This document shows positions 1 to 64,000 of a stretch of DNA of 64,000 bases, piece after piece. Numbering within the stretch: the first letter of the stretch is position 1; every line of letters starts with the position of its first letter. The translations under genes were made by a program, and so were the position numbers. The stretch comes from a virus. Lineage: Duplodnaviria > Caudoviricetes. A model generated the notes under the pieces. That model did no database searches, was not told the DNA's origin, and was given only the letters and a program-made list of their open reading frames with translations. The DNA lies in IMG/VR virus record IMGVR_UViG_3300017764_000001; one strand, 5' to 3'.

Positions 1-1
1 T

Positions 2-112
2 GAAATTGCAACTCAAAATCATGATGTAACTTTAGATTATGATTATTCTGGAGGTTCAGAAAATTTTCATTCAGGACCTGGTGGTTGGAATTCGGGAAAT
101 GGAAGGGGGTAG
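2..112 (+). CDS. 3' end of a hypothetical protein (partial, starts before the window)
   Basis: Open frame EIATQNHDVTLDYDYSGGSENFHSGPGGWNSGNGRG* ending at TAG 110-112, just before the next ATG. Confidence 0.5.
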   Translation, partial: EIATQNHDVTLDYDYSGGSENFHSGPGGWNSGNGRG

Positions 113-117
113 TTTGT

Positions 118-789
118 ATGAAAAAAATTATTGCGTCCCTGGTTGCTGCGGCAGCGGTTGCCCTACCTGTCCATTCAGACCCTCTCCAAGAAAATGAATA
201 TAATACTCATCATTCTATGGGGTGTATGTTACTAAAGGAATGTGCAGATGGAGTCAAACAAGTTACTAATCTTTTGGATATTTCTAGTGAGTATTCCAAT
301 ACTGACGATTTTTATCCTGTTGCTAATGAATTCAACAATATGCTTGTCTCTCTTAGGCAAGTCGGAGTTGGGGTGTTTTTAGCAGACTCCAAGTATTTTC
401 CTGTTGGTCATCGTGGTGTTTATCATACGGTGGGAAATAATTTCTTTTTAAATCGAGAATACATGGATCGTCCTAATATTCTTATGCAAGTGATGCGACA
501 TGAAGGATGGCACGCCGCACAGGATTGTATGGCAGGAACTATTGATAATAGTCTTATTGCTATCATCAAACCTGAAGAAGATGTGCCTATGATTTGGCGT
601 GTATTGGCAGAAAGAACATATCCCGAACATGCAGTTCCTTGGGAAGCAGAAGCAGGTTGGGCAGGACGCACTGAGGGTATGACTAAAGATGCACTTGCTG
701 CCTGTGCAAAGGGAAAGATGTGGGAAGTTTATGAACCAACACCACTGACTCGAAAGTACCTTATTGACGAGGGTTATATTACTAAATAA
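118..789 (+). CDS. Secreted cyanophage protein with HExxH zinc-metallopeptidase-like motif
   Basis: Signal-peptide-like MKKIIASLVAAAAVALPVHS from ATG 118, preferred over the track start at 85; motif MRHEGWHAAQDC and a downstream WEAEA. Confidence 0.7.
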   Translation: MKKIIASLVAAAAVALPVHSDPLQENEYNTHHSMGCMLLKECADGVKQVTNLLDISSEYSNTDDFYPVANEFNNMLVSLRQVGVGVFLADSKYFPVGHRGVYHTVGNNFFLNREYMDRPNILMQVMRHEGWHAAQDCMAGTIDNSLIAIIKPEEDVPMIWRVLAERTYPEHAVPWEAEAGWAGRTEGMTKDALAACAKGKMWEVYEPTPLTRKYLIDEGYITK

Positions 790-809
790 TTCTGCCTTAC
801 TCTCTACAT

Positions 810-1112
810 ATGGCTGATACTAAACCAGCAGTAGAGAAGGCAGACGATGATGATAAATCTGAAGTTCTTGGTAATTTGGTGAAAGTCGTAGTGCTTATTT
901 GGTCTGCCTCTCTTCTCACATTCAGTTACGTTCGACTTCCAAATGGTCAAAAGATTTTAGATTTTGATCCAACATTTATTGCATCTGTATTTTCTGGATC
1001 TTTAGCTGCGTTCGGACTTTCTCCTGCTAAAAATGGTGGTAATGGTAAACCAAATAATACTTCTAAGAAAGAAGAATTACCGGTAGTATCTGCTATCGAA
1101 CCCAAAAAGTAA
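810..1112 (+). CDS. Hypothetical two-TM membrane protein
   Basis: ORF with two hydrophobic segments; CTAAATA late-promoter-like motif at 782-788. Confidence 0.7.
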   Translation: MADTKPAVEKADDDDKSEVLGNLVKVVVLIWSASLLTFSYVRLPNGQKILDFDPTFIASVFSGSLAAFGLSPAKNGGNGKPNNTSKKEELPVVSAIEPKK

Positions 1113-1115
1113 GCA

Positions 1116-1745
1116 ATGTCTTGGACTCCTGATCACATGAAAGACCAAAAAATAGAAACACCTACATCAACTAAGAATCCATTTAAGTGGGTTCTTCTTG
1201 GTGTGGGTGGTTTGGTTGCAATTGCACATATTGGTGCTCTTGGTCATTTGATGAAGATGACTGAAAAATATGCTGATCGTCCACAATATCCTGCAATTAA
1301 TCTTCCTACCGGGCAGTACTCTTCTTATGATGTAAAAGTTGGGAAAGATGGATATGAAGTTAGATATAATGCTAATGATCCCAAGGTATTAGTTACTGAA
1401 AAGAATTTAGATCTAGAAAGTCATAAAAAAGGATTTTTTGGTGGAACTCAGAGTGTAGATAAAACTGAGTCTACCCGAAAAGAATATACAATGTTTAATG
1501 AATCAAATGGAGGACCAGACTCTGAGGGAAAGTTGACTGCCGAAAAGTTAGCGTGTATCAAGTCGGAAGGTTCTGGAGAGTCAACCGGTGCGATCGTGGG
1601 AGCTAGTATGACTGGTGGTCTTGCTCCAGTGTTGAGTGGTATACCTTATATTGGATGGTTAGCTGCCGGTTGGGCAACTATGTTAGGTTCTAAAGTTGGA
1701 GGTGATCTTGGTGGAGAGGTCGCAAAATCTGTCAGTGGTTGCTAA
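1116..1745 (+). CDS. Hypothetical membrane protein with C-terminal glycine-zipper-like region
   Basis: N-terminal TM; C-terminal GAIVGASMTGG...LAAGWATMLGSKVGGDLGG. Confidence 0.7.
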   Translation: MSWTPDHMKDQKIETPTSTKNPFKWVLLGVGGLVAIAHIGALGHLMKMTEKYADRPQYPAINLPTGQYSSYDVKVGKDGYEVRYNANDPKVLVTEKNLDLESHKKGFFGGTQSVDKTESTRKEYTMFNESNGGPDSEGKLTAEKLACIKSEGSGESTGAIVGASMTGGLAPVLSGIPYIGWLAAGWATMLGSKVGGDLGGEVAKSVSGC

Positions 1746-1803
1746 CAAATAGGAAGTTATATCTAGTAAAAAGTAACTAGATAGTGTAGTCGAGTTAACG
1801 AAT

Positions 1804-2127
1804 ATGAAGTTCTTTTTTGCACTTCTCGCTACATTATTTCTTGCTGCTCCGGCATGGGCAGTCGATGTAACCATGGGATCTGGGGGTAATCTTGTATTTG
1901 ATCCTGCCGAAGTAACTATTAACGTCGGTGAATCAGTTCATTTTGTAAATGGTATGCTTCCTCCACATAATGTTATTGTTGAAGGTCGTCCCGATTTAGG
2001 TCACGAATCCCTGGCAATGTTACCTGGTGAAGAGTTTGATATTGCATTTTCTGATCCTGGTGACTATACTTATTGGTGTGCCCCTCATAAAGGTGCGGGC
2101 ATGATTGGAACAGTACACGTTAATTGA
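1804..2127 (+). CDS. petE: Plastocyanin
   Basis: Signal peptide; type-1 copper ligands PHNV and YWCAPHKGAGM. Confidence 0.97.
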   Translation: MKFFFALLATLFLAAPAWAVDVTMGSGGNLVFDPAEVTINVGESVHFVNGMLPPHNVIVEGRPDLGHESLAMLPGEEFDIAFSDPGDYTYWCAPHKGAGMIGTVHVN

Positions 2128-2135
2128 GGTAATAA

Positions 2136-2429
2136 ATGGATTATACAATTACATGGAAATCATCTGACGGCACAGAAACCACTTTTCAATGTGCGGATGA
2201 TCAATATCTTTTAGAAGCTGCCGAAGATGCTGATATTGATGCACCGTCTTCATGCAAGGCAGGTGCTTGTTCTACATGTGCCGGTAAACTTGAAAGTGGA
2301 ACGGTGGATCAGGAGGAGCAATCTTTTCTTGATGATGATCAAATAGAAGAGGGATTTATCTTAACATGTGTATCATATCCAACAAGTGATTGTGTAGTGT
2401 TGGCAGAACAGGAGGAACATCTTTACTGA
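2136..2429 (+). CDS. petF: Plant-type [2Fe-2S] ferredoxin
   Basis: [10 protein letters not shown]...LTC cluster motif, 97 aa. Confidence 0.97.
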
Positions 2430-2439
2430 GGTAATTAAA

Positions 2440-2943
2440 ATGAAAAGTTTTAATTCAATTATTTTAGATATCACTGTTTCAATTATAGATTTTCTTTATA
2501 AAGGAAGAGACTTTCAACGTTTTTGGGTTCTTGAAGAAATAGCAAGAGCTCCTTATTTTGCATTTTTAAGTGTCTTACATTTAAGAGAATCTCTAGGATT
2601 ACGTGGACCAGAACACATCTATCTAATGGAGGAACATTTTGCTCAAACACTTAACGAGACAGAACATCTGGAGTATATGGAATCTAGGGGTGGCAATTCT
2701 TATTGGGTGGATCGTTTTTTTGCCCGACACCTTGTACTTATCTACTATTGGGTCAACGTGGTTTATTATTGGGTGGATCCTCGCTCTGCTTACCATCTCT
2801 CCTATGAAGTAGAGATTCATGCAGCAGAAACATATGGAAAATATTTGGCACTCAATGGTCATGATGACAAGATCCTTGAGATCTTAAATGATGAACTTGA
2901 GCATTCAAGAGAACTACATAAAGCAATGGAAATTATTAAATGA
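2440..2943 (+). CDS. ptox: Plastoquinol terminal oxidase (short phage-type PTOX)
   Basis: LEEIARAPYFAF, NETEHL, EVEIHA and DELEH di-iron carboxylate motifs. Confidence 0.93.
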   Translation: MKSFNSIILDITVSIIDFLYKGRDFQRFWVLEEIARAPYFAFLSVLHLRESLGLRGPEHIYLMEEHFAQTLNETEHLEYMESRGGNSYWVDRFFARHLVLIYYWVNVVYYWVDPRSAYHLSYEVEIHAAETYGKYLALNGHDDKILEILNDELEHSRELHKAMEIIK

Positions 2944-3977
2944 AAGTAGGAATTATAGGACTTGGTAGAATGGGTGAGGGCATGTCTCGCCGCATGATGA
3001 AAGCAGGTATTGAAACTTGGGGATATAGGAGAAACTATGAAAAAGCTCAAGAAGCATATGAAAAGGGTTATGTCAGTGGAGTTGCCACTTCTTTGGAAAA
3101 CCTTGTTCAAGTAGTTCATAATCAGGAAGGTATTATTGGTAAAGCACCAGGTATCTTTCAACTTGTTATTCCAGCAGAATTAGTAGAGGACACACTTAAT
3201 GAGTTACTACCATTACTTGGCGACGGGGATATTATTATTGACCATGGCAATAGCAACTTTAAAGATTCTCGACGGAGAGCAGAAAGGTTGGAAAAGTTGG
3301 GCATCCAATATATTGACTGTGGTACTAGTGGTGGAGTTTACGGTTTGGAGCGTGGATACTGTCTTATGGTTGGTGGTGCAAGTGGCGCAGTATCTGTCTG
3401 TGCCCCCATTTTCAGGGCACTGGCACCTGGCATTGCCTCTGCACCCCGCACTGACCCTTACACAAACGCAACATCTGCTGAGTATGGTTGGTTACACTGT
3501 GGTGGACCAGGTGCAGGCCATTTTGTAAAAATGGTTCATAATGGAGTTGAATATGGAATCATGCAAGCGTATGCCGAAGGGTTTAATATTCTCCATCATG
3601 GTGATCTTGGTTCCAAATATGTTAAGGAAGGGGATGCTGAGATTGCTCCGATGGAAAACCCGGCAGATTATCAATATGATATTGATGTTGTTGAGGTGGC
3701 TGAGCTTTGGCGTCGCGGTTCTGTTGTTGGCAGTTGGTTACTTGATCTTACCGCTGATGTATTACGGCACGATAATCACCTTAGCAAATTCGATGGAGGA
3801 GTATCAGATAGTGGTGAAGGTCGTTGGACTCTTCACGCTGCTGTGGATCTCGGTGTACCAACCCCTGTTATATCTGCTGCCCTATTTGAAAGATTCAATT
3901 CAAGGAGACTTGGAGAATTTGGAAATAAAATCTTAAACGGAATGCGATATATGTTTGGAGGTCACAATGTCCGATAA
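2940..3977 (+). CDS. gnd: 6-phosphogluconate dehydrogenase (short, decarboxylating)
   Basis: GIIGLGRMG Rossmann motif, IIDHGNS, GAGHFVKMVHNGVEYG, DSGEGRW. Confidence 0.97.
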   Translation: MKVGIIGLGRMGEGMSRRMMKAGIETWGYRRNYEKAQEAYEKGYVSGVATSLENLVQVVHNQEGIIGKAPGIFQLVIPAELVEDTLNELLPLLGDGDIIIDHGNSNFKDSRRRAERLEKLGIQYIDCGTSGGVYGLERGYCLMVGGASGAVSVCAPIFRALAPGIASAPRTDPYTNATSAEYGWLHCGGPGAGHFVKMVHNGVEYGIMQAYAEGFNILHHGDLGSKYVKEGDAEIAPMENPADYQYDIDVVEVAELWRRGSVVGSWLLDLTADVLRHDNHLSKFDGGVSDSGEGRWTLHAAVDLGVPTPVISAALFERFNSRRLGEFGNKILNGMRYMFGGHNVR

Positions 3978-4053
3978 AATCTATTGGATCTGCCGCAAAT
4001 GTGGTGGTAAAGGATGTCAACACTGTAATAAAGGTTGGGAAAATGTTTGGTGA
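3967..4053 (+). CDS. 28-aa four-cysteine microprotein (not in the ORF track)
   Basis: ATG 3967 overlaps the gnd stop; MSDKIYWICRKCGGKGCQHCNKGWENVW*. Confidence 0.5.
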   Translation: MSDKIYWICRKCGGKGCQHCNKGWENVW

Positions 4054-4148
4054 AGCACTTAAATGGTTGGCCATCCCGTTTGTATTATCCACTATATATT
4101 TCGGGTTACGAAAAGGTGAAAATGTCTATTATGAATCCGACAAATACG

Positions 4149-5495
4149 ATGGAAATGGAACAGCACATTAGTAAACGCATAGTTATATTTGGAGCGGCAG
4201 GAGATCTTTGTAAAAGAAAACTTATTCCTTCACTCTATGAGTTATGGAAAAAAAATTTACTTCCTGAAGGATTATTGATCGTTGGTTCTTCTCGCAGAGA
4301 AATTTCTAGAGATGAATGGTTACGTCATTTAGGTGAATACCCACAAGATTTTTGCCATTGGTTGGATTTTGTATCTTGTGATTTGGAATGTGAAGAAAGT
4401 CTAATGAAATTGCATGATCAGAGTGCTGACACCACATATTTCTTATCTGTACCACCAAATACTTATGCTAGTGCAATCACTCACCTTAAGTCAGCAGGAT
4501 TTTTAGATGACCCAGAAAGATCGCGTGTGGTTATTGAAAAACCCTTTGGGTACGATTATGAATCTGCTGATAATTTACAGTCAGTGGTGGAGCGACATTT
4601 ACGCGAGAAACAAGTCTATCGCATTGATCATTATCTCGGTAAAGATACTGTTAATAATATCCTTGCCACTCGTTTTAGCAATACATTACTTGAACCACTC
4701 TGGAACCGGCAGTACATAGAAGAGGTTCAGATCTATGCGACAGAAACAATTGGTTGTGAAGGTCGTTCACAATACTATGATGGTTCTGGTGTTGTCAGAG
4801 ATATGCTTCAGAACCATATGCTTCAGGTTCTGGCATTAATTGCCATGGAAGCACCATGTAAAATGAATGCCACTGAGATCCGTAGAGAGAAGACGAAGGT
4901 ACTTGCGGCAACTAAACTAGGACATAAAGTTATTTTTGGTCAATATGAATCTTATAAATCTGAAGACGGTGTTGATTCTTTCAGTGACACTGCTACCTAT
5001 ATTGCTGGTGATTTATATATCGATAACTGGCGTTGGGAGGGAGTTCCTTTTCACTTCATGAGTGGAAAGAAAATGCCATATCAATGTGTCGAAGTTGTCG
5101 TCAAACTTAAGGCACCACCTCAACAATTGTTTGATGGACATGAATATAATGATCGTATCGTAATGCGTCTTCAACCACATCCACACTTTGATATCAGAAT
5201 TGATATGAAGGCACCGGGATTCAAAAATGATGTGGAGACAGCAACTCTGACTCATCGTTATCCTGATTGGTTAGGTGTTGATGGTTATGAAAAACTTTTA
5301 TTTGATGCTCTTCATAACGATCAATCTCATTTTGTTCATTCCGAAGAGGTTTTAGAATCTTGGAGAATTGTTGATGATTTATTGTGTGTGGGTGATAAGT
5401 GTCCTATCAGGACAGCACCATACATTTATCATGAAGGGCAATGGGGTCCAGTACATAAAACAAACTTCATAACAAATTGGGATTATCCGGCATGA
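4149..5495 (+). CDS. zwf: Glucose-6-phosphate 1-dehydrogenase
   Basis: IFGAAGDL, RVVIEKPFG, YRIDHYLGK, RDMLQNH, NWRWEGVPF; start likely ATG 4149 or 4155 rather than 4035. Confidence 0.97.
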   Translation: MEMEQHISKRIVIFGAAGDLCKRKLIPSLYELWKKNLLPEGLLIVGSSRREISRDEWLRHLGEYPQDFCHWLDFVSCDLECEESLMKLHDQSADTTYFLSVPPNTYASAITHLKSAGFLDDPERSRVVIEKPFGYDYESADNLQSVVERHLREKQVYRIDHYLGKDTVNNILATRFSNTLLEPLWNRQYIEEVQIYATETIGCEGRSQYYDGSGVVRDMLQNHMLQVLALIAMEAPCKMNATEIRREKTKVLAATKLGHKVIFGQYESYKSEDGVDSFSDTATYIAGDLYIDNWRWEGVPFHFMSGKKMPYQCVEVVVKLKAPPQQLFDGHEYNDRIVMRLQPHPHFDIRIDMKAPGFKNDVETATLTHRYPDWLGVDGYEKLLFDALHNDQSHFVHSEEVLESWRIVDDLLCVGDKCPIRTAPYIYHEGQWGPVHKTNFITNWDYPA

Positions 5496-5575
5496 CATTA
5501 TTGTTTGTAGTAACTTTTATTACAGTACTAATTGCTGGAATGCAGTTAACATGGCCAGGTAGATACCGAGGATAA
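5492..5575 (+). CDS. 27-aa single-TM peptide
   Basis: ATGA overlap with the zwf stop; MTLLFVVTFITVLIAGMQLTWPGRYRG*. Confidence 0.5.
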   Translation: MTLLFVVTFITVLIAGMQLTWPGRYRG

Positions 5576-5576
5576 C

Positions 5577-5735
5577 ATGCACTATGTACAGTTATTCGTA
5601 AGACATACAATGGAAAATCCTTTGGCATTAGGGTTTATGTCCTTTTGCCTTGTGTTTGTTCCTATCATAGGAATTTGGGCTATACATAATTATGGTTGGG
5701 AACACTGGGAACCATTCACCAAAAGTCACAAATGA
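5577..5735 (+). CDS. 52-aa membrane peptide
   Basis: MHYVQLFVRHTMENPLALGFMSFCLVFVPIIGIWAIHNYGWEHWEPFTKSHK*; tightly packed with its neighbours. Confidence 0.55.
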   Translation: MHYVQLFVRHTMENPLALGFMSFCLVFVPIIGIWAIHNYGWEHWEPFTKSHK

Positions 5736-5887
5736 AAGATGACGAAAAGAGAGAATTTTATAAATCCCTCAGGGAAAGAATCAAACAACTTAGAATGGAA
5801 CACTTGTTTGAAGAACCATGTCCTCTTTATGAACCAGACTGGGATGATGAAGAAGAACCTGATAATTTCATAGGTGAGAACATATGA
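5732..5887 (+). CDS. Small hypothetical protein
   Basis: ATGA overlap; MKDDEKREFYKSLRERI...; acidic tail. Confidence 0.6.
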   Translation: MKDDEKREFYKSLRERIKQLRMEHLFEEPCPLYEPDWDDEEEPDNFIGENI

Positions 5888-6096
5888 ACTATCAATTAAC
5901 ACTACTACTATGCTTTACACCACTTGTCGTTATCTACATAGTGTTAAAAATTGCAGTTTGGATTTCTGCCGTAAATGCTGAATCGGATTATGTCAGAAAA
6001 GAACCTTTACGGAAACGAGGACCCTACCTGGAAAACCCGTATGCAGACGTTGATGAGGAGGAAGAGGAATATGGAGACAGCACAGATTATCGATAA
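5884..6096 (+). CDS. Small membrane-anchored hypothetical protein
   Basis: N-terminal TM, acidic C-terminus, ATGA overlap. Confidence 0.65.
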   Translation: MNYQLTLLLCFTPLVVIYIVLKIAVWISAVNAESDYVRKEPLRKRGPYLENPYADVDEEEEEYGDSTDYR

Positions 6097-6220
6097 TGCT
6101 TTATATGAGTATTATTCTGAGAAGGGACTGGATGTTCCACATTGGAAGTGTAAAAAAAATCCTGATTGGTGGACGGAATATTTAATTTCTTTGGGATTAG
6201 ATCCGAATAATAAATTATGA
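6071..6220 (+). CDS. Small hypothetical protein
   Basis: METAQIIDNALYEYYSEKG...; GAGGA SD-like sequence upstream. Confidence 0.55.
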   Translation: METAQIIDNALYEYYSEKGLDVPHWKCKKNPDWWTEYLISLGLDPNNKL

Positions 6221-6438
6221 ATTTAATTCTTAGATCTCATGAAAATATAAATGACCCTGTTTGGAGTGTAATAATTTCTATAATTATACTTTTAATGGGA
6301 GTTGCATATATTATCGTCTATATATTGAGTATAGATGATAAAGAAGACCATGGGAGCAATGACACCCCCAAGTCGGAAGAGTTGTTACAACTTCCGAGTA
6401 GTGGAGATCAACAGAGTTCTGGACGGGGACACGATTGA
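6217..6438 (+). CDS. Small membrane protein; its tail overlaps the nuclease gene out of frame
   Basis: TM segment VWSVIISIIILLMGVAYIIVYIL. Confidence 0.5.
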   Translation: MNLILRSHENINDPVWSVIISIIILLMGVAYIIVYILSIDDKEDHGSNDTPKSEELLQLPSSGDQQSSGRGHD

Positions 6439-6811
6439 TGTTACTATCGATCTTGGATTTGACCTTTACAAGAAAGAGAGAGTTAGAATTGCAGGAGTGG
6501 ATACTCCAGAGAAGAGGACCAGAGATCTTGAGGAAAAGAAACTTGGAATTGACGCAACGAACTGGCTCAAAGAAAAATTGGAGGGTGCTATATCTGGTGA
6601 TGATGAGTTGTCTGTTAGGACTGAACTTGTTGGTGGCGTCGGCAAGTATGGTCGTCTTCTTGGCTGGCTTTACATCGGGGACGAGGAGTTGTCCCTCAAT
6701 GAACAAATGATCACCGAAGGATATGCCTGGGCATATGATGGTGGAACAAAACAGAAAGATTTTGAAGAACTACGTGAAATTCGTAGATCATATGGAACTT
6801 TAACGGAGTAA
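6350..6811 (+). CDS. Thermonuclease (SNase-like) family endonuclease
   Basis: RVLDGDTIDV, RIAGVDTPE, GKYGRLLG and LNEQMITEGYAWAY motifs. Confidence 0.88.
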   Translation: MGAMTPPSRKSCYNFRVVEINRVLDGDTIDVTIDLGFDLYKKERVRIAGVDTPEKRTRDLEEKKLGIDATNWLKEKLEGAISGDDELSVRTELVGGVGKYGRLLGWLYIGDEELSLNEQMITEGYAWAYDGGTKQKDFEELREIRRSYGTLTE

Positions 6812-6815
6812 AACA

Positions 6816-7067
6816 ATGCAAAAAGTAATCAATGTTCTCGCAGTTTTATCATTTGTTGGTGTGGCAGGTATCATCGGTGGTGGTACATATGTTTACACTC
6901 AACGTGATACACTGATTGAAAATGCAAAAGAAAAAATTGCATCGGCAGCAACAGAAGCAATTGCAGGAGCACTTCCTGGTATGCTAGAATCTGCCATGCC
7001 TGAACTTCCTGGCACAACTGGTGGTGCAATTCCAGGAGCAACAGGAGGAGGTATTCCTGGTTTCTGA
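6816..7067 (+). CDS. Hypothetical membrane-anchored protein
   Basis: N-terminal TM, Gly/Pro-rich tail. Confidence 0.7.
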   Translation: MQKVINVLAVLSFVGVAGIIGGGTYVYTQRDTLIENAKEKIASAATEAIAGALPGMLESAMPELPGTTGGAIPGATGGGIPGF

Positions 7068-7846
7068 TGCCGATCCCTGATATTAGAATTAATATAGGGG
7101 ATATTGGTATTAGAGAAATTTATATTCCCCGCAGTTTGACATCTGAGTCACCTTTAGCAGTACCAATATATCCCCCGGTAACAACAGAGATAGGAACTCC
7201 TATTGTCAATATTCCTGGATGTGTTGAAACGCATACAGATAGTGATAGAAATACTAATTTAAAAAATGAGGATGATAAAGGCACAATGACTCTGTGTGAT
7301 GCAGGGACACCAAGTTATTATCCGATAGATTATGATGCAAATAAGATTAAATTAGAGCAAGAGGCACCACCTCCACCTGCATATAAACCACCACCGAAAC
7401 CTGAAGTTCCAGAGGCACCGGCACCTAGAGTTCCTAAGACAGAGGCACCCATGCCTGAGTGTCCAACTAGAGCACAGCAATTAAAAGATCCTGTCGGAAA
7501 AATTGTAGAAGGAAATAAAAAATTAGTCGCATATGAAATGGTCGGGAAAGAATGTCTTCCCGTATTTGAGGATTTATCCATTCCCGATCAGATTATTCAG
7601 AACATACCATCACCAGGTATGGTGATTACTACTGCTTCAATTGCTGTGGTAGCGACGAGTTCTGCACTGCTCGCAAAACCTCTTGCTGATCTTTTGTTAA
7701 GAGTGGTGAAACCGACTGTGAAGAAGGTGATAAAGAAGATTGCTGCCTTACGGGGTAAGAAGACCCTGCAGGAATCTGTTTTTGAGAGGAGGCAGGAGCA
7801 GAAGGTGCGGAATCACGCGATCCGGAAACTGAAGGGGAAGGAATAG
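7067..7846 (+). CDS. Hypothetical proline-rich protein with C-terminal TM and basic tail
   Basis: PPPPAYKPPPKPEVP linker; TM near the C-terminus. Confidence 0.75.
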   Translation: MPIPDIRINIGDIGIREIYIPRSLTSESPLAVPIYPPVTTEIGTPIVNIPGCVETHTDSDRNTNLKNEDDKGTMTLCDAGTPSYYPIDYDANKIKLEQEAPPPPAYKPPPKPEVPEAPAPRVPKTEAPMPECPTRAQQLKDPVGKIVEGNKKLVAYEMVGKECLPVFEDLSIPDQIIQNIPSPGMVITTASIAVVATSSALLAKPLADLLLRVVKPTVKKVIKKIAALRGKKTLQESVFERRQEQKVRNHAIRKLKGKE

Positions 7847-8633
7847 AATGAACGTGTGGTGCAATAGCATTCTTATTCATCACTATCACATCGGCACATA
7901 CTCTCGCATATGGGCTCTTGGGATGAAAACGAATTCCTTTTTGTAATAATTCCCCACAATTCTTGAGTCTGGCTAATTCAAAGTCTAATCTTTTATTGGC
8001 AAGCATCTGACCTTGTAGTGCAATCTGAGTTTCTGCTGCTTGTTTACATCTTTCTTGTAATCCACCATCGAGTGGTATGGAAAGTGTTGCAGATAAACCA
8101 ATACTTGTACTACTGTTTCTTGTCATTCCGGTTCTGACTGGTTTCTGCCAGAGTTGTGAACCTGGATTATCAGGAACACCATCACCTTGCATTTCCATGA
8201 CAGTAATTGTCATGTCTGCACCATCTTCATATGCTCTTACAGTTTCACCATCAGCATTTGTATAAGTTCTATTATCATAATGATCTTCCCAAGGCCAGTT
8301 CTTGACATTTTTTTGTACTTCTACCATGCGACCTTCAAAGTCTCTAGCATCATATTGAGGTTCCATGTAGAAAGTTTCAAATGGATCCTTATCATTTTTT
8401 GCATGAGTAATATACGGAGTGAAATTGGCAGTTGGACCTTGACAACTGATTCCATTTCCGTATGTGTTAGTGATATATGGGCCTTGTAAAACCTGGATGG
8501 CTTGGTTGGTCACCGAGCCTGAACTATTAGCGATTGGATTTGCTGTTGCACTCACACCCCCTACATCTGCCGCCAGTGTGGCAGGGACAGTCGCAAGATT
8601 TGTTAGACATAAGATTACTGGGTAAAGATACTT
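7629..8633 (-). CDS. Secreted cyanophage hypothetical protein; start codon unresolved
   Basis: Signal-like KYLYPVILCLTNLATVPATLA then ADVGGVSATANPIANSSGSVTNQAIQVLQG. There is no in-frame ATG/GTG/TTG between 8906 and this segment. Confidence 0.7.
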   Translation of the reverse strand, partial: KYLYPVILCLTNLATVPATLAADVGGVSATANPIANSSGSVTNQAIQVLQGPYITNTYGNGISCQGPTANFTPYITHAKNDKDPFETFYMEPQYDARDFEGRMVEVQKNVKNWPWEDHYDNRTYTNADGETVRAYEDGADMTITVMEMQGDGVPDNPGSQLWQKPVRTGMTRNSSTSIGLSATLSIPLDGGLQERCKQAAETQIALQGQMLANKRLDFELARLKNCGELLQKGIRFHPKSPYARVCADVIVMNKNAIAPHVHSIPSPSVSGSRDSAPSAPASSQKQIPAGSSYPVRQQSSLSPSSQSVSPLLTKDQQEVLRAVQNSSLPQQLKQ

Positions 8634-9085
8634 GTAGTGTCGGTTACGCTGATAACTTCCGTTGTTCTTTGAATCACAGTCTGGTTTGTTATACCAGGAC
8701 CTTGATAGGTCGTCGTGAACTGAAATGATTTTCCGGGATCTGTTATTGTGAAGTTTGAATTGTTGAAGTTCAATCCAGTTGCGGAACTTGTAACTGTTCC
8801 TTCTATTCCTCCCATGGGAGTCACCACCACATTGTTGGTTGTCGTTGGAGGCAGAAGTGCTGCTCCGTTGTTGGAAACATTTGTTCCAGATACTGTATAT
8901 TGCCATCCTGTAGCATAGTCTATGGAGTTGATTGTCTCAGTTTGTTTTGAAGTCGTTTCAGTGTGGCTGGTCATGGATCCCTGAGTAAAGTTGGGAACCA
9001 CGGGTACGGAATAAGCAGGTTGTACTAATCCGTGAATAACCCCAAGAATCAATCCGAGACCGATTGCTTCTTGTAGTTTTGTCAT
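8615..9085 (-). CDS. Secreted Thr/Asn-rich beta-strand hypothetical protein
   Basis: Signal/TM region then VPVVPNFTQGSMTSHTET. Confidence 0.8.
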   Translation of the reverse strand: MTKLQEAIGLGLILGVIHGLVQPAYSVPVVPNFTQGSMTSHTETTSKQTETINSIDYATGWQYTVSGTNVSNNGAALLPPTTTNNVVVTPMGGIEGTVTSSATGLNFNNSNFTITDPGKSFQFTTTYQGPGITNQTVIQRTTEVISVTDTTSIFTQ

Positions 9086-9582
9086 TAATCTATCACCGTG
9101 ATCTCACTTACAAATTGTCCTATCGCACTTGTACCAGCTCCGCCAGCAGTCATTGTAATACCACCGTCTGTTGCAATAGTACCTGCTAAGGTGTCTTTTG
9201 TTCCAGCAGCATAAGAAACTTGACTGGAGAAGTTGCCGACTGCACCTACTGAAGCAGCTGAAGTTGGAACTGCATCACCTTGTATATATGAAGCACTGAA
9301 AGAGAATGCTTCACCATCAGTTGCTTGTGTCGCAGAAATGTTGCTAGGACTATAGATTCCACTAGATAAAGTTCCAGTGGTGATAGTTCCGGCAGTTGTG
9401 CCATCTGTAGTATTTACATTAGACCCTGATATACTGTACTGAGAACCCAGTCGAGTCGCAGTGGTTCTTGCAGTATCTACGGTAAGTTGGACACTAGATG
9501 ACATTTTATGAACTAATCCGCCAGCATTTGCTGCACCTGCGGTCATCAATATCATACCAAAAGCAATAAATGCCTTTCTCAT
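9085..9582 (-). CDS. Secreted Gly/Thr/Ser-rich hypothetical protein
   Basis: Signal peptide MRKAFIAFGMILMTAGAANA. Confidence 0.8.
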   Translation of the reverse strand: MRKAFIAFGMILMTAGAANAGGLVHKMSSSVQLTVDTARTTATRLGSQYSISGSNVNTTDGTTAGTITTGTLSSGIYSPSNISATQATDGEAFSFSASYIQGDAVPTSAASVGAVGNFSSQVSYAAGTKDTLAGTIATDGGITMTAGGAGTSAIGQFVSEITVID

Positions 9583-9612
9583 CGGTATAGTTTTTTGAAG
9601 AGGATGTGGAAT

Positions 9613-9639
9613 TATTTAGTTTTATAAAATGTCTAAATA
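9613..9639. promoter_or_regulatory. Back-to-back divergent T4-type late promoters
   Basis: TATTTAG at 9613-9619 (CTAAATA on the minus strand) and CTAAATA at 9633-9639, between divergent genes. Confidence 0.6.
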
Positions 9640-9673
9640 GTGCGAATCATGTAATTAGAACTTTATTACTATC

Positions 9674-9910
9674 ATGACTGAACAACAACAACATCTTGCA
9701 AATCTTTTGGAACAGAGAGATGCACTGAGAAGTGATCTTGAAAAACTTCAAGAAACGACCGGAAATAGAAGAGAATTATTTTTTAAAGTACAAGGTGCTA
9801 TCGAATATTTGACACAAATTGGAGTAGAACTTCCAGAACCTGAACCCGAAGCAGAAGTGGCAGAAACGGAAGTGGTAGAAGAATCTGCTCCAAAAAAGAA
9901 AAAGGGTTGA
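9674..9910 (+). CDS. Small coiled-coil hypothetical protein
   Basis: Heptad-rich N-terminus, acidic tail. Confidence 0.7.
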   Translation: MTEQQQHLANLLEQRDALRSDLEKLQETTGNRRELFFKVQGAIEYLTQIGVELPEPEPEAEVAETEVVEESAPKKKKG

Positions 9911-9935
9911 CTCCCTGACCTGGATACCCTATAAT
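9907..9935 (+). promoter_or_regulatory. Sigma70-type promoter for the RNA/tRNA-Arg/talC unit
   Basis: TTGACT-N17-TATAAT. Confidence 0.8.
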
Positions 9936-9994
9936 AACTGAGTTGAGAGGCAAACACGATAAGAGGAACGGCAGACTGTTCCCGCCTCTCACAT

Positions 9995-10068
9995 GACTCA
10001 GTAGCTCAGCTGGATAGAGCAACTGCCTTCTAAGCAGTCGGTCGTAGGTTCAAATCCTACCTGAGTCG
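9995..10068 (+). tRNA. tRNA-Arg(UCU)
   Basis: Acceptor GACTCAG/CTGAGTC, anticodon arm ACTGC-CTTCTAA-GCAGT, T-loop TTCAAAT. Confidence 0.95.
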
Positions 10069-10089
10069 TTGGGAATCGACGGATTCCCA

Positions 10090-10270
10090 TAGGGTGTGAC
10101 AGAACAACGCTTGTGGAGGCACGGCGTAATGTATAATAGGACAGGGGTGGTGCCCGCTGTGTTCGCACAGAACTCTTACCAGGAGGTCCGAAAGTCTGAG
10201 TGACCTATTATCACATCAGTGATTCCCACTCGGTGAAGGTATAATGTATTCCTTCCGCCCACCACAACAC
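10090..10270 (+). ncRNA. Probable manA RNA motif upstream of talC
   Basis: GC-richer non-coding stretch between a tRNA and talC with several helices. Position and sequence resemble my recollection of cyanophage manA RNAs; needs an Rfam scan. Confidence 0.55.
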
Positions 10271-10338
10271 AACCATGGGTAGACATCTCCCCAAAATTGC
10301 AGGTTGGTTCACCTGCTCTTTTCCATATTTTTATTAAA

Positions 10339-10983
10339 ATGAAAATTTTTCTGGATACTGCTGATACTGACGTAATTAAAAAACATTTTGAAACCGGATT
10401 AATTGATGGTATCACCACCAATCCTACTCTGATTATGAAGAGTGGTAAAAATCCTGATGATGTATATCAAGAACTGAAAGATCTTGGAGTTAATGATCTG
10501 AGTATGGAAGTTGTTGGTACTGCAGATGAAATGATTAAAGAGGGACTCAGACTTCGGGAAAAGTTTGGTTTCTGTACGACTGTTAAAGTACCAATGACCA
10601 AAGATGGTCTTGCTGCTTGTCGAGAACTATCATATCAAAATATTCGAGTCAATGTAACTCTGATTTTCTCTGCCGCACAAGCAGTTCTTGCTGCTCGAGC
10701 CGGTGCATATTATGTGTCCCCTTTTGTGGGACGACTTGATGATCAGTCTGTTGCAGGACTTGAAGTGATACGTTCTATTTCTGAACTGTATCGCATTCAT
10801 GGATGTCCGACTCAGGTTCTTTCTGCTTCTATCCGAAGTGTACAAAGAGCAGTGAGGTCATGGTATAATGGAGCACAAGTGGTAACCATGCCACCAAAAG
10901 TCTTTGAAGATATGTACAATCATATTCTTACAGATAAAGGATTGGAAATCTTTGACAAAGACTGGCAATCTGTTGTACAATAG
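10339..10983 (+). CDS. talC: Transaldolase (short TalC/FSA-like)
   Basis: MKIFLDTAD, GITTNPTLI, TVKVP, NVTLIFS, YVSPFVGRLDD. Confidence 0.96.
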   Translation: MKIFLDTADTDVIKKHFETGLIDGITTNPTLIMKSGKNPDDVYQELKDLGVNDLSMEVVGTADEMIKEGLRLREKFGFCTTVKVPMTKDGLAACRELSYQNIRVNVTLIFSAAQAVLAARAGAYYVSPFVGRLDDQSVAGLEVIRSISELYRIHGCPTQVLSASIRSVQRAVRSWYNGAQVVTMPPKVFEDMYNHILTDKGLEIFDKDWQSVVQ

Positions 10984-10998
10984 GCATCTGCCTTTTCT

Positions 10999-11069
10999 GC
11001 GAGTGTGGTGTAGCGGTAACATCCCATCCTTCCAAGTTGGTGTCACGAGTTCGATCCTCGTCACTCGCT
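10999..11069 (+). tRNA. tRNA-Gly(UCC)
   Basis: Acceptor GCGAGTG/CACTCGC, anticodon loop CTTCCAA, T-loop TTCGATC. Confidence 0.93.
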
Positions 11070-11103
11070 TTCGGATTGCCGAATAATCCGAATTTATACC
11101 TAG

Positions 11104-11111
11104 TATAAATA
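11104..11111 (+). promoter_or_regulatory. T4-type late promoter
   Basis: Exact TATAAATA upstream of the porin-like gene. Confidence 0.7.
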
Positions 11112-11216
11112 ATACACCTTTTGTCAAATTGTATCAAAAGGCAACAAACGGGACAAGTCGAGTCCCTATTCATCTGCGGGTAATCACTCCGCAAGTAACT
11201 AAAGAGGTTTTAAAAA

Positions 11217-11582
11217 ATGATCAAATCTGTATTCGCAGCAACTGCTGCTCTGTCTATGTCCGCAGGCGCTGCCCTTGCAGGTCCCTACGTCAACGTGGAA
11301 ACCAATGCTGGTTGGACGGGAGATGACTACACCGGGGCAACTACAGACATTCACGTTGGCTATGAGGGCACTGTTGGTGCTACTGGATATTACGTCCAAG
11401 CGGGTCCTGCCGTGATTGCTGTGGATGGTGTCGAGACCGAAACTCAGTTCTCTGGTAAAGCAGGAGTTGGCGTGCCCGTTACCGATGCTCTCGGAGTCTA
11501 TGGTGAGGTTTCCTTCTTGACTGCCGATGACGAGGATGACTTTGGTCTGGGTGGTAAACTGGGTGTGAAGTATTCCTTCTGA
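11217..11582 (+). CDS. Small outer-membrane beta-barrel (porin-like) protein
   Basis: Signal peptide, alternating amphipathic strands, C-terminal GVKYSF aromatic (BAM-type) signature. Confidence 0.75.
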   Translation: MIKSVFAATAALSMSAGAALAGPYVNVETNAGWTGDDYTGATTDIHVGYEGTVGATGYYVQAGPAVIAVDGVETETQFSGKAGVGVPVTDALGVYGEVSFLTADDEDDFGLGGKLGVKYSF

Positions 11583-11612
11583 GTTTACAACTAAACATCT
11601 AGGTGTTATAAT

Positions 11613-11637
11613 GGGGTGCGACGGCACCCCCTTTTTT
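11613..11637 (+). terminator. Intrinsic terminator
   Basis: GGGGTGC-gacg-GCACCCC followed by T7. Confidence 0.85.
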
Positions 11638-11820
11638 ATGCGTTACCTTTTTCACCCTCTCACTGTCCTAAACTTAACGATCTGTGGATCTCTTGGGGTG
11701 ATTGAATTTGTCCACACTAAAGCACATCACACATTGGAACAGGATGTTCACAGTCACGTCAGTCAAGCACTGAAAAAGAATCCAGAGTTAGCACGAGAAG
11801 CTTGTTGGGAGTTAGAATAA
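11638..11820 (+). CDS. Small hypothetical protein
   Basis: MRYLFHPLTVLNLTICGSLG...; N-terminal hydrophobic segment. Confidence 0.55.
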   Translation: MRYLFHPLTVLNLTICGSLGVIEFVHTKAHHTLEQDVHSHVSQALKKNPELAREACWELE

Positions 11821-11981
11821 TGAAAAAACAATATAAAGAAACTGCAGAATGTAAGAATCTCTATGATATGATTCTTGAGTTACATAAACGTATCGATGAT
11901 CTTGAGTCTAATAATTCGGCAATGATTCGTCTTCTTGGGAACATAGATACTAAGTTAGGAAACCTTTCTAATGAAGATTAA
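11820..11981 (+). CDS. 53-aa hypothetical protein (not in the track)
   Basis: TAATG overlap; MKKQYKETAECKNLYDMILELHKRIDDLE... Confidence 0.55.
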   Translation: MKKQYKETAECKNLYDMILELHKRIDDLESNNSAMIRLLGNIDTKLGNLSNED

Positions 11982-12147
11982 TCTCTGGTATTCAAAGAGT
12001 ATGCAGCAGTGGCGTTGGACTCTATCTGAAGAGTTCAAAAATGGTATCACAAAACTAGAACAACATTCTGGTCAAAGAATCTATCTACGTGATGCCATGG
12101 AAGATGTTGCTGATACCGTTGAATACATTCTTGATAAGAAAAAATGA
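11971..12147 (+). CDS. 58-aa hypothetical protein (not in the track)
   Basis: MKINLWYSKSMQQWRWTLSEE...; overlaps its neighbours at start and stop. Confidence 0.6.
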   Translation: MKINLWYSKSMQQWRWTLSEEFKNGITKLEQHSGQRIYLRDAMEDVADTVEYILDKKK

Positions 12148-12347
12148 ATCCATTGTCTCAATATAAAGAAGGTGGACTTCCAGTTGAACAAACTAATCTT
12201 CTGAGATTAATTAGTGAACTGGAAGGTTCTTCTCAATTATGTAAATGGATGGGATTTATAGATGACATGGAAACCCTTGACAAAATAAAAAGGAAGTATT
12301 ATACTATGTACTTCAAACTCAAAAAAGAACAACGCATTCCTCAGTAG
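12144..12347 (+). CDS. Small hypothetical protein
   Basis: ATGA overlap; stop codon lies inside tRNA-Asn. Confidence 0.6.
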   Translation: MNPLSQYKEGGLPVEQTNLLRLISELEGSSQLCKWMGFIDDMETLDKIKRKYYTMYFKLKKEQRIPQ

Positions 12348-12409
12348 CTCAGCGGCAGAGCCGACGACTGTTAATCGTCTGGTCGTAGGTTCAAATCCTA
12401 CCTGGGGAG
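12338..12409 (+). tRNA. tRNA-Asn(GUU)
   Basis: Acceptor TCCTCAG/CTGGGGA, anticodon arm GACGA-CTGTTAA-TCGTC, T-loop TTCAAAT. Confidence 0.93.
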
Positions 12410-12412
12410 TTT

Positions 12413-12484
12413 GGGAGATTAGCTCAGAGGTAGAGCAACTCGTTTACACCGAGTGGGTCACTGGTTCGATCCCGGTATCTCCCA
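12413..12484 (+). tRNA. tRNA-Val(UAC)
   Basis: Acceptor GGGAGAT/ATCTCCC, anticodon CTCG-TTTACAC-CGAG, T-loop TTCGATC. Confidence 0.93.
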
Positions 12485-12492
12485 TATAAATA
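12485..12492 (+). promoter_or_regulatory. T4-type late promoter
   Basis: Exact TATAAATA directly after tRNA-Val. Confidence 0.65.
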
Positions 12493-12522
12493 AGTGAAAA
12501 CTGACGAAGTAATCACTATACA

Positions 12523-12780
12523 ATGGATAATATCCGAGTAAGATGTCGTTCCTGTGGAAAGGAAATAGAGGGACACCTTAATAAAACTGTTTCTTGTGGT
12601 TGTCCAAATATGACGACCATTCGTGGAGATAAGATTTCTGCTGTTGACTTATCTCTTGTTATGATGTTAAACTCTAAGCAACCAAAGACTAAAAAAAGTG
12701 TCTTGTCACAGGAAGATATCCTTTGGCAGGAGCAAAGAAGGCAACGCAAAGTTCGTAAGTTGGACTTTGAAGTTCGGTGA
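12523..12780 (+). CDS. Hypothetical protein with Cys-rich zinc-ribbon-like N-terminus
   Basis: CRSC...CGCPN. Confidence 0.7.
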   Translation: MDNIRVRCRSCGKEIEGHLNKTVSCGCPNMTTIRGDKISAVDLSLVMMLNSKQPKTKKSVLSQEDILWQEQRRQRKVRKLDFEVR

Positions 12781-12998
12781 AAAAACTTTGGGAAATTTGG
12801 AAGTACTCATTAGGAAGTTTCAGTGACACAAAAACAGAAAATTATGATGATTGGGTTGCTATCGTTCGCACCTGTATATTTGTTAGTTACATGGTCACTA
12901 ATATTTTTATTGTATCTGGAGTCATAAGACACTGGAACAATTCGTCAGAGAATGAACACACACTTGACAACAGTGTAGCAGATTGCTACATTAAATAG
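12777..12998 (+). CDS. Small membrane hypothetical protein
   Basis: GTG start overlapping the previous stop; one TM. Confidence 0.6.
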   Translation: MKKLWEIWKYSLGSFSDTKTENYDDWVAIVRTCIFVSYMVTNIFIVSGVIRHWNNSSENEHTLDNSVADCYIK

Positions 12999-13023
12999 TA
13001 TTGTAGACAATCTTTCTACCATT

Positions 13024-13179
13024 ATGCATCCCGACGACTTACAGAACTGGAAAATTATTAAGGAAAAATTTGAGGAAAACGGCACAACAGACAACTTCTA
13101 CTATAAAAGAGCTTGTGCTATTGTAAGAGGAGAACCTGATCCCATGGATAATTTGAAGAATGTCTCACAGGATGGATGA
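13024..13179 (+). CDS. 51-aa hypothetical protein (not in the track)
   Basis: MHPDDLQNWKIIKEKFEENGTTDNFYYKRACAIVRGEPDPM...; TTGACA-N17-TACATT upstream at 12964-12992. Confidence 0.55.
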   Translation: MHPDDLQNWKIIKEKFEENGTTDNFYYKRACAIVRGEPDPMDNLKNVSQDG

Positions 13180-13342
13180 AATAAAACCAGAGCACTACGT
13201 CACAGAAAAACAGTGCCAGGAAATGATCGATAAAGCTATTGACAAACATAATAAAACTGCTACAATTATAAGTGCCATCCTCGGATGTATCCTCCTTGGA
13301 TTTTACTCTCATGGAGTTTTAGCCTTGGTAGGTCGCACATGA
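13160..13342 (+). CDS. Small membrane hypothetical protein
   Basis: C-terminal TM. Confidence 0.6.
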   Translation: MSHRMDEIKPEHYVTEKQCQEMIDKAIDKHNKTATIISAILGCILLGFYSHGVLALVGRT

Positions 13343-13400
13343 TGGCTGCGGTAACTTCCTTTGGTAGGTTCAGAGTTAGCGGCGATAGGAACCTATTTTT

Positions 13401-13477
13401 CGGGACGTAGCTCAGTTTGGTAGAGCACTCGCTTTGGGAGCGAGTGGCCGTAGGTTCAAATCCTATCGTCCCGACCA
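13401..13477 (+). tRNA. tRNA-Pro(UGG), CCA encoded
   Basis: Acceptor CGGGACG/CGTCCCG, anticodon CTCGC-TTTGGGA-GCGAG, followed by ACCA. Confidence 0.95.
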
Positions 13478-13478
13478 C

Positions 13479-13507
13479 TTGACTACATAGTCACAATACC
13501 TTATAAT
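13479..13507 (+). promoter_or_regulatory. Sigma70-type promoter
   Basis: TTGACT-N17-TATAAT. Confidence 0.8.
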
Positions 13508-13529
13508 ATACAGGCAATCAAAACAGACA

Positions 13530-13748
13530 ATGGCACTGACCGAAAAATTTAAGTCTAAAGACATTGGCACTCTTCGTGCTGCAGCAAATGGAGAAATTTT
13601 TCTGGATGTAAAAAATCCAAAGTTGTTCAAAAAAGTCCGTCGTTTTTATGAATCCACAGGAGTAATTTTTTCTGGTGATCCTGGTGATGATTATGAAATG
13701 TTGATGGATTATCTTTACTCTGATCTTGAGGTTGTTGAGGTTATTTGA
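13530..13748 (+). CDS. Cyanophage hypothetical protein
   Basis: 72-aa ORF after a strong promoter. Confidence 0.7.
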   Translation: MALTEKFKSKDIGTLRAAANGEIFLDVKNPKLFKKVRRFYESTGVIFSGDPGDDYEMLMDYLYSDLEVVEVI

Positions 13749-14002
13749 TGAAAGTCGTGAAAAAACCAACCGTTCTTCTTGAACGGTTTCCCTATCGTTA
13801 TATTCAAGTTGGCATCCTAGAAATCAATGGTATGCCAGATTATCGTATTCAAAAAGTAGATTTATATACTGGACGATACCGTGATATGTATCTTTGTGAT
13901 AATGAAATGCAGATAATGACTGCCATGGAAGATCATGATTATACTTGTTGGTTAGATCCTGATGGTGTTCCTGCCTATCGAAAAGATTGTGTGAAGGCTT
14001 GA
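13745..14002 (+). CDS. Cyanophage hypothetical protein
   Basis: 85-aa ORF overlapping the previous stop. Confidence 0.7.
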   Translation: MMKVVKKPTVLLERFPYRYIQVGILEINGMPDYRIQKVDLYTGRYRDMYLCDNEMQIMTAMEDHDYTCWLDPDGVPAYRKDCVKA

Positions 14003-14100
14003 GTCACGGATGGACTATAACAGCACTGGTCGGTGAAGGTCAACCCCTTCAATCCCGTCAGTTTCTTGCTTCTGATTAAAAAGTAAGTGGCGTGCATGGA
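14003..14100 (+). ncRNA. Probable wcaG RNA motif
   Basis: Non-coding structured stretch directly upstream of an NAD-dependent sugar epimerase, the described context of cyanophage wcaG RNAs; needs an Rfam scan. Confidence 0.6.
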
Positions 14101-14108
14101 AAAGTTTA

Positions 14109-14136
14109 AGGAGGGTTGTCATAACCCTCCTTTTTT
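14109..14136 (+). terminator. Intrinsic terminator overlapping a sigma70-like promoter
   Basis: AGGAGGGTT-gtcat-AACCCTCCT plus T-run; TTGTCA(14116)-N17-TATAAT(14139). Confidence 0.8.
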
Positions 14137-14168
14137 AGTATAATACATAATGTAGATTAAAAATTAAA

Positions 14169-15209
14169 ATGTCCGAGTATAAGAAGACAGCACTTGTTCT
14201 CGGTGCTGGTGGATTTATTGGTAGTCATATGGTAAAACGACTCAGGTCTGAGGGATACTGGGTAAGAGGTATTGATTTAAAGTATCCAGAATATGGAGAG
14301 ACCGAAGCAAATGAATTTGTTCAAGGTGATTTAACAGATCGTAATTTTGTAGATAGGGTAATTAGATTCAAGGGATATCTTGGAAATTTTTATGCAAGTG
14401 TACCTGAAAAATATCATTGTCCATTTGATGAGATCTATCAGTTTGCTGCTGATATGGGTGGAGCAGGTTTTGTTTTTACGGGTGATAATGATTCAGACAT
14501 CATGCACAACTCTGTCACCATTAATCTGAATGTTCTTAATGAACAAAGGAAGTTCAATGAAACTGTTGGAAATAAGACTAAGATTTTCTATTCTGGATCA
14601 GCATGTATGTATCCAGAGCATAACCAATTAGACCCCGATAATCCAGATTGCCGTGAAGAATCAGCATACCCAGCAAACCCAGACTCAGAATATGGATGGG
14701 AGAAACTCTTTAGTGAACGACTTTATCTTGCGTATAATCGTAATCATGGCATTCCTATTAGGATTGCTAGATATCACAACATTTTTGGTCCCGAAGGAAC
14801 CTGGGACGGTGGAAGAGAGAAGGCACCAGCTGCAATCTGCCGTAAGGTCGCTTTCCTCCCGAAGGAGGGTGGAGCAATCGAGGTGTGGGGAGATGGCTTA
14901 CAGACTCGTTCCTTCCTGTTCATTGACGAATGCATTGAAGCAACTCGAAGACTGATGGACAGTGACTTTATGGGTCCTGTAAACATTGGTTCTGAAGAAA
15001 TGGTTACTATCAATCAACTGGTTGATATTGCTGCTAAGGTAGCATCTAAAGATGTTCAGAAGATTCATATTGATGGTCCTCTTGGTGTTCGTGGTCGTAA
15101 CTCAAACAATGATCTCATCCGTGAGAAACTTGGTTGGGATTATTCTCAAACTCTTGAAGAAGGTATTCGTAAAACATATACTTGGATTCAATCTCAAATA
15201 AATTTATGA
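14169..15209 (+). CDS. NAD-dependent epimerase, GDP-mannose 3,5-epimerase-like
   Basis: [69 protein letters not shown]. Confidence 0.85.
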
Positions 15210-16216
15210 AAAAGGCATTTATAACTGGAGTTACAGGTCAGGATGGATCCTACCTGGCAGAATTTTTGTTGAGTAAGGGTTACAGGGTATGTGGTATCAA
15301 GAGGAGAAGTTCCTCTTTCAATACTACAAGAATTGATGAGGTATTTGAATCTAATAAAAATTTTGAATTATACTATGGAGATCTTACAGATTCTACAAAT
15401 CTCATTAGTTTAATTCAGAAAATTCAACCTGATGAAATTTACAATTTAGGAGCACAGAGTCATGTAAAAGTATCATTTGAAACTCCAGAGTATACAGCAA
15501 ATAGTGATGCTATGGGAACTCTTCGTATTTTGGAGGCAATACGTATTCTTAAAATGGAGAATACAGTTAAATTTTATCAAGCATCCACTTCTGAAATGTT
15601 TGGTAAAGTTCAACAAATTCCACAGACTGAATTGACTCCTTTCTATCCAAGATCACCTTATGGCGTGGCAAAATTATATGCACACTGGATTACGAAAAAC
15701 TACAGAGAAGCATATGGAATTCATGCAAATTCTGGAATCTTATTTAATCATGAAAGTCCAAGAAGAGGTGAAACTTTTGTGACTAAAAAAATCACAATGG
15801 GATTAAATAAAATTAAAAATGGAAAAGATAATTGTTTACATCTTGGAAATTTAGATGCTAAAAGAGACTGGGGTCATGCTAAAGATTATGTTGAAGCAAT
15901 GTGGCTGATGTTACAGCAGGAAAACCCAGATGATTATGTTATTGCAACAGGTGAACAATATTCAGTTAGAGATTTTGTTGAGGAAGCAGCACTTCATTTT
16001 GGTATGCAAATTACCTGGAGAGGTGAAGGATTAAATGAAATTGGATATGATATCTTTACTGGAAAAGAGATTATTAAAGTTAACTCTAAATATTTCAGAC
16101 CTGCTGAAGTTGAAACTTTATTAGGTGATGCCACCAAGGCAAGGGAAAAATTAGGTTGGATACCTAAAACTTCTTTTAAAAAATTAGTTGAGGAAATGTG
16201 TACTCATGAACAGTAA
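15206..16216 (+). CDS. gmd: GDP-mannose 4,6-dehydratase
   Basis: [54 protein letters not shown]. Confidence 0.96.
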
Positions 16217-17171
16217 GAGTCGAGTTTATGTTGCTGGTAATACTGGATTAGTAGGATCAGCATTAGTTCGTATGCTCCATAGAAAGGGGTATACTAATAT
16301 TCTCTCCTCCCCATCCTCTCATTGGGATTTGCGTAGGCAAGAGGATGTTGAGAGATTTTTTAAATTAAATGAACCAGAATATGTTTATCTTGCTGCTGCC
16401 AAGGTTGGTGGAATTGGTGCTAACAGTGATTATCCTGCACACTTCATCTATGATAATTTGATGATTCAATCAAACATCATTCATGCTGCTCGCAAGTTTG
16501 GAGTTAAAAAACTCTTGTTTCTTGGATCTTCTTGCATCTATCCAAAGATGTGTGAGCAACCTATTAAGGAAGAATATTTGATGACAGGTTCTTTAGAACC
16601 AACGAATGATGCCTATGCGATTGCAAAGATTGCTGGGATTAAGACGTGCCAGGCATATCGTAAGCAATATGGGTTTAATGCAATCTCTTTGATGCCTACG
16701 AATTTGTATGGTCCTAATGATAATTTTGATTTAGAGTCATCTCATGTTCTTCCTGCAATGATTGCCAAGTATCACTATGCAACTGTTGACGGATATACTA
16801 TTGATATGGGTGGTCCTTGGTGGCCAGATGTAAAACTTTGGGGTGACGGTTCGGCACGGAGAGAGTTTCTTCATGTTGATGATCTTGCCGAAGCTTGTTT
16901 TACATGTATGAGAGATTACGACTCCTCAGAACCAATTAATGTTGGAACAGGAGAAGACATTACTATTAAAGAACTTGCGAGTATTGTTTCTGATGTGGTT
17001 GGGCATCCAGGTCAAACAACATGGGACACTTCTAAACCTAATGGGACACCAAGAAAAGTTCTTAATGTTGATAAGATTAAATCTCTTGGTTGGAAACCAA
17101 AAATTGAATTAAAAAATGGAATTAAAAATACTTATGATTGGTATAAAGAAATCTTAATGGAGAAAGAATAA
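16206..17171 (+). CDS. fcl: GDP-L-fucose synthase
   Basis: [57 protein letters not shown]. Confidence 0.95.
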
Positions 17172-18103
17172 TGGAATTAAGTGTAGTTTTGGGTGGAAGA
17201 GATGATAACTATGGAGAACAATTTATCGAAAGATTAGAACAAGCAGTATCACATAATCTTAAACTGCTTGATAGTTCGGGCATTGATTATGAAATGATCG
17301 TGGTTGACTTCAATCCGATTAATGAGCAGTATCTCCATGTCAATTCTCTGATGGAGGAAGTTCTTCAACATCCAAGAGTGAAGAATTTGATTGTCGATCC
17401 CTCAGTGTCTGTTGCTGAAGACTTAACACCTTCAACTTACTATGAGTATTTTGCAAAAAATGCTGGTTGTAGAATTTCAACAGGAGATATGATCTTCATT
17501 ACTAACTCTGACATTATGCTGACAGAAAAGTTAATTGAAGAAATTAAAAAAGAATTTGATAGTGATGAGAAGAATGATGTTTTTTATAGAGTTAGATATA
17601 GAGGCGATATTTCATTAGGAGATTCTCCTTCACTATCTCCTAGACTAATTCCTAATGGTGATGTTTTAACTGGACCATTAAATGGATGGGGGGATCCTGA
17701 ACAAGTTTTGGATTTGTATGAAAATCTAAAATATCATAATCTTCTTGGTGAAGATCCAGTTATTGGTTTGTGGTCTGGAGATGCATGTATGTTCTCAAGA
17801 GAAGTATTCTTCAATGTTGCCACAGCATATAATGAAGGTGATTTTAGTCATAGGACTAACAAAAATCAATCAAATATGGATACAGAAATTCTATGGAATT
17901 TAAAACTTAAAGGTAAAGAACTTAAATTGATAAATGCTCCTTATTATCACATTTATCATGGACACCCCCTCCCTAGAGATAATAGTAGTTATACTAAATT
18001 AAGGTATGAAAATAAATCTGACTGGGGATTTATTAAGTATAATAAGGTAAGAGTTAATGATAATACTGAAATTATTGTCGATGGAGAAATAGAATGGGAT
18101 TAA
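17171..18103 (+). CDS. Putative glycosyltransferase (GT2/GT-A-like)
   Basis: GGRDDNYG, IVVDF, KNAG...IFITNSDI; lies in a sugar cluster. Confidence 0.6.
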   Translation: MELSVVLGGRDDNYGEQFIERLEQAVSHNLKLLDSSGIDYEMIVVDFNPINEQYLHVNSLMEEVLQHPRVKNLIVDPSVSVAEDLTPSTYYEYFAKNAGCRISTGDMIFITNSDIMLTEKLIEEIKKEFDSDEKNDVFYRVRYRGDISLGDSPSLSPRLIPNGDVLTGPLNGWGDPEQVLDLYENLKYHNLLGEDPVIGLWSGDACMFSREVFFNVATAYNEGDFSHRTNKNQSNMDTEILWNLKLKGKELKLINAPYYHIYHGHPLPRDNSSYTKLRYENKSDWGFIKYNKVRVNDNTEIIVDGEIEWD

Positions 18104-19008
18104 AAAAGTTTATTGTTACAACGACCATCAATAGTCCAACTTTAGCAACAAGAAAGTTTGCTGCGATGGAAGATTGGACTCTCATCGTGGTGGGTGACAC
18201 AAAAACTCCACATTTGGAGTATGAGGAACTAGATTGTATTTACCTCTCTCCAGAGATTCAACAAACCATTGATAGTGATTTGTCTGATTCAATTGGATGG
18301 AAGAGTATTCAAAGAAGAAATATTGGATTTCTTTATGCATACAAGCAAGGTGCAGACATTGTTGCCACAGTTGATGATGATAATATTCCCTATGATGATT
18401 GGGGTAAAAATCTTTTAGTTGGTCAGACAATTGAATGTGATTTGTATGAACCATCTCAGAATGTATTTGATCCATTGTCTGTAACAAATACTCCAGATAT
18501 TTGGCACAGAGGTTTTCCAATTGATTTGTTGGGAAAAAGACATGAAGTTGAGTACAAAGGTAAAGTAAAACGTAAGGTATTAGTTCAGGCAGATCTATGG
18601 GATGGTGATCCTGATATTGATGCTATGGCTAGACTTACAATGAAACCCATAGTAAAATACAATGTAGAGAAACCATATTGTTCAAATAAGATCGCACCAT
18701 TTAATAGTCAGAATACTTTCTTAGCAAGAGAAGTATTGCCATACTATGCTGTGCTTCCTCATGTAGGAAGAATGGATGATATCTGGGGGTCATATATTCT
18801 GCAATATTATTTCCCTAACTCGGTGATCTATAATAAAGCATCGGTGTATCAGGATAGAAACGTACAAGATTTGGTGACTAATCTTGAAAAAGAAGTAATT
18901 GGTTATCGTAATACTTACGATTTTATCAATAACCTTAAAAAGTATATGGACAATCTTCCTGAAGATGCAAGACACTTCTATAAAACTTACATGAAAGCAT
19001 ACAAGTGA
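18094..19008 (+). CDS. STELLO/DUF288-like putative glycosyltransferase
   Basis: VTTTIN.PT, LIVVGDTKTP, RRNIGFLYAY..GA, VDDDN, FNSQNT, RMDDIWGSY. Confidence 0.8.
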   Translation: MGLKKFIVTTTINSPTLATRKFAAMEDWTLIVVGDTKTPHLEYEELDCIYLSPEIQQTIDSDLSDSIGWKSIQRRNIGFLYAYKQGADIVATVDDDNIPYDDWGKNLLVGQTIECDLYEPSQNVFDPLSVTNTPDIWHRGFPIDLLGKRHEVEYKGKVKRKVLVQADLWDGDPDIDAMARLTMKPIVKYNVEKPYCSNKIAPFNSQNTFLAREVLPYYAVLPHVGRMDDIWGSYILQYYFPNSVIYNKASVYQDRNVQDLVTNLEKEVIGYRNTYDFINNLKKYMDNLPEDARHFYKTYMKAYK

Positions 19009-19703
19009 AAAACTTAGCGATTGGATTTTCATCTCTCAGACCCAAACAATATTCTGAAGAGGTGTGTGATTTTAGAGAGAAAGAGTATTTTGTTTGTATT
19101 AGACAGATACTAAAGATTTTACCACAGTCATTTGATTTCATTTTATGTGAGAATACTATTGACTCTGAATCTGAGATTAAAAACAATGATTTGAAAAGTC
19201 TCATTAAAGATGTTGATCTATGTGCTATGGGCAGTGAATCAAACATTGGTTCTAATAATAAAGGAGTCGGTGAGTTGTTACAACTTAAGACTGCACTTAA
19301 ACAAGTTAATTCATCTGAGTATGAAAATATCTCATATATTACAACAAGAGGTATTTTGACTTGTCCATATGTATTTGAGAAGACCGAGCAACTTGAAAAG
19401 CAAGCTTTACTTGGAAATCCAGATTTTATTTGGATGAATGGAAGAGTTGCTCCAGCAACGTCTAATCTTTTCAATGATCAATTTTTCTCCATGAAATCAA
19501 ATGTCATGGTAGATTTTTCCAATTTTAGTTTCAATAGATTTGATTACCTCATCAGTAATCATATTGGCTCTGAATACAATCTTTATGATTTTGTTGTTCA
19601 AAATAACATTGATTATGAAGAACTAAATTATCTTGGTAGAATTCGTAATGACTGGAGTGCAAATGGAGTTCCATTTGATGCTAATAATTTTCATTTTTGT
19701 TAG
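19005..19703 (+). CDS. Hypothetical protein in the glycan island
   Basis: 232-aa ORF, tightly coupled to its neighbours. Confidence 0.65.
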   Translation: MKNLAIGFSSLRPKQYSEEVCDFREKEYFVCIRQILKILPQSFDFILCENTIDSESEIKNNDLKSLIKDVDLCAMGSESNIGSNNKGVGELLQLKTALKQVNSSEYENISYITTRGILTCPYVFEKTEQLEKQALLGNPDFIWMNGRVAPATSNLFNDQFFSMKSNVMVDFSNFSFNRFDYLISNHIGSEYNLYDFVVQNNIDYEELNYLGRIRNDWSANGVPFDANNFHFC

Positions 19704-19711
19704 AGGTAACT

Positions 19712-20485
19712 ATGATTGAAGGATGGAGTAATTTAGATAAGGACGAGACTAGTTTTCCTTATGCTGACATTTGTAATGAAGCAGTGTCTGATGATGAAGT
19801 ATTTGATAAATTTAAAAACGATCCAAGGTACAATGCCATTCTTGAGCATGTATCTCCAGAGCAAGGATTGAAGTACATTGAAGGAATTCAACAGTATGAG
19901 TTGGATCAAGATCTCATTGAGGCATTTAAAGAAAATGATTTGTATGGTGGATCGTCAAAAGTTGGATATGATTTACCATTTGGTCTAATCTCACCATCTA
20001 CACTAAGATATATCCAAAATGCATTGGACATTTCATATTTTTACGGCGAGGGAGATCTCAATAGAATTGTCGAAATTGGTGGAGGATATGGTGGATTATG
20101 TAAAACCATTAGTTGTCTTTGCGATTTTGAAGAGTATCACATTTATGATATTGAACCAGCATCAAAATTGCAAGAAAAATATCTCTCTAAGTTTAATATC
20201 ACCGGAAAAACAATTCACCATTCAACCATTAATAAGTTGGAGGACATTGATCTAGTTGTTAGTAACTATGCTTATTCTGAATTGAATGAGGAATTGCAAT
20301 CTCTTTATTATGAAAATATTATTGCCAATAGTAAAAAAGTTTATATGATTCTAAACAGGGGACAAGTGAGCAGACAAGTTTTCCTTGACAGAGCAGAGAA
20401 GGATTTTGACATCAATGTTGAAAAGGTTCTTGACTTTTGGCCACCAAACGGTTATCTTTACTATACAACAATGACAAGAAAATGA
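19712..20485 (+). CDS. Putative sugar O-methyltransferase
   Basis: SAM-binding IVEIGGGYGGL, SNYAYSEL; GAGG SD upstream of ATG 19712. Confidence 0.75.
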   Translation: MIEGWSNLDKDETSFPYADICNEAVSDDEVFDKFKNDPRYNAILEHVSPEQGLKYIEGIQQYELDQDLIEAFKENDLYGGSSKVGYDLPFGLISPSTLRYIQNALDISYFYGEGDLNRIVEIGGGYGGLCKTISCLCDFEEYHIYDIEPASKLQEKYLSKFNITGKTIHHSTINKLEDIDLVVSNYAYSELNEELQSLYYENIIANSKKVYMILNRGQVSRQVFLDRAEKDFDINVEKVLDFWPPNGYLYYTTMTRK

Positions 20486-21645
20486 AAATCCGAGATACCG
20501 TATTACCAGTCCTTCAACCTGTTGGTGGTGATGAAGAGATCAAAAACTTGTCTGAATCTATCACTAATGGGTGGTGGGGAAAAGGTCCAAAAGTTGCTGA
20601 GTTTGAAAAACAATTCGCAAAAATGGTTGGTGCAAAGTATGCAGTAGCAGTGACTAGCAACACCGCAGGACAAGATCTTGTTATCAAAGCACTTGGTCTT
20701 AAGGGGTGTGACATCATTAGTCCAACTATGTCTTTTATGACTACTGCGGTGGTTCCCTTGTGGAATGATTGCACATCTACGATTGTAGATGTTTTGGATG
20801 ATACCTTGTGTATCGATCCAGAAGATGTTCGTAGAAAATTGAAACCAGATACAAAGGCAATCATTGCAGTCAATCTTGCAGGAGTTCCTGCCCCCATTGA
20901 TGAAATTCGTAAATTCTATGATGGGTTTATTTTGGAAGATTGTGCCCACAGTTGCTATACATCTGGGGCTGGATCAAAAGGAGATGCTGCTGTATGGTCC
21001 TTTCAGGCAGTTAAAACAATGCCTTGTGGTGATGGAGGCATGATCACCACCAATGACAAAGAACTCTATGAAAAACTTGTCCCTATGACTTGGATGGGAA
21101 TTACAAGCACGTTTTCTCGCACAAATGGTTTGGGTGGTACTCCTGGGTATTCTTGGGATTATGATGTTGATACTTTAGGGTACAAATGTTATATGATAGA
21201 TCTTCAAGCAGCAATTGCATTGGAGCAAATGAAAAAGTTGTCAAAACATCTTGAGTGGAGGAGACACATTCAAAAGTGTTATAATGAAGGATTGTCTGGT
21301 TTGATCAGAACTCCTGCATGGTCTGAAACAGTTCAGCACTATGGTGCTCGCGTTCCTTCTTTGGAACGTAATGAACTGATTAATTATCTTGCTGATAAAA
21401 AAATCCATACTAGTGTCCATTACAAACCACTTCATAAACATAAAATCGTAAATCAGAATCGGGAATATGATGTTGCTGATAAAGAATGGAAAAAATTGAT
21501 TAGTCTTCCTTGCCATCCAGGTATGACACAGGAGGACATTGATTATGTGATCTATTGGATTAAACAATATTATCATAAGAAATCGATTGTATCGTATGAT
21601 GGTAAAACTACCATCTATCATGGCACCATAGTAGTAGAGGATTGA
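20482..21645 (+). CDS. DegT/DnrJ/EryC1/StrS PLP-dependent sugar aminotransferase
   Basis: FEKQFA, VTSNTAG, ILEDCAH, SFQAVKTMPCGDGGM. Confidence 0.9.
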   Translation: MKIRDTVLPVLQPVGGDEEIKNLSESITNGWWGKGPKVAEFEKQFAKMVGAKYAVAVTSNTAGQDLVIKALGLKGCDIISPTMSFMTTAVVPLWNDCTSTIVDVLDDTLCIDPEDVRRKLKPDTKAIIAVNLAGVPAPIDEIRKFYDGFILEDCAHSCYTSGAGSKGDAAVWSFQAVKTMPCGDGGMITTNDKELYEKLVPMTWMGITSTFSRTNGLGGTPGYSWDYDVDTLGYKCYMIDLQAAIALEQMKKLSKHLEWRRHIQKCYNEGLSGLIRTPAWSETVQHYGARVPSLERNELINYLADKKIHTSVHYKPLHKHKIVNQNREYDVADKEWKKLISLPCHPGMTQEDIDYVIYWIKQYYHKKSIVSYDGKTTIYHGTIVVED

Positions 21646-21646
21646 T

Positions 21647-22510
21647 ATGTATTTGGATCTTTACAAAATTGATGGCACTAAAAACTTAGATGCCAATCCA
21701 TGTTTTGGTATCGATGAAACATACCCAAACTTTCAAGAGAAGTTAAGTGAGTTCAAAGAACTCTTGGTCGATCTAGTTGATAAAAATGAATCAAAAACCT
21801 TTTACAAGTTTGGTGATGGGGATTATTTCTTTTTAAGAGGTGAGTCTATTGGGAGTGCAACGCCAGGAAGACGTGCCTTAAGTAAACCATATAGTCAGAT
21901 TGATCACCAGGCATTCAAGGATGGTGCTAGAGAGTGTGATTATTACACTTGTGAGATTTACCCCGATAATCGTCAAAAGTTTAGTGAGGTTCTTCCTGGA
22001 GTGAGTATTGATTATCCAGCAGAGTTTGGGTATGGGTTAGTTACTAACAAGTGGTTGCTTCAAACCTTTGCTGGAAAGATTGGTTTGATTGGTGCAGATA
22101 TGAAAATGAATATCATTCGCAATGTTATTGAAGCACCTCAGTATCAAGACTATCTTGGACTTGAGCAGTTTGAGGATTACGTATCTCTTCCTCAGAAATT
22201 TGCTTGTGATGATTTAGATGCAACTGAAAGACTGGTTGGAGAGCAACTTAAAAATTCAAGTTCTAAGATCTTTCTTATGGGAATGGGTCACGTTAAATCT
22301 GGTCTTATACATAGACTTAAGAAGTATACTGATGCTGTATTTCTTGATGTCGGAGCTTCAATTGATGCTCTCGCAGGCATCATTGATGTCGAACGACCAT
22401 ATGCTGGTGATTGGGTTAACTACCAGATTGATGAACCAGAATTATATGGTGGTGTAGATTATCTTGCTTATAATGGTAAGGGTAGTCATATCCTTTTAGA
22501 AAGAAACTAA
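21647..22510 (+). CDS. Hypothetical, possible GT-D-fold (DUF1792-like) glycosyltransferase
   Basis: FYKFGDGD motif resembles the RFGDGE GT-D signature; FLDVGASIDA. Confidence 0.45.
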   Translation: MYLDLYKIDGTKNLDANPCFGIDETYPNFQEKLSEFKELLVDLVDKNESKTFYKFGDGDYFFLRGESIGSATPGRRALSKPYSQIDHQAFKDGARECDYYTCEIYPDNRQKFSEVLPGVSIDYPAEFGYGLVTNKWLLQTFAGKIGLIGADMKMNIIRNVIEAPQYQDYLGLEQFEDYVSLPQKFACDDLDATERLVGEQLKNSSSKIFLMGMGHVKSGLIHRLKKYTDAVFLDVGASIDALAGIIDVERPYAGDWVNYQIDEPELYGGVDYLAYNGKGSHILLERN

Positions 22511-22512
22511 TA

Positions 22513-23283
22513 ATGATTTTATACGTCTATCTCCAAGGTGGTTTGGGAAACCAAATGTTTCAATATGCAGCAGGAGTTTCTGCACTGAAAGAATATCCAC
22601 AGTTTACAGAACTCCGTCTTGATTCTTCCTTCTATCAGAATCAGGAAAGAAAGATTATTGTAAATGGTTTAACTGGACGTGGTTATGATCTTGATATTTT
22701 AAATATCAAACATAATATCGCAGAAGATGCACCAGAAGGTGCGACATTACTTCAAGGATGGTTTCAAAATTTAAAAGAGTTTGAAAATGTTGTTGATGAG
22801 ATCAGAAAACAATTTACTTTCTCTGTAGAATTTTCGGAAGCAACCAAGAATGTCGAAGAACAAATTTCTAATGTAGAAACTTCAGTTGCCATTCATGTTA
22901 GAAGGGGCGACTATGTTACCAATCCAACAGCACTTGCACATCATGGTGTTCTTGATAAGGCATACTATGATCGTGCGATCAAACTGATGGAATCTAAGTA
23001 TCCTGATCCTCACTATTTTGTATTCTCTGAGGATGTTGAATGGTGTGTGGAAAATATCAAAACAGATAAACAAATTACTTTTGTTGGATCTGAATGTAAT
23101 GATATTAAGGATAGCGGGCATCTTTACTTGATGACTAAGTGTAAGAACCATATCATCGCAAACTCATCATATTCTTGGTGGGGTGCATTTTTAGGAAACA
23201 GTGAGTTCACTATTGGACCAGAGAGATGGAATCGTGAGGCATCTGGATCTGATCATATGTTAGAGGAATGGGTTAAGTTATGA
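22513..23283 (+). CDS. Alpha-1,2-fucosyltransferase (GT11)
   Basis: GGLGNQMFQYA, AIHVRRGDY, FVFSED, IIANSSYSWWGA. Confidence 0.92.
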   Translation: MILYVYLQGGLGNQMFQYAAGVSALKEYPQFTELRLDSSFYQNQERKIIVNGLTGRGYDLDILNIKHNIAEDAPEGATLLQGWFQNLKEFENVVDEIRKQFTFSVEFSEATKNVEEQISNVETSVAIHVRRGDYVTNPTALAHHGVLDKAYYDRAIKLMESKYPDPHYFVFSEDVEWCVENIKTDKQITFVGSECNDIKDSGHLYLMTKCKNHIIANSSYSWWGAFLGNSEFTIGPERWNREASGSDHMLEEWVKL

Positions 23284-24137
23284 TCAATCTTTATTATTCA
23301 GAAGCATATTGGGGTCACTCCGCAACGATGAACGGACCTCACAAGGTTGTAGATAATCTAATCAAAAGTCTTATTCAAGAAAAAATAGATTATGCAATTA
23401 ACGAAGAGAAGTATAATCATAATTTTCTGATACAATATGATGCGATAGCACACGAAAAACATTCTAAGATTGAACAGGAGACTACAATCATTGGACCACA
23501 GGTTTGGTTATTTGATGGGTATGGTCAATTTTTGATTGAAAATCAAAATTACTATAAGAAATTAATCGCACCATCACAATGGGTAAAAAATAAATTTATC
23601 GACAAGTTTAATTTACCAGAGGAAAAGATTGCTATTTGGCCAGTGGGTATTGAAGAGTTTAATAATGTAAGAGAACCAAGTTATGATTGTCTAATTTATT
23701 TTAAGAGAAGAGATGTGAGTGAATTGTCAGCAGTCAAAAAATTTCTGCTTGGTAGAGGGTTATCATATCGAATGGTAGAGTATGGTGGATATGATGAAGT
23801 TGGTTTCCGTAATCTTGTGAATCAGGCAAAATTCTGTTTTCTCATCAATGGAACAGAAAGTCAAGGTATTGCAGTTCAAGAAATAATGTCGATGGGTGTA
23901 CCTATTATCACATGGGACCTCAAAGAATGGTTGGATCAAGGAGAAGCATATCGTGTTCCTGCTACTTCAGTTCCTTTTTGGGATGAGAGGTGTGGAGAAA
24001 GATTTTATTCAATTGATAAATTAGAGGAGACATTTGACAATTTTTATGCTAGGATAAATGATTATGACCCAAAAGCATATATTAAGGATAATTTATCTTT
24101 TGAGATGTCAGTTAAAACATTATTAGATATACTATGA
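23280..24137 (+). CDS. Putative glycosyltransferase (GT-B-like)
   Basis: LIAPSQWVK, ESQGIAVQEIMSMGVPII; context. Confidence 0.6.
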   Translation: MINLYYSEAYWGHSATMNGPHKVVDNLIKSLIQEKIDYAINEEKYNHNFLIQYDAIAHEKHSKIEQETTIIGPQVWLFDGYGQFLIENQNYYKKLIAPSQWVKNKFIDKFNLPEEKIAIWPVGIEEFNNVREPSYDCLIYFKRRDVSELSAVKKFLLGRGLSYRMVEYGGYDEVGFRNLVNQAKFCFLINGTESQGIAVQEIMSMGVPIITWDLKEWLDQGEAYRVPATSVPFWDERCGERFYSIDKLEETFDNFYARINDYDPKAYIKDNLSFEMSVKTLLDIL

Positions 24138-24835
24138 AAATCTGTATTCTGACTATTGCTACTAATAAGTATCTGCAGTTTGTAGAAAAACTGTATGAGG
24201 ATATTTCTGAAAAGTTCTGCCCTGGAGCAGAAATTAATTGTCTTCTATTCACTGATCACGAAATTGAAGAGTGTGGTGATAATGTTAGAGTTCACTATAT
24301 TGATCATGAACCTTGGCCAATGCCTACTCTGAAGCGTTATAACTATTTTGTTAAGGAGAAGGACTTTATCTTTGATCATGATTATTGCTTCTACTTTGAT
24401 GCAGATATGCGTATTGATGGTTTAGTAGAGGCAGAAGAAGTTTGTGGTGATCTTGTTGCAACACGTCATGGATATCAATCATTGATCGATTCATCATCAC
24501 AATCTTTTGATAGGAATCCAAAGTCACTTGCTTATGTCCCTTTTGATCAGAAGACCATTAGTTACTATGCTGGTGGTTTTAATGGTGGTAAAACTGAAAG
24601 TTTTATGAAGATGGCAGAAATTATTGCCAATAATGTGAATAAAGATCTTAAGAAAGGTGTTATTGCACTCTGGCACGATGAAAGTCACATGAATAGGTAT
24701 CTGATTGATAATCCACCTACCTTAGATCTTGATCCGACCTATTGCTATGCTGAAGAATTTATAGGAACTGATTATCCTTACAAACCTGGAAAAATTATTG
24801 CTTTGAAGAAAAATCATGCTGCACTTAGATCTTAG
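24134..24835 (+). CDS. GT6 family (ABO/Forssman-like) alpha-1,3-Gal/GalNAc transferase
   Basis: IATNKY, WP..TLKRY, FYFDADM, YYAGGFNGG, ALWHDESHMNRY. Confidence 0.9.
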   Translation: MKICILTIATNKYLQFVEKLYEDISEKFCPGAEINCLLFTDHEIEECGDNVRVHYIDHEPWPMPTLKRYNYFVKEKDFIFDHDYCFYFDADMRIDGLVEAEEVCGDLVATRHGYQSLIDSSSQSFDRNPKSLAYVPFDQKTISYYAGGFNGGKTESFMKMAEIIANNVNKDLKKGVIALWHDESHMNRYLIDNPPTLDLDPTYCYAEEFIGTDYPYKPGKIIALKKNHAALRS

Positions 24836-25463
24836 AGAAATCCCTGCAGTTTATCTGAATCTTGCTGAGCATACTGAGAAAAATAAAAGTATGCAAAAAC
24901 TGATTAAAGACTGTGGATTTAAAAATTCAATTCGTGTTGAAGGTGTATCTCGTCCAGATAATCCATTGATTGGATGTTCATTGGCACACCTTAGAGGATT
25001 GGAGGAGATTGATCCTCCTTTTATTCTTTTTGAAGATGATTGTGAAATCAAAAACTTTGAACCAGAAATTGAAGTTCCCAAAAATGCTGATGCAGTTTAT
25101 CTTGGAGTTTCATCATGGGGAAGAATGAACGGACACTCTGGTCCTTTTGTTCAATATGAAAAGATAAGTGATAATTTTCATCGTGTTTATAATATGCTTG
25201 GGGCACATGCCATATTGTATCTGACAGAAGATTATGTTAGAATGTGTCAAAGAATAAGTTTTCATGCTGGCAATGTGATCGGTAGTTATCAGGATATTGG
25301 ATTTGCTGAGATACAACGTTGGTTCAATGTATATACATTTGATGATCCAATGTTCTATCAAAACAGTTCTTATCAAGCAACTGTAAATCCACTTACAAGT
25401 TATCCAACACAGGAGTGTTTTAACTTTAATAAAAATTATTTTTTACCTGAGAGAGTTTTATGA
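24816..25463 (+). CDS. GT25-like glycosyltransferase
   Basis: VYLNL, GCSLAH, ILFEDD, LGAHAILY. Confidence 0.65.
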   Translation: MLHLDLREIPAVYLNLAEHTEKNKSMQKLIKDCGFKNSIRVEGVSRPDNPLIGCSLAHLRGLEEIDPPFILFEDDCEIKNFEPEIEVPKNADAVYLGVSSWGRMNGHSGPFVQYEKISDNFHRVYNMLGAHAILYLTEDYVRMCQRISFHAGNVIGSYQDIGFAEIQRWFNVYTFDDPMFYQNSSYQATVNPLTSYPTQECFNFNKNYFLPERVL

Positions 25464-26344
25464 AATCATTAGTTACTGGAGGATGTGGATTTATTGGATC
25501 TCATCTAGTAGATAGATTGGTAAAATTAGGACATGAAGTTGTAGTTTTGGATAGAGTAAAGCATCACGATCCAAATCCAAAAGCAACATATTATCTTTAT
25601 GATTTATCTGAAAAATATACAAAATATATTCATCTTTTTGAAAGTGTAAATAATGTTTTTCATATGGCATCTGAAGTTTCCATACCATATTGTGTAGAGA
25701 AACCAAATGAGAGTATGGCAAATAATATTTTAGCAACTATGAATGTTCTAGAGTGTGCTAGAATTCACGATATTGATAGGTTTATATTTTCCTCTACATC
25801 TGCTGTATATGGAAATAGAATATTTCATCCTAAGTATGAAACAAATCAAGTCCAGTGTCTGAATACATATTCAATATCTAAATATTCCGGAGAACAACTC
25901 TGTGAAATGTATTATAATCTTTATGGTCTGAAAACTGTAATGTTTAGATATTTTAATGTTTATGGTGAAGGGTGTCATAAGACAGGTCAATATGCTCCTG
26001 TCATGTCAATTTTTAAACGGCAAAAAGAAAATAAAGAACCTCTGACAATAGTAGAACCGGGATATCAAACAAGAGATTTTGTTCATGTCTCTGATGTTGT
26101 TTATGCTAATATTCTTGCAACTCAAAGAGATCTTGAAGAGTATGGTCAAGTATTTAATATTGGCACAGGAGAAGGAACAGAGATTCAAACAATTGCTGAT
26201 TTAATATCTGATTATCAGATTGCAATACCTCAAAGATCTGGAGAGGTAATGCATTCCACAGCAAATATCGATAAAGTGAAGGAAATTCTAGGATGGAAGT
26301 GGAGTGTTAAAGTTATTGAATGGGTTAGGAAAAATTTAAAATGA
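25460..26344 (+). CDS. NAD-dependent epimerase/dehydratase (extended SDR)
   Basis: TGGCGFIGSH, FSSTSAVYG, YSISK, RYFNVYG, QTRDFVHV. Confidence 0.9.
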   Translation: MKSLVTGGCGFIGSHLVDRLVKLGHEVVVLDRVKHHDPNPKATYYLYDLSEKYTKYIHLFESVNNVFHMASEVSIPYCVEKPNESMANNILATMNVLECARIHDIDRFIFSSTSAVYGNRIFHPKYETNQVQCLNTYSISKYSGEQLCEMYYNLYGLKTVMFRYFNVYGEGCHKTGQYAPVMSIFKRQKENKEPLTIVEPGYQTRDFVHVSDVVYANILATQRDLEEYGQVFNIGTGEGTEIQTIADLISDYQIAIPQRSGEVMHSTANIDKVKEILGWKWSVKVIEWVRKNLK

Positions 26345-27144
26345 CAGTAGCATTTAACTATCTCGGTAAATTGGGGCAACTTGGTAATCAAATGTTTCAG
26401 TATGCGGCAACCTTAGGTGCCGCAAGATATCTTGGAGTTACATTTACAATTCCAGATCATAATGAAGTTCTTGTCGATGCTCTTGGTAATAAATTAAGAA
26501 TAGAACTATTCGATTGCTTTGATATTAAACCAGACAATAAAGGATTACTTAAAACCGATAATGTTCTTTCTGAAAAAGGATTTGAGTATGATCGTAATAT
26601 TTTTAACGTGGATAAACGACATGATTTTACTCTTTATGGATTCTTTCAAACTGAAAAATATTTCAAACATTGTGAAAATGAAATAAGAAATCAGTTTAAA
26701 TTCAAGGAACAAACTGTTAATGAATGTAATGATATTATTGAAGAGTGTTTTGATAATCCTATTGCTCTTCATATTCGTAGAGGAGATTTTTTAATTAACT
26801 CCGGTAACCATTACAATCAATCTCTTGATTACTACAAGGAAGCTTTAAGTAAGTTTGATTCTAAAAGGCAAGTTGTTATCTTTAGTGATGATCCTCAGTG
26901 GTGTGTGGAACAAAAGTTATTTGAGTCTGATAGATTTATTGTTTCTTCAGGAAATAATCCTTATATGGATCTATACTTGATGAGTCAATGTGATGATTTT
27001 ATTATTGCTAATTCTACTTTTTCTTGGTGGGGTGCATGGTTAGCAAATAAAGGAAAGGTAATTGCACCCAAAAAATGGTTCGGACCTAATAATTCTAATT
27101 TAAATACAAAAGACTTATATCCTGAGCATTGGGAGATTATATAA
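26341..27144 (+). CDS. Alpha-1,2-fucosyltransferase (GT11), second copy
   Basis: GQLGNQMFQYA, ALHIRRGDF, IFSDD, IIANSTFSWWGAWL. Confidence 0.92.
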   Translation: MTVAFNYLGKLGQLGNQMFQYAATLGAARYLGVTFTIPDHNEVLVDALGNKLRIELFDCFDIKPDNKGLLKTDNVLSEKGFEYDRNIFNVDKRHDFTLYGFFQTEKYFKHCENEIRNQFKFKEQTVNECNDIIEECFDNPIALHIRRGDFLINSGNHYNQSLDYYKEALSKFDSKRQVVIFSDDPQWCVEQKLFESDRFIVSSGNNPYMDLYLMSQCDDFIIANSTFSWWGAWLANKGKVIAPKKWFGPNNSNLNTKDLYPEHWEII

Positions 27145-27935
27145 TGGACAAAAATAAATCGGCATATAAACTTAAAGGATTACCTCCCGTTTATTATATT
27201 AATCTTGATGGTGAACCAGAAAGAAAAATGTATATGGAGGCACAATTAAAATACTGGGAGATAGAAGACTATACTCGTATCACCGCTTATGATGGACGTG
27301 AAGATGATCTGAGTGATATTCTTAAAGGTAAATACCCTGACATGGTTTCGTCTGGTGAGATTGGATGTGTGACCTCTCATCTCAAAGCAATTAAACATTG
27401 GTATGATACAAGTGACACTCCTTACGCAATCATGATGGAAGATGATTGTAGTTTAGATACTGTAAAGTGTTGGAACTTCACATGGAAAGATTTTATTGCA
27501 AAAGTTCCTTATGCCTGGGATGTAATTCAACTTGCAATTATTTCTACCGGTGATATACACGTTCCCATTCACAATAGATTTGTGAATGATTTTTCTACAG
27601 CTTGCTATATTATTACGCGACATCATGCCAAGAAGTTAATTGATTTTCATGTCAGAGGTGACAAATACAAACTTGACTGTGGAGTCAAACCACGTCCTGT
27701 TGCAGATGATTTGATTTACAATTCTGGATTGACATTTGCGACACCACTTTTGTTGTATCGTATCCAACTGGGTTCATCTATTCATCCAGAACATGTAGAT
27801 GCTTTCCACAAAAATAGTCATGATGGTATTTTAAACTTCTGGCAGCAGCAGGGATCTAATATGACTGTAGAAGACATTACAAATTTTGATCCCTACTTTA
27901 ACAAAATCAGTAATCCGTCAGGAAATCCTGGCTAG
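27144..27935 (+). CDS. GT25 family glycosyltransferase
   Basis: YYINLD...RK, GEIGCVTSH, IMMEDD. Confidence 0.8.
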   Translation: MDKNKSAYKLKGLPPVYYINLDGEPERKMYMEAQLKYWEIEDYTRITAYDGREDDLSDILKGKYPDMVSSGEIGCVTSHLKAIKHWYDTSDTPYAIMMEDDCSLDTVKCWNFTWKDFIAKVPYAWDVIQLAIISTGDIHVPIHNRFVNDFSTACYIITRHHAKKLIDFHVRGDKYKLDCGVKPRPVADDLIYNSGLTFATPLLLYRIQLGSSIHPEHVDAFHKNSHDGILNFWQQQGSNMTVEDITNFDPYFNKISNPSGNPG

Positions 27936-27940
27936 AGGGC

Positions 27941-27969
27941 TTGACAGGTTTGTTACATTACTATATAAT
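27941..27969 (+). promoter_or_regulatory. Consensus sigma70 promoter for the hli cluster
   Basis: TTGACA-N17-TATAAT. Confidence 0.85.
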
Positions 27970-27995
27970 ATGTAAAGATTCATTACATTAGGTAA

Positions 27996-28214
27996 ATGAC
28001 TGTAACAACTAATGAGTTCGGGCAACAGAATCTGTTTGCTAAAGAACCACAAATGTATGTCTCTAAGACTGATGCCGAGCGTTATGGATATGAGTCCTAT
28101 GCAGAACGTGCGGAGAAGTTAAATGGACGTACTGCTATGCTTGGATTTATTGCTGCTATCGTCAGCTATGCTACTACTGGTAGTGTATTTTTCTTTGGTG
28201 CTTTCGGATTCTGA
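27996..28214 (+). CDS. hli: High-light-inducible protein
   Basis: AEKLNGRTAMLGF chlorophyll-binding motif. Confidence 0.93.
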   Translation: MTVTTNEFGQQNLFAKEPQMYVSKTDAERYGYESYAERAEKLNGRTAMLGFIAAIVSYATTGSVFFFGAFGF

Positions 28215-28300
28215 TGTCTGAAATTATTTTCACCACAACTAGCATTGCATTTTTTGTATTGCTAGCTTATTCTGTAGAACAACTATCTGAGACTTATTGA
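28214..28300 (+). CDS. 28-aa TM peptide
   Basis: MSEIIFTTTSIAFFVLLAYSVEQLSETY*. Confidence 0.5.
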   Translation: MSEIIFTTTSIAFFVLLAYSVEQLSETY

Positions 28301-28521
28301 TGGAAAACTCCCTTATTGAACTTCTTACTTATTATGTAATCGTCTCCGTTGTATTCATCGGAGCACCAGGAGTATTCTTTTTTATAGCATTCATGCCAGC
28401 TCTACAAAATACAAAAGGTAGAATGGTTGGGTACAAAGATCACAAAACATATGGAGATTCCTCTATCTATGAGAATAGTCCCAGTGATCAGACTAAGTTT
28501 TACCTTGAACTTCAAGGGTAA
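28300..28521 (+). CDS. Small membrane hypothetical protein
   Basis: One TM; coupled start. Confidence 0.6.
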   Translation: MENSLIELLTYYVIVSVVFIGAPGVFFFIAFMPALQNTKGRMVGYKDHKTYGDSSIYENSPSDQTKFYLELQG

Positions 28522-28548
28522 TATATACGTTAGATAGACCTAACTGAT

Positions 28549-28713
28549 ATGCCAGATCCAAATGCTCTTTATGAAGACATGGAGAAATTAAATGCCCTAT
28601 ACGAAGAACTCTGCTGGGGGCACGATGATAAACTAGAGTTTCAAATCGAATACCTTAGAGGTAAAGGTAGAGTTATTATTAAAAACAAAACACAACAGGA
28701 GAAAAAACAATGA
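28549..28713 (+). CDS. 54-aa hypothetical protein
   Basis: MPDPNALYEDMEKLNALYEELCWGHDD... Confidence 0.55.
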   Translation: MPDPNALYEDMEKLNALYEELCWGHDDKLEFQIEYLRGKGRVIIKNKTQQEKKQ

Positions 28714-28817
28714 ACGAAAACGCAGAACGTATTAATGGACTTGCAGCTATGATTGGTGTTATTGCTGCTATGGGTTCATATGCAGTAACAGGTCAAATCA
28801 TTCCAGGTATCTGGTGA
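28710..28817 (+). CDS. hli: High-light-inducible protein, minimal 35-aa form (not in the track)
   Basis: MNENAERINGLAAMIGVIAAMGSYAVTGQIIPGIW*: AERxNG motif and TGQIIPG terminus. Confidence 0.9.
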   Translation: MNENAERINGLAAMIGVIAAMGSYAVTGQIIPGIW

Positions 28818-28878
28818 TGGGATTTGTAGTGGCAGCTGTGCTGTTGCTGATCCCACTTGCTGCAGCAGCTAAAAGATC

Positions 28879-29019
28879 ATGAGTTTAGAGTGGGCACAGA
28901 CAATAATATTTTTATTGGCACCCCTCTTTTTTATGTTACTTTTGACGGATGTAGATGATGACGATGATGGTCCAGATGGTGGTTTGATGACACCAGTGTA
29001 TGCACCATCACCAAGTTAG
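28879..29019 (+). CDS. 46-aa TM peptide with acidic loop
   Basis: MSLEWAQTIIFLLAPLFFMLLLTDVDDDDDGPDGGLMTPVYAPSPS*. Confidence 0.55.
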   Translation: MSLEWAQTIIFLLAPLFFMLLLTDVDDDDDGPDGGLMTPVYAPSPS

Positions 29020-29056
29020 CACTAGACTCTCTACATATACTAGAGGGTCTATTTTT

Positions 29057-29206
29057 ATGCCTAGAAATCAAGTTAGTGTTGAAGAACTGAGAGTTCGTAT
29101 AATGAAACTAAAAAATGATCTGGGTTGGGAACCGCAAGACAAAAAAGAATTGGCACAGAGATACCTAGGATATGTCTTGGATATTTTGGAAGAATATCGA
29201 TTTTAG
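29057..29206 (+). CDS. Small hypothetical protein
   Basis: MPRNQVSVEELRVRIMKLK... Confidence 0.55.
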   Translation: MPRNQVSVEELRVRIMKLKNDLGWEPQDKKELAQRYLGYVLDILEEYRF

Positions 29207-29209
29207 GGC

Positions 29210-29243
29210 TTGACAGGGACGGGAAACCGTAGTATTATAAATA
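29210..29243 (+). promoter_or_regulatory. Overlapping sigma70 and T4-late promoters for psbA
   Basis: TTGACA(29210)-N17-TATTAT(29233) and TATAAATA (29236-29243). Confidence 0.75.
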
Positions 29244-29287
29244 AGTTGAATGGTTACGAAATGTAACGTCTTCTAGACACCCCATAA

Positions 29288-29381
29288 ACCGAGACCTCTA
29301 GGGTGTATAAACCACGTCTCTCATACCTCTACTAAGGGTGTAGAGGAATAGTAACTCCACCATTTCCCTGATGGTCTTACT
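29288..29381 (+). ncRNA. Probable PhotoRC-II RNA motif in the psbA leader
   Basis: Helices GAGAC/GTCTC and CCTCTAC/GTAGAGG, repeated AGGGT with a complementary CCCT, directly 5' of cyanophage psbA. Confidence 0.7.
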
Positions 29382-29396
29382 TTTTTGTTTAAAACA

Positions 29397-30476
29397 ATGA
29401 CACAAACTCTTTCAAGACAACAACAAACATCCACATGGGAGTCTTTCTGCCAGTGGGTAACTTCTACCAATAACCGCCTCTATGTCGGTTGGTTCGGCGT
29501 ACTGATGATCCCAACTCTGTTGGCAGCAACTATCTGCTTCATCACCGCCTTCGTCGCTGCTCCTCCTGTGGACATCGACGGCATCCGTGAACCCGTTGCC
29601 GGTTCACTCATGTATGGTAACAACATCATCTCTGGTGCAGTTGTTCCTTCTTCCAACGCAATTGGTCTTCATTTCTATCCCATCTGGGAAGCCGCAACCC
29701 TCGACGAGTGGTTGTATAATGGTGGTCCTTACCAACTCGTAGTATTCCACTTCCTTATTGGCGTCTTTGCTTACATGGGTCGTGAGTGGGAACTCTCTTA
29801 CCGTCTCGGTATGCGTCCTTGGATCTGTGTTGCTTATAGCGCACCTGTCGCAGCAGCATCTGCAGTATTCCTCGTCTATCCTTTCGGTCAAGGTTCGTTC
29901 TCTGATGGTATGCCTCTTGGTATCTCTGGTACTTTTAACTACATGCTTGTATTCCAGGCAGAACACAATATCCTTATGCACCCGTTCCACATGCTCGGTG
30001 TTGCTGGGGTATTCGGTGGATCTCTTTTCTCTGCTATGCACGGAAGTCTGGTTACTTCCTCACTTGTACGTGAAACCACTGAAACAGAGTCTCAGAACTA
30101 CGGTTACAAGTTCGGTCAAGAAGAAGAGACCTACAACATTGTTGCCGCACACGGTTACTTCGGTCGTCTGATCTTCCAATATGCATCTTTTAACAATTCT
30201 AGAAGTCTGCATTTCTTCCTCGCTGCGTGGCCCGTCGTGGGGATCTGGTTTACCGCCCTCGGTGTCAGCACCATGGCATTCAACCTCAACGGATTTAACT
30301 TCAATCAATCCATTGTTGAAAGTCAAGGTCGTGTTGTAAACACCTGGGCAGACGTTCTTAATCGTGCTGGTCTCGGTATGGAAGTGATGCACGAGCGCAA
30401 TGCTCACAACTTCCCTCTGGATCTGGCTGCTGCTGAGTCTACCCCTGTGGCACTCACCGCACCTTCTATCGGTTGA
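29397..30476 (+). CDS. psbA: Photosystem II D1 protein (no intron)
   Basis: [14 protein letters not shown] through [14 protein letters not shown]; uninterrupted 359 aa. Confidence 0.99.
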
Positions 30477-30499
30477 TGAATGGAACCTGGTAGTTTCTT

Positions 30500-30527
30500 C
30501 CCCGTCACTTATGTGGCGGGGTTTTTT
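30500..30527 (+). terminator. Intrinsic terminator after psbA
   Basis: CCCCGTCAC-ttat-GTGGCGGGG plus T6. Confidence 0.85.
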
Positions 30528-30574
30528 ATAGGTATTTTAACGGTTACAATTCCTTTACTTTGTGTGATACTATT

Positions 30575-30922
30575 ATGAACGGTAAACTTGATCCAGAAGA
30601 ACGTGTTATGAGTGAATCTAACAATAATAGTTGGATTAGTGATCTCCATCAAGCATTGAATAAACTCAAATGGGAGCATGGGGACAACATTGCTGTAGAA
30701 ATTGGTGGAACATCAATCTACGAAATTGAGGGTGCCGGAACAAAATGGGCACCAGTAAAAGGCACTCGCAAATATAATAAGGATGCCTTTATTGTGATTA
30801 AGAACTTGGATAAAAATCCTACAGTTCCTTCTCAACCTAACCCTGAATTAAAACCACATCATATTATGGTTAACGGGCAACAGATTCCTATTCAGCAGGA
30901 TTTAAATGATAAAACTAATTGA
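30575..30922 (+). CDS. Cyanophage hypothetical protein
   Basis: ORF between psbA and psbD. Confidence 0.7.
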   Translation: MNGKLDPEERVMSESNNNSWISDLHQALNKLKWEHGDNIAVEIGGTSIYEIEGAGTKWAPVKGTRKYNKDAFIVIKNLDKNPTVPSQPNPELKPHHIMVNGQQIPIQQDLNDKTN

Positions 30923-31136
30923 ACCTTCTGATCCTCGGTATTTTACCGACACTTCTGATCAACCCTATGACCGTCATCATTATGAGTTTGTATACTCAAA
31001 TGGTCAATCAAAAACTTTTGATTCATGGGAAGAAGTTAGAAGTGAGTGGTTTAATGTTCCTTCACAGTTCAAGTCTCATATAAAAGTTTTGGATCGAAAA
31101 CAAAATAAGAAAAAATCTAATGGAGGTTTTAAATAA
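30906..31136 (+). CDS. Cyanophage hypothetical protein
   Basis: 76-aa ORF immediately before psbD. Confidence 0.7.
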
Positions 31137-31138
31137 TC

Positions 31139-32194
31139 ATGGTTGCTTCAACATTACAACAACCAACACGGGGGTGGTTCGATGTCCTTGATGACTGGCT
31201 TAAACGCGATCGTTTTGTCTTTGTGGGCTGGTCTGGACTATTACTTTTTCCCACTGCTTATCTTGCAATTGGTGGCTGGCTTACTGGCACTACCTTTGTT
31301 ACGAGCTGGTACACCCACGGTCTCGCAAGTAGTTACCTTGAGGGTGCTAATTTTCTTACAGCGGCTGTCTCAACGCCTGCTGATGCTATGGGTCATTCTC
31401 TTCTTCTACTTTGGGGTCCTGAGTCTCAGGGAGATTTCGTCCGGTGGTGCCAACTTGGAGGGCTTTGGTCCTTTGTTGCTCTCCACGGTGCATTTGCCCT
31501 CATAGGTTTCATGCTTCGACAGTTTGAAATCAGTCGTTTAGTAGGTATTCGTCCGTACAATGCTATTGCGTTTTCTGGGCCTATCGCTGTTTTTGTCAGT
31601 GTTTTTCTCATTTACCCACTCGGACAGTCGAGTTGGTTCTTTGCGCCGAGTTTCGGTGTCGCGGCAATATTCCGCTTCCTTCTCTTCCTCCAGGGCTTTC
31701 ATAACTGGACGCTCAATCCCTTCCATATGATGGGAGTTGCAGGTATTTTAGGAGGAGCCTTGCTTTCTGCGATACATGGTGTTACAGTTGAGAATACTTT
31801 GTATGAAGATGGTGAACAAGCAAATACTTTTAAAGCATTTGACAGTACTCAAGAAGAAGAGACCTATTCGATGGTTACTGCAAATCGTTTCTGGTCACAA
31901 ATTTTTGGTATTGCTTTCAGTAACAAGCGTTGGCTGCATTTCTTTATGTTATTTGTCCCAGTTATGGGTCTTTGGACTAGCAGTATCGGCATCATTGGTC
32001 TTGCTCTTAATTTACGTGCGTATGATTTTGTCTCACAAGAGATTCGTGCCGCAGAAGATCCAGAGTTTGAGACCTTCTACACCAAGAACATTCTCCTCAA
32101 CGAGGGACTCCGTGCTTGGCTTGCACCTGTCGATCAACCACATGAAAACTTTGTCTTCCCTGAAGAAGTTTTACCAAGAGGAAATGCTCTGTGA
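31139..32194 (+). CDS. psbD: Photosystem II D2 protein
   Basis: [15 protein letters not shown] through [12 protein letters not shown]. Confidence 0.99.
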
Positions 32195-32400
32195 ATGGAT
32201 TTGAAGTTTTTATTTACTTCGTTTTCTTTGCAATTATTGCCGGTGGTGCCTTTGCAATGATGTGGTCTAATATTCAATCCATAAATATGGAGATGAATAA
32301 ACCAAAACCACGTCATCCTGAGGCACCTACCCCTGGTGATGAAGTAATGTATGTTGATTTGTCTAGAGAAAAATTAGAAAAACTTTACGAGGAAGAATAA
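32191..32400 (+). CDS. Small membrane protein (cyanobacterial-type)
   Basis: N-terminal TM then RHPEAP. Confidence 0.65.
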
Positions 32401-32403
32401 ATT

Positions 32404-32619
32404 ATGTCATGTAATCTAAGGGAAAAAACACTATCTGCCTTACGCAATGACGCGATTGGTAAGATTAGTAAGGCAAAAGTAAATATTGAAATTTACCTAC
32501 ACAATCCTGTAGGTATCGGTGAGCATCCGGATGTATTGGCTGCCATTCAAGAACAATTAGATATCATTGCACACGAAGAGGAACGCATTGAAGTTCTTGA
32601 AAAGCACTTTATTAATTAA
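32404..32619 (+). CDS. Small hypothetical protein
   Basis: NPVGIGEHPD helical-hairpin-like protein. Confidence 0.65.
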   Translation: MSCNLREKTLSALRNDAIGKISKAKVNIEIYLHNPVGIGEHPDVLAAIQEQLDIIAHEEERIEVLEKHFIN

Positions 32620-32656
32620 AAAGTGAAGCATCATATGTTAGTGGAGAAATACATTA

Positions 32657-33580
32657 ATGGATTACAAAACTTCTGGTGTTGATATTGAAAAAGGAAGAGA
32701 GTTTGTAGAAGAACTCAAAACTAAAATTCCTACAATTGGTGGGTTCAATGGAATGATGGAAATACCATCAGGATATGAAAAACCTGTCTTAGTTTCTGGT
32801 GCCGATGGTGTCGGAACTAAAATTAATGTTTGTAGGGTTGCTTTTGATTACACTACCATTGGACAAGATCTTGTTGCAATGTGTGTCAATGATGTAATCT
32901 GTAGTGGTGCTAAACCATTGTATTTTCTTGATTATATCTCCACTAAAACACTTGATAATAATGTTACACAAATTGTAGATGGTATTATAGAAGGATGTAG
33001 AATTGCTGGTATGGAACTCCTAGGTGGAGAAACCGCCGAACATTTCGGAGCAATCGATTATGACCTTGCTGGTTTCTGCACTGGTGTTGTGGAGAAGAAC
33101 GATATTGTTGATGGTAGTAATATCAGAGCAGGTGATTTAGTTATTGGCATTGAAAGTAGTGGTCTTCATAGTAATGGATATACACTGATTAATGATATGT
33201 TATCGAGACATAAAATTTTTTATAAGGAGATGCCAGAGTTACTGACACCAACTATCATCTATGCACCTTTGGTTCAATCTCTTCTAGATGAGTTTCCTAT
33301 TCTCGGTATGGCACACATTACTGGCGGTGGTATTCCTGAAAATCTTCCACGATGTCTTCCAAAAGGACTGACTGTTGATGTTGATTATGATGACTGGGAA
33401 CGACCAAAAATATTCAATAAAATTCAGAAGGCAGGTGATATTGCCGAGGATGAGATGCGTAATGTATTCAATCTTGGTATCGGTTTTTGTTTGGTTGTTC
33501 CACCAGAAGTAGTTTACTATACAAAAGAATATATTTTAGAATATGGTATGAGATCTTGGATTATTGGAGAAGTTAAATGA
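32657..33580 (+). CDS. purM: Phosphoribosylformylglycinamidine cyclo-ligase (AIR synthetase)
   Basis: YKTSGVDI, ADGVGTK, AMCVND, GGETAE, SSGLHSNGY, AHITGGG, FNLGIG. Confidence 0.96.
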   Translation: MDYKTSGVDIEKGREFVEELKTKIPTIGGFNGMMEIPSGYEKPVLVSGADGVGTKINVCRVAFDYTTIGQDLVAMCVNDVICSGAKPLYFLDYISTKTLDNNVTQIVDGIIEGCRIAGMELLGGETAEHFGAIDYDLAGFCTGVVEKNDIVDGSNIRAGDLVIGIESSGLHSNGYTLINDMLSRHKIFYKEMPELLTPTIIYAPLVQSLLDEFPILGMAHITGGGIPENLPRCLPKGLTVDVDYDDWERPKIFNKIQKAGDIAEDEMRNVFNLGIGFCLVVPPEVVYYTKEYILEYGMRSWIIGEVK

Positions 33581-33619
33581 ATCTATACATATCTAAATAT
33601 TTGTAAGACGCAATATTTT

Positions 33620-33991
33620 ATGCCTCTCTACAATTCTGCCCAAGCCTATGTCTTTAATCTCCAAACAACCAGTTCCGCAGAAGCAAAAAGGTTATGGAGG
33701 CAAAAGATAAAGGAAGGATGGGATTATGAATGTGCCTATTGTGGTTCTACCAAAAACCTTACAATAGATCACATTGTCCCGAGAGCAAAAGGTGGTCCAG
33801 ATTTTACGAAAAACGTTCTCTGTGCCTGCCATTCATGCAATCAACATAAAGGTCATACTCCTGTGGAAGATTGGTATCTTTCTCAGGAGTTTTTTGATGT
33901 TGATCGATATGAAAAAATCAAAGATTGGATGAAACCAGAACCTCCTTCTAATCTGTATCGATATGGGAATCGACGGAACAAGGTTTCATAA
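33620..33991 (+). CDS. HNH endonuclease
   Basis: CAYCG...TIDHIVPRAKGG...NVLCACHSCNQHKG. Confidence 0.9.
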   Translation: MPLYNSAQAYVFNLQTTSSAEAKRLWRQKIKEGWDYECAYCGSTKNLTIDHIVPRAKGGPDFTKNVLCACHSCNQHKGHTPVEDWYLSQEFFDVDRYEKIKDWMKPEPPSNLYRYGNRRNKVS

Positions 33992-34047
33992 ATAAATAGA
34001 ACAAGGCAATATATATTGCTTTTTTTGGTAAATACCGAATGCGCTAA

Positions 34048-36387
34048 ATGGCATCTCTAATAAAGATAAAAAGGTCTGCCACGTCCGGAAAGAGGCCGAC
34101 CTTGGGGCAAGTTGCTCTTGGAGAACTAGCTCTTAATACCTACGATGGATACTTATTCACCGAGAGAGATACTGGTGGAGTAGGCATTGGAACGACAGTC
34201 ACACTGTTGACTCCATGGACTGAGAACTATGGTGCAGGTTCGATATACTATCAAAACAATGTAGGAATCGGCACAGATAATACTTATGATGTAAAACTGA
34301 GTATAGATGGTACTGTAAAAGTAACTGGTGTTTCCACCTTTACTGATAAGGTAATATTTGACAGTACAAATTCGATTCAAATACCTGTAGGAACCACGGC
34401 ACAGAGAGATGCCGTAGGAACTGCCGTTACAGGTCAGATAAGATTTAATACACAACTGGCTTCTTTTGAAGGTTATGGTCCTGGTGGTGAGTGGGGAAGT
34501 CTTGGTGGTGTTAAAGACGTAGATCAAGATACTTTTATCAGGGCAGAAGTTTCTGCCGGATCTGATGAAGATACATTAGAATTTCTAACGGCAGGTTCTG
34601 TTAAAGTATCCATAGATCCAAATGGTAATGTTGGGATTGGAACCACCAATGCATCTATTGCTGCGGATACAAGTAATACGGCAATAGTAAATGTTGGTGT
34701 TGTTACTGCAAATAATCTTTATGGTGAAGGGGGAGACCTGACACTTGGTAATATTGCCGGTGGATATAGAGCAGGAGCATACACCGTGCAGACGACAGAC
34801 ACTATTGATAGTTCTGTTGATGAATTGAATTATATTCTAGGAAAACTTGTACCAGATCAACCTGATGATATTGATGGGGTAGATCTTACTCTTACAGGAA
34901 CACAAGGAACTGCATATCTTTGCAATTTCACTCCTACTAATAATACTAATGATGCCACACCATCTGCTGGAACAGCATTAACTAGAAACACTGACAGCAC
35001 TATCACCACGACATATCTGACAGATTATGGTCCGGGTGATTCTGGAACTTTAACTGGATATGTTAATACTGTTGGAGTCGGAACAACCACATTCAATGTA
35101 TCTTTTGGTCTATATGCTGCAGGTAATAATGCAGGAACATCCGGGGCAGTTCAAATTGCTAATAATACAGATGCCGCTGATTCGTTAAGAAATGTTGGAA
35201 TTACATCACTATTTTATGAGGTTTATGATGTAAGATTTATTGATGCCGCAAGTCCTGATGGATATAATGAGGCATACTTTATTCATGGATCTAATACAAC
35301 AAACTCTGTATATTGGTATGAAGATTCGAGCACAGTCGGAGCACCGGTAATTTCATTCAGTAACATGTCTACTCCTGCTTCTAGTGGACATACTGTTGCA
35401 TATTCTTCGGGTGTTCCTCACTATACAGAGTCAACTAACAATAACTTTACTTATGTGGCCTCTGTTGAAAATGCTACCGGAGACATGTATTCTTATAATA
35501 ATTACAAACTTCTAAATTCAGATGGTCAAACAACAGGATTTTCAAATCCTGGAAATAAATTATATAATAATTTTGCTGGTGGAACAAATCCTCCCGCAAG
35601 AAATTATGGAGTCGGAACCGGAGTGACAACTTTAATTACCCAGACTCCAAGAAACATACACAATACCATAACATCAAATCACTTCACGACATTTGATGCC
35701 GTAACTCCATATGGTTCTCATAACAATCAGAGAATTAGTTTCTCGACTAATGTCAACATTATGGGAACTTCGGCAATTACTAATAAGATTGATGAAGACA
35801 ATATATTAATATCAGGAACACTTGGTAGTGGTTCTGGAAATGCCGATAGAGTCAATGCTGGTTCTACAGGAGATAATCCGACACCAGTATTTACTTCATG
35901 GGGTGGGGGAAGTGCCGGATCAGTTGCAACTTACGAATCCATTGTAAGAGGTGGTGTACTAAGACACGATCAGACAGATTATTCCTCAGGATATCTTCCT
36001 GTTGGTCCTGATTATTCCTCTAGTAGAAATGGAGCACAATATTTTCAAGTTGAAATAATTAGATCTGCTGTTCCTGGATTTAAAATAACTGTCACAGGAT
36101 CTTATGGTGCCTGTAAAGTTTGTATGCCCGACAATTCTACTTGGACTACAGGATTGAGTGATACAAATGGATGGGCAGATATGTTTGTTGCTGCTCCTGG
36201 ATCAGGTGTACCGAGAAATGGTAACAATGGATGTGCTTCTGGTGGAGTAATGTCTGGAAGTAGTGGCACATTCACATGTACATTTGGAGGTGAATCATCA
36301 ACAAATGATAGTAATAACAGAATTCTAATCAGGTGGAGATTAGATTCTGGTGATTCAATTACTGCAATGTCGTTCTCGGCAACTTAA
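34048..36387 (+). CDS. Virion structural/fibre-associated protein
   Basis: IKIKRS...GELALN N-terminus, GIGT repeats, fibre motif SIQIPVGTTAQR...GQIRFNT; ATAAATA at 33988. Confidence 0.75.
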   Translation: MASLIKIKRSATSGKRPTLGQVALGELALNTYDGYLFTERDTGGVGIGTTVTLLTPWTENYGAGSIYYQNNVGIGTDNTYDVKLSIDGTVKVTGVSTFTDKVIFDSTNSIQIPVGTTAQRDAVGTAVTGQIRFNTQLASFEGYGPGGEWGSLGGVKDVDQDTFIRAEVSAGSDEDTLEFLTAGSVKVSIDPNGNVGIGTTNASIAADTSNTAIVNVGVVTANNLYGEGGDLTLGNIAGGYRAGAYTVQTTDTIDSSVDELNYILGKLVPDQPDDIDGVDLTLTGTQGTAYLCNFTPTNNTNDATPSAGTALTRNTDSTITTTYLTDYGPGDSGTLTGYVNTVGVGTTTFNVSFGLYAAGNNAGTSGAVQIANNTDAADSLRNVGITSLFYEVYDVRFIDAASPDGYNEAYFIHGSNTTNSVYWYEDSSTVGAPVISFSNMSTPASSGHTVAYSSGVPHYTESTNNNFTYVASVENATGDMYSYNNYKLLNSDGQTTGFSNPGNKLYNNFAGGTNPPARNYGVGTGVTTLITQTPRNIHNTITSNHFTTFDAVTPYGSHNNQRISFSTNVNIMGTSAITNKIDEDNILISGTLGSGSGNADRVNAGSTGDNPTPVFTSWGGGSAGSVATYESIVRGGVLRHDQTDYSSGYLPVGPDYSSSRNGAQYFQVEIIRSAVPGFKITVTGSYGACKVCMPDNSTWTTGLSDTNGWADMFVAAPGSGVPRNGNNGCASGGVMSGSSGTFTCTFGGESSTNDSNNRILIRWRLDSGDSITAMSFSAT

Positions 36388-36403
36388 GGAGAGGTAAAGA
36401 AAA

Positions 36404-39400
36404 GTGGCAGCATCACAAGAACAAAAGGTAGATTTTCTATTAAAGAAAATTGGTTACGTCCAATCCAAAACTGGTATTGCAGAGGACGCATCTGGTATTA
36501 GTGGCACTAAAAAGGCACCTACAGAAGAAAATAAACCATCACCACTGGTTGTCCCTAGTACCAGTGTATGGGCAGATAGCACTTTTATTCCCGTTTCTCC
36601 ACCAACATCAAATACAACTTACGTTGGAATTTATACTGCCACAAATGCTTTCCAACTAACACATGATAATACTGTCACTGGAAATAGAACTTTCATAGCC
36701 AGATCTACATTTGGAAATCAGACTGCATCAATCAGTGGAGATTGGATTGATCCATCTTTTGGTGCTGATTATGCTGTTCAGGTATATAAAGGAGATCCAA
36801 ATTCTGGTGGTGTTTCTTTATCACCAACAGGTTCTGGAAACAGTGATGAATGGTTTTTTGATTATTCTTCTGGTATTTTAAATTTCAATGGAACTAACGT
36901 TCCTTCTGGTATTACTACAACTAATGTATATCTAATAGGATATAAGTATCTTGGAGCAAAAGGAGTATTACCACCAGCTGGTCGATCAAATCTTACTACT
37001 CTCAGTGTAAGTGGTCTTTCCACATTTACTGGTAATGTTGATGCTAATGGTGATTTAGATGTTGATGGTCGTACTGAACTTGATATTACTAACATCAGCG
37101 AGACTTTAAATGTTACTGGTATTGCTACGTTTGCCAATAACATTGATGCTAATGGTGACTTAGATGTAGACGGTAGAACCGAACTTGATATCACTAACAT
37201 TAGTGAGACTTTAAATGTTGTCGGCGTAGCAACCTTTGCTAATAATATTGATGTCAATGGTGATCTTGATGTAGACGGTAGAACCGAACTTGATATCACT
37301 AACATTAGTGAAACCTTAAACGTCACTGGTATTGCCACATTTGCCTCTGATATTGACATTAATGCATCTATAGACGTTGATGGTCATACAGAACTTGATG
37401 ATGTAAATGTATCTACAGCACTTACTGCCAATAACTTAGTTGTAACAGGTTCTACATTATTAAAGCACTCCAATTCACTTAAGTTACAAACTACTGGTAT
37501 TGGTGTATCAGTTTCTAATGGAATTGGATTAACCGCAACAATTGCTGGTCCTTCTAATTTAATTATTGATCCAGGTGTTGTCGGTGACAATACAGGAATT
37601 GTTAGAATTAAAGGTGACCTATTTGTTGATGGCACCCAAACACAAATTAATTCGACTACGATTGAATTAGCAGATTTTATTGTTGGTGTTGCCACGACAG
37701 CTACTTCGGATTTACTTTCTGATGGTGCCGGTATTCAGATTGGACCAAATAATACATTTTTATATGAACATAATGGTGGAACGAATCCATCATTAAAGTC
37801 GAGTGAAAATCTTAATGTTGCATCAGGAAAGGTTTATCAAGTTGATCAAACTGAAGTATTGAGTGCGACAACTTTAGGAACAGGTGTTGTCAACTCTTCA
37901 TTAACAAATTTAGGTACACTTACAGCACTAACAGTATCTGGTGCCATCGATGCCAATGGTGATTTAGATGTAGACGGTAGAACGGAATTAGATATTACCA
38001 ACATTAGTGAAACTCTTAATGTAGTTGGAGTATCAACTTTTGCGTCTAATGTAGATCTCAATGCCGATCTTGATGTAGATGGACGCACGGAGTTAGACAC
38101 CACTAACATTAGTGAGACTTTAAATGTTGTCGGCATAGCAACCTTTGCTAATAATATTGATGCCAATGGTGATTTAGATGTTGATGGTCGTACTGAACTT
38201 GACATTACCAACATCAGTGAAACTTTAAATGTTGTCGGCATAGCAACCTTTGCTAATAATATTGATGCCAATGGTGACTTAGATGTTGATGGTCATACCG
38301 AGTTAGATAATGTTAACGTTTCGGCAGCATCAACTTTTGGCGGACTAGTTGATATCAATGCCGGTGCTCAGGTAAACACACTTAAGGTAGAGGACCTCAC
38401 AGACAATCGTATTGTTCTTGCTGGAACAGGTGGTGAGATAGAGGATAGTGCAAACTTAACATTTGATGGAACCACACTCGCACTAACTGGTAATCAAACC
38501 GTTAGTGGTACTATTGACGTAGATGGTCAGGCGATCTTTGATGATATTACCGTATCGGCAGCATCAACTTTTACGGGAAATATTGATGCCAATGGCAACC
38601 TGGATGTTGATGGACAGACCGATTTAGATGTTCTCAATGTCGCAGAACTTGCCACGTTCTCTGCAAACATTGATGCCAATGGTGACTTAGATGTAGACGG
38701 TAGAACCGAACTCGATATTACCAATATTAGTGATACTTTAAATGTCGTTGGTGTTGCCACATTCGCAAATAACATCGATGCCAATGGTGATTTAGATGTA
38801 GATGGCAGAACCGAACTTGATATCACTAACATTTCTGAAACCTTAAACGTCACTGGTATCGCTACGTTTGCTAATAACATCGATGCCAATGGTGACTTAG
38901 ATGTAGATGGCACAACTGAATTAGATGTTCTTAATGTTGCCGAAACCGCTACGTTTTCCAGTAACATTGATGCCAATGGTGACTTAGATGTAGACGGTAG
39001 AACAGAATTAGACATCACTAACATCAGTGAGACTTTAAACGTCACTGGTATCACTACATTTGAAAACAACGTAAATGTTGGTGGAGCATTATCCGTAACT
39101 GGTAATTCATATTTTGTAGGAGTAGTTACATTTGCTGCTGGAACAGATGGAAATATTGTTCTTGGTGATGCCGCAACTGATAATGTTGTATTCAATGCTG
39201 ATGTTAATTCAAATATTATTCCGAATACAAATAATGCATATGATTTAGGTTCTTCTAGTCAAGAATGGAAAGATCTTTATCTTAATGGTATTGCATATAT
39301 CGATACCCTTCAAGTACATGAGGGATCAACATTTACTGGTAATATTGATGCCAACGGTGATCTTGATGTAGATGGTCGTACTGAACTTGATATTACCAAC

Positions 39401-42400
39401 ATCAGTGAAACTTTAAATGTTGTCGGTGTTTCTACATTTGCTGCAAATGCTGATTTTAACGGTAGCATTGATGTAGATGGTCATACTGAACTTGATGATG
39501 TAAATGTCTCCGGTGCATCAACATTTGCTGGTAACATCGATGTTAATGGTGATCTTGATGTAGATGGTCACACTGAACTTGATCACGTCAACGTATCTGC
39601 TGCATCAACTTTTGCTGGACTGGTTGATATCAATGCAGGTGCTCAGGCAAATACATTTAAGGTTGAAGATTTAACTTCTGGACGTGTTGTTCTTGCCGGA
39701 ACTGGTGGTGAGTTAGAAGATAGTGGAAATCTAACTTTCAATGGAACTCTTCTTGCATTAACCGGTAATCAAACCGTTAGTGGTACTATTGACGTAGATG
39801 GTCAGGCGATCTTTGATGATATTACCGTATCGGCAGCATCAACATTTACTGGTTCCATAGATGCCAATGGTGATCTTGATGTTGATGGACGCACTGAGTT
39901 AGACATTACTAATATTTCTGAAACTTTAAATGTTGTTGGTATTGCAACCTTTGCAAATAACATTGATGCCAATGGTGATCTAGATGTAGATGGTCATACT
40001 GAATTAGATAATCTTAATGTTTCTGGTGTTTCTACTTTTACTAATAATATCGATGCTGGAGGTAACCTAGATGTTGATGGGCAGACTGATTTAGATGTCC
40101 TTAATGTCACAGATACCGCAACATTTACCGGACTTGTTGATATTGATGCCGGTGGTCAGGCAAATACTTTTAAAGTAGAAGATCTTACAGATAATCGTGT
40201 CGTTATTGCCGGGACTGGTGGTGAACTTGAAGATGATGCTAATTTCACTTTTGATGGAACTAGATTAGCACTTGGTGTTGGACTAACTGTTACTGGTGTA
40301 TCCACATTTGCCGGTAATATTGATGCCAATGGTGACTTAGATGTTGATGGTCACACCGAACTTGATAATGCAAATGTTGCCGGATTCTCTACCTTTGCTC
40401 AATTAGTTGATGTCAATGCGAACTTAACCATCAGTCAAGACTTGACTGTTGAGGGTTCTGTCGGTATTGCCAGTTTAATACCATCCGCAAAATTAGATGT
40501 TGTTGGGCTTACAAAACTTGATGACGTAAATGTCTCTGGTGCATCAACATTTACTGGTAATATTGATGCTAACGGCAACCTAGATGTTGATGGACAAACC
40601 GATTTAGATACTCTTAATGTTTCAGAAACTGCCACGTTCTCCAGTAACATTGATGCCAATGGTGACTTAGATGTAGACGGTAGAACTGAACTTGACATCA
40701 CAAATATTAGTGAAACTTTAAACGTTGTTGGTATTACTACGTTCGCATCTAATGTAGATCTTAATGCTGATCTGGATATTTCTGGTGACCTAGATGTTGA
40801 TGGTCATACCGAACTTGATAATGTTAATATTTCTGGAGTTGTTACTGCGACTGCTTTCCATACTGGGGCAGAAGGGTCTGCAATCAGAGTCACTTCTAAT
40901 ACCATCAGTGGACCTGCAGAAATTGTCATAGATCCCGCTGCAGTCGGTGATAACACTGGTGCCTTAAGAATTAAAGGTGACCTTTTTGTTGATGGCACCC
41001 AAACACAAATTAATTCAACAACAATTGAATTGGCAGACTTTATAGTCGGCATTGCCACCACTGCCACTAGTGATGTTCTTGCCGATGGTGCCGGTATTCA
41101 GATTGGACCAAACAATACTTTATTATATGATCATACAAATACCTCACTCAAATCAAGTGAGAATCTAAATCTCGCCTCTGGTAAGACATACAAGATTAAT
41201 GGAACTGATGTTCTTTCTGCCACCACTCTTGGTTCTGCCGTAGTTAATTCTTCATTGACAAATCTGGGCACACTTACTGCACTGACAGTATCTGGTGCCA
41301 TTAATGCCAATGGTGACTTAGATGTAGATGGTCATACAGAATTAGATAACTTAAAAGTAACGGGTGTTTCTACATTCTCTGGAAATTTAAATCTGTCCGG
41401 AAATATTGCTTCAAATGTAACTATTGTTTCTACTGATGCTGGAAGTTCTGCAGCACCAGAATTTAAACTTTATCGTAACAGTGAATCTCCTGCTGATGCA
41501 GATTATCTTGGACAGATTAAGTTTGCCGGAGAAAATGATAACGATGAAGAAATTAATTATGCAAAGATTACCGGTAAGATTTTAGATGCTAGTGATGGAA
41601 CTGAGGATGGTATTATTGAGTTCGCACATATCAAGGCTGGCACACAAACAATTACTGGTAGATGGAGAAGTGATTCACTTCAACTTTTAAATAGCACAAA
41701 TTTAAGTGTAAATGGAAACTTAGATGTTGATGGACATACTGATCTTGATCATGTCATTGTATCTTTAGCATCGACATTTAGTGATAGAGTTATTTTTGAC
41801 AGCACGAATTCAATTCAGATTCCTGTCGGAACAGAGGCACAAAAAGATGCTGTAGGAACGGCAGTCACTGGACAGATTAGATTCAATACTACTAATGCAC
41901 AGTTTGAGGGATTTGGTGTTGGAAATAATTGGGGTTCTCTTGGTGGTGTCAAGGACGTAGATGGTGATACTTTCATCACTGCCGAAGCAAGTGCAGGAAA
42001 TGATAATGATGTTTTATCATTCCATACTGCAGGATCTATCAGAGTCGCAATAAGTTCTACTGGACAGGTTGGAATTGGTTCTACAATACCTGCAGCAACC
42101 CTTGATGTCTTGGGTGATACAAAACTGACTGGAATTCTTACCGTCACTAATGGTATTGATGGAATTGGTATTCAATCTGAGGGAGCATCTATCACCACTG
42201 GTATTGTAACAACACTCAATTTTGTTGGATCTGCAATATCTGCTATTACTGATACGAGTGGATTAGTTAAGATAGATTTGAAGGCTGGAACTTTCACAAG
42301 AAGCACCACTTCATTTACGGCAACTGCTGGTCAAACATCATTTAGTTTAACTTATACACCAAATTTCATTGATGTTTATCACAATGGTGTAAGATTAACT

Positions 42401-43756
42401 GCCTCGGAATTTACTGCCACAAATGGATCTGCAGTTGTATTATCTGAAGGTGCATTTGTAGGAGATACGATTGATATTGTTGTATTCCAAAACTCTGGAT
42501 TATTTGATCCTGGTAGATGGTCTCTTGTAGATACTACAAATGAGTCTGGTGATATCTTCAAAGATACAAATGTTGGTATCGGCACTGCAATACCGACTGA
42601 TGCGGCAAGTTCAAGTAATACTAAAATTTTAAATGTAGGTGTTGTTACGGCAAATACATTATATGGTAATCTTATAGGTAATGTCACTGGTGGACTCACT
42701 GGAAATGCAACTGGATTGACAGGGACACCAGATATTACTGTCGGAACATTAAATGCGACCACAGTATCTGTTGCTGGCACAATTACTTATGATGATGTGA
42801 GTAACGTTGATTCTGTTGGATTAGTTACGGCACGAACCGGTGTAAGAGTAACAGAAGGTGGACTTATTGTCACTGCCGGTGTTTCTACATTTGCTGCCAA
42901 TATTGATGCCAATGGTGACTTAGATGTTGATGGACATACTGATTTAGATAACTTAATTGTTGCTGGTGTCTCCACATTCTCTTCTGCTTTAGACATAAAT
43001 GCTACCACCAATATTAGTGGTGATTTGACAATAGCAGATAAGATAGTTCATGATGGTGATAGTAATACTGCGATTAGATTCCCTGCTTCTGATACAATTA
43101 CAGCGGAGACTAGTGGTTCTGAAAGACTTCGTATTTTCTCTGGTGGACAGGTTGCAATTACAACGGCAACTAATTATGCTCATGCCAATGCAGATAATCT
43201 CATAGTAGGTGATATAAGTGATAATGATCAGGGTATAACAATCGGATCAGTAAATCAAGGACAAATTGCATTTGCTGATTCGGGTGATAACCGTGCAGGT
43301 TTGATTCATTATCAGCATACAGATAACAGTATGCGACTCTATACTAATGGAGTTAGTAATGAAAGAGTTCGTATAACTTCTGCCGGTGATATTGGTATCG
43401 GAACCGGAGTTCCTGCTGCAAGAGTGGATCTTGAGGGTACTCTTGGTCTTGAGGTAACGACTACTACAATTTCTAGTGTATCAGTAACAACCATCGATAC
43501 ATTACCGATAGCAACTTATAGATCTGCAAAATTCCAAATTCAAGTGACACAAGGAACAAGTTATCAAACTGCAGACTTATTGGTCATTCATGATGGGTCA
43601 ATTGCGAGTTCTATTGAATATGCCTCTCTTTCTACTTCAGAAGAACTGGCAGTATTCACGACAACGATAAGTGGATCAAACCTCCTATTACAAGCTACAA
43701 TGAGTAGTGCATCATCTGCAACTGTGAAGGTTGTGAGATATGGAGTAACCATATGA
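36404..43756 (+). CDS. 2450-aa repeat-rich tail fibre-like protein
   Basis: GTG start with AGGAGAGG upstream; about 28 (L/I)DVDG-containing 29/35-aa repeats; GIGT motifs. Confidence 0.85.
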   Translation: MAASQEQKVDFLLKKIGYVQSKTGIAEDASGISGTKKAPTEENKPSPLVVPSTSVWADSTFIPVSPPTSNTTYVGIYTATNAFQLTHDNTVTGNRTFIARSTFGNQTASISGDWIDPSFGADYAVQVYKGDPNSGGVSLSPTGSGNSDEWFFDYSSGILNFNGTNVPSGITTTNVYLIGYKYLGAKGVLPPAGRSNLTTLSVSGLSTFTGNVDANGDLDVDGRTELDITNISETLNVTGIATFANNIDANGDLDVDGRTELDITNISETLNVVGVATFANNIDVNGDLDVDGRTELDITNISETLNVTGIATFASDIDINASIDVDGHTELDDVNVSTALTANNLVVTGSTLLKHSNSLKLQTTGIGVSVSNGIGLTATIAGPSNLIIDPGVVGDNTGIVRIKGDLFVDGTQTQINSTTIELADFIVGVATTATSDLLSDGAGIQIGPNNTFLYEHNGGTNPSLKSSENLNVASGKVYQVDQTEVLSATTLGTGVVNSSLTNLGTLTALTVSGAIDANGDLDVDGRTELDITNISETLNVVGVSTFASNVDLNADLDVDGRTELDTTNISETLNVVGIATFANNIDANGDLDVDGRTELDITNISETLNVVGIATFANNIDANGDLDVDGHTELDNVNVSAASTFGGLVDINAGAQVNTLKVEDLTDNRIVLAGTGGEIEDSANLTFDGTTLALTGNQTVSGTIDVDGQAIFDDITVSAASTFTGNIDANGNLDVDGQTDLDVLNVAELATFSANIDANGDLDVDGRTELDITNISDTLNVVGVATFANNIDANGDLDVDGRTELDITNISETLNVTGIATFANNIDANGDLDVDGTTELDVLNVAETATFSSNIDANGDLDVDGRTELDITNISETLNVTGITTFENNVNVGGALSVTGNSYFVGVVTFAAGTDGNIVLGDAATDNVVFNADVNSNIIPNTNNAYDLGSSSQEWKDLYLNGIAYIDTLQVHEGSTFTGNIDANGDLDVDGRTELDITNISETLNVVGVSTFAANADFNGSIDVDGHTELDDVNVSGASTFAGNIDVNGDLDVDGHTELDHVNVSAASTFAGLVDINAGAQANTFKVEDLTSGRVVLAGTGGELEDSGNLTFNGTLLALTGNQTVSGTIDVDGQAIFDDITVSAASTFTGSIDANGDLDVDGRTELDITNISETLNVVGIATFANNIDANGDLDVDGHTELDNLNVSGVSTFTNNIDAGGNLDVDGQTDLDVLNVTDTATFTGLVDIDAGGQANTFKVEDLTDNRVVIAGTGGELEDDANFTFDGTRLALGVGLTVTGVSTFAGNIDANGDLDVDGHTELDNANVAGFSTFAQLVDVNANLTISQDLTVEGSVGIASLIPSAKLDVVGLTKLDDVNVSGASTFTGNIDANGNLDVDGQTDLDTLNVSETATFSSNIDANGDLDVDGRTELDITNISETLNVVGITTFASNVDLNADLDISGDLDVDGHTELDNVNISGVVTATAFHTGAEGSAIRVTSNTISGPAEIVIDPAAVGDNTGALRIKGDLFVDGTQTQINSTTIELADFIVGIATTATSDVLADGAGIQIGPNNTLLYDHTNTSLKSSENLNLASGKTYKINGTDVLSATTLGSAVVNSSLTNLGTLTALTVSGAINANGDLDVDGHTELDNLKVTGVSTFSGNLNLSGNIASNVTIVSTDAGSSAAPEFKLYRNSESPADADYLGQIKFAGENDNDEEINYAKITGKILDASDGTEDGIIEFAHIKAGTQTITGRWRSDSLQLLNSTNLSVNGNLDVDGHTDLDHVIVSLASTFSDRVIFDSTNSIQIPVGTEAQKDAVGTAVTGQIRFNTTNAQFEGFGVGNNWGSLGGVKDVDGDTFITAEASAGNDNDVLSFHTAGSIRVAISSTGQVGIGSTIPAATLDVLGDTKLTGILTVTNGIDGIGIQSEGASITTGIVTTLNFVGSAISAITDTSGLVKIDLKAGTFTRSTTSFTATAGQTSFSLTYTPNFIDVYHNGVRLTASEFTATNGSAVVLSEGAFVGDTIDIVVFQNSGLFDPGRWSLVDTTNESGDIFKDTNVGIGTAIPTDAASSSNTKILNVGVVTANTLYGNLIGNVTGGLTGNATGLTGTPDITVGTLNATTVSVAGTITYDDVSNVDSVGLVTARTGVRVTEGGLIVTAGVSTFAANIDANGDLDVDGHTDLDNLIVAGVSTFSSALDINATTNISGDLTIADKIVHDGDSNTAIRFPASDTITAETSGSERLRIFSGGQVAITTATNYAHANADNLIVGDISDNDQGITIGSVNQGQIAFADSGDNRAGLIHYQHTDNSMRLYTNGVSNERVRITSAGDIGIGTGVPAARVDLEGTLGLEVTTTTISSVSVTTIDTLPIATYRSAKFQIQVTQGTSYQTADLLVIHDGSIASSIEYASLSTSEELAVFTTTISGSNLLLQATMSSASSATVKVVRYGVTI
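37030..42970 (+). repeat. Degenerate 105-nt and 87-nt coding tandem repeats
   Basis: DANGDLDVDGRTELDITNISETLNVxGxxTFxNNI (35 aa) and DANGDLDVDG(H/Q/T)TxLDxxNVSxxxTFxxNI (29 aa). Confidence 0.9.
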
Positions 43757-43791
43757 TAATCCAAATAAATATACCGGGAGGCATTTCATAA

Positions 43792-46700
43792 ATGGCTAAT
43801 ACTAGAGAACTTGCACAGTTTGCATCATTTGTAGATTTCACTGGAACTTCAATTGGATTTTCTACACAATTTAATGTTAGTGGTGTATCCACATTTACTA
43901 ATACTGTAATTTTTGACAGCACGGGTTCTATCCAGATTCCAAAAGGAAACACCAGCCAAAGACTGCCTGGTGTTTTGGGTCAGATTAGATATAATACTCA
44001 GTTATCTACATTTGAGGGTTATGGTGCAGGCAATGCATGGGGTTCTCTTGGTGGTGTCAAGGACGTAGATGCAGATACTCTCATCAGAGCAGAATCTTCT
44101 GCAGGAGCAGATGAAGATAAGTTAGAATTTATAACTAATGATGGAGTTAGAGTTGCAATAGATTCGACAGGACAGGTGGGTATTGGTTCGACAATACCAA
44201 CTGTAACCTTAGATGTTGTTGGTAATGGAAAGGTATCAGGAGTTCTTACTGCAACCACGTTCTCTGGTTCTGGTGCATCATTAACATCTATTCCAAATTC
44301 ATCTCTTTCCAATTCTAGTATTGCTATTGGTGGCATTACATTCAACTTAGGAGATACCGATGCCACACCGGCATTTGATTTACAAGATGCGACAGGATAT
44401 CCATTCACAAGTCTCACAGGAATTACGACAGATATTGCCGGAGATACCACACCTACACTTGGTGGTAACTTAGATGCTAATTCTAAGGATATAACAGGAG
44501 TCAATAATTTAAATGTATCTGGTGTTTCTACATTCCAAAGTCATATTCACCTTGGAAATGATGATGAATTAAGACTTGGTGCGGCAACTGGTGGAGATAT
44601 GGTTATTGTTCATGATGGAGATCATGGCACAATTGACAATAATGATGGTAATTTAAATATTAAGAGTGAAGGTAATATTGCACTTAATCCCAACAATACA
44701 AATGATGGTTTAAACGTTATAAATCAAGGTGCGGTAGAACTTTTTCACAATAACGCCAAGAGATTAGAAACCACTACTACCGGTGTTAAAATTTTAAATG
44801 GGACAACCGCAACGATTGCCGGTCCTGATGAAATTATTATTGATCCAGCAACTGTTGGTGATAACACCGGTACTGTAAGAATTAAAGGTGACTTATTCGT
44901 TGATGGAACCACGACACAAATAAACTCCACGGCACTTGAGATCTCAGATTTTATAGTTGGCATTGCCACCACCGCAACGACAGATGCTTTGGCAGATGGT
45001 GCCGGTATTCAGATTGGACCGAGTGGAAATACTTTCTTATATGATAATACTAATGAAGCTTTCACATCTACTGAAAATTTAAATGTCGCATCTGGACATA
45101 CCTACAAAATTGCCGGAACTGATGTTCTTTCTGCCACCACTCTTGGTTCTGCTGTAGTTAATTCTTCACTGACAAGTGTAGGAACACTTTCTGCACTAAC
45201 AGTATCTGGTGATGTGAGCATTGCTGATAAAATAGTTCATACTGGGGATACTGATACTGCTATTCGTTTTCCTGCTGCTGATACATTTTCGGTAGATACT
45301 GCTGGTAATGAAGCATTTCGTGTAGATTCTGATGGTAATTTAACTTTAGGAACCGCTGATGAAGCAACTAATTCTAAACTAACAGTTAGAGCAGCAAGTC
45401 CACATTTAAGTTTGTATGCAACACCGGGAAGCAATACTTCTCAGTTGAATTTGGGGGATACAGACGATCATGACATCGGAAATATTAGTTATGATCATAG
45501 TGATAACTCTATGCGTTTTACGACAAATACAACAGAAAAACTTCGTATAACTTCTGCTGGTTCGGTTGGTATCGGAACTAATAATCCAACTTCTATATTT
45601 GATGTTGAAACTGGAACTGGATCTGGTATTAACTTTGGTAGTGATGGTGCTAATGCCCCTACCCTTAATTTCATGGCTGGATCTGCCAGACTTGAATCTG
45701 CAGCTCAAATATTAGTTGGCGAAAATAGTGGTGGTGGTGATTTTATTATTAAAACAAAAAATAGTAGTGGATCATTAACATCACGAGTCACCGTTAATAA
45801 TGCTGGTAAATTAACAGTAACACCAGCAGATACAACTTCTAGTTATGAAACTACTGACGGTGGTATTGATATTGCTCAGACTATAAGTTCAACAGGAACA
45901 AGTTCTAGTCAAAGTATTGGAATTCAATTTAGTTTAACTAAATCGGGTCAAACTGGAGCTATAGCAGAAATTGGTGCAATAAGAGAAGGTAGTGGATTAA
46001 GTGGATTAGTTTTTAGGACAAGAGATAATTCCACAGGTAGAAATGAAAGACTTCGTATAACTTCTGATGGTAAAGTTGGAATCGGAACTGATAATCCAAA
46101 TGGAACTTTAACTGTATATGGTGCATCATCCTCTAGTTTTAGAATATCAAAGTCCGGTGTTCTTGCCTATGATCATACATTTAATGGCACTTCATATACA
46201 ATTGCAAATAATAACGGTAGTGCAGGAATTCCAATTATTATTGGGACCAAAACTGCTGGTGAAGAATCAGTTCGTATAACTTCTGATGGTAAAGTTGGAA
46301 TCGGAACTGATAATCCAGCAACGACTCTGGATGTCCAAGGTGATATGGCAGTTGCATATAGTGCAACTCATGCACTTCGTTTTTATAATCAACCAAAAAG
46401 TAACTGGTCATCTATAAGTAATACTGATACAGGTAGTAATGCGAATTTATCACTTAAATCCTCACAAGGTGAGGCAATGTTTATTACTTATGATAGAAAG
46501 ATCGGTATAGGAACTGATAATCCATCAAGAATACTACACATAAATTCTGGAGCAACAGATACTGCTATGCTCATAGAGGGCACAGATGGTGATGTTCAAA
46601 TTAATTTAAAGGATGTAGATTCCAGTGATGGCATATCAATAGGTTGTGATCAAGATGATTTTTATGTTCGCACAGGATTAACTACAGAAAGACTTCGTAT

Positions 46701-47499
46701 AAATTCTACTGGTATATTACTGAAATCAGGTCAAGCAACACTTACCTCAACATCATTATCTCACCCAATACAAGTTGCTGCTGCATCTGATTCAAATGCT
46801 ATTGCAATTATTGGTAAGGCAGCAGATGATATTGGTGAATTATCTTTCTATGAAGCAGATAAGAGCACTAAATTAGGAGAACTGCAATATCGTCAAGATC
46901 ATCTTAACCTTAGACATCGTGTTGGTTATATTAGTTTTGCCACTGGTGGAACAACAGAAAAATTTCAAATAACTTCTGGTGGACAACTACAAGCAACTGG
47001 TGCTGCTGATGTTCGGTTGACTTTAGGTTCTAGTGGAACTGCCGGAACAAATGATAGTGTTCATATAAGAGCAGATAGTGCAAATTTAAAATTCATGGCT
47101 GCTAATGGTGGAAACACCATATTTGAAACAAATGGAACAGAGACACTTCGTATAGATTCAAGTGGTAATTTACAAAGACCAAAGAGTTTGTCACAAGAAG
47201 TCAGTACTTCTGTATCTTCAGTATCTGCGACATCATGTGGATCATTTGCCAAGGCAACCTATAGATCTGCATATGTTATTGCCCAAATTACACAAGGATC
47301 CTCATATCAGGTTGGTCGTTATCTTGTCATTCATGACGGAACAACTGCCACGACCGTTGAAGAATCCGCAATTGCAACCGGAGATATGTTAGGAACATTT
47401 GAAGGTGTAATCAGTGGTTCCAATGTTGAGTTTAGAGTTACGATGAGTAGTGCATCATCCGCCACGGTGATTACTAAGATTGAATCAATCGTCGTTTGA
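43792..47499 (+). CDS. 1235-aa tail fibre-like protein
   Basis: Repeated ERLRITSxGxVGIGTxNP modules; shares modules and the C-terminal domain with 36404..43756; ATAAATA at 43765. Confidence 0.85.
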   Translation: MANTRELAQFASFVDFTGTSIGFSTQFNVSGVSTFTNTVIFDSTGSIQIPKGNTSQRLPGVLGQIRYNTQLSTFEGYGAGNAWGSLGGVKDVDADTLIRAESSAGADEDKLEFITNDGVRVAIDSTGQVGIGSTIPTVTLDVVGNGKVSGVLTATTFSGSGASLTSIPNSSLSNSSIAIGGITFNLGDTDATPAFDLQDATGYPFTSLTGITTDIAGDTTPTLGGNLDANSKDITGVNNLNVSGVSTFQSHIHLGNDDELRLGAATGGDMVIVHDGDHGTIDNNDGNLNIKSEGNIALNPNNTNDGLNVINQGAVELFHNNAKRLETTTTGVKILNGTTATIAGPDEIIIDPATVGDNTGTVRIKGDLFVDGTTTQINSTALEISDFIVGIATTATTDALADGAGIQIGPSGNTFLYDNTNEAFTSTENLNVASGHTYKIAGTDVLSATTLGSAVVNSSLTSVGTLSALTVSGDVSIADKIVHTGDTDTAIRFPAADTFSVDTAGNEAFRVDSDGNLTLGTADEATNSKLTVRAASPHLSLYATPGSNTSQLNLGDTDDHDIGNISYDHSDNSMRFTTNTTEKLRITSAGSVGIGTNNPTSIFDVETGTGSGINFGSDGANAPTLNFMAGSARLESAAQILVGENSGGGDFIIKTKNSSGSLTSRVTVNNAGKLTVTPADTTSSYETTDGGIDIAQTISSTGTSSSQSIGIQFSLTKSGQTGAIAEIGAIREGSGLSGLVFRTRDNSTGRNERLRITSDGKVGIGTDNPNGTLTVYGASSSSFRISKSGVLAYDHTFNGTSYTIANNNGSAGIPIIIGTKTAGEESVRITSDGKVGIGTDNPATTLDVQGDMAVAYSATHALRFYNQPKSNWSSISNTDTGSNANLSLKSSQGEAMFITYDRKIGIGTDNPSRILHINSGATDTAMLIEGTDGDVQINLKDVDSSDGISIGCDQDDFYVRTGLTTERLRINSTGILLKSGQATLTSTSLSHPIQVAAASDSNAIAIIGKAADDIGELSFYEADKSTKLGELQYRQDHLNLRHRVGYISFATGGTTEKFQITSGGQLQATGAADVRLTLGSSGTAGTNDSVHIRADSANLKFMAANGGNTIFETNGTETLRIDSSGNLQRPKSLSQEVSTSVSSVSATSCGSFAKATYRSAYVIAQITQGSSYQVGRYLVIHDGTTATTVEESAIATGDMLGTFEGVISGSNVEFRVTMSSASSATVITKIESIVV

Positions 47500-47533
47500 T
47501 AATCTAAATACTATGAAGGAGGAACTAGTATAA

Positions 47534-49021
47534 ATGGCAAAGTTAAGAGTTGGATTTGGTTCTGATTTTAATATTACAGGACAAAAGGTAGGTCTTGGAA
47601 CCGCAAATCCAACTGCTCTTTTAGAAGTTGCCGAAACTGCCAAGGCAGATTTTAATATTACCGGTGTCACAACACTGACATCTTATGGTGGTTTTGTAGC
47701 ACAGAATCAAAATATTACAGAACCAACAACGATCAAGAGAACGATAAGTAAATCAGGAACTCTTGATAGTGTAAATGAAAGAGAAACTGGATTTACAGAA
47801 CTTGGTGGTGTTCATCACGGTGATGATCAATATTTCAATACACTTTCAGAAGATCTTGTCGTAGAAGACGGAAAGATTTTCAGTATTCATAATACTGAAA
47901 TGGTTGGTTCTACAACTATTGGTGAACAGGATCCACACACTCATGCATCACATGTCTCTGCAGGATCACTGGAACAAGTATCAGTCACCGGACACTTTTC
48001 TGTTCCTTGTGGTGGAATTAATGAAAGGCAAGAAACACTAATCGAAGGAACCGTAAGATTCAATGATGATTTGAATACACTTGAGTTCTTCAATGGAAAT
48101 GAATGGAGACAATTTACTTATAATCAAGGACAAAGTGGTCGTGCCGTTTTCTCTGGTGGTGAATCTGGTGGATCGAATACACAGATACAGGCAATTGATT
48201 ATTATAATATACACACTACTGGAAATGCACTTAATTTTGGTAATGCAACTATCACCGAATCAAGAAAAGCAGGGTGTGCTTCCGCAACTAGAGGATTATC
48301 TGGTGGATCTGATGATACAAGTAACGATAGTACTATTGATTATGTAACCATTGCATCAACAGGAGATGCAATTGATTTTGGAGATTTGTATAATGGTAGA
48401 GGCACATCTGCATCAATGTCATCATCGACTCGTGGACTTTGGGCAGCAGGAAGATCTCCAACTAATCAAGATACAATAGATTATGTAGAAATAGCAACTC
48501 TTGGAAATGCACTAGATTTTGGTGATACAACAGTTGCACGACAATGGTTGGCAGGTTGCTCTAGTTCAACAAGAGGAATTATTGCCGGAGGAGAATCTCC
48601 ATCCTTTGCGTCTCCAACTAGAACTTCAAGAATAGAATATATAACCATGGCATCAAAAGGTGATGCAATTTTATTTGGAGAGTTGACGGGTATTACTGGC
48701 AATCCTGGGGGTTGTTCTAATTCAACAAGAGGATTTTTTGGTGGTGGTGAGCCATCAGCACAGAGTAAGATAGATATGATTACAATTGCATCAACCGGAA
48801 ATGCCATTCGTTTTGGAGAACTAACTGTTGCCAGACTTACAGTAAATGGTGCTGGTAGTCAAACTCGTGGAACATTTTTAGGTGGACATTATAATTTGAA
48901 TGTAATTGATTACATCACAATGTCAACAGAGGGAGATGCAATAGATTTTGGAGACTTAACTATAGGTAGGTGGTCAGGTGCATCATTATCAGATTCTCAC
49001 GGTGGTTTAGGAGGTTTCTAA
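47534..49021 (+). CDS. Propeller-array protein 1 (intact fibre motif + 6-repeat propeller)
   Basis: MAKLRVGFGSDF; FSVPCGGINER...GTVRFNDDLNTLEFFNGNEW; repeats STRG..GG...IDY.TIAS.G.A.DFG; ends SDSHGGLGGF. Confidence 0.85.
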   Translation: MAKLRVGFGSDFNITGQKVGLGTANPTALLEVAETAKADFNITGVTTLTSYGGFVAQNQNITEPTTIKRTISKSGTLDSVNERETGFTELGGVHHGDDQYFNTLSEDLVVEDGKIFSIHNTEMVGSTTIGEQDPHTHASHVSAGSLEQVSVTGHFSVPCGGINERQETLIEGTVRFNDDLNTLEFFNGNEWRQFTYNQGQSGRAVFSGGESGGSNTQIQAIDYYNIHTTGNALNFGNATITESRKAGCASATRGLSGGSDDTSNDSTIDYVTIASTGDAIDFGDLYNGRGTSASMSSSTRGLWAAGRSPTNQDTIDYVEIATLGNALDFGDTTVARQWLAGCSSSTRGIIAGGESPSFASPTRTSRIEYITMASKGDAILFGELTGITGNPGGCSNSTRGFFGGGEPSAQSKIDMITIASTGNAIRFGELTVARLTVNGAGSQTRGTFLGGHYNLNVIDYITMSTEGDAIDFGDLTIGRWSGASLSDSHGGLGGF

Positions 49022-49022
49022 G

Positions 49023-51146
49023 ATGGCAAAAATAAGATTTGGTTACTCTGATGATTTCACCGCAAAGAATAGTGGTGTTGGTATTAATACCACCGATTCA
49101 CAGGAAAATTTAGATGTTGATGGTGTCGTAAAAGGTCAAGATCTAAAGGTCACCGGTATCTCATTACAAACTGGTTATGAAGGATTCCTGAGAGCAGATC
49201 ATCAGATTGCAGAGGATACATCTCTGAGTTTTGATCAAGGACCTGTTTCATCACTTTCTGGTGAGATTATTGTAGAAACTGGTAAAACTGTTACCGTCAA
49301 TGAGGTTGTCAAAGAGACTGCAGGAGTTGGTAATGGTTCTGGTGGTCAATGGAATGATCTGAACGGTAATTATGCTTTTAAGGCAAATGGTGATCCAACA
49401 TGGGATGGATCTGCATTTGTTTATGATGGCACTGGAGATTATCACAGTCTCAGTGGCGGAAATACAAGCACTTTTGAAGTAGGTTCTAGTAATTTTACAT
49501 TAGAACAATGGGTTTATATAACTGCAACATCTTCTATATGCAGTACATTTTTCTCTAAAGGAAATAATAACTCTGTTGGAACAGAATTTATGTCCCTACA
49601 GACTACGAATAATGGCACCACACCAGGATTTTTCTTTGGTTCTGGAAGTTCTCTTTTGGCAGGATCATCTGTAGGAACAGATGGGTGGCATCATTATGTG
49701 GTAACTCGTTCCGGTAATAATTTTACACTTTATGTTGATGGAACGTCAGTAGATACTGCTACTAGTAGTAGTTCTTTGGCATCTGGAATTACTGGTGGTG
49801 TTAATATTGGTGCTCAATCTTACAGTGTTTCTGCTGATGGTAGAAAATTAAATGGAAAAATTTCTATCACTCGTCTTTATGGTAGTAGAGTATTAACAGC
49901 AGCAGAAGTTACACTAAACTATAATGCCGGACATACTGCAACCACATCAGCAGTAGTAGCAACAGTAGACCTCAATGCGAACAATCCAAGTTCCTATCCT
50001 GGAACTCTCAGTGCTGTTGATACCACAGATACAACAATAGCAGGTGGAAGTCAGATTGGATCATTGAAAGTTTTCAATACTTTCACACCTCCAAGTGGTG
50101 ATACAAATCAGAGACCATCAAAACCAAAACCAGGTCAATTATATTATAACTATGACCTCAAGACCATTGAGTTTCATGATGGTTATGGTTGGAGACAAGT
50201 AGATTATACAACTACAAGTAGTCGTGCTGTATTTGCCGGTGGATATAATCCGGGACCATCATATGGTACAATATCAAATATGTCTTATGTAAATATTGCC
50301 TCAACTGGTAATGCATTAGATTTTGGTAGTTTGGTTGCTAATGCAAGAACTGATCACGGTGCTTTTTCAAGTTCGATTCGTGGTATATTCCATCAAAGTA
50401 TTGGAAGTCCGGGTACTGGAGAGAGTTTAGATTATGTTGCTCTGGCATCTGGAGGTCAAGCAGTTGATTTTGGTAATTTGAATACTGCCAGAACAAGATC
50501 TTCGGGATTATCGAGTTCTACTCGTGGACTTATTGCGGGTGGATATACACATCCTGCACGAATTTTCAAAATTGACTATGTAGAAATCGCTACGGTAGGA
50601 AATGCGTTAGAGTTTGGAGAATTAAGTAGTCATGGAATTCGTAATGCCCCTATCGCATCACCAACGAAAGGAGTTTTTGTTGGAGGCACTCCGGCATCTG
50701 CAACAAGAACAAACGAAATAACATTTGTAACAATAGCATCAAAAGGTAATTCTATTGATTTTGGAGGACGTGGTTTATTTTCTGGTTCATATAGTGCGGG
50801 TGGAGTATCTAATGGTGTTCGTGGCGTATATGCGGGAGGAGATACTGGTGGTGACGGTGGTGGTAAAGAAAAATCAATCGGATATTTAAATCTTGCGTCA
50901 ACAGGAAATGCACAATATTTTGGTGATCTTTCCATAGCAGGAAGTCATCATTGTGGAACTTCTAATCATATTCGTGGAATATTTAATTCTAGTGACCAAG
51001 TACCAAACACAGCAGTGTATACAAATGCCATTGAGTATATAACCATATCAACAGCAGGAAATTCTATAGATTTTGGTGATAACGTATTAAGTGCTGGCAG
51101 GAGAGCTTGTACATCAGACTCACACGGCGGACTAGGAGGTTTCTGA
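49023..51146 (+). CDS. Propeller-array protein 2 (LamG-like domain + intact motif + propeller)
   Basis: NFTLEQWVY...WHHYVVTRSG...LYVDG; PPSGDTNQRP...GQLYYN; ends SDSHGGLGGF. Confidence 0.85.
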   Translation: MAKIRFGYSDDFTAKNSGVGINTTDSQENLDVDGVVKGQDLKVTGISLQTGYEGFLRADHQIAEDTSLSFDQGPVSSLSGEIIVETGKTVTVNEVVKETAGVGNGSGGQWNDLNGNYAFKANGDPTWDGSAFVYDGTGDYHSLSGGNTSTFEVGSSNFTLEQWVYITATSSICSTFFSKGNNNSVGTEFMSLQTTNNGTTPGFFFGSGSSLLAGSSVGTDGWHHYVVTRSGNNFTLYVDGTSVDTATSSSSLASGITGGVNIGAQSYSVSADGRKLNGKISITRLYGSRVLTAAEVTLNYNAGHTATTSAVVATVDLNANNPSSYPGTLSAVDTTDTTIAGGSQIGSLKVFNTFTPPSGDTNQRPSKPKPGQLYYNYDLKTIEFHDGYGWRQVDYTTTSSRAVFAGGYNPGPSYGTISNMSYVNIASTGNALDFGSLVANARTDHGAFSSSIRGIFHQSIGSPGTGESLDYVALASGGQAVDFGNLNTARTRSSGLSSSTRGLIAGGYTHPARIFKIDYVEIATVGNALEFGELSSHGIRNAPIASPTKGVFVGGTPASATRTNEITFVTIASKGNSIDFGGRGLFSGSYSAGGVSNGVRGVYAGGDTGGDGGGKEKSIGYLNLASTGNAQYFGDLSIAGSHHCGTSNHIRGIFNSSDQVPNTAVYTNAIEYITISTAGNSIDFGDNVLSAGRRACTSDSHGGLGGF

Positions 51147-51177
51147 TGTCCGATAAATATAGGAAAGTAGTAGTATA

Positions 51178-52602
51178 ATGCCTAAAATAAGGATTGGTTT
51201 TTCAACTGATTTTAATTTAGTCAACGAACAGGTTGGTATCGGGACGACAAATCCTGACTCTAGGTTAAATGTGCCTGGACAAATTCTTGCCGACAATACT
51301 GCTGGTAGTGGAGGAGTATCAACATATAGAGAGTATCAAGGATTTCATCAGACACAGAGTAATGTCAGTCATAAGGTTACGATTGATGCAACCACTGCCG
51401 GTAATCTAAATTCTTTGTCTGGTGAACTAAGAATTGATGGAGATGTCACGATTGCACCAGATACATCAGTAACCAGTGGAAAGATAGATAGTCTAACTGC
51501 AACTGATAAGTTTGCTGTCCCTCTTCGTGATACAAATAGTAGAGATAATACACCGGAGGCAGGAACAACTAGATTTAATCAAGACTACGGAACACTTGAG
51601 TTCTTTGATGGTGCAAATTGGAAGACTGTAAATAAAACATCTAGAAGTGGTCGAGCCGTATTCTTTGGTGGATATATTGGTCCTTCTGGTACAACTCAAA
51701 CTAAGAGTATGGATTTGATTAATATTCCATCATTAGGTAATTCTGTATATTTTGGTGATTTGGGGTCTGTCAGAAATGACACTCAAGGTTGTTCTGATGG
51801 AACTCGTGGTCTATGTGCTGGTGGATATTCCAGTGCCGTAAATCAAAGAATTACTGATACGGAATATATTACATTAGCATCTGCCGGTAATGCAATTGAT
51901 TTTGGCAATTTGGATGAACCAAGAAATGGATTTGCCGGATGTTCTTCGTCAACTCGTGGATTATTTGCTGGTGGTGTAGACAATGCTGCTAACTCTCCAA
52001 CAGTATTGCAAATTGATTATTTTCAAATTTCAACTCTTGGAACGGCATTGGATTTTGGTGATTCGGCAACTTCAAGAACAGTGAGTGGTGGATTGCCTTC
52101 ATCTACTCGTGCAGTATGGGGTTCAGGAAGCAATAGAACAGGTGGAACAGTAACTGCAGTATCAATGATGGACTATTCTACATTTGCATCGAAGGGAAAT
52201 GCTGTTGAATTTGATAATGAAATTTTACCAAGACAAACTGGAAATGGATGTAGTAGTGGAACAAGAGGAGTGTTTGCCGGTGGTTATGGATCTCCTGCTC
52301 TTTATTCATCACCGGCAAATAAAGAAATGGCAAGAAAGATGTCTTATGTAACAATTGCATCAACAGGCAATGCAATTGAGTTTGGAGAACTATCTGCAAT
52401 TAAAACTTATGTTGGATCAAATTCAACAAGTACCAGAGGTATTTGGACGGGTGGATCTAATTACCCAACGCACTATGATGATATTGAATATGTTCAATTT
52501 TCATCATTAGGTAATGCTTTAGACTTTGGAAATCTTCATTCAACCAAAGGTTACATGACTGGATCAGCATCAGATTCTCACGGTGGTTTAGGAGGTTTCT
52601 AA
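51178..52602 (+). CDS. Propeller-array protein 3 (intact motif + propeller)
   Basis: MPKIRIGFSTDF; FAVPLRDTNSR...GTTRFNQDYGTLEFFDG; ends SDSHGGLGGF. Confidence 0.85.
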   Translation: MPKIRIGFSTDFNLVNEQVGIGTTNPDSRLNVPGQILADNTAGSGGVSTYREYQGFHQTQSNVSHKVTIDATTAGNLNSLSGELRIDGDVTIAPDTSVTSGKIDSLTATDKFAVPLRDTNSRDNTPEAGTTRFNQDYGTLEFFDGANWKTVNKTSRSGRAVFFGGYIGPSGTTQTKSMDLINIPSLGNSVYFGDLGSVRNDTQGCSDGTRGLCAGGYSSAVNQRITDTEYITLASAGNAIDFGNLDEPRNGFAGCSSSTRGLFAGGVDNAANSPTVLQIDYFQISTLGTALDFGDSATSRTVSGGLPSSTRAVWGSGSNRTGGTVTAVSMMDYSTFASKGNAVEFDNEILPRQTGNGCSSGTRGVFAGGYGSPALYSSPANKEMARKMSYVTIASTGNAIEFGELSAIKTYVGSNSTSTRGIWTGGSNYPTHYDDIEYVQFSSLGNALDFGNLHSTKGYMTGSASDSHGGLGGF

Positions 52603-52603
52603 G

Positions 52604-55600
52604 ATGGCAAATTTAAGAGTAGATAAGATTACAAGCACAGAAACCTTTGAAAGAACTGGTTCTGTTCAGTTTGGTGGTAGTGGAGATTATTTAAGTCTTG
52701 CAAGTAGTAGTGATTTTGGTTTTGGCACTGGAGATTTTACTATTGAAGCTTGGGTGTGTCCCAGACAAGTATCCAATAACCCATATATTTACGAACCCAG
52801 AACTAGTGCAGCTCAAAATGTAGCTGCTCCGATTATTTACATTTATAATAATAATATTATCTATGCATCAAACATGACGAATTTGATTACAGGTAAAGAA
52901 ATCAATGACAATACGTGGTTTCATGTTGCTGTTGTTCGTCATCAAAGTGTCACCACGTTATATGCTGATGGTGTAAATCAAGGATCAATAAATGATACTA
53001 GAGATTATATTGATTCCCCCGTATTGATAGGTATGAGAAAAAATACTACTGGTCAATCCTTGAATGGTTTTATTAGTAATCTCCGTGTGATTAAAGGTAA
53101 GGCAGTATATACAGCAGACTTCAAAGTTCCAATGAAAGAACTTGAAGCAACTCCTGAGACTGTATTATTATGTTGCCAATCAAAAACTTCTGCAGCTGCC
53201 GCAAAAGTATCACCAAACATCAGTGGAGTTAATGACGGAACAATATGGTCTGATGCTCTTGACGTAACCAATGGTGGTCGATTGAGACATGAAGATTATG
53301 GAGATTCATCAACACACAGCCCATCATTAATTTTTGATGGTGACACTTCAACTGATGCAGAAGGTCCCAACGGAACGAATAATAATATCATATATGATTT
53401 TCAAACTTTACTTGGAAAGAGTATTCCGGTCAGTAGTTCAATTAAAATTGTGATTGGTGGTAGTGATGGTAGAACACTCAAAGTAAATGGAAGTACTATT
53501 GGAACCAATTTGGGATCCACAGTACAGACAATTACTAGTCAATCTGCACTGAATAAGATTGAAGTTGTTGCTGAATCATCTTCAAGAAGTGGTCGATTGG
53601 CAGACATCAAAGTCGATGATGTTTCATTATTACTTCCTGTTCTTCCATTTGGTCGTAACATTAATGCATCAGAACTGTCACCAGGTCTTCTGACTGATAA
53701 AGTTATTGATGGTGGTAGCAGTGCCATCAAAGGATCTGTTGAGTTTGATGGTGACTCTGATGGTTTAGTTCTTTCCAAGTCCACAGATTTTCAATTTGGA
53801 ACAGGTGATTTTACGATTGAGGGGTGGTTCAATGTTTCAGATACTGGAGCAATCAGGACACTTTTTGATAGTAGAAATACCGACACTGTAACCCATGGAC
53901 TTTTTGTTGGAATTAATAGTAATGATAATCTCTATACCTATGGATTTCCTGGTGGCACCGGAGTTGTAAATTATGGAATTCCCAAACACGGAGAATGGCA
54001 TCACTTTGCAGTTGTAAGAAATGGAAGTGATGGGTATGTATTTCTCAATGGAGTAAAAGTTTCTGGAAGTATAGACACAAGTTCTACTAACTATATACAT
54101 CAAGGAGCAACAGTTGGTCAACCTTCAACTGTTTTTGCCGAAACTTTATATCGTTACAAAGGATTTATTTCAAACCTACGTATAGTCAAAGGCACTGCAC
54201 TCTATACACACGACTTCATTCCACCAACCAGAGAACTCAAAAAAGTTCCAGGCACTGTTCTTTTATGTTGCCAAGACCCTGATAATCCACTCACGGAAGC
54301 AACTGGAAAAACCATAACTCCTTATGGTGATCTCGGTGATGGTAGTCTCGGAGGAGAATTAGTCACAAATAATAGTGTATGGACTCTTGCTAAAGGTGGT
54401 AGTGGAGCTACCGATTGGACTGTTAGTAATAATGGCAGATCATTGGCAGGAACAACTGTTAGTGGTGGTTACATAAGAGCAACTTACACTTTATCAAAAG
54501 GTGACTATCTGGTTTCTCTTCGTTGGACTGGTGGTAATTTTGCAGTTCAGGATTCTACTGGATACATAGTCGCAACAGATGGAACTGATACCGAATTTTC
54601 TTCTTCTGAGGATGGTGCATATAGTTTCTACATGACTGCTACTACATCAGTTGTAATCACTGGTACATCTTGGAGCACTGCATATACGGTTGATGATATT
54701 AGTATCAAAAGAATTTATAGAAATAATGGTGCATCAAACTTCACACCACAAGTCGGTGATAATAGGAAAGTAACCTTTGATGGTGTCACCAAAATAAACT
54801 CAGATGCTTATTTCTATCTCCCAACTGGTGATACTATAACCAGAGATAGTCGCAGTGGTCGTGGAATAAGTCTAGGTGGTGCTCCAAGTCCATCAACAGC
54901 TAGAAGTGAGGTAATTGATTATATAACAATTTCCTCCATGGGAAATTCACAGGATTTTGGAAATTTAACTGTGGCAAGATCTTTAAATGGTGGGTGTTCA
55001 TCATCAACAAGAGGAATTTGTGCTGGTGGATATAATGAACCAGTATCAACACCTGGATATCTAGACACAATTGATTATATAACAATTGCAGCAACAGGAA
55101 ATGCAGTTGATTTTGGTAATTTAACTGTGGCTAGAAACGGATTATCAGGAACATCTAATTCAACCCGTGGTGTTTTTGCTGGAGGGTCAAAACCTCCCTC
55201 TGATACTAAAGAAAATGTTATTGACTACCTGACGATTGCATCATTAGGTAATGCAATTAATTTTGGAGATTTAAGTCAGGAGAAAAGAAATACGGGATGC
55301 ACTGGATCTGCAATAAGAGCTATCTGGGCAGGTGGTCAAGTGGGACCAACAATTACAACTGTGATGGATTATGTCACTATTGCATCCACTGGACATGCTG
55401 CTGATTTTGGTGATTTAACTGCCAATAGACGGCATTGTATAGGATCTAGTTCAAGCACTCGTGGTATATTTGCAGGAGGAACAACCAATCCAACATTAAT
55501 AGATATTATTGAATATATAACCATGTCATCTACAGGAAATTCTAATGACTTTGGTAATTTGACGGATGCTAGATCTGAATTTGGAGGACCGTCAAATAAA

Positions 55601-55765
55601 ATTCGTGCTGTCTTCATGGGTGGTTGGGATTCACCTACCTATGACAATAGAATTGATTATATAACAATTGCAACAACTGGCAATGCATCAGATTTTGGTA
55701 ATTTGGGTGGTGGAGTTCGTGGTGCAATGGCAGGAATTTCAGACTCTCATGGTGGTCTTGGATAA
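52604..55765 (+). CDS. Propeller-array protein 4 (two LamG-like domains, half motif, propeller)
   Basis: MANLRVDKI; FGTGDFTIEAWV and FGTGDFTIEGWF; YFYLPTGDTITR joined directly to the propeller. Confidence 0.85.
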   Translation: MANLRVDKITSTETFERTGSVQFGGSGDYLSLASSSDFGFGTGDFTIEAWVCPRQVSNNPYIYEPRTSAAQNVAAPIIYIYNNNIIYASNMTNLITGKEINDNTWFHVAVVRHQSVTTLYADGVNQGSINDTRDYIDSPVLIGMRKNTTGQSLNGFISNLRVIKGKAVYTADFKVPMKELEATPETVLLCCQSKTSAAAAKVSPNISGVNDGTIWSDALDVTNGGRLRHEDYGDSSTHSPSLIFDGDTSTDAEGPNGTNNNIIYDFQTLLGKSIPVSSSIKIVIGGSDGRTLKVNGSTIGTNLGSTVQTITSQSALNKIEVVAESSSRSGRLADIKVDDVSLLLPVLPFGRNINASELSPGLLTDKVIDGGSSAIKGSVEFDGDSDGLVLSKSTDFQFGTGDFTIEGWFNVSDTGAIRTLFDSRNTDTVTHGLFVGINSNDNLYTYGFPGGTGVVNYGIPKHGEWHHFAVVRNGSDGYVFLNGVKVSGSIDTSSTNYIHQGATVGQPSTVFAETLYRYKGFISNLRIVKGTALYTHDFIPPTRELKKVPGTVLLCCQDPDNPLTEATGKTITPYGDLGDGSLGGELVTNNSVWTLAKGGSGATDWTVSNNGRSLAGTTVSGGYIRATYTLSKGDYLVSLRWTGGNFAVQDSTGYIVATDGTDTEFSSSEDGAYSFYMTATTSVVITGTSWSTAYTVDDISIKRIYRNNGASNFTPQVGDNRKVTFDGVTKINSDAYFYLPTGDTITRDSRSGRGISLGGAPSPSTARSEVIDYITISSMGNSQDFGNLTVARSLNGGCSSSTRGICAGGYNEPVSTPGYLDTIDYITIAATGNAVDFGNLTVARNGLSGTSNSTRGVFAGGSKPPSDTKENVIDYLTIASLGNAINFGDLSQEKRNTGCTGSAIRAIWAGGQVGPTITTVMDYVTIASTGHAADFGDLTANRRHCIGSSSSTRGIFAGGTTNPTLIDIIEYITMSSTGNSNDFGNLTDARSEFGGPSNKIRAVFMGGWDSPTYDNRIDYITIATTGNASDFGNLGGGVRGAMAGISDSHGGLG

Positions 55766-55787
55766 ATAATGAAAGAGGTAGTATAAT

Positions 55788-56849
55788 ATGTCAGAGATTC
55801 CAGCAGGTGCAATGAGATTTAACTCCGACTCGCAGAAGTTGGAGTATTGGAATGGCTCGGCATGGTTTCAGGTTCATACTGCAACACCAAATCTTGCAAC
55901 GGCAGGTGATAGAGAACCTGGTGCTCGTGGATTGTTTGCCGGTGGATATCAACCCGGTGCATATCAAAATGATATTGATTATATAAACATTGCATCAACG
56001 GGCAACACACAAGACTTTGGCACTTTAAACAATGCAACTACTGCCGGTGGTGGAGTAGGATCAAGAACTCGTGCATTATTTGCTGGTGGTTATATTGGAA
56101 CAGGTCCTAATGCTCTTGCTCAAATAGACACTGTAGTTTTTGCCAGCACTGGAAGTGCTTCAGACTTTGGTGATATGGCTTTGAATCATTTTAGAAGAGG
56201 ATCTGCAGGAAATGCAACTCGTGGATTATTTGCTGGTGGTGGAAATCCAAATACAACTGACCCACAGATAGATTATGTAACTATTGCAACAACAGGAACT
56301 GCAAATGATTATGGTGATTTAACTCAAACAAGATCCAGATTTGGTGGAGGAGGATCTTCAACTAGGAGTATATTTGCAGGAGGTTTTACCGGACCTAGCC
56401 CAACAAATGTTTATCAAGACATTATTGATTTTGTAAATACACCAACTCTTGGAAATGCACAAGACTTTGGTGATTTAACAAGAGGAAAATCTTGGACAGC
56501 AGTATGTTCAAATCCAACTAGACTGTTGATAGGTGGTGGTGCTATAGCACCCGATGGAAATACGGCAGTCAGTGAAATGGAATATATCACAATTTCAACA
56601 ACTGGTAATGCAGCAATGTTTGGGGACTTGAATCAAGTTGTCGATACTGGGGCATATGCAGGTTCCGGTTTGGCATCCTCGACTAGAGGAGTATTTAATA
56701 CAGGAATATTTAAAAATCCAGGTACAACTTATGATAATACACTTTATTATGTTGAAATTTCAACAACAGGAAAAGCAAGTGACTTTGGTGATCTAGATGG
56801 AAAGAGATATGGAGTTCAAACTTGCTCTAACGGTCACGGAGGGTTATAA
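55788..56849 (+). CDS. Propeller-array protein 5 (small; second half motif + propeller)
   Basis: MSEIPAGAMRFNSDSQKLEYWNGSAW; ends SNGHGGL. Confidence 0.85.
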   Translation: MSEIPAGAMRFNSDSQKLEYWNGSAWFQVHTATPNLATAGDREPGARGLFAGGYQPGAYQNDIDYINIASTGNTQDFGTLNNATTAGGGVGSRTRALFAGGYIGTGPNALAQIDTVVFASTGSASDFGDMALNHFRRGSAGNATRGLFAGGGNPNTTDPQIDYVTIATTGTANDYGDLTQTRSRFGGGGSSTRSIFAGGFTGPSPTNVYQDIIDFVNTPTLGNAQDFGDLTRGKSWTAVCSNPTRLLIGGGAIAPDGNTAVSEMEYITISTTGNAAMFGDLNQVVDTGAYAGSGLASSTRGVFNTGIFKNPGTTYDNTLYYVEISTTGKASDFGDLDGKRYGVQTCSNGHGGL

Positions 56850-56852
56850 GTC

Positions 56853-59267
56853 ATGGCAAAATTAAGAGTAGATAAGATTGCAGCACCAATAGTCAAGGAT
56901 GAATTTACTGGGTCAGTTCATTTTGATGGGACTGGGGATTATTTGAGTCTATCAAGTAATACTGATTTTGCAATGGGGACGGGTGATTTCACTGCAGAGT
57001 GCTTCATAAACACCACCAGTTTTAGTAACGCTGAGGGTGCATATAGTGAAAGAGTTTTTGACTCTAACACTGGGCAATTGGGAATTTATGTAACATCAGA
57101 TGGAAGTGGAACAATTGGTGCTTTGGTGGCAGGTACTGATCATAGAGGTACTAGTTCTCCAACATTGAGTGGATGGACGCACGTTGCTTTGACGAGAAGT
57201 GGATCGACTGTTAGAATATTTTTGAATGGAGTTTTAGATAGTTCTTTTACTAACAGTGGAAGTGTTGCATCCTCTGGAGACTTTTTGATAGGTGCAAGAG
57301 CGAGTGGACAGGGTGGATTCTTGGGGTACATCTCCAACTTTCGCATTTGTAAAGGACATGCAGTTTATACTGGAAATTTTACAGTACCAACCAGAGAACT
57401 AGAAGTTCATCTTGGTGCAAAAGGAGTCGTATTCCCTGCAGCAGATAACAGAACTGTTCTCTTAGCCTGCCAATCTTCTACTGATGCAACAGCAGAAGCA
57501 ACAGGAAGACACACAATCACTGTTAATGGTGATCCAACAGCAGCAGATGCAAACCCAGGATTATTCCGTAGAACTAATATATCTTCAACAACCACCGAGA
57601 ACACAGGGGCAGTATATTTTGATGGTAGTGGTGATTATTTGAGCCTTGCAACTAGCACTGATTTTTCTTTCTCTCATGATTTTACAGTTGAAACGTGGGC
57701 ATATCCAACTGATATTTCCTCCAAATATAATGCTATTTTTTCATTAAATGTAAGTGGGGAATGGAACTCGCAAGGCAAGGGTTTTGTATTATCAATTGGA
57801 AATTTACACTATGGCACAGGTTATAATACTGATTATACTACTGGTATTATTCCAATAAACACCTGGACACATCTTGCAGTAACAAGATTAAGTGGTGCCA
57901 TTAAAATTTTTGTTAATGGTGTTTTAGACCAAACAATAAATGACGGCAATTCGGATGATACATTTGCAAATGGAACAGGTAATACACCAGCTATTGGATT
58001 GTTTGATCAACAAGGTGGTACGCCGAGATTTTATTTTACTGGGTACATCTCTAACTTTCGTGTCTGTAAAGGACATGCAGTTTATACATCACAATTCATA
58101 CCACCAACCAGAGAACTAGAAGTCACTCCCGAAACTGTTTTCCTTGGGTTGTATGATGGAGAGAATATTTTTGCAGATAAGACTGAAAGACATATCATTG
58201 CAGCATATGGTGATCGCACAAGTTCTCCAACACCCACAGTAACTGATAGTCCTATTGGTATTACAACAAACTATCCACCAGTCACAAGAAATGTTGATCC
58301 TACTGCTGGCCCAATATTCCAAGGTGGAGCAGGATTTATTTCACAGAACTGGTTGACACTACCAAAGGGAACAACATTACAAAGATCTAGAGGTCGTGGA
58401 CTGTTTGGTGGAGGATATACAACAAGTTATACAAATGTGATAGAGTATATTGAAATTCATACTTTAGGAAATGGTCAAGACTTTGGAGATTTGTCAATTG
58501 GAAAAACCTTTGTTTCTGCTAATTCATCATCAACTCGATGTGTTTTTTCTGGAGGATATGCTCCTTCGGCAAGTAGATCAGAAATTGAATATGTAAACAT
58601 ATCAACATCTGGAAATGTACAGAATTTTGCTACTGCAGTATCAACTCAGCACTCAAGGGCAGCATGTGGTAATAATACACGGGGAATTATTGCATCTGGA
58701 TCATTATCTGATGCGATAGAATACATTACTTTTTCTACTCTTGGACAATCAAATGTTTTTGGAACATATACAATAGGCCAATATAGAGATGCTTCAGGAT
58801 GCTCTTCTCCAACAAGGGGTATTTTTGCCGGGGGATTTACTCCAGCAAACACAAATTCAATACAGTACGTTACTATTTCAACTATCGGAAACACACAAGA
58901 TTTTGGTGATTTATCAAGTGCAAGATATGGTACTGGAGCTACATCATCTGAAACTCGTGGTGTATTTTTTGGAGGAACTGCATTTCCGAGTGCAACTGGA
59001 TCTAATGTGATTGAATATATAACTATCTCTACACTTGGAAACACACAAGATTTTGGTGATTTATCTAGATCGACTTATAGATCACCATGCACTTCAAATG
59101 GAACTAGAGCTGTCATTTATTCTTCTAGTCCTACACCAAATTCTAATGCGATTGAATATGTAAATATTGCATCTCTAGGTAATGCTGCAGATTTTGGAGA
59201 TTCTTTAATATCAGCAAGAGAGTATTCTGATTCTGCAAGTTCTGATTCCCATGGTGGCATCTCATAA
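56853..59267 (+). CDS. Propeller-array protein 6 (two LamG-like domains, half motif, propeller)
   Basis: MAKLRVDKI; MGTGDFTAECFI and HDFTVETWAY; WLTLPKGTTLQR joined to the propeller. Confidence 0.85.
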   Translation: MAKLRVDKIAAPIVKDEFTGSVHFDGTGDYLSLSSNTDFAMGTGDFTAECFINTTSFSNAEGAYSERVFDSNTGQLGIYVTSDGSGTIGALVAGTDHRGTSSPTLSGWTHVALTRSGSTVRIFLNGVLDSSFTNSGSVASSGDFLIGARASGQGGFLGYISNFRICKGHAVYTGNFTVPTRELEVHLGAKGVVFPAADNRTVLLACQSSTDATAEATGRHTITVNGDPTAADANPGLFRRTNISSTTTENTGAVYFDGSGDYLSLATSTDFSFSHDFTVETWAYPTDISSKYNAIFSLNVSGEWNSQGKGFVLSIGNLHYGTGYNTDYTTGIIPINTWTHLAVTRLSGAIKIFVNGVLDQTINDGNSDDTFANGTGNTPAIGLFDQQGGTPRFYFTGYISNFRVCKGHAVYTSQFIPPTRELEVTPETVFLGLYDGENIFADKTERHIIAAYGDRTSSPTPTVTDSPIGITTNYPPVTRNVDPTAGPIFQGGAGFISQNWLTLPKGTTLQRSRGRGLFGGGYTTSYTNVIEYIEIHTLGNGQDFGDLSIGKTFVSANSSSTRCVFSGGYAPSASRSEIEYVNISTSGNVQNFATAVSTQHSRAACGNNTRGIIASGSLSDAIEYITFSTLGQSNVFGTYTIGQYRDASGCSSPTRGIFAGGFTPANTNSIQYVTISTIGNTQDFGDLSSARYGTGATSSETRGVFFGGTAFPSATGSNVIEYITISTLGNTQDFGDLSRSTYRSPCTSNGTRAVIYSSSPTPNSNAIEYVNIASLGNAADFGDSLISAREYSDSASSDSHGGIS

Positions 59268-59288
59268 ATATGGTAGAGGTATAAAGAT

Positions 59289-60299
59289 ATGAGCAATCTT
59301 CCCCCATCAAGAATCCCAAGAGGTGCAATAAGATTTAATACTGATAGTAACAAACCAGAACTCTGGGATGGCTCACAGTGGGCAGAGTTTCAGTTAAGCA
59401 CACCGAATCTTGGTAGGGCAGTTGATACTCAACCTGGTGCTCGTGGCATTTTTGCAGGAGGGTCTCCCACAACTGGAGGAGATACTATTGAATATGTAAA
59501 TATTTCATCAACGGGAGATGCAATTGATTTTGGTAATTTACTTGCCACCAAAAAATATGTGGCAGGATGTTCATCATCAACTCGTGGAATAAGTGCTGGT
59601 GGTGAACCAGGAACAATTGATGTAATTGAATTTGTTACGATTGCATCAACAGGAGATGCAGTTGATTTTGGTAATTTAAATAATGGTACTACATATATCA
59701 GTGGATGTAGCAGCGAAACAAGAGGAATATTTGCTGGAGGAAAACAACCGGGATTCACAAACCAGATTCAATATATAACAATCGCATCAACAGGTAATGC
59801 AAATGATTTTGGTGATTTGACTCAAGCGAGGGGCAATATTGGTGCTGTTTCTAGTCCTATGAGAGGTGTATTCCAGGGTGGATACACACCAACTAGACAG
59901 AATACAATTGATTTTATTACTATTGCAACAATTGGAAATGCACAGGACTTTGGTGATTTGACTGGATCAAATGGCAATAATGGTGGAAATCAATCGGGGA
60001 GCACCACCAGAGGTTTCTTTGTGGGTGGTCAACCAGAAACAAATCAAATACAGTATATTACAATTCCAACAGGAGGAAATTCTGTTTTCTTTGGAGAGAG
60101 GACTATCTCCAAAGAATATTCTAATTGCACTTCTAACAAAATTAGACTTGTTGCTGGTGGAGGACAAACACCGGGTACTACAAATACAATTGAGTATTTT
60201 ATAATATCAACAGAAGGTAATGCAGTAGATTTCGGAGATTTAAATACTGATCAACATCTTTCTGGATCTTGTTTTTCTAATGCTCACGGAGGTCTATAA
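59289..60299 (+). CDS. Propeller-array protein 7 (small; second half motif + propeller)
   Basis: IPRGAIRFNTDSNKPELWDGSQW; six repeats; ends SNAHGGL. Confidence 0.85.
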   Translation: MSNLPPSRIPRGAIRFNTDSNKPELWDGSQWAEFQLSTPNLGRAVDTQPGARGIFAGGSPTTGGDTIEYVNISSTGDAIDFGNLLATKKYVAGCSSSTRGISAGGEPGTIDVIEFVTIASTGDAVDFGNLNNGTTYISGCSSETRGIFAGGKQPGFTNQIQYITIASTGNANDFGDLTQARGNIGAVSSPMRGVFQGGYTPTRQNTIDFITIATIGNAQDFGDLTGSNGNNGGNQSGSTTRGFFVGGQPETNQIQYITIPTGGNSVFFGERTISKEYSNCTSNKIRLVAGGGQTPGTTNTIEYFIISTEGNAVDFGDLNTDQHLSGSCFSNAHGGL

Positions 60300-62488
60300 T
60301 GGGAATATTACGCACCGATAAAGTTTCAGGGTTAGAGAAGGAGAAAAGACAGAATCCAAACTTAGTCGTTAATGGTGACTTTAGTGATTCTTCAATTGCC
60401 GGTTGGACTGCATATAATGCCGTTGCAAGTTATGATAGTGGTGCCGGTGGAAGAATTAAAGTTGATGATAGTGCATCAGCAGGTGGATGGAGTAATGCTG
60501 CCTATGTAATCAATACAGAACCCGGAGCATCATATAGATTTGAAGTTAGAGCTTCGGCAACTGATAGTGATACTCAATTTGTTGGATATTATCAAGGAAC
60601 TTATGATACTGCCGGGACTGCACCAACGGTTTATTCATCAGAAATCACCGTTAATCCCTCTGTTCATTATTTTGATCTTATAGCAACGGGTAGCACTGTT
60701 ACCCTATTGTTGATTGCCAATGGTTCTGGAGTTGTATATTTTGATGATATTTCATTCAGAAAGACTGATGGAAACTCAATCGGAGGATCTGTTCATTTTG
60801 ATGGTAATGATCATTTATCTATTGGTAATTCAGGAGATTTTAATTTTCTTCACAACGGTGCAACTGATTGGACTGCAGAATTCTGGGCAAAAATGCCCAG
60901 TGTAACTCGGGGGCAAGTTTTCGGCACCGGAGCAAGTAGTGCTCAAACAGGGTTTAGTCTCACTCTTATGTCTGCTGCTGATAATCAAAGTGATGAACCA
61001 GGTGTTTTTGCGATGTTTGGTAGAGGGGCAGCAGGAAACTATAGATATTGGGGAGTAAGTAATGGTCTTTCAATAAATACATGGCATCATATTGCGGCAG
61101 TATTTAAGTCCAGTGATAAGACATTAGCATTGTATATCGATGGAAGAGAAGTAGATAACGATAGTGGAACGGAAAATGGAACTTTTGGTAGTGGAAATTA
61201 TTCAACCTCTAATAGTTCATATGCATTTATAGTTGGAAAAAATACACATTCTAGTACATTTTTCAAGGGTTACATATCTAATTTGAGGGTTGTTGCTGGA
61301 CGTAGACTTTACACATCAGATTTTACACCACCAGTTCATGCACTAGAACCAATTAATGGAACTAGAATTCTTTGTTGTAATAATCCGGATTCTGTTACTG
61401 CCGTGGATAGTGCTTTGATTGGAACTGCTCATATCAACACATCCTCCGGAAATCCACAAAATTCCACAAAAAATCCAGGTTTTACCAGAGACTTCACATA
61501 CGGCACAGAGTTTAGGGGTGTCACAACATTTGATACGCAAGGATATTTTGTTCCACCATCAGGTACGACAGAACAAAGAGGCAGAGGTCGTGGATTTTTT
61601 GCAGGGGGAGGAACTACCCCTAATTACACAAATGCAATTGATTTTATTACAATTTCATCTAGTGGAAATGCACAAGATTTTGGTGATTTGACACAAGAAA
61701 AACAATCTCTTGGTGGGACAGCAAATTCTACAAGAGGTATATTTGCAAGTGGATATAATACTCCAGTATTTCCTGCTACTGGTAATAATACTGATAGAAT
61801 AGAATATATAACAACTGCAACAACAGGAAACGCACTAGATTTTGGTAATTTAGATTCCGCAATAAGATATGCTTCTTGTGCCGCTAATTCAACAAGAGGT
61901 TTAATTGCTGGAGGATACTATCCATCTTATATTGATAGAATTGAATATATTACTATCGCATCTCTAGGAGATGCACAAACTTTTGGCACATTGACTGCAT
62001 CTGCCACCGCAACTGATAAAGCAGGTTTATCTTCTCCAACTAGAGCACTATTTGCTGGGGGAGAAAATGGTAGTGGTAATATGACTCTCACAGATTATGT
62101 GACTATTGCATCAACTGGCAATGCTCAAGATTTTGGTGACTTGACAGCAGCACGTAGAAGAGCAGCATCGGCATCAAGTGGAACTAGAGGATTAGTTGCC
62201 AATGGTTACAATGGATCTGCATATGTAAATACCATCGATTATGTGACCATTGCATCAACAGGAAATGCACAAGACTTTGGTGATACATCACAATCTAGAA
62301 GTTCTTCAAAAGGACAAGTTTCCTCAACAATCAGAGGAGTTTTTGGTAGTGGAGCAACGCCAAATCTTACAAATACCATCGATTATGTGACCATTGCATC
62401 AACTGGTAATGCATCAGATTTTGGTGATACAAATGGATCTCTTTTTGAGCAAGCAGGTTGTTCAGATTCCCATGGTGGTCTCTCATAA
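60299..62488 (+). CDS. Propeller-array protein 8 (CBM-like + LamG-like, half motif, propeller)
   Basis: MGILRTDKV; NLVVNGDFS...YFDDISF; DWTAEFW...WHHIAAV; YFVPPSGTTEQR joined to the propeller. Confidence 0.85.
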   Translation: MGILRTDKVSGLEKEKRQNPNLVVNGDFSDSSIAGWTAYNAVASYDSGAGGRIKVDDSASAGGWSNAAYVINTEPGASYRFEVRASATDSDTQFVGYYQGTYDTAGTAPTVYSSEITVNPSVHYFDLIATGSTVTLLLIANGSGVVYFDDISFRKTDGNSIGGSVHFDGNDHLSIGNSGDFNFLHNGATDWTAEFWAKMPSVTRGQVFGTGASSAQTGFSLTLMSAADNQSDEPGVFAMFGRGAAGNYRYWGVSNGLSINTWHHIAAVFKSSDKTLALYIDGREVDNDSGTENGTFGSGNYSTSNSSYAFIVGKNTHSSTFFKGYISNLRVVAGRRLYTSDFTPPVHALEPINGTRILCCNNPDSVTAVDSALIGTAHINTSSGNPQNSTKNPGFTRDFTYGTEFRGVTTFDTQGYFVPPSGTTEQRGRGRGFFAGGGTTPNYTNAIDFITISSSGNAQDFGDLTQEKQSLGGTANSTRGIFASGYNTPVFPATGNNTDRIEYITTATTGNALDFGNLDSAIRYASCAANSTRGLIAGGYYPSYIDRIEYITIASLGDAQTFGTLTASATATDKAGLSSPTRALFAGGENGSGNMTLTDYVTIASTGNAQDFGDLTAARRRAASASSGTRGLVANGYNGSAYVNTIDYVTIASTGNAQDFGDTSQSRSSSKGQVSSTIRGVFGSGATPNLTNTIDYVTIASTGNASDFGDTNGSLFEQAGCSDSHGGLS

Positions 62489-62509
62489 ATATGGTAGAGG
62501 TATAAAGAT

Positions 62510-63535
62510 ATGAGTCTCCCCCCATCAGAAGTGCCACAAGGTGCAATCAGATTTAATACCGACTCCCAGAGGTTAGAGTTTTATGCTCAGGGGGAATGGT
62601 GGATTATGTCTACTGATACTCCTAATCTTGGAACGAGTGCTGACTCAACTCCTGGTGCTCGTGGATTATTTGGTGGTGGTCACGGACCTTCACCAACTAA
62701 CGAAGTTAACGAAATAGAATATATCAACATTGCATCAACAGGTAATTCGGTAGACTTTGGTGATCTTCAACAAACAAGACAGGCACTTAGTTCTCTTGGA
62801 TCATCTACAAGAGGATTTTGGGTAGGAGGAAGAGATGCGCCAGCTAATTTTGATATTATAGAGTTTGTAACTTTTAGTTCATTAGGAGATAATACAGATT
62901 TTGGTAATCTTTCTTCTGCAAAACAAGGACCTTTTGGACTTTCAAATGCTACTCGTGGAATATCTGGTGGTGGTAGTTTTACTAACACTGTTGATTATTT
63001 TACCATGGCATCAACAGGAACTGTAGCAACATTTGGTACTCTCCAACCAACTGGAAAAGGAACTTATCAATCAGCATGTATGACTCCTGTAAGGGGTGTT
63101 TATCAACAATCTTTGGGTGCAAACCCATATCCAGGAAATACATATTTGGGTGGTTGCATCATTGCATCACTAGGAGATTTTCAGGATTTTGGTGAGTTAT
63201 CACAACAAAGAGCAAATTCTGCTAGTCTCTCAAATGCTACTCGTGGAATATTTGCTGGTGGATATCAACCACTCACATCCTCAATTGAATATATGGAAAT
63301 TTCGTCCGGAGGAAAGGCATCAAAATTTGGTGATTTAAGTAATAACAGAAAAGAATTAAATGGAAATTGTACATCCCCAACTCGTGGAGTCATAGCTGGT
63401 GGATTAGCAGATTCACATTTTAATCTTATTGAGTATGTTAATATTCAAACACAGGGCGATGCAGTGGATTTTGGTGATTTGCTTAATCCAAGAATGTATA
63501 AGTCAGGAATATCTAATGCACACGGAGGGTTGTAA
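62510..63535 (+). CDS. Propeller-array protein 9 (small; second half motif + propeller)
   Basis: VPQGAIRFNTDSQRLEFYAQGEW; six repeats; ends SNAHGGL. Confidence 0.85.
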   Translation: MSLPPSEVPQGAIRFNTDSQRLEFYAQGEWWIMSTDTPNLGTSADSTPGARGLFGGGHGPSPTNEVNEIEYINIASTGNSVDFGDLQQTRQALSSLGSSTRGFWVGGRDAPANFDIIEFVTFSSLGDNTDFGNLSSAKQGPFGLSNATRGISGGGSFTNTVDYFTMASTGTVATFGTLQPTGKGTYQSACMTPVRGVYQQSLGANPYPGNTYLGGCIIASLGDFQDFGELSQQRANSASLSNATRGIFAGGYQPLTSSIEYMEISSGGKASKFGDLSNNRKELNGNCTSPTRGVIAGGLADSHFNLIEYVNIQTQGDAVDFGDLLNPRMYKSGISNAHGGL

Positions 63536-63594
63536 AAACCCACATATTATACTATACTAAATACGGTAGTTATTACACTATAGATTGACCTGAT

Positions 63595-64000
63595 ATGACT
63601 GAGAAAAGTTCTGCTATTACTTCGGTAGATATTACACCAGGTTCAGAAATTTCTGTCACAACGCTTAAGAGTGATCTTGCACAGCTAGCAAGTGGTCCTC
63701 TGCCGCAGGAATACAAAGGAATGTTGACTCATATCGAGGAAACACTGCCTTCTACTAAAGCAGCATGTGACAACTTCTATAAGTCTCACTCACAGATGAT
63801 GACTGTGACTTTGGATATCACTGACCTGACACCTATTCGTAGTATTAAACATACTCTTGCCGCGATTGAAAGAACAAAGAGTGCCCTTGCAGAGGCACAA
63901 ATCAATCGTCGTAAGAATGAAATCAAAATTAAGAAAAAGCAACGTGAGATCGATGCCGCCGAAGATGATCTTGATCGTGAAGAACTTGAGATCGAGATGA
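63595..64000 (+). CDS. Hypothetical coiled-coil protein (partial, runs off the window)
   Basis: CTAAATA at 63557; MTEKSSAITSVD...NFYKSHSQMMTVTLDITDLTPIRSIKHTLAAIE...; not in the track because it has no stop in the window. Confidence 0.75.
   Translation, partial: MTEKSSAITSVDITPGSEISVTTLKSDLAQLASGPLPQEYKGMLTHIEETLPSTKAACDNFYKSHSQMMTVTLDITDLTPIRSIKHTLAAIERTKSALAEAQINRRKNEIKIKKKQREIDAAEDDLDREELEIEM

What the first reader, a model, noticed from the sequence alone, without database searches (positions are those of the whole stretch)
47534..63535. Tandem array of nine paralogous six-bladed Kelch-like propeller proteins next to the tail-fibre genes
Seen: nine consecutive genes, about 16 kb, all end in a roughly 300-aa domain built from ~48-aa repeats (consensus S.STRG.F.GG-[variable loop]-I(D/E)Y.TIASTGNA.DFG.L-[variable]) and close with SxxHGG(L/I). 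I counted six repeats in proteins 7 and 9. Scaffold residues are conserved while the loops after GG and after DFGxL differ in almost every blade. Established: GG-containing ~45-50-aa repeats (Kelch family) fold as beta-propellers whose variable loops form one binding face. Inference: a phage-encoded repertoire of diversified binding modules, about 54 blades if all nine have six, probably virion-displayed receptor-binding or surface-sensing appendages. I cannot name a described family for it.
Basis: partly seen in the sequence, partly recalled or inferred. Interest (0 to 1): 0.85.

Follow-up and report, generated by a model that had tools for sequence, protein, structure and literature searches.

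The report
Kelch-fold propeller gene array in cyanophage
A marine T4-like cyanophage carries nine adjacent genes (more lie beyond the window) whose products each end in a six-bladed Kelch-type propeller from a very large, unnamed viral protein family. They look like exchangeable binding heads on tail-fibre-like stalks, so they are probably host-recognition parts, but nobody has yet shown them in a virus particle.

Summary
Nine + strand genes (47534-63535) each end in a ~290-aa domain of six ~47-aa repeats, 54 blades in all.

- **Fold:** AlphaFold2 models gene 7 as a six-bladed, four-stranded propeller (pLDDT 87.8). Its nearest solved folds are BTB-Kelch domains (Z 35 against about 20 for other propellers).
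- **Family:** no Pfam model matches. The family is large (12,058 clusters at 50% identity), unnamed and almost absent from deposited phage genomes.
- **Variation:** the two variable loops lie on one face (entropy 2.47 vs 1.10 bits; dN/dS about 0.6 vs 0.2).
- **Array size:** the array is larger than reported. After a four-gene cassette (helical orphan, GT-A-like transferase, Thr-rich protein, sulfotransferase) a tenth propeller gene follows. A related contig has 9+4+9.
- **Conserved order:** propeller(s), then the helical orphan, usually with the transferase-like and Thr-rich genes, recurs across diverse viral contigs.
- **Domain exchange:** gene 1 orthologues keep the N-terminal 205 aa at 91-94% identity, while most have a propeller only 42-47% identical.
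- **Expression signals:** late-promoter-like boxes precede genes 1, 3, 5, 7 and 9.

Best reading (0.55): virion-borne, probably trimeric, swappable adhesins. Virion presence and the ligand are untested.

The scan's earlier notes concern this same genome, not other DNA.

The parts
34048..47499 (+). Three giant upstream structural genes (779, 2450 and 1235 aa) of tail-fibre / baseplate type.
   Evidence: PHROG hits to tail fiber protein, baseplate wedge initiator/subunit and virion structural protein. An ATAAATA box lies 27 nt before the 1235-aa gene.
47504..47510 (+). CTAAATA late-promoter-like box, 30 nt upstream of gene 1.
47534..49021 (+). Gene 1 (495 aa): conserved N-terminal stalk of about 205 aa, an R-F-N...W hairpin, then a six-blade propeller.
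   Evidence: In the ten closest orthologues residues 1-205 stay 91-94% identical while the propeller is 42-47% identical. The trimer model of residues 1-210 passed against its controls.
49023..51146 (+). Gene 2 (707 aa): N-terminal stalk, a LamG domain, then the propeller. It is translationally coupled to gene 1.
   Evidence: Pfam Laminin_G_3 3e-17. The stop and start are 1 nt apart, with the AGGAGG ribosome-binding site inside gene 1's last codons.
51178..52602 (+). Gene 3 (474 aa): stalk plus propeller, preceded by an ATAAATA box at 51153.
52604..55765 (+). Gene 4 (1053 aa): two LamG domains plus the propeller, coupled to gene 3.
   Evidence: Pfam Laminin_G_3 7e-25, two stretches. The junction is 92% identical to the gene 1/2 junction (D14).
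55788..56849 (+). Gene 5 (353 aa): hairpin plus propeller only, with an ATAAATA box at 55762.
56853..59267 (+). Gene 6 (804 aa): two LamG domains plus the propeller, coupled to gene 5.
   Evidence: Pfam Laminin_G_3 5e-36.
59289..60299 (+). Gene 7 (336 aa): hairpin plus propeller. This is the protein that was modelled. An ATAAATA box lies at 59264.
   Evidence: AF2 pLDDT 87.8, pTM 0.81, six blades of four strands. Kelch domains are the top matches.
60299..62488 (+). Gene 8 (729 aa): CBM_4_9, LamG, then the propeller. Its start overlaps gene 7's stop.
   Evidence: Pfam CBM_4_9 4e-8 and Laminin_G_3 4e-14.
62510..63535 (+). Gene 9 (341 aa): hairpin plus propeller, with an ATAAATA box at 62485.
   Evidence: The junction is 95% identical to the gene 6/7 junction (D16).
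63557..63563 (+). CTAAATA box 38 nt before the next gene.
63595..63999 (+). Start of the conserved helical orphan 'C' (308 aa in full, phrog_1409). It is the first gene of the four-gene cassette that separates the two blocks of propeller genes.
   Evidence: It directly follows propeller genes in most related viral loci.

Best explanation
The nine genes are late-expressed structural genes of a T4-like cyanomyovirus. They encode a set of adhesins (receptor-binding or surface-binding proteins) that ride on the virion.

Each protein has an N-terminal part that fixes it to the particle:
- Genes 1-3 have a stalk of about 200 aa, probably trimeric and tail-fibre-like.
- Genes 5, 7 and 9 have a short R-F-N...W hairpin.
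- Genes 2, 4, 6 and 8 add LamG/CBM lectin-like domains.

Each also has a C-terminal six-bladed Kelch-fold propeller. One face of the propeller, built from the loop after G-G and the loop after D-F-G-D-L, is the variable ligand-binding surface.

Diversity arises in two ways. Ancient duplication gave paralogues 31-49% identical. Recombination then swaps whole propellers onto conserved stalks, at the stalk/propeller boundary and at conserved gene junctions.

The downstream conserved helical protein may help assembly, as fibre chaperones do. The GT-A-like transferase and the sulfotransferase may modify a partner glycoprotein.

Shown here: the fold, the blade count, the variable face, the domain swapping, the array's extension and the conserved gene order.

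Inferred: late expression, trimer formation, virion location, the ligand, and the roles of the neighbouring genes.
For: Fold:
- AF2 pLDDT 87.8, six blades of four strands.
- Foldseek against KLHL12/Keap1 Kelch domains gives E about 1e-16, TM 0.84 by target, rmsd 2.6-2.8.
- VIA-align gives Z 35.7/35.0/34.7 (rmsd 2.1-2.2 over 273-276 aa) for Kelch domains. YWTD, NHL, sialidase and fucose-lectin propellers score about 16-21.

Variable face:
- In 64 family members the two variable loops have mean entropy 2.47 bits. The other two loops have 1.10 and the strands 1.38 (p = 2e-12). Insertions and deletions fall mostly in these two loops, above all the one after G-G.
- In close orthologues, substitutions are about 3-fold enriched in those loops.
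- Pairwise dN/dS is 0.53-0.65 in the loops, 0.21-0.25 in the scaffold and 0.20-0.24 in the stalk.

Pattern typical of receptor-binding proteins:
- In 96% of 113 gene 1 orthologues the N-terminal 200 aa are more conserved than the propeller. The ten closest are 91-94% identical there against 42-47% in the propeller, with a sharp break at residues 205-210.
- Mosaic dS values show that the two parts have separate histories.
- Positional orthologues in a related contig are 44-69% identical, while the flanking gene is 95% identical.

Structural context:
- Tail-fibre and baseplate genes lie directly upstream.
- The LamG parts match PHROGs named baseplate wedge subunit or virion structural protein.
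- In an unrelated lineage (L061) the same module sits between head and tail/baseplate-like genes.

Expression signals:
- ATAAATA lies 25-26 nt before the ATG of genes 3, 5, 7 and 9 and 27 nt before the fibre gene. CTAAATA lies 30 nt before gene 1.
- There are 12 ATAAATA on the + strand and none on the - strand.

Stalk trimer:
- The complex model of three copies of residues 1-210 supports binding. The score is 0.56 against a best control of 0.00. That mark was reached by 20 of 30 known homo-pairs and 1 of 23 single chains.
- The three runs share at least 56% of contacts. The partner's pLDDT is only 48-50, so the fold itself is uncertain.

Precedent: trimeric staphylococcal phage receptor-binding proteins carry a beta-propeller platform that binds wall teichoic acid (PMC7048315, PMC6795507). 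A Kelch-propeller protein was found by mass spectrometry in phage CBB virions (PMC5259590).
Against: - There is no proteomic, imaging or binding evidence for any member of this family. No cultured phage with virion data carries it: tblastn of 50,697 phage records found only a 33%-identical fragment in S-SKS1.
- dN/dS in the loops stays below 1, so positive selection is not shown.
- The promoter boxes are consensus matches only. Their total count in the window is not above chance; only their placement is striking.
- The stalk folds poorly as a monomer (pLDDT 46.7), and the trimer model has low fold confidence.
- Eighteen or more different adhesins on one particle would be unusual.
- Kelch domains in eukaryotic viruses act inside the cell.
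Confidence: 0.55

Rival explanations
1. The proteins are virion decorations that bind something other than the infection receptor, such as marine gels, particles, mucus-like polymers or non-host surfaces. They would keep the phage where hosts are, as proposed for Ig-like Hoc-type decorations. The array would be a repertoire for environmental adhesion, not host range.
For: The evidence is the same as for a virion location. In addition, fused lectin-like LamG and CBM_4_9 domains suggest glycan binding in general. The very large copy number (9+9 in a related contig) is hard to fit onto a six-fold baseplate as primary receptor binders. The identical array recurs unchanged in seawater samples from 12 studies, which does not look like a fast arms race within this lineage.
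Against: Whole-propeller swapping between close relatives is the classic signature of host-range determinants. The genes sit directly behind the tail fibres, not the head genes. No data distinguish the ligands.
Confidence: 0.15
2. The proteins are not in the virion. They are intracellular binders that capture host proteins, for example defence or takeover targets, as BTB-Kelch proteins of poxviruses do. The paralogue array would reflect an arms race with host factors.
For: The closest solved folds are substrate adaptors that bind peptides on the equivalent face. Poxvirus Kelch proteins appear among the viral structural matches. Hypervariable tandem paralogues also occur among counter-defence genes (own knowledge).
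Against: There is no BTB or other adaptor domain. The fusion partners are instead LamG and CBM_4_9 domains and tail-fibre-like N-termini. Late-type promoter boxes are shared with the fibre gene. The module lies inside the structural gene block in a distant lineage. The N-terminal region is conserved and predicted to self-associate, like a fibre stem.
Confidence: 0.12
3. The propellers are enzymes carried on the virion, such as glycosidases, lyases or esterases that degrade a host surface polymer. The array would then be a set of depolymerases, like the multi-tailspike phages.
For: Six-bladed propellers include sialidases and lactonases, which appear at Z about 16-17. Tandem arrays of depolymerase genes are known in Klebsiella and Escherichia phages (own knowledge).
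Against: All invariant and nearly invariant positions repeat in every blade and are scaffold residues (R, G-G, Y/F, T-G-N, D-F-G). No blade-specific conserved polar cluster marks a single active site. Kelch domains score about twice as high as any enzyme propeller. No Pfam, NCBI-type or PDB sequence match to an enzyme was found.
Confidence: 0.08

Closest known systems
Kelch-repeat beta-propeller domains (BTB-Kelch proteins KLHL12, KLHL17, Keap1; Plasmodium K13)
   Same: Both have six blades of four antiparallel strands and repeats of about 47 aa with a hydrophobic stretch ending in G-G, a Tyr and a later aromatic residue. The alignment is colinear over 273-281 residues at rmsd 2.1-2.8 (Z 33-36). 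The variable loops after G-G and between blades correspond to the B-C and D-A loops that form the Kelch ligand face. That correspondence is an inference from the colinear alignment and the known Kelch topology.
   Different: No Kelch Pfam model matches even at E 0.1, and identity is 10-16%. Phe replaces the signature Trp. Two further motifs are conserved in every blade (T/S-R-G and A-S-T-G-N-A), as is a family-specific C-terminal S-x-S-H-G-G-L. There is no BTB/BACK partner. The partners here are fibre-like stalks and LamG and CBM domains.
Trimeric staphylococcal phage receptor-binding proteins with a propeller 'platform' (phi11 Gp45 / 80alpha gp61, P68 tail fibre)
   Same: Both combine an N-terminal stem that anchors a trimer to the baseplate with one beta-propeller per chain. 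In those phages the propeller is proposed to bind a cell-wall glycan (PMC7048315, PMC6795507). Here a stalk is predicted to self-associate and is followed by a propeller.
   Different: Those propellers have five blades, are not of Kelch type, and are followed by tower domains. Each of those phages has one such gene, not an array. No sequence similarity was found.
Multi-adhesin phages with tandem tailspike or fibre genes (e.g. CBA120, Klebsiella PhiK64-1, RaK2-like jumbo phages) and Kelch-propeller proteins of jumbo phages (CBB_552)
   Same: Several different binding proteins are encoded side by side near the tail genes. Conserved N-terminal attachment parts carry divergent C-terminal heads (own knowledge). 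CBB_552, a Kelch-type propeller protein, was found in virions by mass spectrometry (PMC5259590).
   Different: The heads there are mostly beta-helical depolymerases. Here all heads share one propeller fold and belong to one sequence family. The copy number (9 plus more; 18 in a relative) and the fixed link to the helical orphan and the GT-A-like gene have not been described.
Host recognition cluster of marine T4-like cyano- and pelagimyophages
   Same: Both are a large hypervariable island in the structural region that holds tail fibres together with glycosyltransferases (PMC7029224). This window's fibre genes, array and transferase cassette fit that description.
   Different: That work does not describe a propeller family or its arrays. 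It reads the glycosyltransferases as modifiers of the host's O-chain.

Membership tests
Kelch-repeat superfamily | Five to seven tandem repeats of about 44-56 residues. | tested here: met
   Six repeats of 44-57 aa in each of the nine proteins.
Kelch-repeat superfamily | Signature residues in each repeat: a hydrophobic run followed by G-G, then a spaced Tyr and Trp. | tested here: inconclusive
   The hydrophobic run with G-G and the Tyr (I-D/E-Y) are present in most blades. The second aromatic residue is Phe (D-F-G), not Trp.
Kelch-repeat superfamily | Match to a curated Kelch sequence model (Pfam Kelch_1 to Kelch_6). | tested here: not met
   No Kelch family is listed for any of the nine proteins at E up to 0.1. 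The PDB profile search gave no Kelch chain.
Kelch-repeat superfamily | Six-bladed propeller of four-stranded blades whose nearest structural neighbours are Kelch domains. | tested here: met
   AF2 model with pLDDT 87.8. Foldseek E about 1e-16. VIA-align Z 35 for Kelch domains against about 20 for other six-bladed propellers.
Kelch-repeat superfamily | Ring closure by a C-terminal strand that joins the first blade. | tested here: inconclusive
   The model ends with a single strand (residues 327-330) after six sets of three strands that begin at residue 52. The tail sequence also mimics the start of a repeat. Model coordinates could not be inspected.
Phage receptor-binding / tail-fibre proteins | Encoded in the late structural module beside tail or baseplate genes. 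| tested here: met
   The genes lie directly downstream of genes with tail-fibre and baseplate PHROG hits. The same holds in a distant lineage. Late-type boxes are present, but their function is inferred.
Phage receptor-binding / tail-fibre proteins | A conserved N-terminal attachment part with an exchangeable C-terminal binding part. | tested here: met
   Among gene 1 orthologues the ten closest keep residues 1-205 at 91-94% identity while the propeller is 42-47% identical. The break is at residues 205-210. The contrast is weaker or absent for the LamG-bearing genes.
Phage receptor-binding / tail-fibre proteins | Homo-oligomeric (usually trimeric) stem. | tested here: inconclusive
   The three-copy model passed (0.56 against a best control of 0.00), but with a fold pLDDT of about 50. 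The monomer model is unreliable.
Phage receptor-binding / tail-fibre proteins | Physical presence in the virion and binding to a host surface receptor. | not testable with these tools
   This needs virion mass spectrometry, cryo-ET and adsorption assays.

The most novel reading that the evidence does not exclude
The gene set 'Kelch-fold propeller(s), helical orphan, GT-A-like transferase, Thr-rich protein (with a sulfotransferase in some)' is one widespread, undescribed adhesion apparatus of uncultured tailed phages. The transferases would build a glycosylated or sulfated, mucin-like component. A variable number of trimeric propeller adhesins, expanded to about 18 genes in this cyanophage lineage, would give a single virion a combinatorial binding repertoire that is reshuffled by cassette exchange.
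Probability: 0.2. Interest if true: 0.85.

Novelty: new variant of a known kind. Interest (0 to 1): 0.66.

Why it matters
Host recognition by marine cyanophages is poorly understood, and most genes in their 'host recognition cluster' are unnamed.

This work puts a fold, a domain logic (conserved stalk plus swappable Kelch-type head) and a conserved gene partnership on a family of about 12,000 sequence clusters. That family has no Pfam model and is essentially missing from cultured phages.

If the proteins are virion adhesins, they would be:
- a major and testable determinant of host range in ocean viruses;
- a natural library of binding scaffolds built on one stable fold;
- a marker for finding host-recognition modules in viral metagenomes.

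The fixed link to a glycosyltransferase-like gene and, in the cyanophage-like arrays and a few other loci, a sulfotransferase also raises the question of whether virion proteins of marine phages are glycosylated.

Tried and rejected
- **Stalk monomer model:** the AF2 monomer of the gene 1 stalk (residues 1-210) gave pLDDT 46.7. That is too poor for a fold search, so none was run.
- **Sequence searches of the propeller:** the Pfam scan of all nine proteins gave no match to the propeller. PHROGs gave only weak hits to phrog_19111, function unknown. The PDB sequence profile search gave nothing meaningful.
- **Deposited phage genomes:** megablast of the array against 50,697 phage records found no match. 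tblastn of gene 7 found only S-SKS1 at 33% identity. tblastn of a member from a GC-50% contig found no match.
- **Species genomes:** the scan of 185,579 genomes returned one small MAG contig. Only one peptide pattern, from the N-terminal hairpin, was used, so this says little about cellular genomes.
- **Pelagibacter phage HTVC027P:** the region around its transferase homologue does not show the same module in its annotation.
- **Laid sequencing runs:** all four laid runs were contigs. RNA-library contigs match pieces of the array exactly, but this cannot prove transcription. The many 'joints' and loose ends sit at the conserved D-F-G motif and most likely come from paralogues or relatives.
- **Other signals:** sigma-70-type promoters are not enriched (61 found, 58.5 expected), no intergenic terminators were seen, and there is no Rfam family.
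- **Diversity-generating retroelement:** rejected as the source of variation. No near-identical template/variable repeat pair exists in the array; the only high-identity repeats are two gene junctions.
- **'Fibre motif split across large+small pairs':** promoter boxes and translational coupling instead group the genes as small-then-large units (1-2, 3-4, 5-6, 7-8). The large proteins simply lack the hairpin. Trans-complementation was not tested.
- **Positive selection:** not shown; loop dN/dS is 0.5-0.65.
Full report
**What the window is.** The window carries psbA, psbD, purM, gnd and zwf, a block of sugar-nucleotide genes, and giant fibre and baseplate genes. Its nearest deposited relatives are Synechococcus phages Bellamy and S-SM2, at about 81% nucleotide identity in the metabolic region. 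It is therefore a T4-like cyanomyovirus. The contig that carries gene 1 is about 217 kb. No whole genome is held for it.

**The observation.** Nine + strand ORFs of 495, 707, 474, 1053, 353, 804, 336, 729 and 341 aa fill 47534-63535 with almost no spacing.
- The last 19-23 residues imitate the start of a seventh repeat and end in S-x-S/A-H-G-G-L/I.
- The periodicity is also visible in the DNA, at 141-156 nt and 60-75% identity.
- Minus-strand ORFs are short (100-132 aa) and lie inside these genes. No Rfam family is present and sigma-70 promoters are not enriched.

**Fold.** I aligned 64 short family members (A1) and modelled gene 7 with AlphaFold2.
- The model has mean pLDDT 87.8 and pTM 0.81. 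It shows 24 strands arranged as six four-stranded blades after a small N-terminal hairpin.
- Foldseek against the PDB puts Kelch domains of KLHL12, Keap1 and Plasmodium K13 first (E about 1e-16, TM 0.84 by target, rmsd 2.6-2.8, 10-16% identity). Swiss-Prot models give the same answer.
- An aligner that does not depend on Foldseek gives Z 35.7, 35.0 and 34.7 for KLHL17, KLHL12 and Keap1 (rmsd 2.1-2.2 over 273-276 residues). YWTD, NHL, sialidase and fucose-lectin propellers score about 16-21.

The domain is therefore Kelch-type specifically, not just 'a propeller'. Even so, no Pfam Kelch model matches at E 0.1, and no PDB chain matches by sequence. At the sequence level the family is undescribed. 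PHROGs gives only weak matches to phrog_19111, whose function is unknown.

**Which parts vary.**
- Across the 64 members, the loop after G-G and the loop after D-F-G-D-L have mean entropy 2.47 bits. The two tight turns (S-T-R-G and T-G-N-A) have 1.10 and the strands 1.38 (p = 2e-12). Insertions and deletions fall mostly in these two loops, above all the one after G-G.
- In a four-strand meander, alternate loops lie on the same face, so the variable loops share one face.
- The model aligns colinearly with Keap1 residues 325-609, and in Kelch repeats the G-G ends strand B. The variable loops therefore correspond to the B-C and D-A loops that form the Kelch ligand face. This last step is inference; I could not inspect coordinates.
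- In three close orthologues of gene 1 (76-84% identical propellers), substitutions are about 3-fold enriched in these loops.
- Nei-Gojobori dN/dS is 0.53-0.65 in the loops, 0.21-0.25 in the scaffold and 0.20-0.24 in the stalk. Constraint is relaxed or partly diversifying, but dN/dS does not exceed 1.

**Domain swapping.**
- A search with residues 1-200 of gene 1 found 790 relatives.
- In 96% of 113 full-length orthologues the stalk is more conserved than the propeller. The ten closest are 91-94% identical over residues 1-205 but only 42-47% in the propeller, about the same as between paralogues. The break at residues 205-210 is abrupt.
- Other orthologues show the reverse mosaic (stalk 74%, propeller 83%), and dS differs between the two parts (0.70 vs 0.24-0.34). 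Whole propellers are therefore exchanged on a conserved stalk.
- Within the window the paralogues are 31-49% identical. Positional orthologues in a related contig are 44-69% identical, with genes 6 and 8 in swapped order, while the flanking gene is 95% identical.
- The LamG-bearing N-termini are themselves variable.

**Gene organisation.**
- ATAAATA lies 25-26 nt upstream of the ATG of genes 3, 5, 7 and 9, overlapping the previous stop codon. It also lies 27 nt upstream of the 1235-aa fibre gene. CTAAATA lies 30 nt before gene 1 and 38 nt before the gene after the array.
- All 12 ATAAATA in the window are on the + strand. These resemble T4-type late promoters (own knowledge). Their number is not above chance, so only their placement counts.
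- Genes 2, 4, 6 and 8 start 0-3 nt after the preceding stop. For genes 2 and 4 the AGGAGG ribosome-binding site lies inside the preceding gene's last codons, which explains the extra G-G-F tail on genes 1 and 3. Gene 2 ends in the same G-G-F/AGGAGG sequence, although gene 3 starts 31 nt further on.
- The array thus reads as two-gene units, small then large.
- Two junctions are 92% and 95% identical over 55-59 nt, against 60-70% in the gene bodies.

**The array is larger than reported, and it has fixed partners.**
- A metagenome contig identical to the window continues with four genes: a 308-aa helical orphan (phrog_1409), a 240-aa protein (phrog_1574), a 258-aa Thr-rich protein and a sulfotransferase (Pfam Sulfotransfer_3, 6e-17). 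A tenth propeller gene then follows.
- The 240-aa protein looks like a GT-A transferase on two grounds. The ESM Atlas features point to nucleotide-diphospho-sugar transferase clusters, which is a lead only. It also has a D-A-D motif.
- A related IMG/VR contig has 9 propeller genes, the same four genes, then 9 more.
- More than 513 IMG/VR loci encode relatives. Copy numbers among the 79 fetched loci range from 1 to 13.
- In nearly all loci with room downstream, the order is propeller(s), helical orphan, transferase-like gene, then the small Thr-rich/T protein. This includes phages of GC 50-57%.
- In one such lineage the module sits between major-head/virion genes and baseplate/fibre-like genes.

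**Family size and occurrence.**
- The family comprises 12,058 clusters at 50% identity (4,780 at E <= 1e-30), many with two to five propellers in one chain. All named members are 'hypothetical'.
- Deposited phage genomes almost entirely lack it.
- The identical array occurs in seawater and virome data sets from 12 studies. Pieces of it occur in two RNA libraries, which does not prove transcription.

**Stalk.** As a monomer the gene 1 stalk models poorly (pLDDT 46.7). Three copies gave a model that supports binding.
- The score is 0.56 against a best control of 0.00. That mark was reached by 20 of 30 known homo-pairs and 1 of 23 single chains.
- The runs agree in at least 56% of contacts, and the partner's pLDDT is 48-50.
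- Contacts run along residues 13-48, 104-116 and 141-197, including the hairpin.
- This is suggestive only: the fold confidence is low and my own alignment was used.

**Interpretation.** The following features together match the pattern of phage receptor-binding proteins:
- the position behind the fibre genes;
- late-type boxes shared with a fibre gene;
- a conserved stalk that probably self-associates;
- heads that are swapped as units;
- one variable face on the head;
- fused LamG and CBM_4_9 modules.

Precedents are trimeric staphylococcal phage receptor-binding proteins with a propeller platform (PMC7048315, PMC6795507) and a Kelch-propeller protein found in CBB virions (PMC5259590). The region also fits the 'host recognition cluster' of marine T4-like phages, which holds fibres and glycosyltransferases (PMC7029224).

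I put 0.55 on virion-borne host-binding adhesins. The alternatives are:
- environmental adhesion by the same virion proteins (0.15);
- intracellular host-protein binders (0.12);
- virion enzymes (0.08). This last is disfavoured because every conserved position repeats in all blades, with no blade-specific polar cluster.

The roles of the helical orphan (assembly helper?) and of the two transferases (modification of the Thr-rich protein or of the adhesins?) are guesses.

**Novelty.** The fold, phage Kelch proteins and modular receptor-binding proteins are all known. The new elements are:
- this sequence family, which is large, unnamed and essentially uncultured;
- its expansion into arrays of 9+ (18 in a relative);
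- the stalk/propeller exchange;
- the conserved partnership with the orphan and the transferase-like gene.

I found no paper that describes any of these.

Noticed in passing
window 63595-63999 and L080:11086-14393: A four-gene cassette splits the propeller array: a 308-aa helical orphan (phrog_1409), a 240-aa GT-A-like protein (phrog_1574, with a D-A-D motif), a 258-aa Thr-rich protein, and a 263-aa sulfotransferase (Pfam Sulfotransfer_3, with a P-R-S-G-S-T loop). The first three follow propeller genes in many unrelated viral contigs.
   Followed up: partly
window 48979-49037, 51104-51162 and 52560-52618: Genes 1, 2 and 3 end in G-L-G-G-F because the AGGAGG ribosome-binding site lies inside their last codons. 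After genes 1 and 3 it serves the coupled next gene, and those two junctions are 92% identical over 59 nt.
   Followed up: yes
window 59239-59293 and 62460-62514: The gene 6/7 and 8/9 junctions are 95% identical over 55 nt. Each junction holds the stop codon, the ATAAATA box, the ribosome-binding site and the start codon. The gene bodies are only 60-70% identical. This could reflect a recombination site or a regulatory constraint.
   Followed up: partly
P0243-P0390; IMG/VR loci such as L011:9494-11410: Many family members carry two to five propeller domains in one polypeptide. The common three-gene sets in other phages are about 400 aa, about 320 aa and a double propeller of about 620-650 aa.
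   Followed up: no
window 36404-43756: The 2450-aa upstream protein has a Pfam Bactofilin match (3e-21, residues 1142-1244) inside a long repeat region. This probably reflects a beta-helical fibre shaft rather than a cytoskeletal protein.
   Followed up: no
window 14169-28000: A long run of + strand genes includes two nucleotide-sugar epimerase-like genes and an aminotransferase-like gene (PHROG hits). It forms a sugar-biosynthesis block upstream of psbA. A link to the transferase cassette was not examined.
   Followed up: no
window 33620-33991: An HNH endonuclease gene lies between purM and the first giant structural gene, with a CTAAATA box 27 nt upstream.
   Followed up: no
window 43792-47499 (residues about 50-70), genes 1-3, 5, 7, 9 and P0122: A short motif pair recurs: P-x-G-x-T-x-x-R, then G-x-I-R-F/Y-N ... 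L-E-x-W/F-x-G-x-x-W. It occurs at the N-terminus of the 1235-aa fibre protein, before the propellers of genes 1-3, 5, 7 and 9, and in the tenth gene. The large genes 4, 6 and 8 keep only the first half.
   Followed up: partly

Follow-up and report, generated by a model that had tools for sequence, protein, structure and literature searches.

Three adjacent gene pairs in this phage each divide a single anchor module between them, the large upstream gene carrying the first half and the small downstream gene opening with the second. This complementary split is real and lies far beyond chance, since more than 80 further distinct gene pairs show the same break. Sequence comparisons support each large and small pair as a functional and evolutionary unit, because of conserved synteny, strictly cognate types, the joint movement of pairs and the existence of fused equivalents. 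We see an even chance that the two proteins of a pair together make up a single branched complex for host adhesion, probably a trimeric one, the binding between them being putative.

The split module in the window

The window, that is, the whole stretch of 64,000 nucleotides that was analysed, derives from an uncultured, T4-like marine cyanophage and encodes nine propeller proteins, A1 to A9. To describe the module, a profile HMM of 76 positions was used, composed of the anchor, the first half (F) and the second half (S). Intact F+S is present in the tail-fibre protein TF2 (aa 31-85; 43882..44046, + strand), in the stretch that matches the anchor domain of CBA120 TSP4. It is also present in A1-A3 (47534..52602, +), which serve as comparators and in which it is preceded by a fibre-like N-terminus and followed by the propeller (aa 148-196, 338-395 and 103-155; HMM positions 25-73, 19-73 and 23-75). 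In A1-A3, where the first-pass annotation had also found the motif intact, HMM and regular-expression matches run across both halves.

The large proteins have F only. A4 (1053 aa; 52604..55765, +) starts with the anchor strand MANLRVDKI, followed by two LamG/ConA-like domains (Pfam Laminin_G_3 at 7e-25), F and a six-bladed Kelch-fold propeller. Its F module, aa 723-754 (..VTFDGVTKINSDAYFYLPTGDTITR; 54770..54865, +), was recognized by regular expression and matches only HMM positions 18-49, at 13.6 bits; the propeller begins directly after it, at aa 758. A6 (804 aa; 56853..59267, +) consists of the anchor MAKLRVDKI, two LamG domains, F (aa 480-513, nt 58290-58391; HMM 11-44 only) and a propeller from aa 518. 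In A8 (729 aa; 60299..62488, +), the anchor MGILRTDKV precedes a CBM_4_9 and a LamG domain, F (aa 401-429, nt 61499-61585; HMM 16-44 only, 25.2 bits) and a propeller from aa 436.

The small proteins open with S only, at their extreme N-termini. A5 (353 aa; 55788..56849, +) has S at aa 3-32 (nt 55794-55883; HMM 45-74, 32.6 bits), then a linker and a propeller from aa 50. A7 (336 aa; 59289..60299, +) has S at aa 6-37 (nt 59304-59399; HMM 43-74) and its propeller from aa 55, and A9 (341 aa; 62510..63535, +) has S at aa 5-33 (nt 62522-62608; HMM 43-71, 27.3 bits) and its propeller from aa 54. The break is thus complementary at HMM position ~44/45 in all three pairs, with matches ending at 44-49 in the large proteins and starting at 43-45 in the small ones, and the propeller of the large proteins follows only 0-6 residues after F. 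By sequence inspection, A4, A6 and A8 begin with M..LR.DK and A1-A3 with an anchor of the M..IR.GF type, while the small proteins have no N-terminal anchor. The earlier description of F fused straight to the propeller in A4, A6 and A8, of anchor-less proteins beginning with S, and of a threefold repetition of the split at the same module position is therefore accurate.

The propeller family

The C-terminal 290 aa of these proteins adopt a Kelch-like six-bladed propeller fold (Foldseek E 1e-15 to 1e-20, TM 0.84-0.90 by target), the top matches being KLHL12, Keap1 and a Plasmodium falciparum Kelch protein; the AlphaFold2 model of A7, with a pLDDT of 79, gives the same range of TM values. The fold is shared with Kelch-domain propellers such as Keap1, KLHL12 and the designed SAKe proteins. 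Unlike these, the window proteins show a repeat signature of their own, IDY.TI.S.GNA.DFGDL....R....S..TRG.F.GG, have only 10-16% identity to them, and end in a conserved S-x-x-HGGL, which is likely the closing propeller strand. None of the nine proteins matches the Pfam Kelch family at E <= 0.1. A role of the halves in closing the propeller was rejected, since the models or profiles of all nine show six complete blades.

In metagenomes, the family comprises more than 8000 sequence clusters. It has no Pfam family and appears in PHROGs only under 'unknown function', and related contigs contain a second block of nine propeller proteins. Among isolated phage genomes, no DNA or protein match to the array was found beyond weak ones to Synechococcus phage S-SKS1, all annotated as 'hypothetical protein'; the LamG parts are the sole part of the array that is widespread. 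A literature search found no description of the propeller family or of the split.

Junctions between the genes

The spacers of the window are 21-22 nt long and contain GAGG and a late-promoter-like ATAAATA; in block I as a whole, spacers measure 21-25 nt. In the A4/A5 spacer (22 nt; 55766..55787, +), the ATAAATA overlaps the stop codon and GAGG forms the ribosome-binding site. The A6/A7 spacer (21 nt; 59268..59288, +) contains two in-frame stops, TAA and TAG, and the A8/A9 spacer (21 nt; 62489..62509, +) is identical to it. The identity even extends to 34 nt of junction sequence, which runs from TCTCATAAAT to ATATGAG. Because of the in-frame stops, an upstream extension of the small open reading frames is impossible. 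Joining of the large and the small protein by read-through or frameshifting was likewise rejected: A4 and A5 are in different frames, and A6/A7 and A8/A9 share a frame interrupted by TAA and TAG. On the protein side, first-half-only proteins carry R-G-R-G-R-G at the junction.

A small protein with its own late-promoter-like element and ribosome-binding site, and devoid of an anchor, could be imagined to be a soluble late protein rather than a part of the virion, for example a lectin-like decoy, an assembly helper for the large protein or a modifier of the host surface. The literature search, in which proteomic data were not found, leaves room for such a role. We regard it as very improbable: the small proteins share the propeller and the C-terminal S-x-x-HGGL with their anchored paralogues, their N-terminal module otherwise occurs only inside fibre or anchor regions, and their genes are located within the tail-fibre gene block.

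Conservation of the pairs

A census of viral and metagenome contigs yielded 111 distinct classifiable small (second-half-only) genes. Directly upstream of 82 lies a first-half-only gene, with a propeller in 72 cases and with LamG and no propeller in 10. For another 19, the upstream neighbour is a large propeller gene in which the classifier missed the half-motif, the inspected ones being first-half-only, and 10 follow a full-motif gene and represent one orphan lineage. Viewed from the other side, a small gene is next downstream at 74 of 105 junctions of first-half-only propeller genes. In total, more than 80 pairs beyond the three of the window show the adjacent, co-oriented and complementary split with its fixed module break (44/45), and large and small genes are kept together in marine as well as freshwater metagenomes. 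The first-pass annotation had asked whether half-motif genes always co-occur in this order, and had taken small genes that commonly lack an upstream half-motif partner as evidence against docking. The order holds for 82 of the 111, with 19 more probably hidden by the classifier, and fails for the 10 behind a full-motif gene; small genes of the partnerless kind do exist, at about 9% and in a single lineage, and the objection applies in part.

The partners are strictly matched. MGILR-type large proteins go with ..QKLEFYAQ-type small ones in 21 of 21 cases and MANLRVDKIT-type with ..SQKLEYW-type in 10 of 10, and no non-cognate combination occurs among about 60 distinct typed pairs, which speaks against the mix-and-match adhesin tips that had been suggested. 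Yet whole pairs change places, the order being 4/5, 6/7, 8/9 in the window and 4/5, 8/9, 6/7 in L001, L003 and L009, and the DNA at the junctions is conserved. The unit of anchor and F (HMM 1-44) also occurs joined to nothing but a LamG domain, and there too a small gene lies downstream; these arrangements mark it as an autonomous N-terminal module. The small proteins open with E-[IV]-P-x-G-A-[IM]-R-F-N-[TS]-D-S-x-K-L, in which individual positions are conserved at 62-98%, and have class-specific residues around S that are absent from full-motif proteins (E-4, I/V-3, P-2, A+1 at 95%, S+8 at 96% and K+10 at 90%).

Synteny and cognate types could be explained by tight linkage and common descent alone. 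On a rival view, recombination between paralogues would have placed copies of a cassette made of propeller, stop, late promoter with ribosome-binding site, and start inside full-motif genes, at their middle, and the pairs would be a frozen by-product of this. Large and small proteins would then be independent adhesins with no binding between them, and the small ones would trimerise via their own prism and attach to a common baseplate or fibre site or to any exposed helix end. The orphan lineage fits this picture; it occupies the position of first small gene in the second block, with 9-10 distinct genes behind a full-motif gene. So do the phages with more small than first-half-only genes (4 versus 3 in the L007/L005 type), and these two observations together imply that a dedicated partner is not obligatory. 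The identical 34-nt junctions are as expected of a cassette spread by gene conversion, the homogenised propellers within genomes indicate rampant recombination, and the R-G-R-G-R-G and GA..DS.K signatures would be expected if all half-motif genes arose once. The prediction that S folds alone points the same way. Nevertheless, we judge independence rather unlikely. It leaves unexplained how a protein without an anchor gets to the virion, and non-cognate combinations, which a conserved junction should favour, are never seen. The maintenance of pairs across marine and freshwater metagenomes also counts against it, as do the fused genes described below, which unite exactly the cognate halves.

Fused single-gene equivalents

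In sister phages, single fused genes replace the A8/A9 and A6/A7 pairs at the same array position. In L002:6993 (385 aa), aa 18-46 correspond to A8 402-430 with 76% identity and aa 52-95 to A9 11-54 with 68%; in L002:8154 (366 aa), aa 14-41 correspond to A6 484-511 with 57% and aa 49-89 to A7 12-58 with 64%. The relation is thus of the Rosetta-stone kind, the halves being contiguous in one polypeptide and each best matching its cognate half. These comparisons were made with the N-terminal modules, since a tree of the propeller domains, in which propellers group by genome as a result of concerted evolution, is uninformative on the orthology of fused and split genes. In a classical split gene neither product is complete alone, whereas here both have a complete six-bladed propeller. 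As S is, in addition, predicted to fold alone, the architecture is that of an extra propeller inserted rather than that of a plain split.

Predicted fold of the two halves

In CBA120 TSP4-N, residues 7-42 form an intertwined triple beta-helix on which trimerisation depends; next comes a three-stranded sheet that forms a beta-prism II (PMC8825819). The similarity to this domain is weak and comes from the fibre protein TF2, not directly from the propeller proteins: TF2 aa 30-104 align with TSP4-N aa 20-92 (7RFV/7REJ/7RFO), including VRYNPDSDEFEGYYENGGWLSLGGG, at E 0.012-0.061. The motif profile reaches TSP4 aa 53-75 at an E value of 0.85 only, and TSP4 is absent from the PDB matches of the profile of the propeller proteins' N-terminus. 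On the basis of this weak homology we infer that F would make up the final rung of a trimeric triple beta-helix and S a separate beta-prism II sheet. In TSP4, the domain serves trimerisation and anchoring to the baseplate (PMC8825819); unlike the window pairs, it is a single chain and is followed by gp10-like XD domains.

AlphaFold2 monomer models place the three S strands in an antiparallel sheet, both in a fused protein (54-57, 62-67, 70-73) and in A7 (14-17, 22-26, 31-33), with the same confidence with or without F (pLDDT 77-81). With S predicted to fold alone equally well, nothing forces complementation. The N-terminal 30 aa of the fused protein have a low pLDDT of about 50 in the monomer model, which is expected for an obligate oligomer and is not proof of one.

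These models bear on the docking originally suggested, in which a single F strand contributed by the large protein would complete the small protein's sheet in a 1:1 heterodimer with interchangeable partners. The complementary break agrees with it, S is similar to strands B-D of a Kelch blade, which would leave space for a fourth strand, and the fused-protein monomer has a two-residue beta bridge in F (aa 37-38) beside the three S strands. Yet such a heterodimer appears improbable. The relatives of the motif are trimeric fibre modules with F inside the triple beta-helix, S gains no predicted confidence from F, F is found as well on proteins with a LamG domain at their C-terminal end, and partner exchange between types has not been seen. 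What survives of the suggestion is that the pairs belong together, as synteny, cognate types and fusions indicate; one-to-one, mix-and-match complementation and the notion of the halves as parts of one incomplete sheet do not, F probably being a helix rung and S a separate, self-folding sheet.

A proposed branched complex and its relation to known systems

Since F would be a helix rung and S a separate sheet folded without it, any docking should be 3+3 at the junction of helix and prism, and not 1:1. In the branched complex that we propose, the large protein would retain the part for virion anchoring and trimerisation, namely the N-terminal strand and F, which by homology may form an intertwined triple beta-helix. 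Lectin-like LamG or CBM domains would be inserted in this helix, which would run directly into the protein's own Kelch-fold propeller. The anchor-less small protein opens with S, which in relatives made of a single chain is located directly on the helix end, and would continue through a flexible linker to a second propeller. A trimer of the small protein could then dock its prism onto the helix end of the cognate large trimer, restoring the junction of helix and prism in trans and producing a 3+3 complex with six propellers. The trimeric state, the assignment of helix and prism, the docking and the location of the pairs on the virion are all inferred. The propeller of the large protein, so close behind F, may leave little space on the helix end. 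For the minimal orthologous pair from L005, at 4341-5375 and 5401-6414, complex prediction with the N-terminal 47 aa and 40 aa, each in triplicate, gave a score of 0.34, compared with 0.32 for the control, which speaks neither for nor against docking.

An anchored receptor-binding protein (RBP) with an adjacent anchor-less one is an established phage architecture (PMC6872550). In the anchor-branch systems, such as gp66/gp63.1 of E. coli phage G7C and those of the Klebsiella KP32 type, the first RBP has an N-terminal virion anchor, and the adjacent downstream RBP lacks it and has a conserved N-terminal element that is thought to dock; the outcome is extra receptor-binding domains per tail (PMC6872550). 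The pairs of the window agree with this arrangement, the M..LR.DK anchor being restricted to A4, A6 and A8 and the small proteins sharing a conserved N-terminal element. They differ in three respects. Anchor-branch RBPs dock on a T4 gp10-like branching domain, which Pfam does not detect in A4, A6 and A8 (it finds only Laminin_G_3 and CBM_4_9), whereas here the anchor domain itself would supply the candidate docking element, in its second half; the two halves are contiguous in sister phages; and the binding domains are Kelch-fold propellers instead of depolymerase beta-helices. A beta-propeller for host recognition is also found in Gp45, the trimeric receptor-binding protein of S. aureus phage phi11; as described, it is a different propeller, encoded by a single gene with no split anchor (PMC4901313).

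A trimeric anchor domain built in trans, with the triple beta-helix from the large and the beta-prism from the small protein, would be a new way of branching adhesins; that it exists as such seems to us plausible, at somewhat less than even chance. If true, a portable cassette of propeller and junction within an anchor domain would add a second ring of receptor-binding propellers (3+3) without a dedicated branching domain, and the sister phages with fused and split genes would represent a natural before-and-after experiment.

Implications for cyanophage adhesion

Tail adhesins, which are almost uncharacterised, determine the host range of marine cyanophages. If the pairs assemble as proposed, an anchor domain cut in two would be a way to multiply receptor-binding domains, there would be a simple rule to predict which anchor-less adhesin rides on which anchored one, and phage engineers would have a compact docking module. 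If they do not assemble, the pairs would still reveal a mechanism by which cassettes, driven by recombination, remodel adhesin genes.

The Adhesin Array

The window derives from a T4-like cyanomyovirus. In the auxiliary-gene region it shares about 81% identity with Synechococcus phages Bellamy and S-SM2, but neither isolate has an equivalent of the adhesin array. The array consists of nine co-oriented genes, A1 to A9 (47534-63535), lying after two giant tail-fibre genes, TF1 (36404-43756) and TF2 (43792-47499). All nine proteins share a six-repeat C-terminal domain of about 290 residues, and all nine end in S-[DN]-[SGA]-H-G-G-[LI] followed by zero to three residues. Judged by repeat register, this motif supplies the first strand that blade 1 lacks, and so is probably the strand that closes the propeller. 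AlphaFold2 models, one of A7 at pLDDT 79 and one of a relative at pLDDT 86, are six-bladed propellers, which superpose on the Kelch domains of Keap1 and KLHL12 (TM 0.84-0.90, depending on the target), while Pfam found no Kelch signature in the array propellers. Pfam assigns LamG/ConA-like domains to A2, A4, A6 and A8, and CBM_4_9 to A8 as well. The propeller family comprises more than 8000 metagenome clusters at E<=0.001. That the small proteins, which carry the same domain, are non-structural seems very improbable.

A Fibre Motif Divided between Adjacent Genes

The fibre motif was analysed with a 76-position profile, built from 26 metagenomic relatives having the N-terminal anchor and both motif halves, F and S, in one chain. 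The division described in the first-pass annotation is borne out: both halves are matched in A1-A3; in the large proteins A4, A6 and A8 the match stops at position 44-49, with the propeller beginning 0-6 residues past its end; and in the small proteins A5, A7 and A9 the second half alone is matched, from position 43-45, at the extreme N-termini. The large proteins carry the anchor-like N-terminus (M..LR.DK); the small ones lack it, as had been noted. The F+S module also occurs in TF1 (aa 1790-1845), in TF2 (aa 31-85) and in a 779-aa protein encoded upstream of the giant fibre (34048-36387; aa 93-150, 29.6 bits).

Upstream stops bound the small ORFs, and the large/small spacers of 21-22 nt contain GAGG and an ATAAATA box, the latter overlapping the stop codon. 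Read-through is ruled out by a different frame for A4/A5 and by a second in-frame stop for A6/A7 and A8/A9. A 34-nt stretch is identical at the A6/A7 (59234-59291) and A8/A9 (62455-62512) junctions; it runs from TCTCATAAAT to ATATGAG, spanning stop codon, ATAAATA box, GAGG and start, and is preceded at both by a near-identical GATTCCCATGGTGG. Such identity suggests a portable cassette for the junction, or else recent gene conversion.

Conservation of the Gene Pairs

In related loci from IMG/VR and metagenomes, every propeller gene was classed by two profiles, giving 111 distinct classifiable small genes. Upstream of these lie first-half-only propeller genes (72), first-half-only genes ending in LamG without a propeller (10), large propeller genes with F below threshold (19, those inspected being first-half-only) and full-motif genes (10). 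The proposed ordered co-occurrence of half-motif genes therefore holds for 82 of the 111, but not for the ten behind a full-motif gene. Conversely, a small gene follows a first-half-only propeller gene at 74 of 105 junctions, with a recognised propeller in 73; at the others there is another first-half-only gene (10), either a contig end or 200 nt free of classified genes (11), or a probably misclassified A2-like gene (9). Large and small genes are a conserved two-gene unit.

The block plan is fixed, with three full-motif genes before three large/small pairs. In related loci, outside the window, a second block has three anchor plus full-motif genes, then S, F, S, F, F, S. The intervening gap of about 3.1-3.3 kb holds non-propeller genes (e.g., L001:9039-12210), the first of which is the ORF that runs off the 3' end of the window (63595-63999; PHROG 1409, unknown function). 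Some genes of 270-312 aa join anchor and F (profile 1-44) to a LamG-like domain, with no propeller (L007:10558-11442; L058:9795-10733; L066:975-1856, 2892-3722 and 3747-4562); behind each, directly or past a second such gene, is a small second-half-only propeller gene.

Partner types are matched. MGILR-type large genes are followed by ..QKLEFYAQ-type small genes (21/21), MANLRVDKIT-type by ..SQKLEYW-type (10/10) and MAxLRVxKIA-type by ..SNKPELW-type. The order of pairs varies, A6/A7 preceding A8/A9 in the window, unlike in most relatives. Partners are cognate, and each pair moves as one unit. Conserved junction DNA, 34 nt being identical at A6/A7 and A8/A9, should favour recombination there; among the typed pairs, no non-cognate combination was seen. 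Mix-and-match of partners, as first proposed, was not observed, and a literal 1:1 model of this kind is improbable.

Fused Equivalents and Structure of the Two Halves

In two related loci, single genes of 366-385 aa, with anchor, F, S and one propeller, stand in place of the second and third pairs, at the A8/A9-like and A6/A7-like positions (L002:6993-8150 and 8154-9254; L005:6417-7550 and 7554-8678). In their N-terminal parts these genes are closest to A8 (76% over aa 402-430; 67% over aa 1-12) and to A6 (57%), and in their S parts to A9 (68%) and A7 (64%). Since these halves match cognate partners, a pair amounts to a fused gene with an additional propeller (and lectin domains) and a junction set in precisely at the F/S boundary. 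Together with the joining of anchor and F to LamG alone, this makes profile position 44/45 a general module boundary. In a tree of propeller domains, grouping is by genome (L002, L005 and L007 versus the window), not by gene position or motif class, a sign of concerted evolution or of frequent recombination between paralogues.

TF2 aa 30-104 aligns weakly yet recognisably with aa 20-92 of TSP4-N, the anchor domain of the CBA120 tailspike TSP4 (E 0.012-0.06), matching VRYNPDSDEFEGYYENGGWLSLGGG; further along, TF2 aa 107-157 show a match to fibre proteins of Bdellovibrio, which are trimeric (PDB 8OJN, E 2.4e-6; TF2 N-terminus, 43792-44400). In TSP4-N an intertwined triple beta-helix (residues 7-42) is followed by one three-stranded antiparallel sheet per chain; the three sheets together build a coaxial beta-prism II, and trimerisation is lost when the first 12-16 residues are removed (PMC8825819). 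By this weak mapping, anchor and F would be the helix, with F its last rung, and S the prism sheet. For S, AlphaFold2 is in agreement: it predicts three strands in a fused protein (pLDDT about 80) and in A7 without F (77-81), with a low-confidence linker to the propeller; the N-terminal 30 residues are also of low confidence, as expected if that part needs partners. The whole motif stands at the C-terminus of the solved phage protein Gp49 (9D83). S (e.g., 59304-59399) is similar to strands B-D in a Kelch consensus blade, and its RFNTDS..LE.W.G..W aligns with the blade consensus in designed Kelch proteins (SAKe6BE-L1; E 3e-14, summed for six repeats); the origin of S may be a fragment of a propeller blade.

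Putative Mechanism and Known Systems

The best-supported reading, to which we give about an even chance, is that each pair is an anchor-branch adhesin with putative docking. The helix of the large protein would trimerise and anchor, and the small protein, having no other visible means of attachment, would use its prism to dock at the end of its cognate partner's helix, the place taken by the prism in fused relatives. In a beta-prism II the strands lie at right angles to the axis, as helix rungs do, so that the junction would extend the sheet faces in trans. Of the strand complementation originally suggested, this reading retains the continuation across the helix/prism junction, but in the form of a 3+3 assembly. 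The small proteins have class-specific conserved E-[IV]-P-x-G-A and D-S-x-K, and the first-half-only proteins an R-G-R-G-R-G junction; these residues could mark a trans interface or reflect common descent alone. Against docking count an orphan small-gene lineage, the excess of small over first-half-only genes in some phages, the predicted folding of S on its own and the very short tether from F to the propeller of the large protein. The small proteins might instead be independent adhesins left behind by cassette recombination, a less probable alternative to anchor-branch docking.

An anchored receptor-binding protein beside an anchor-less one is known from G7C, KP32-type and CBA120 phages (PMC6872550, PMC8825819). 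They branch by way of a T4 gp10-like domain (PMC6872550, PMC8825819), which is absent from the window's array by Pfam. In the literature we found no description of docking through the anchor domain's own second half, of fused versus split states in sister phages, or of Kelch-fold propellers as binding domains in such pairs. Compared with known anchor-branch systems, the proposed docking by the second half of the anchor, the fused and split states and the Kelch-fold propellers appear to be new.
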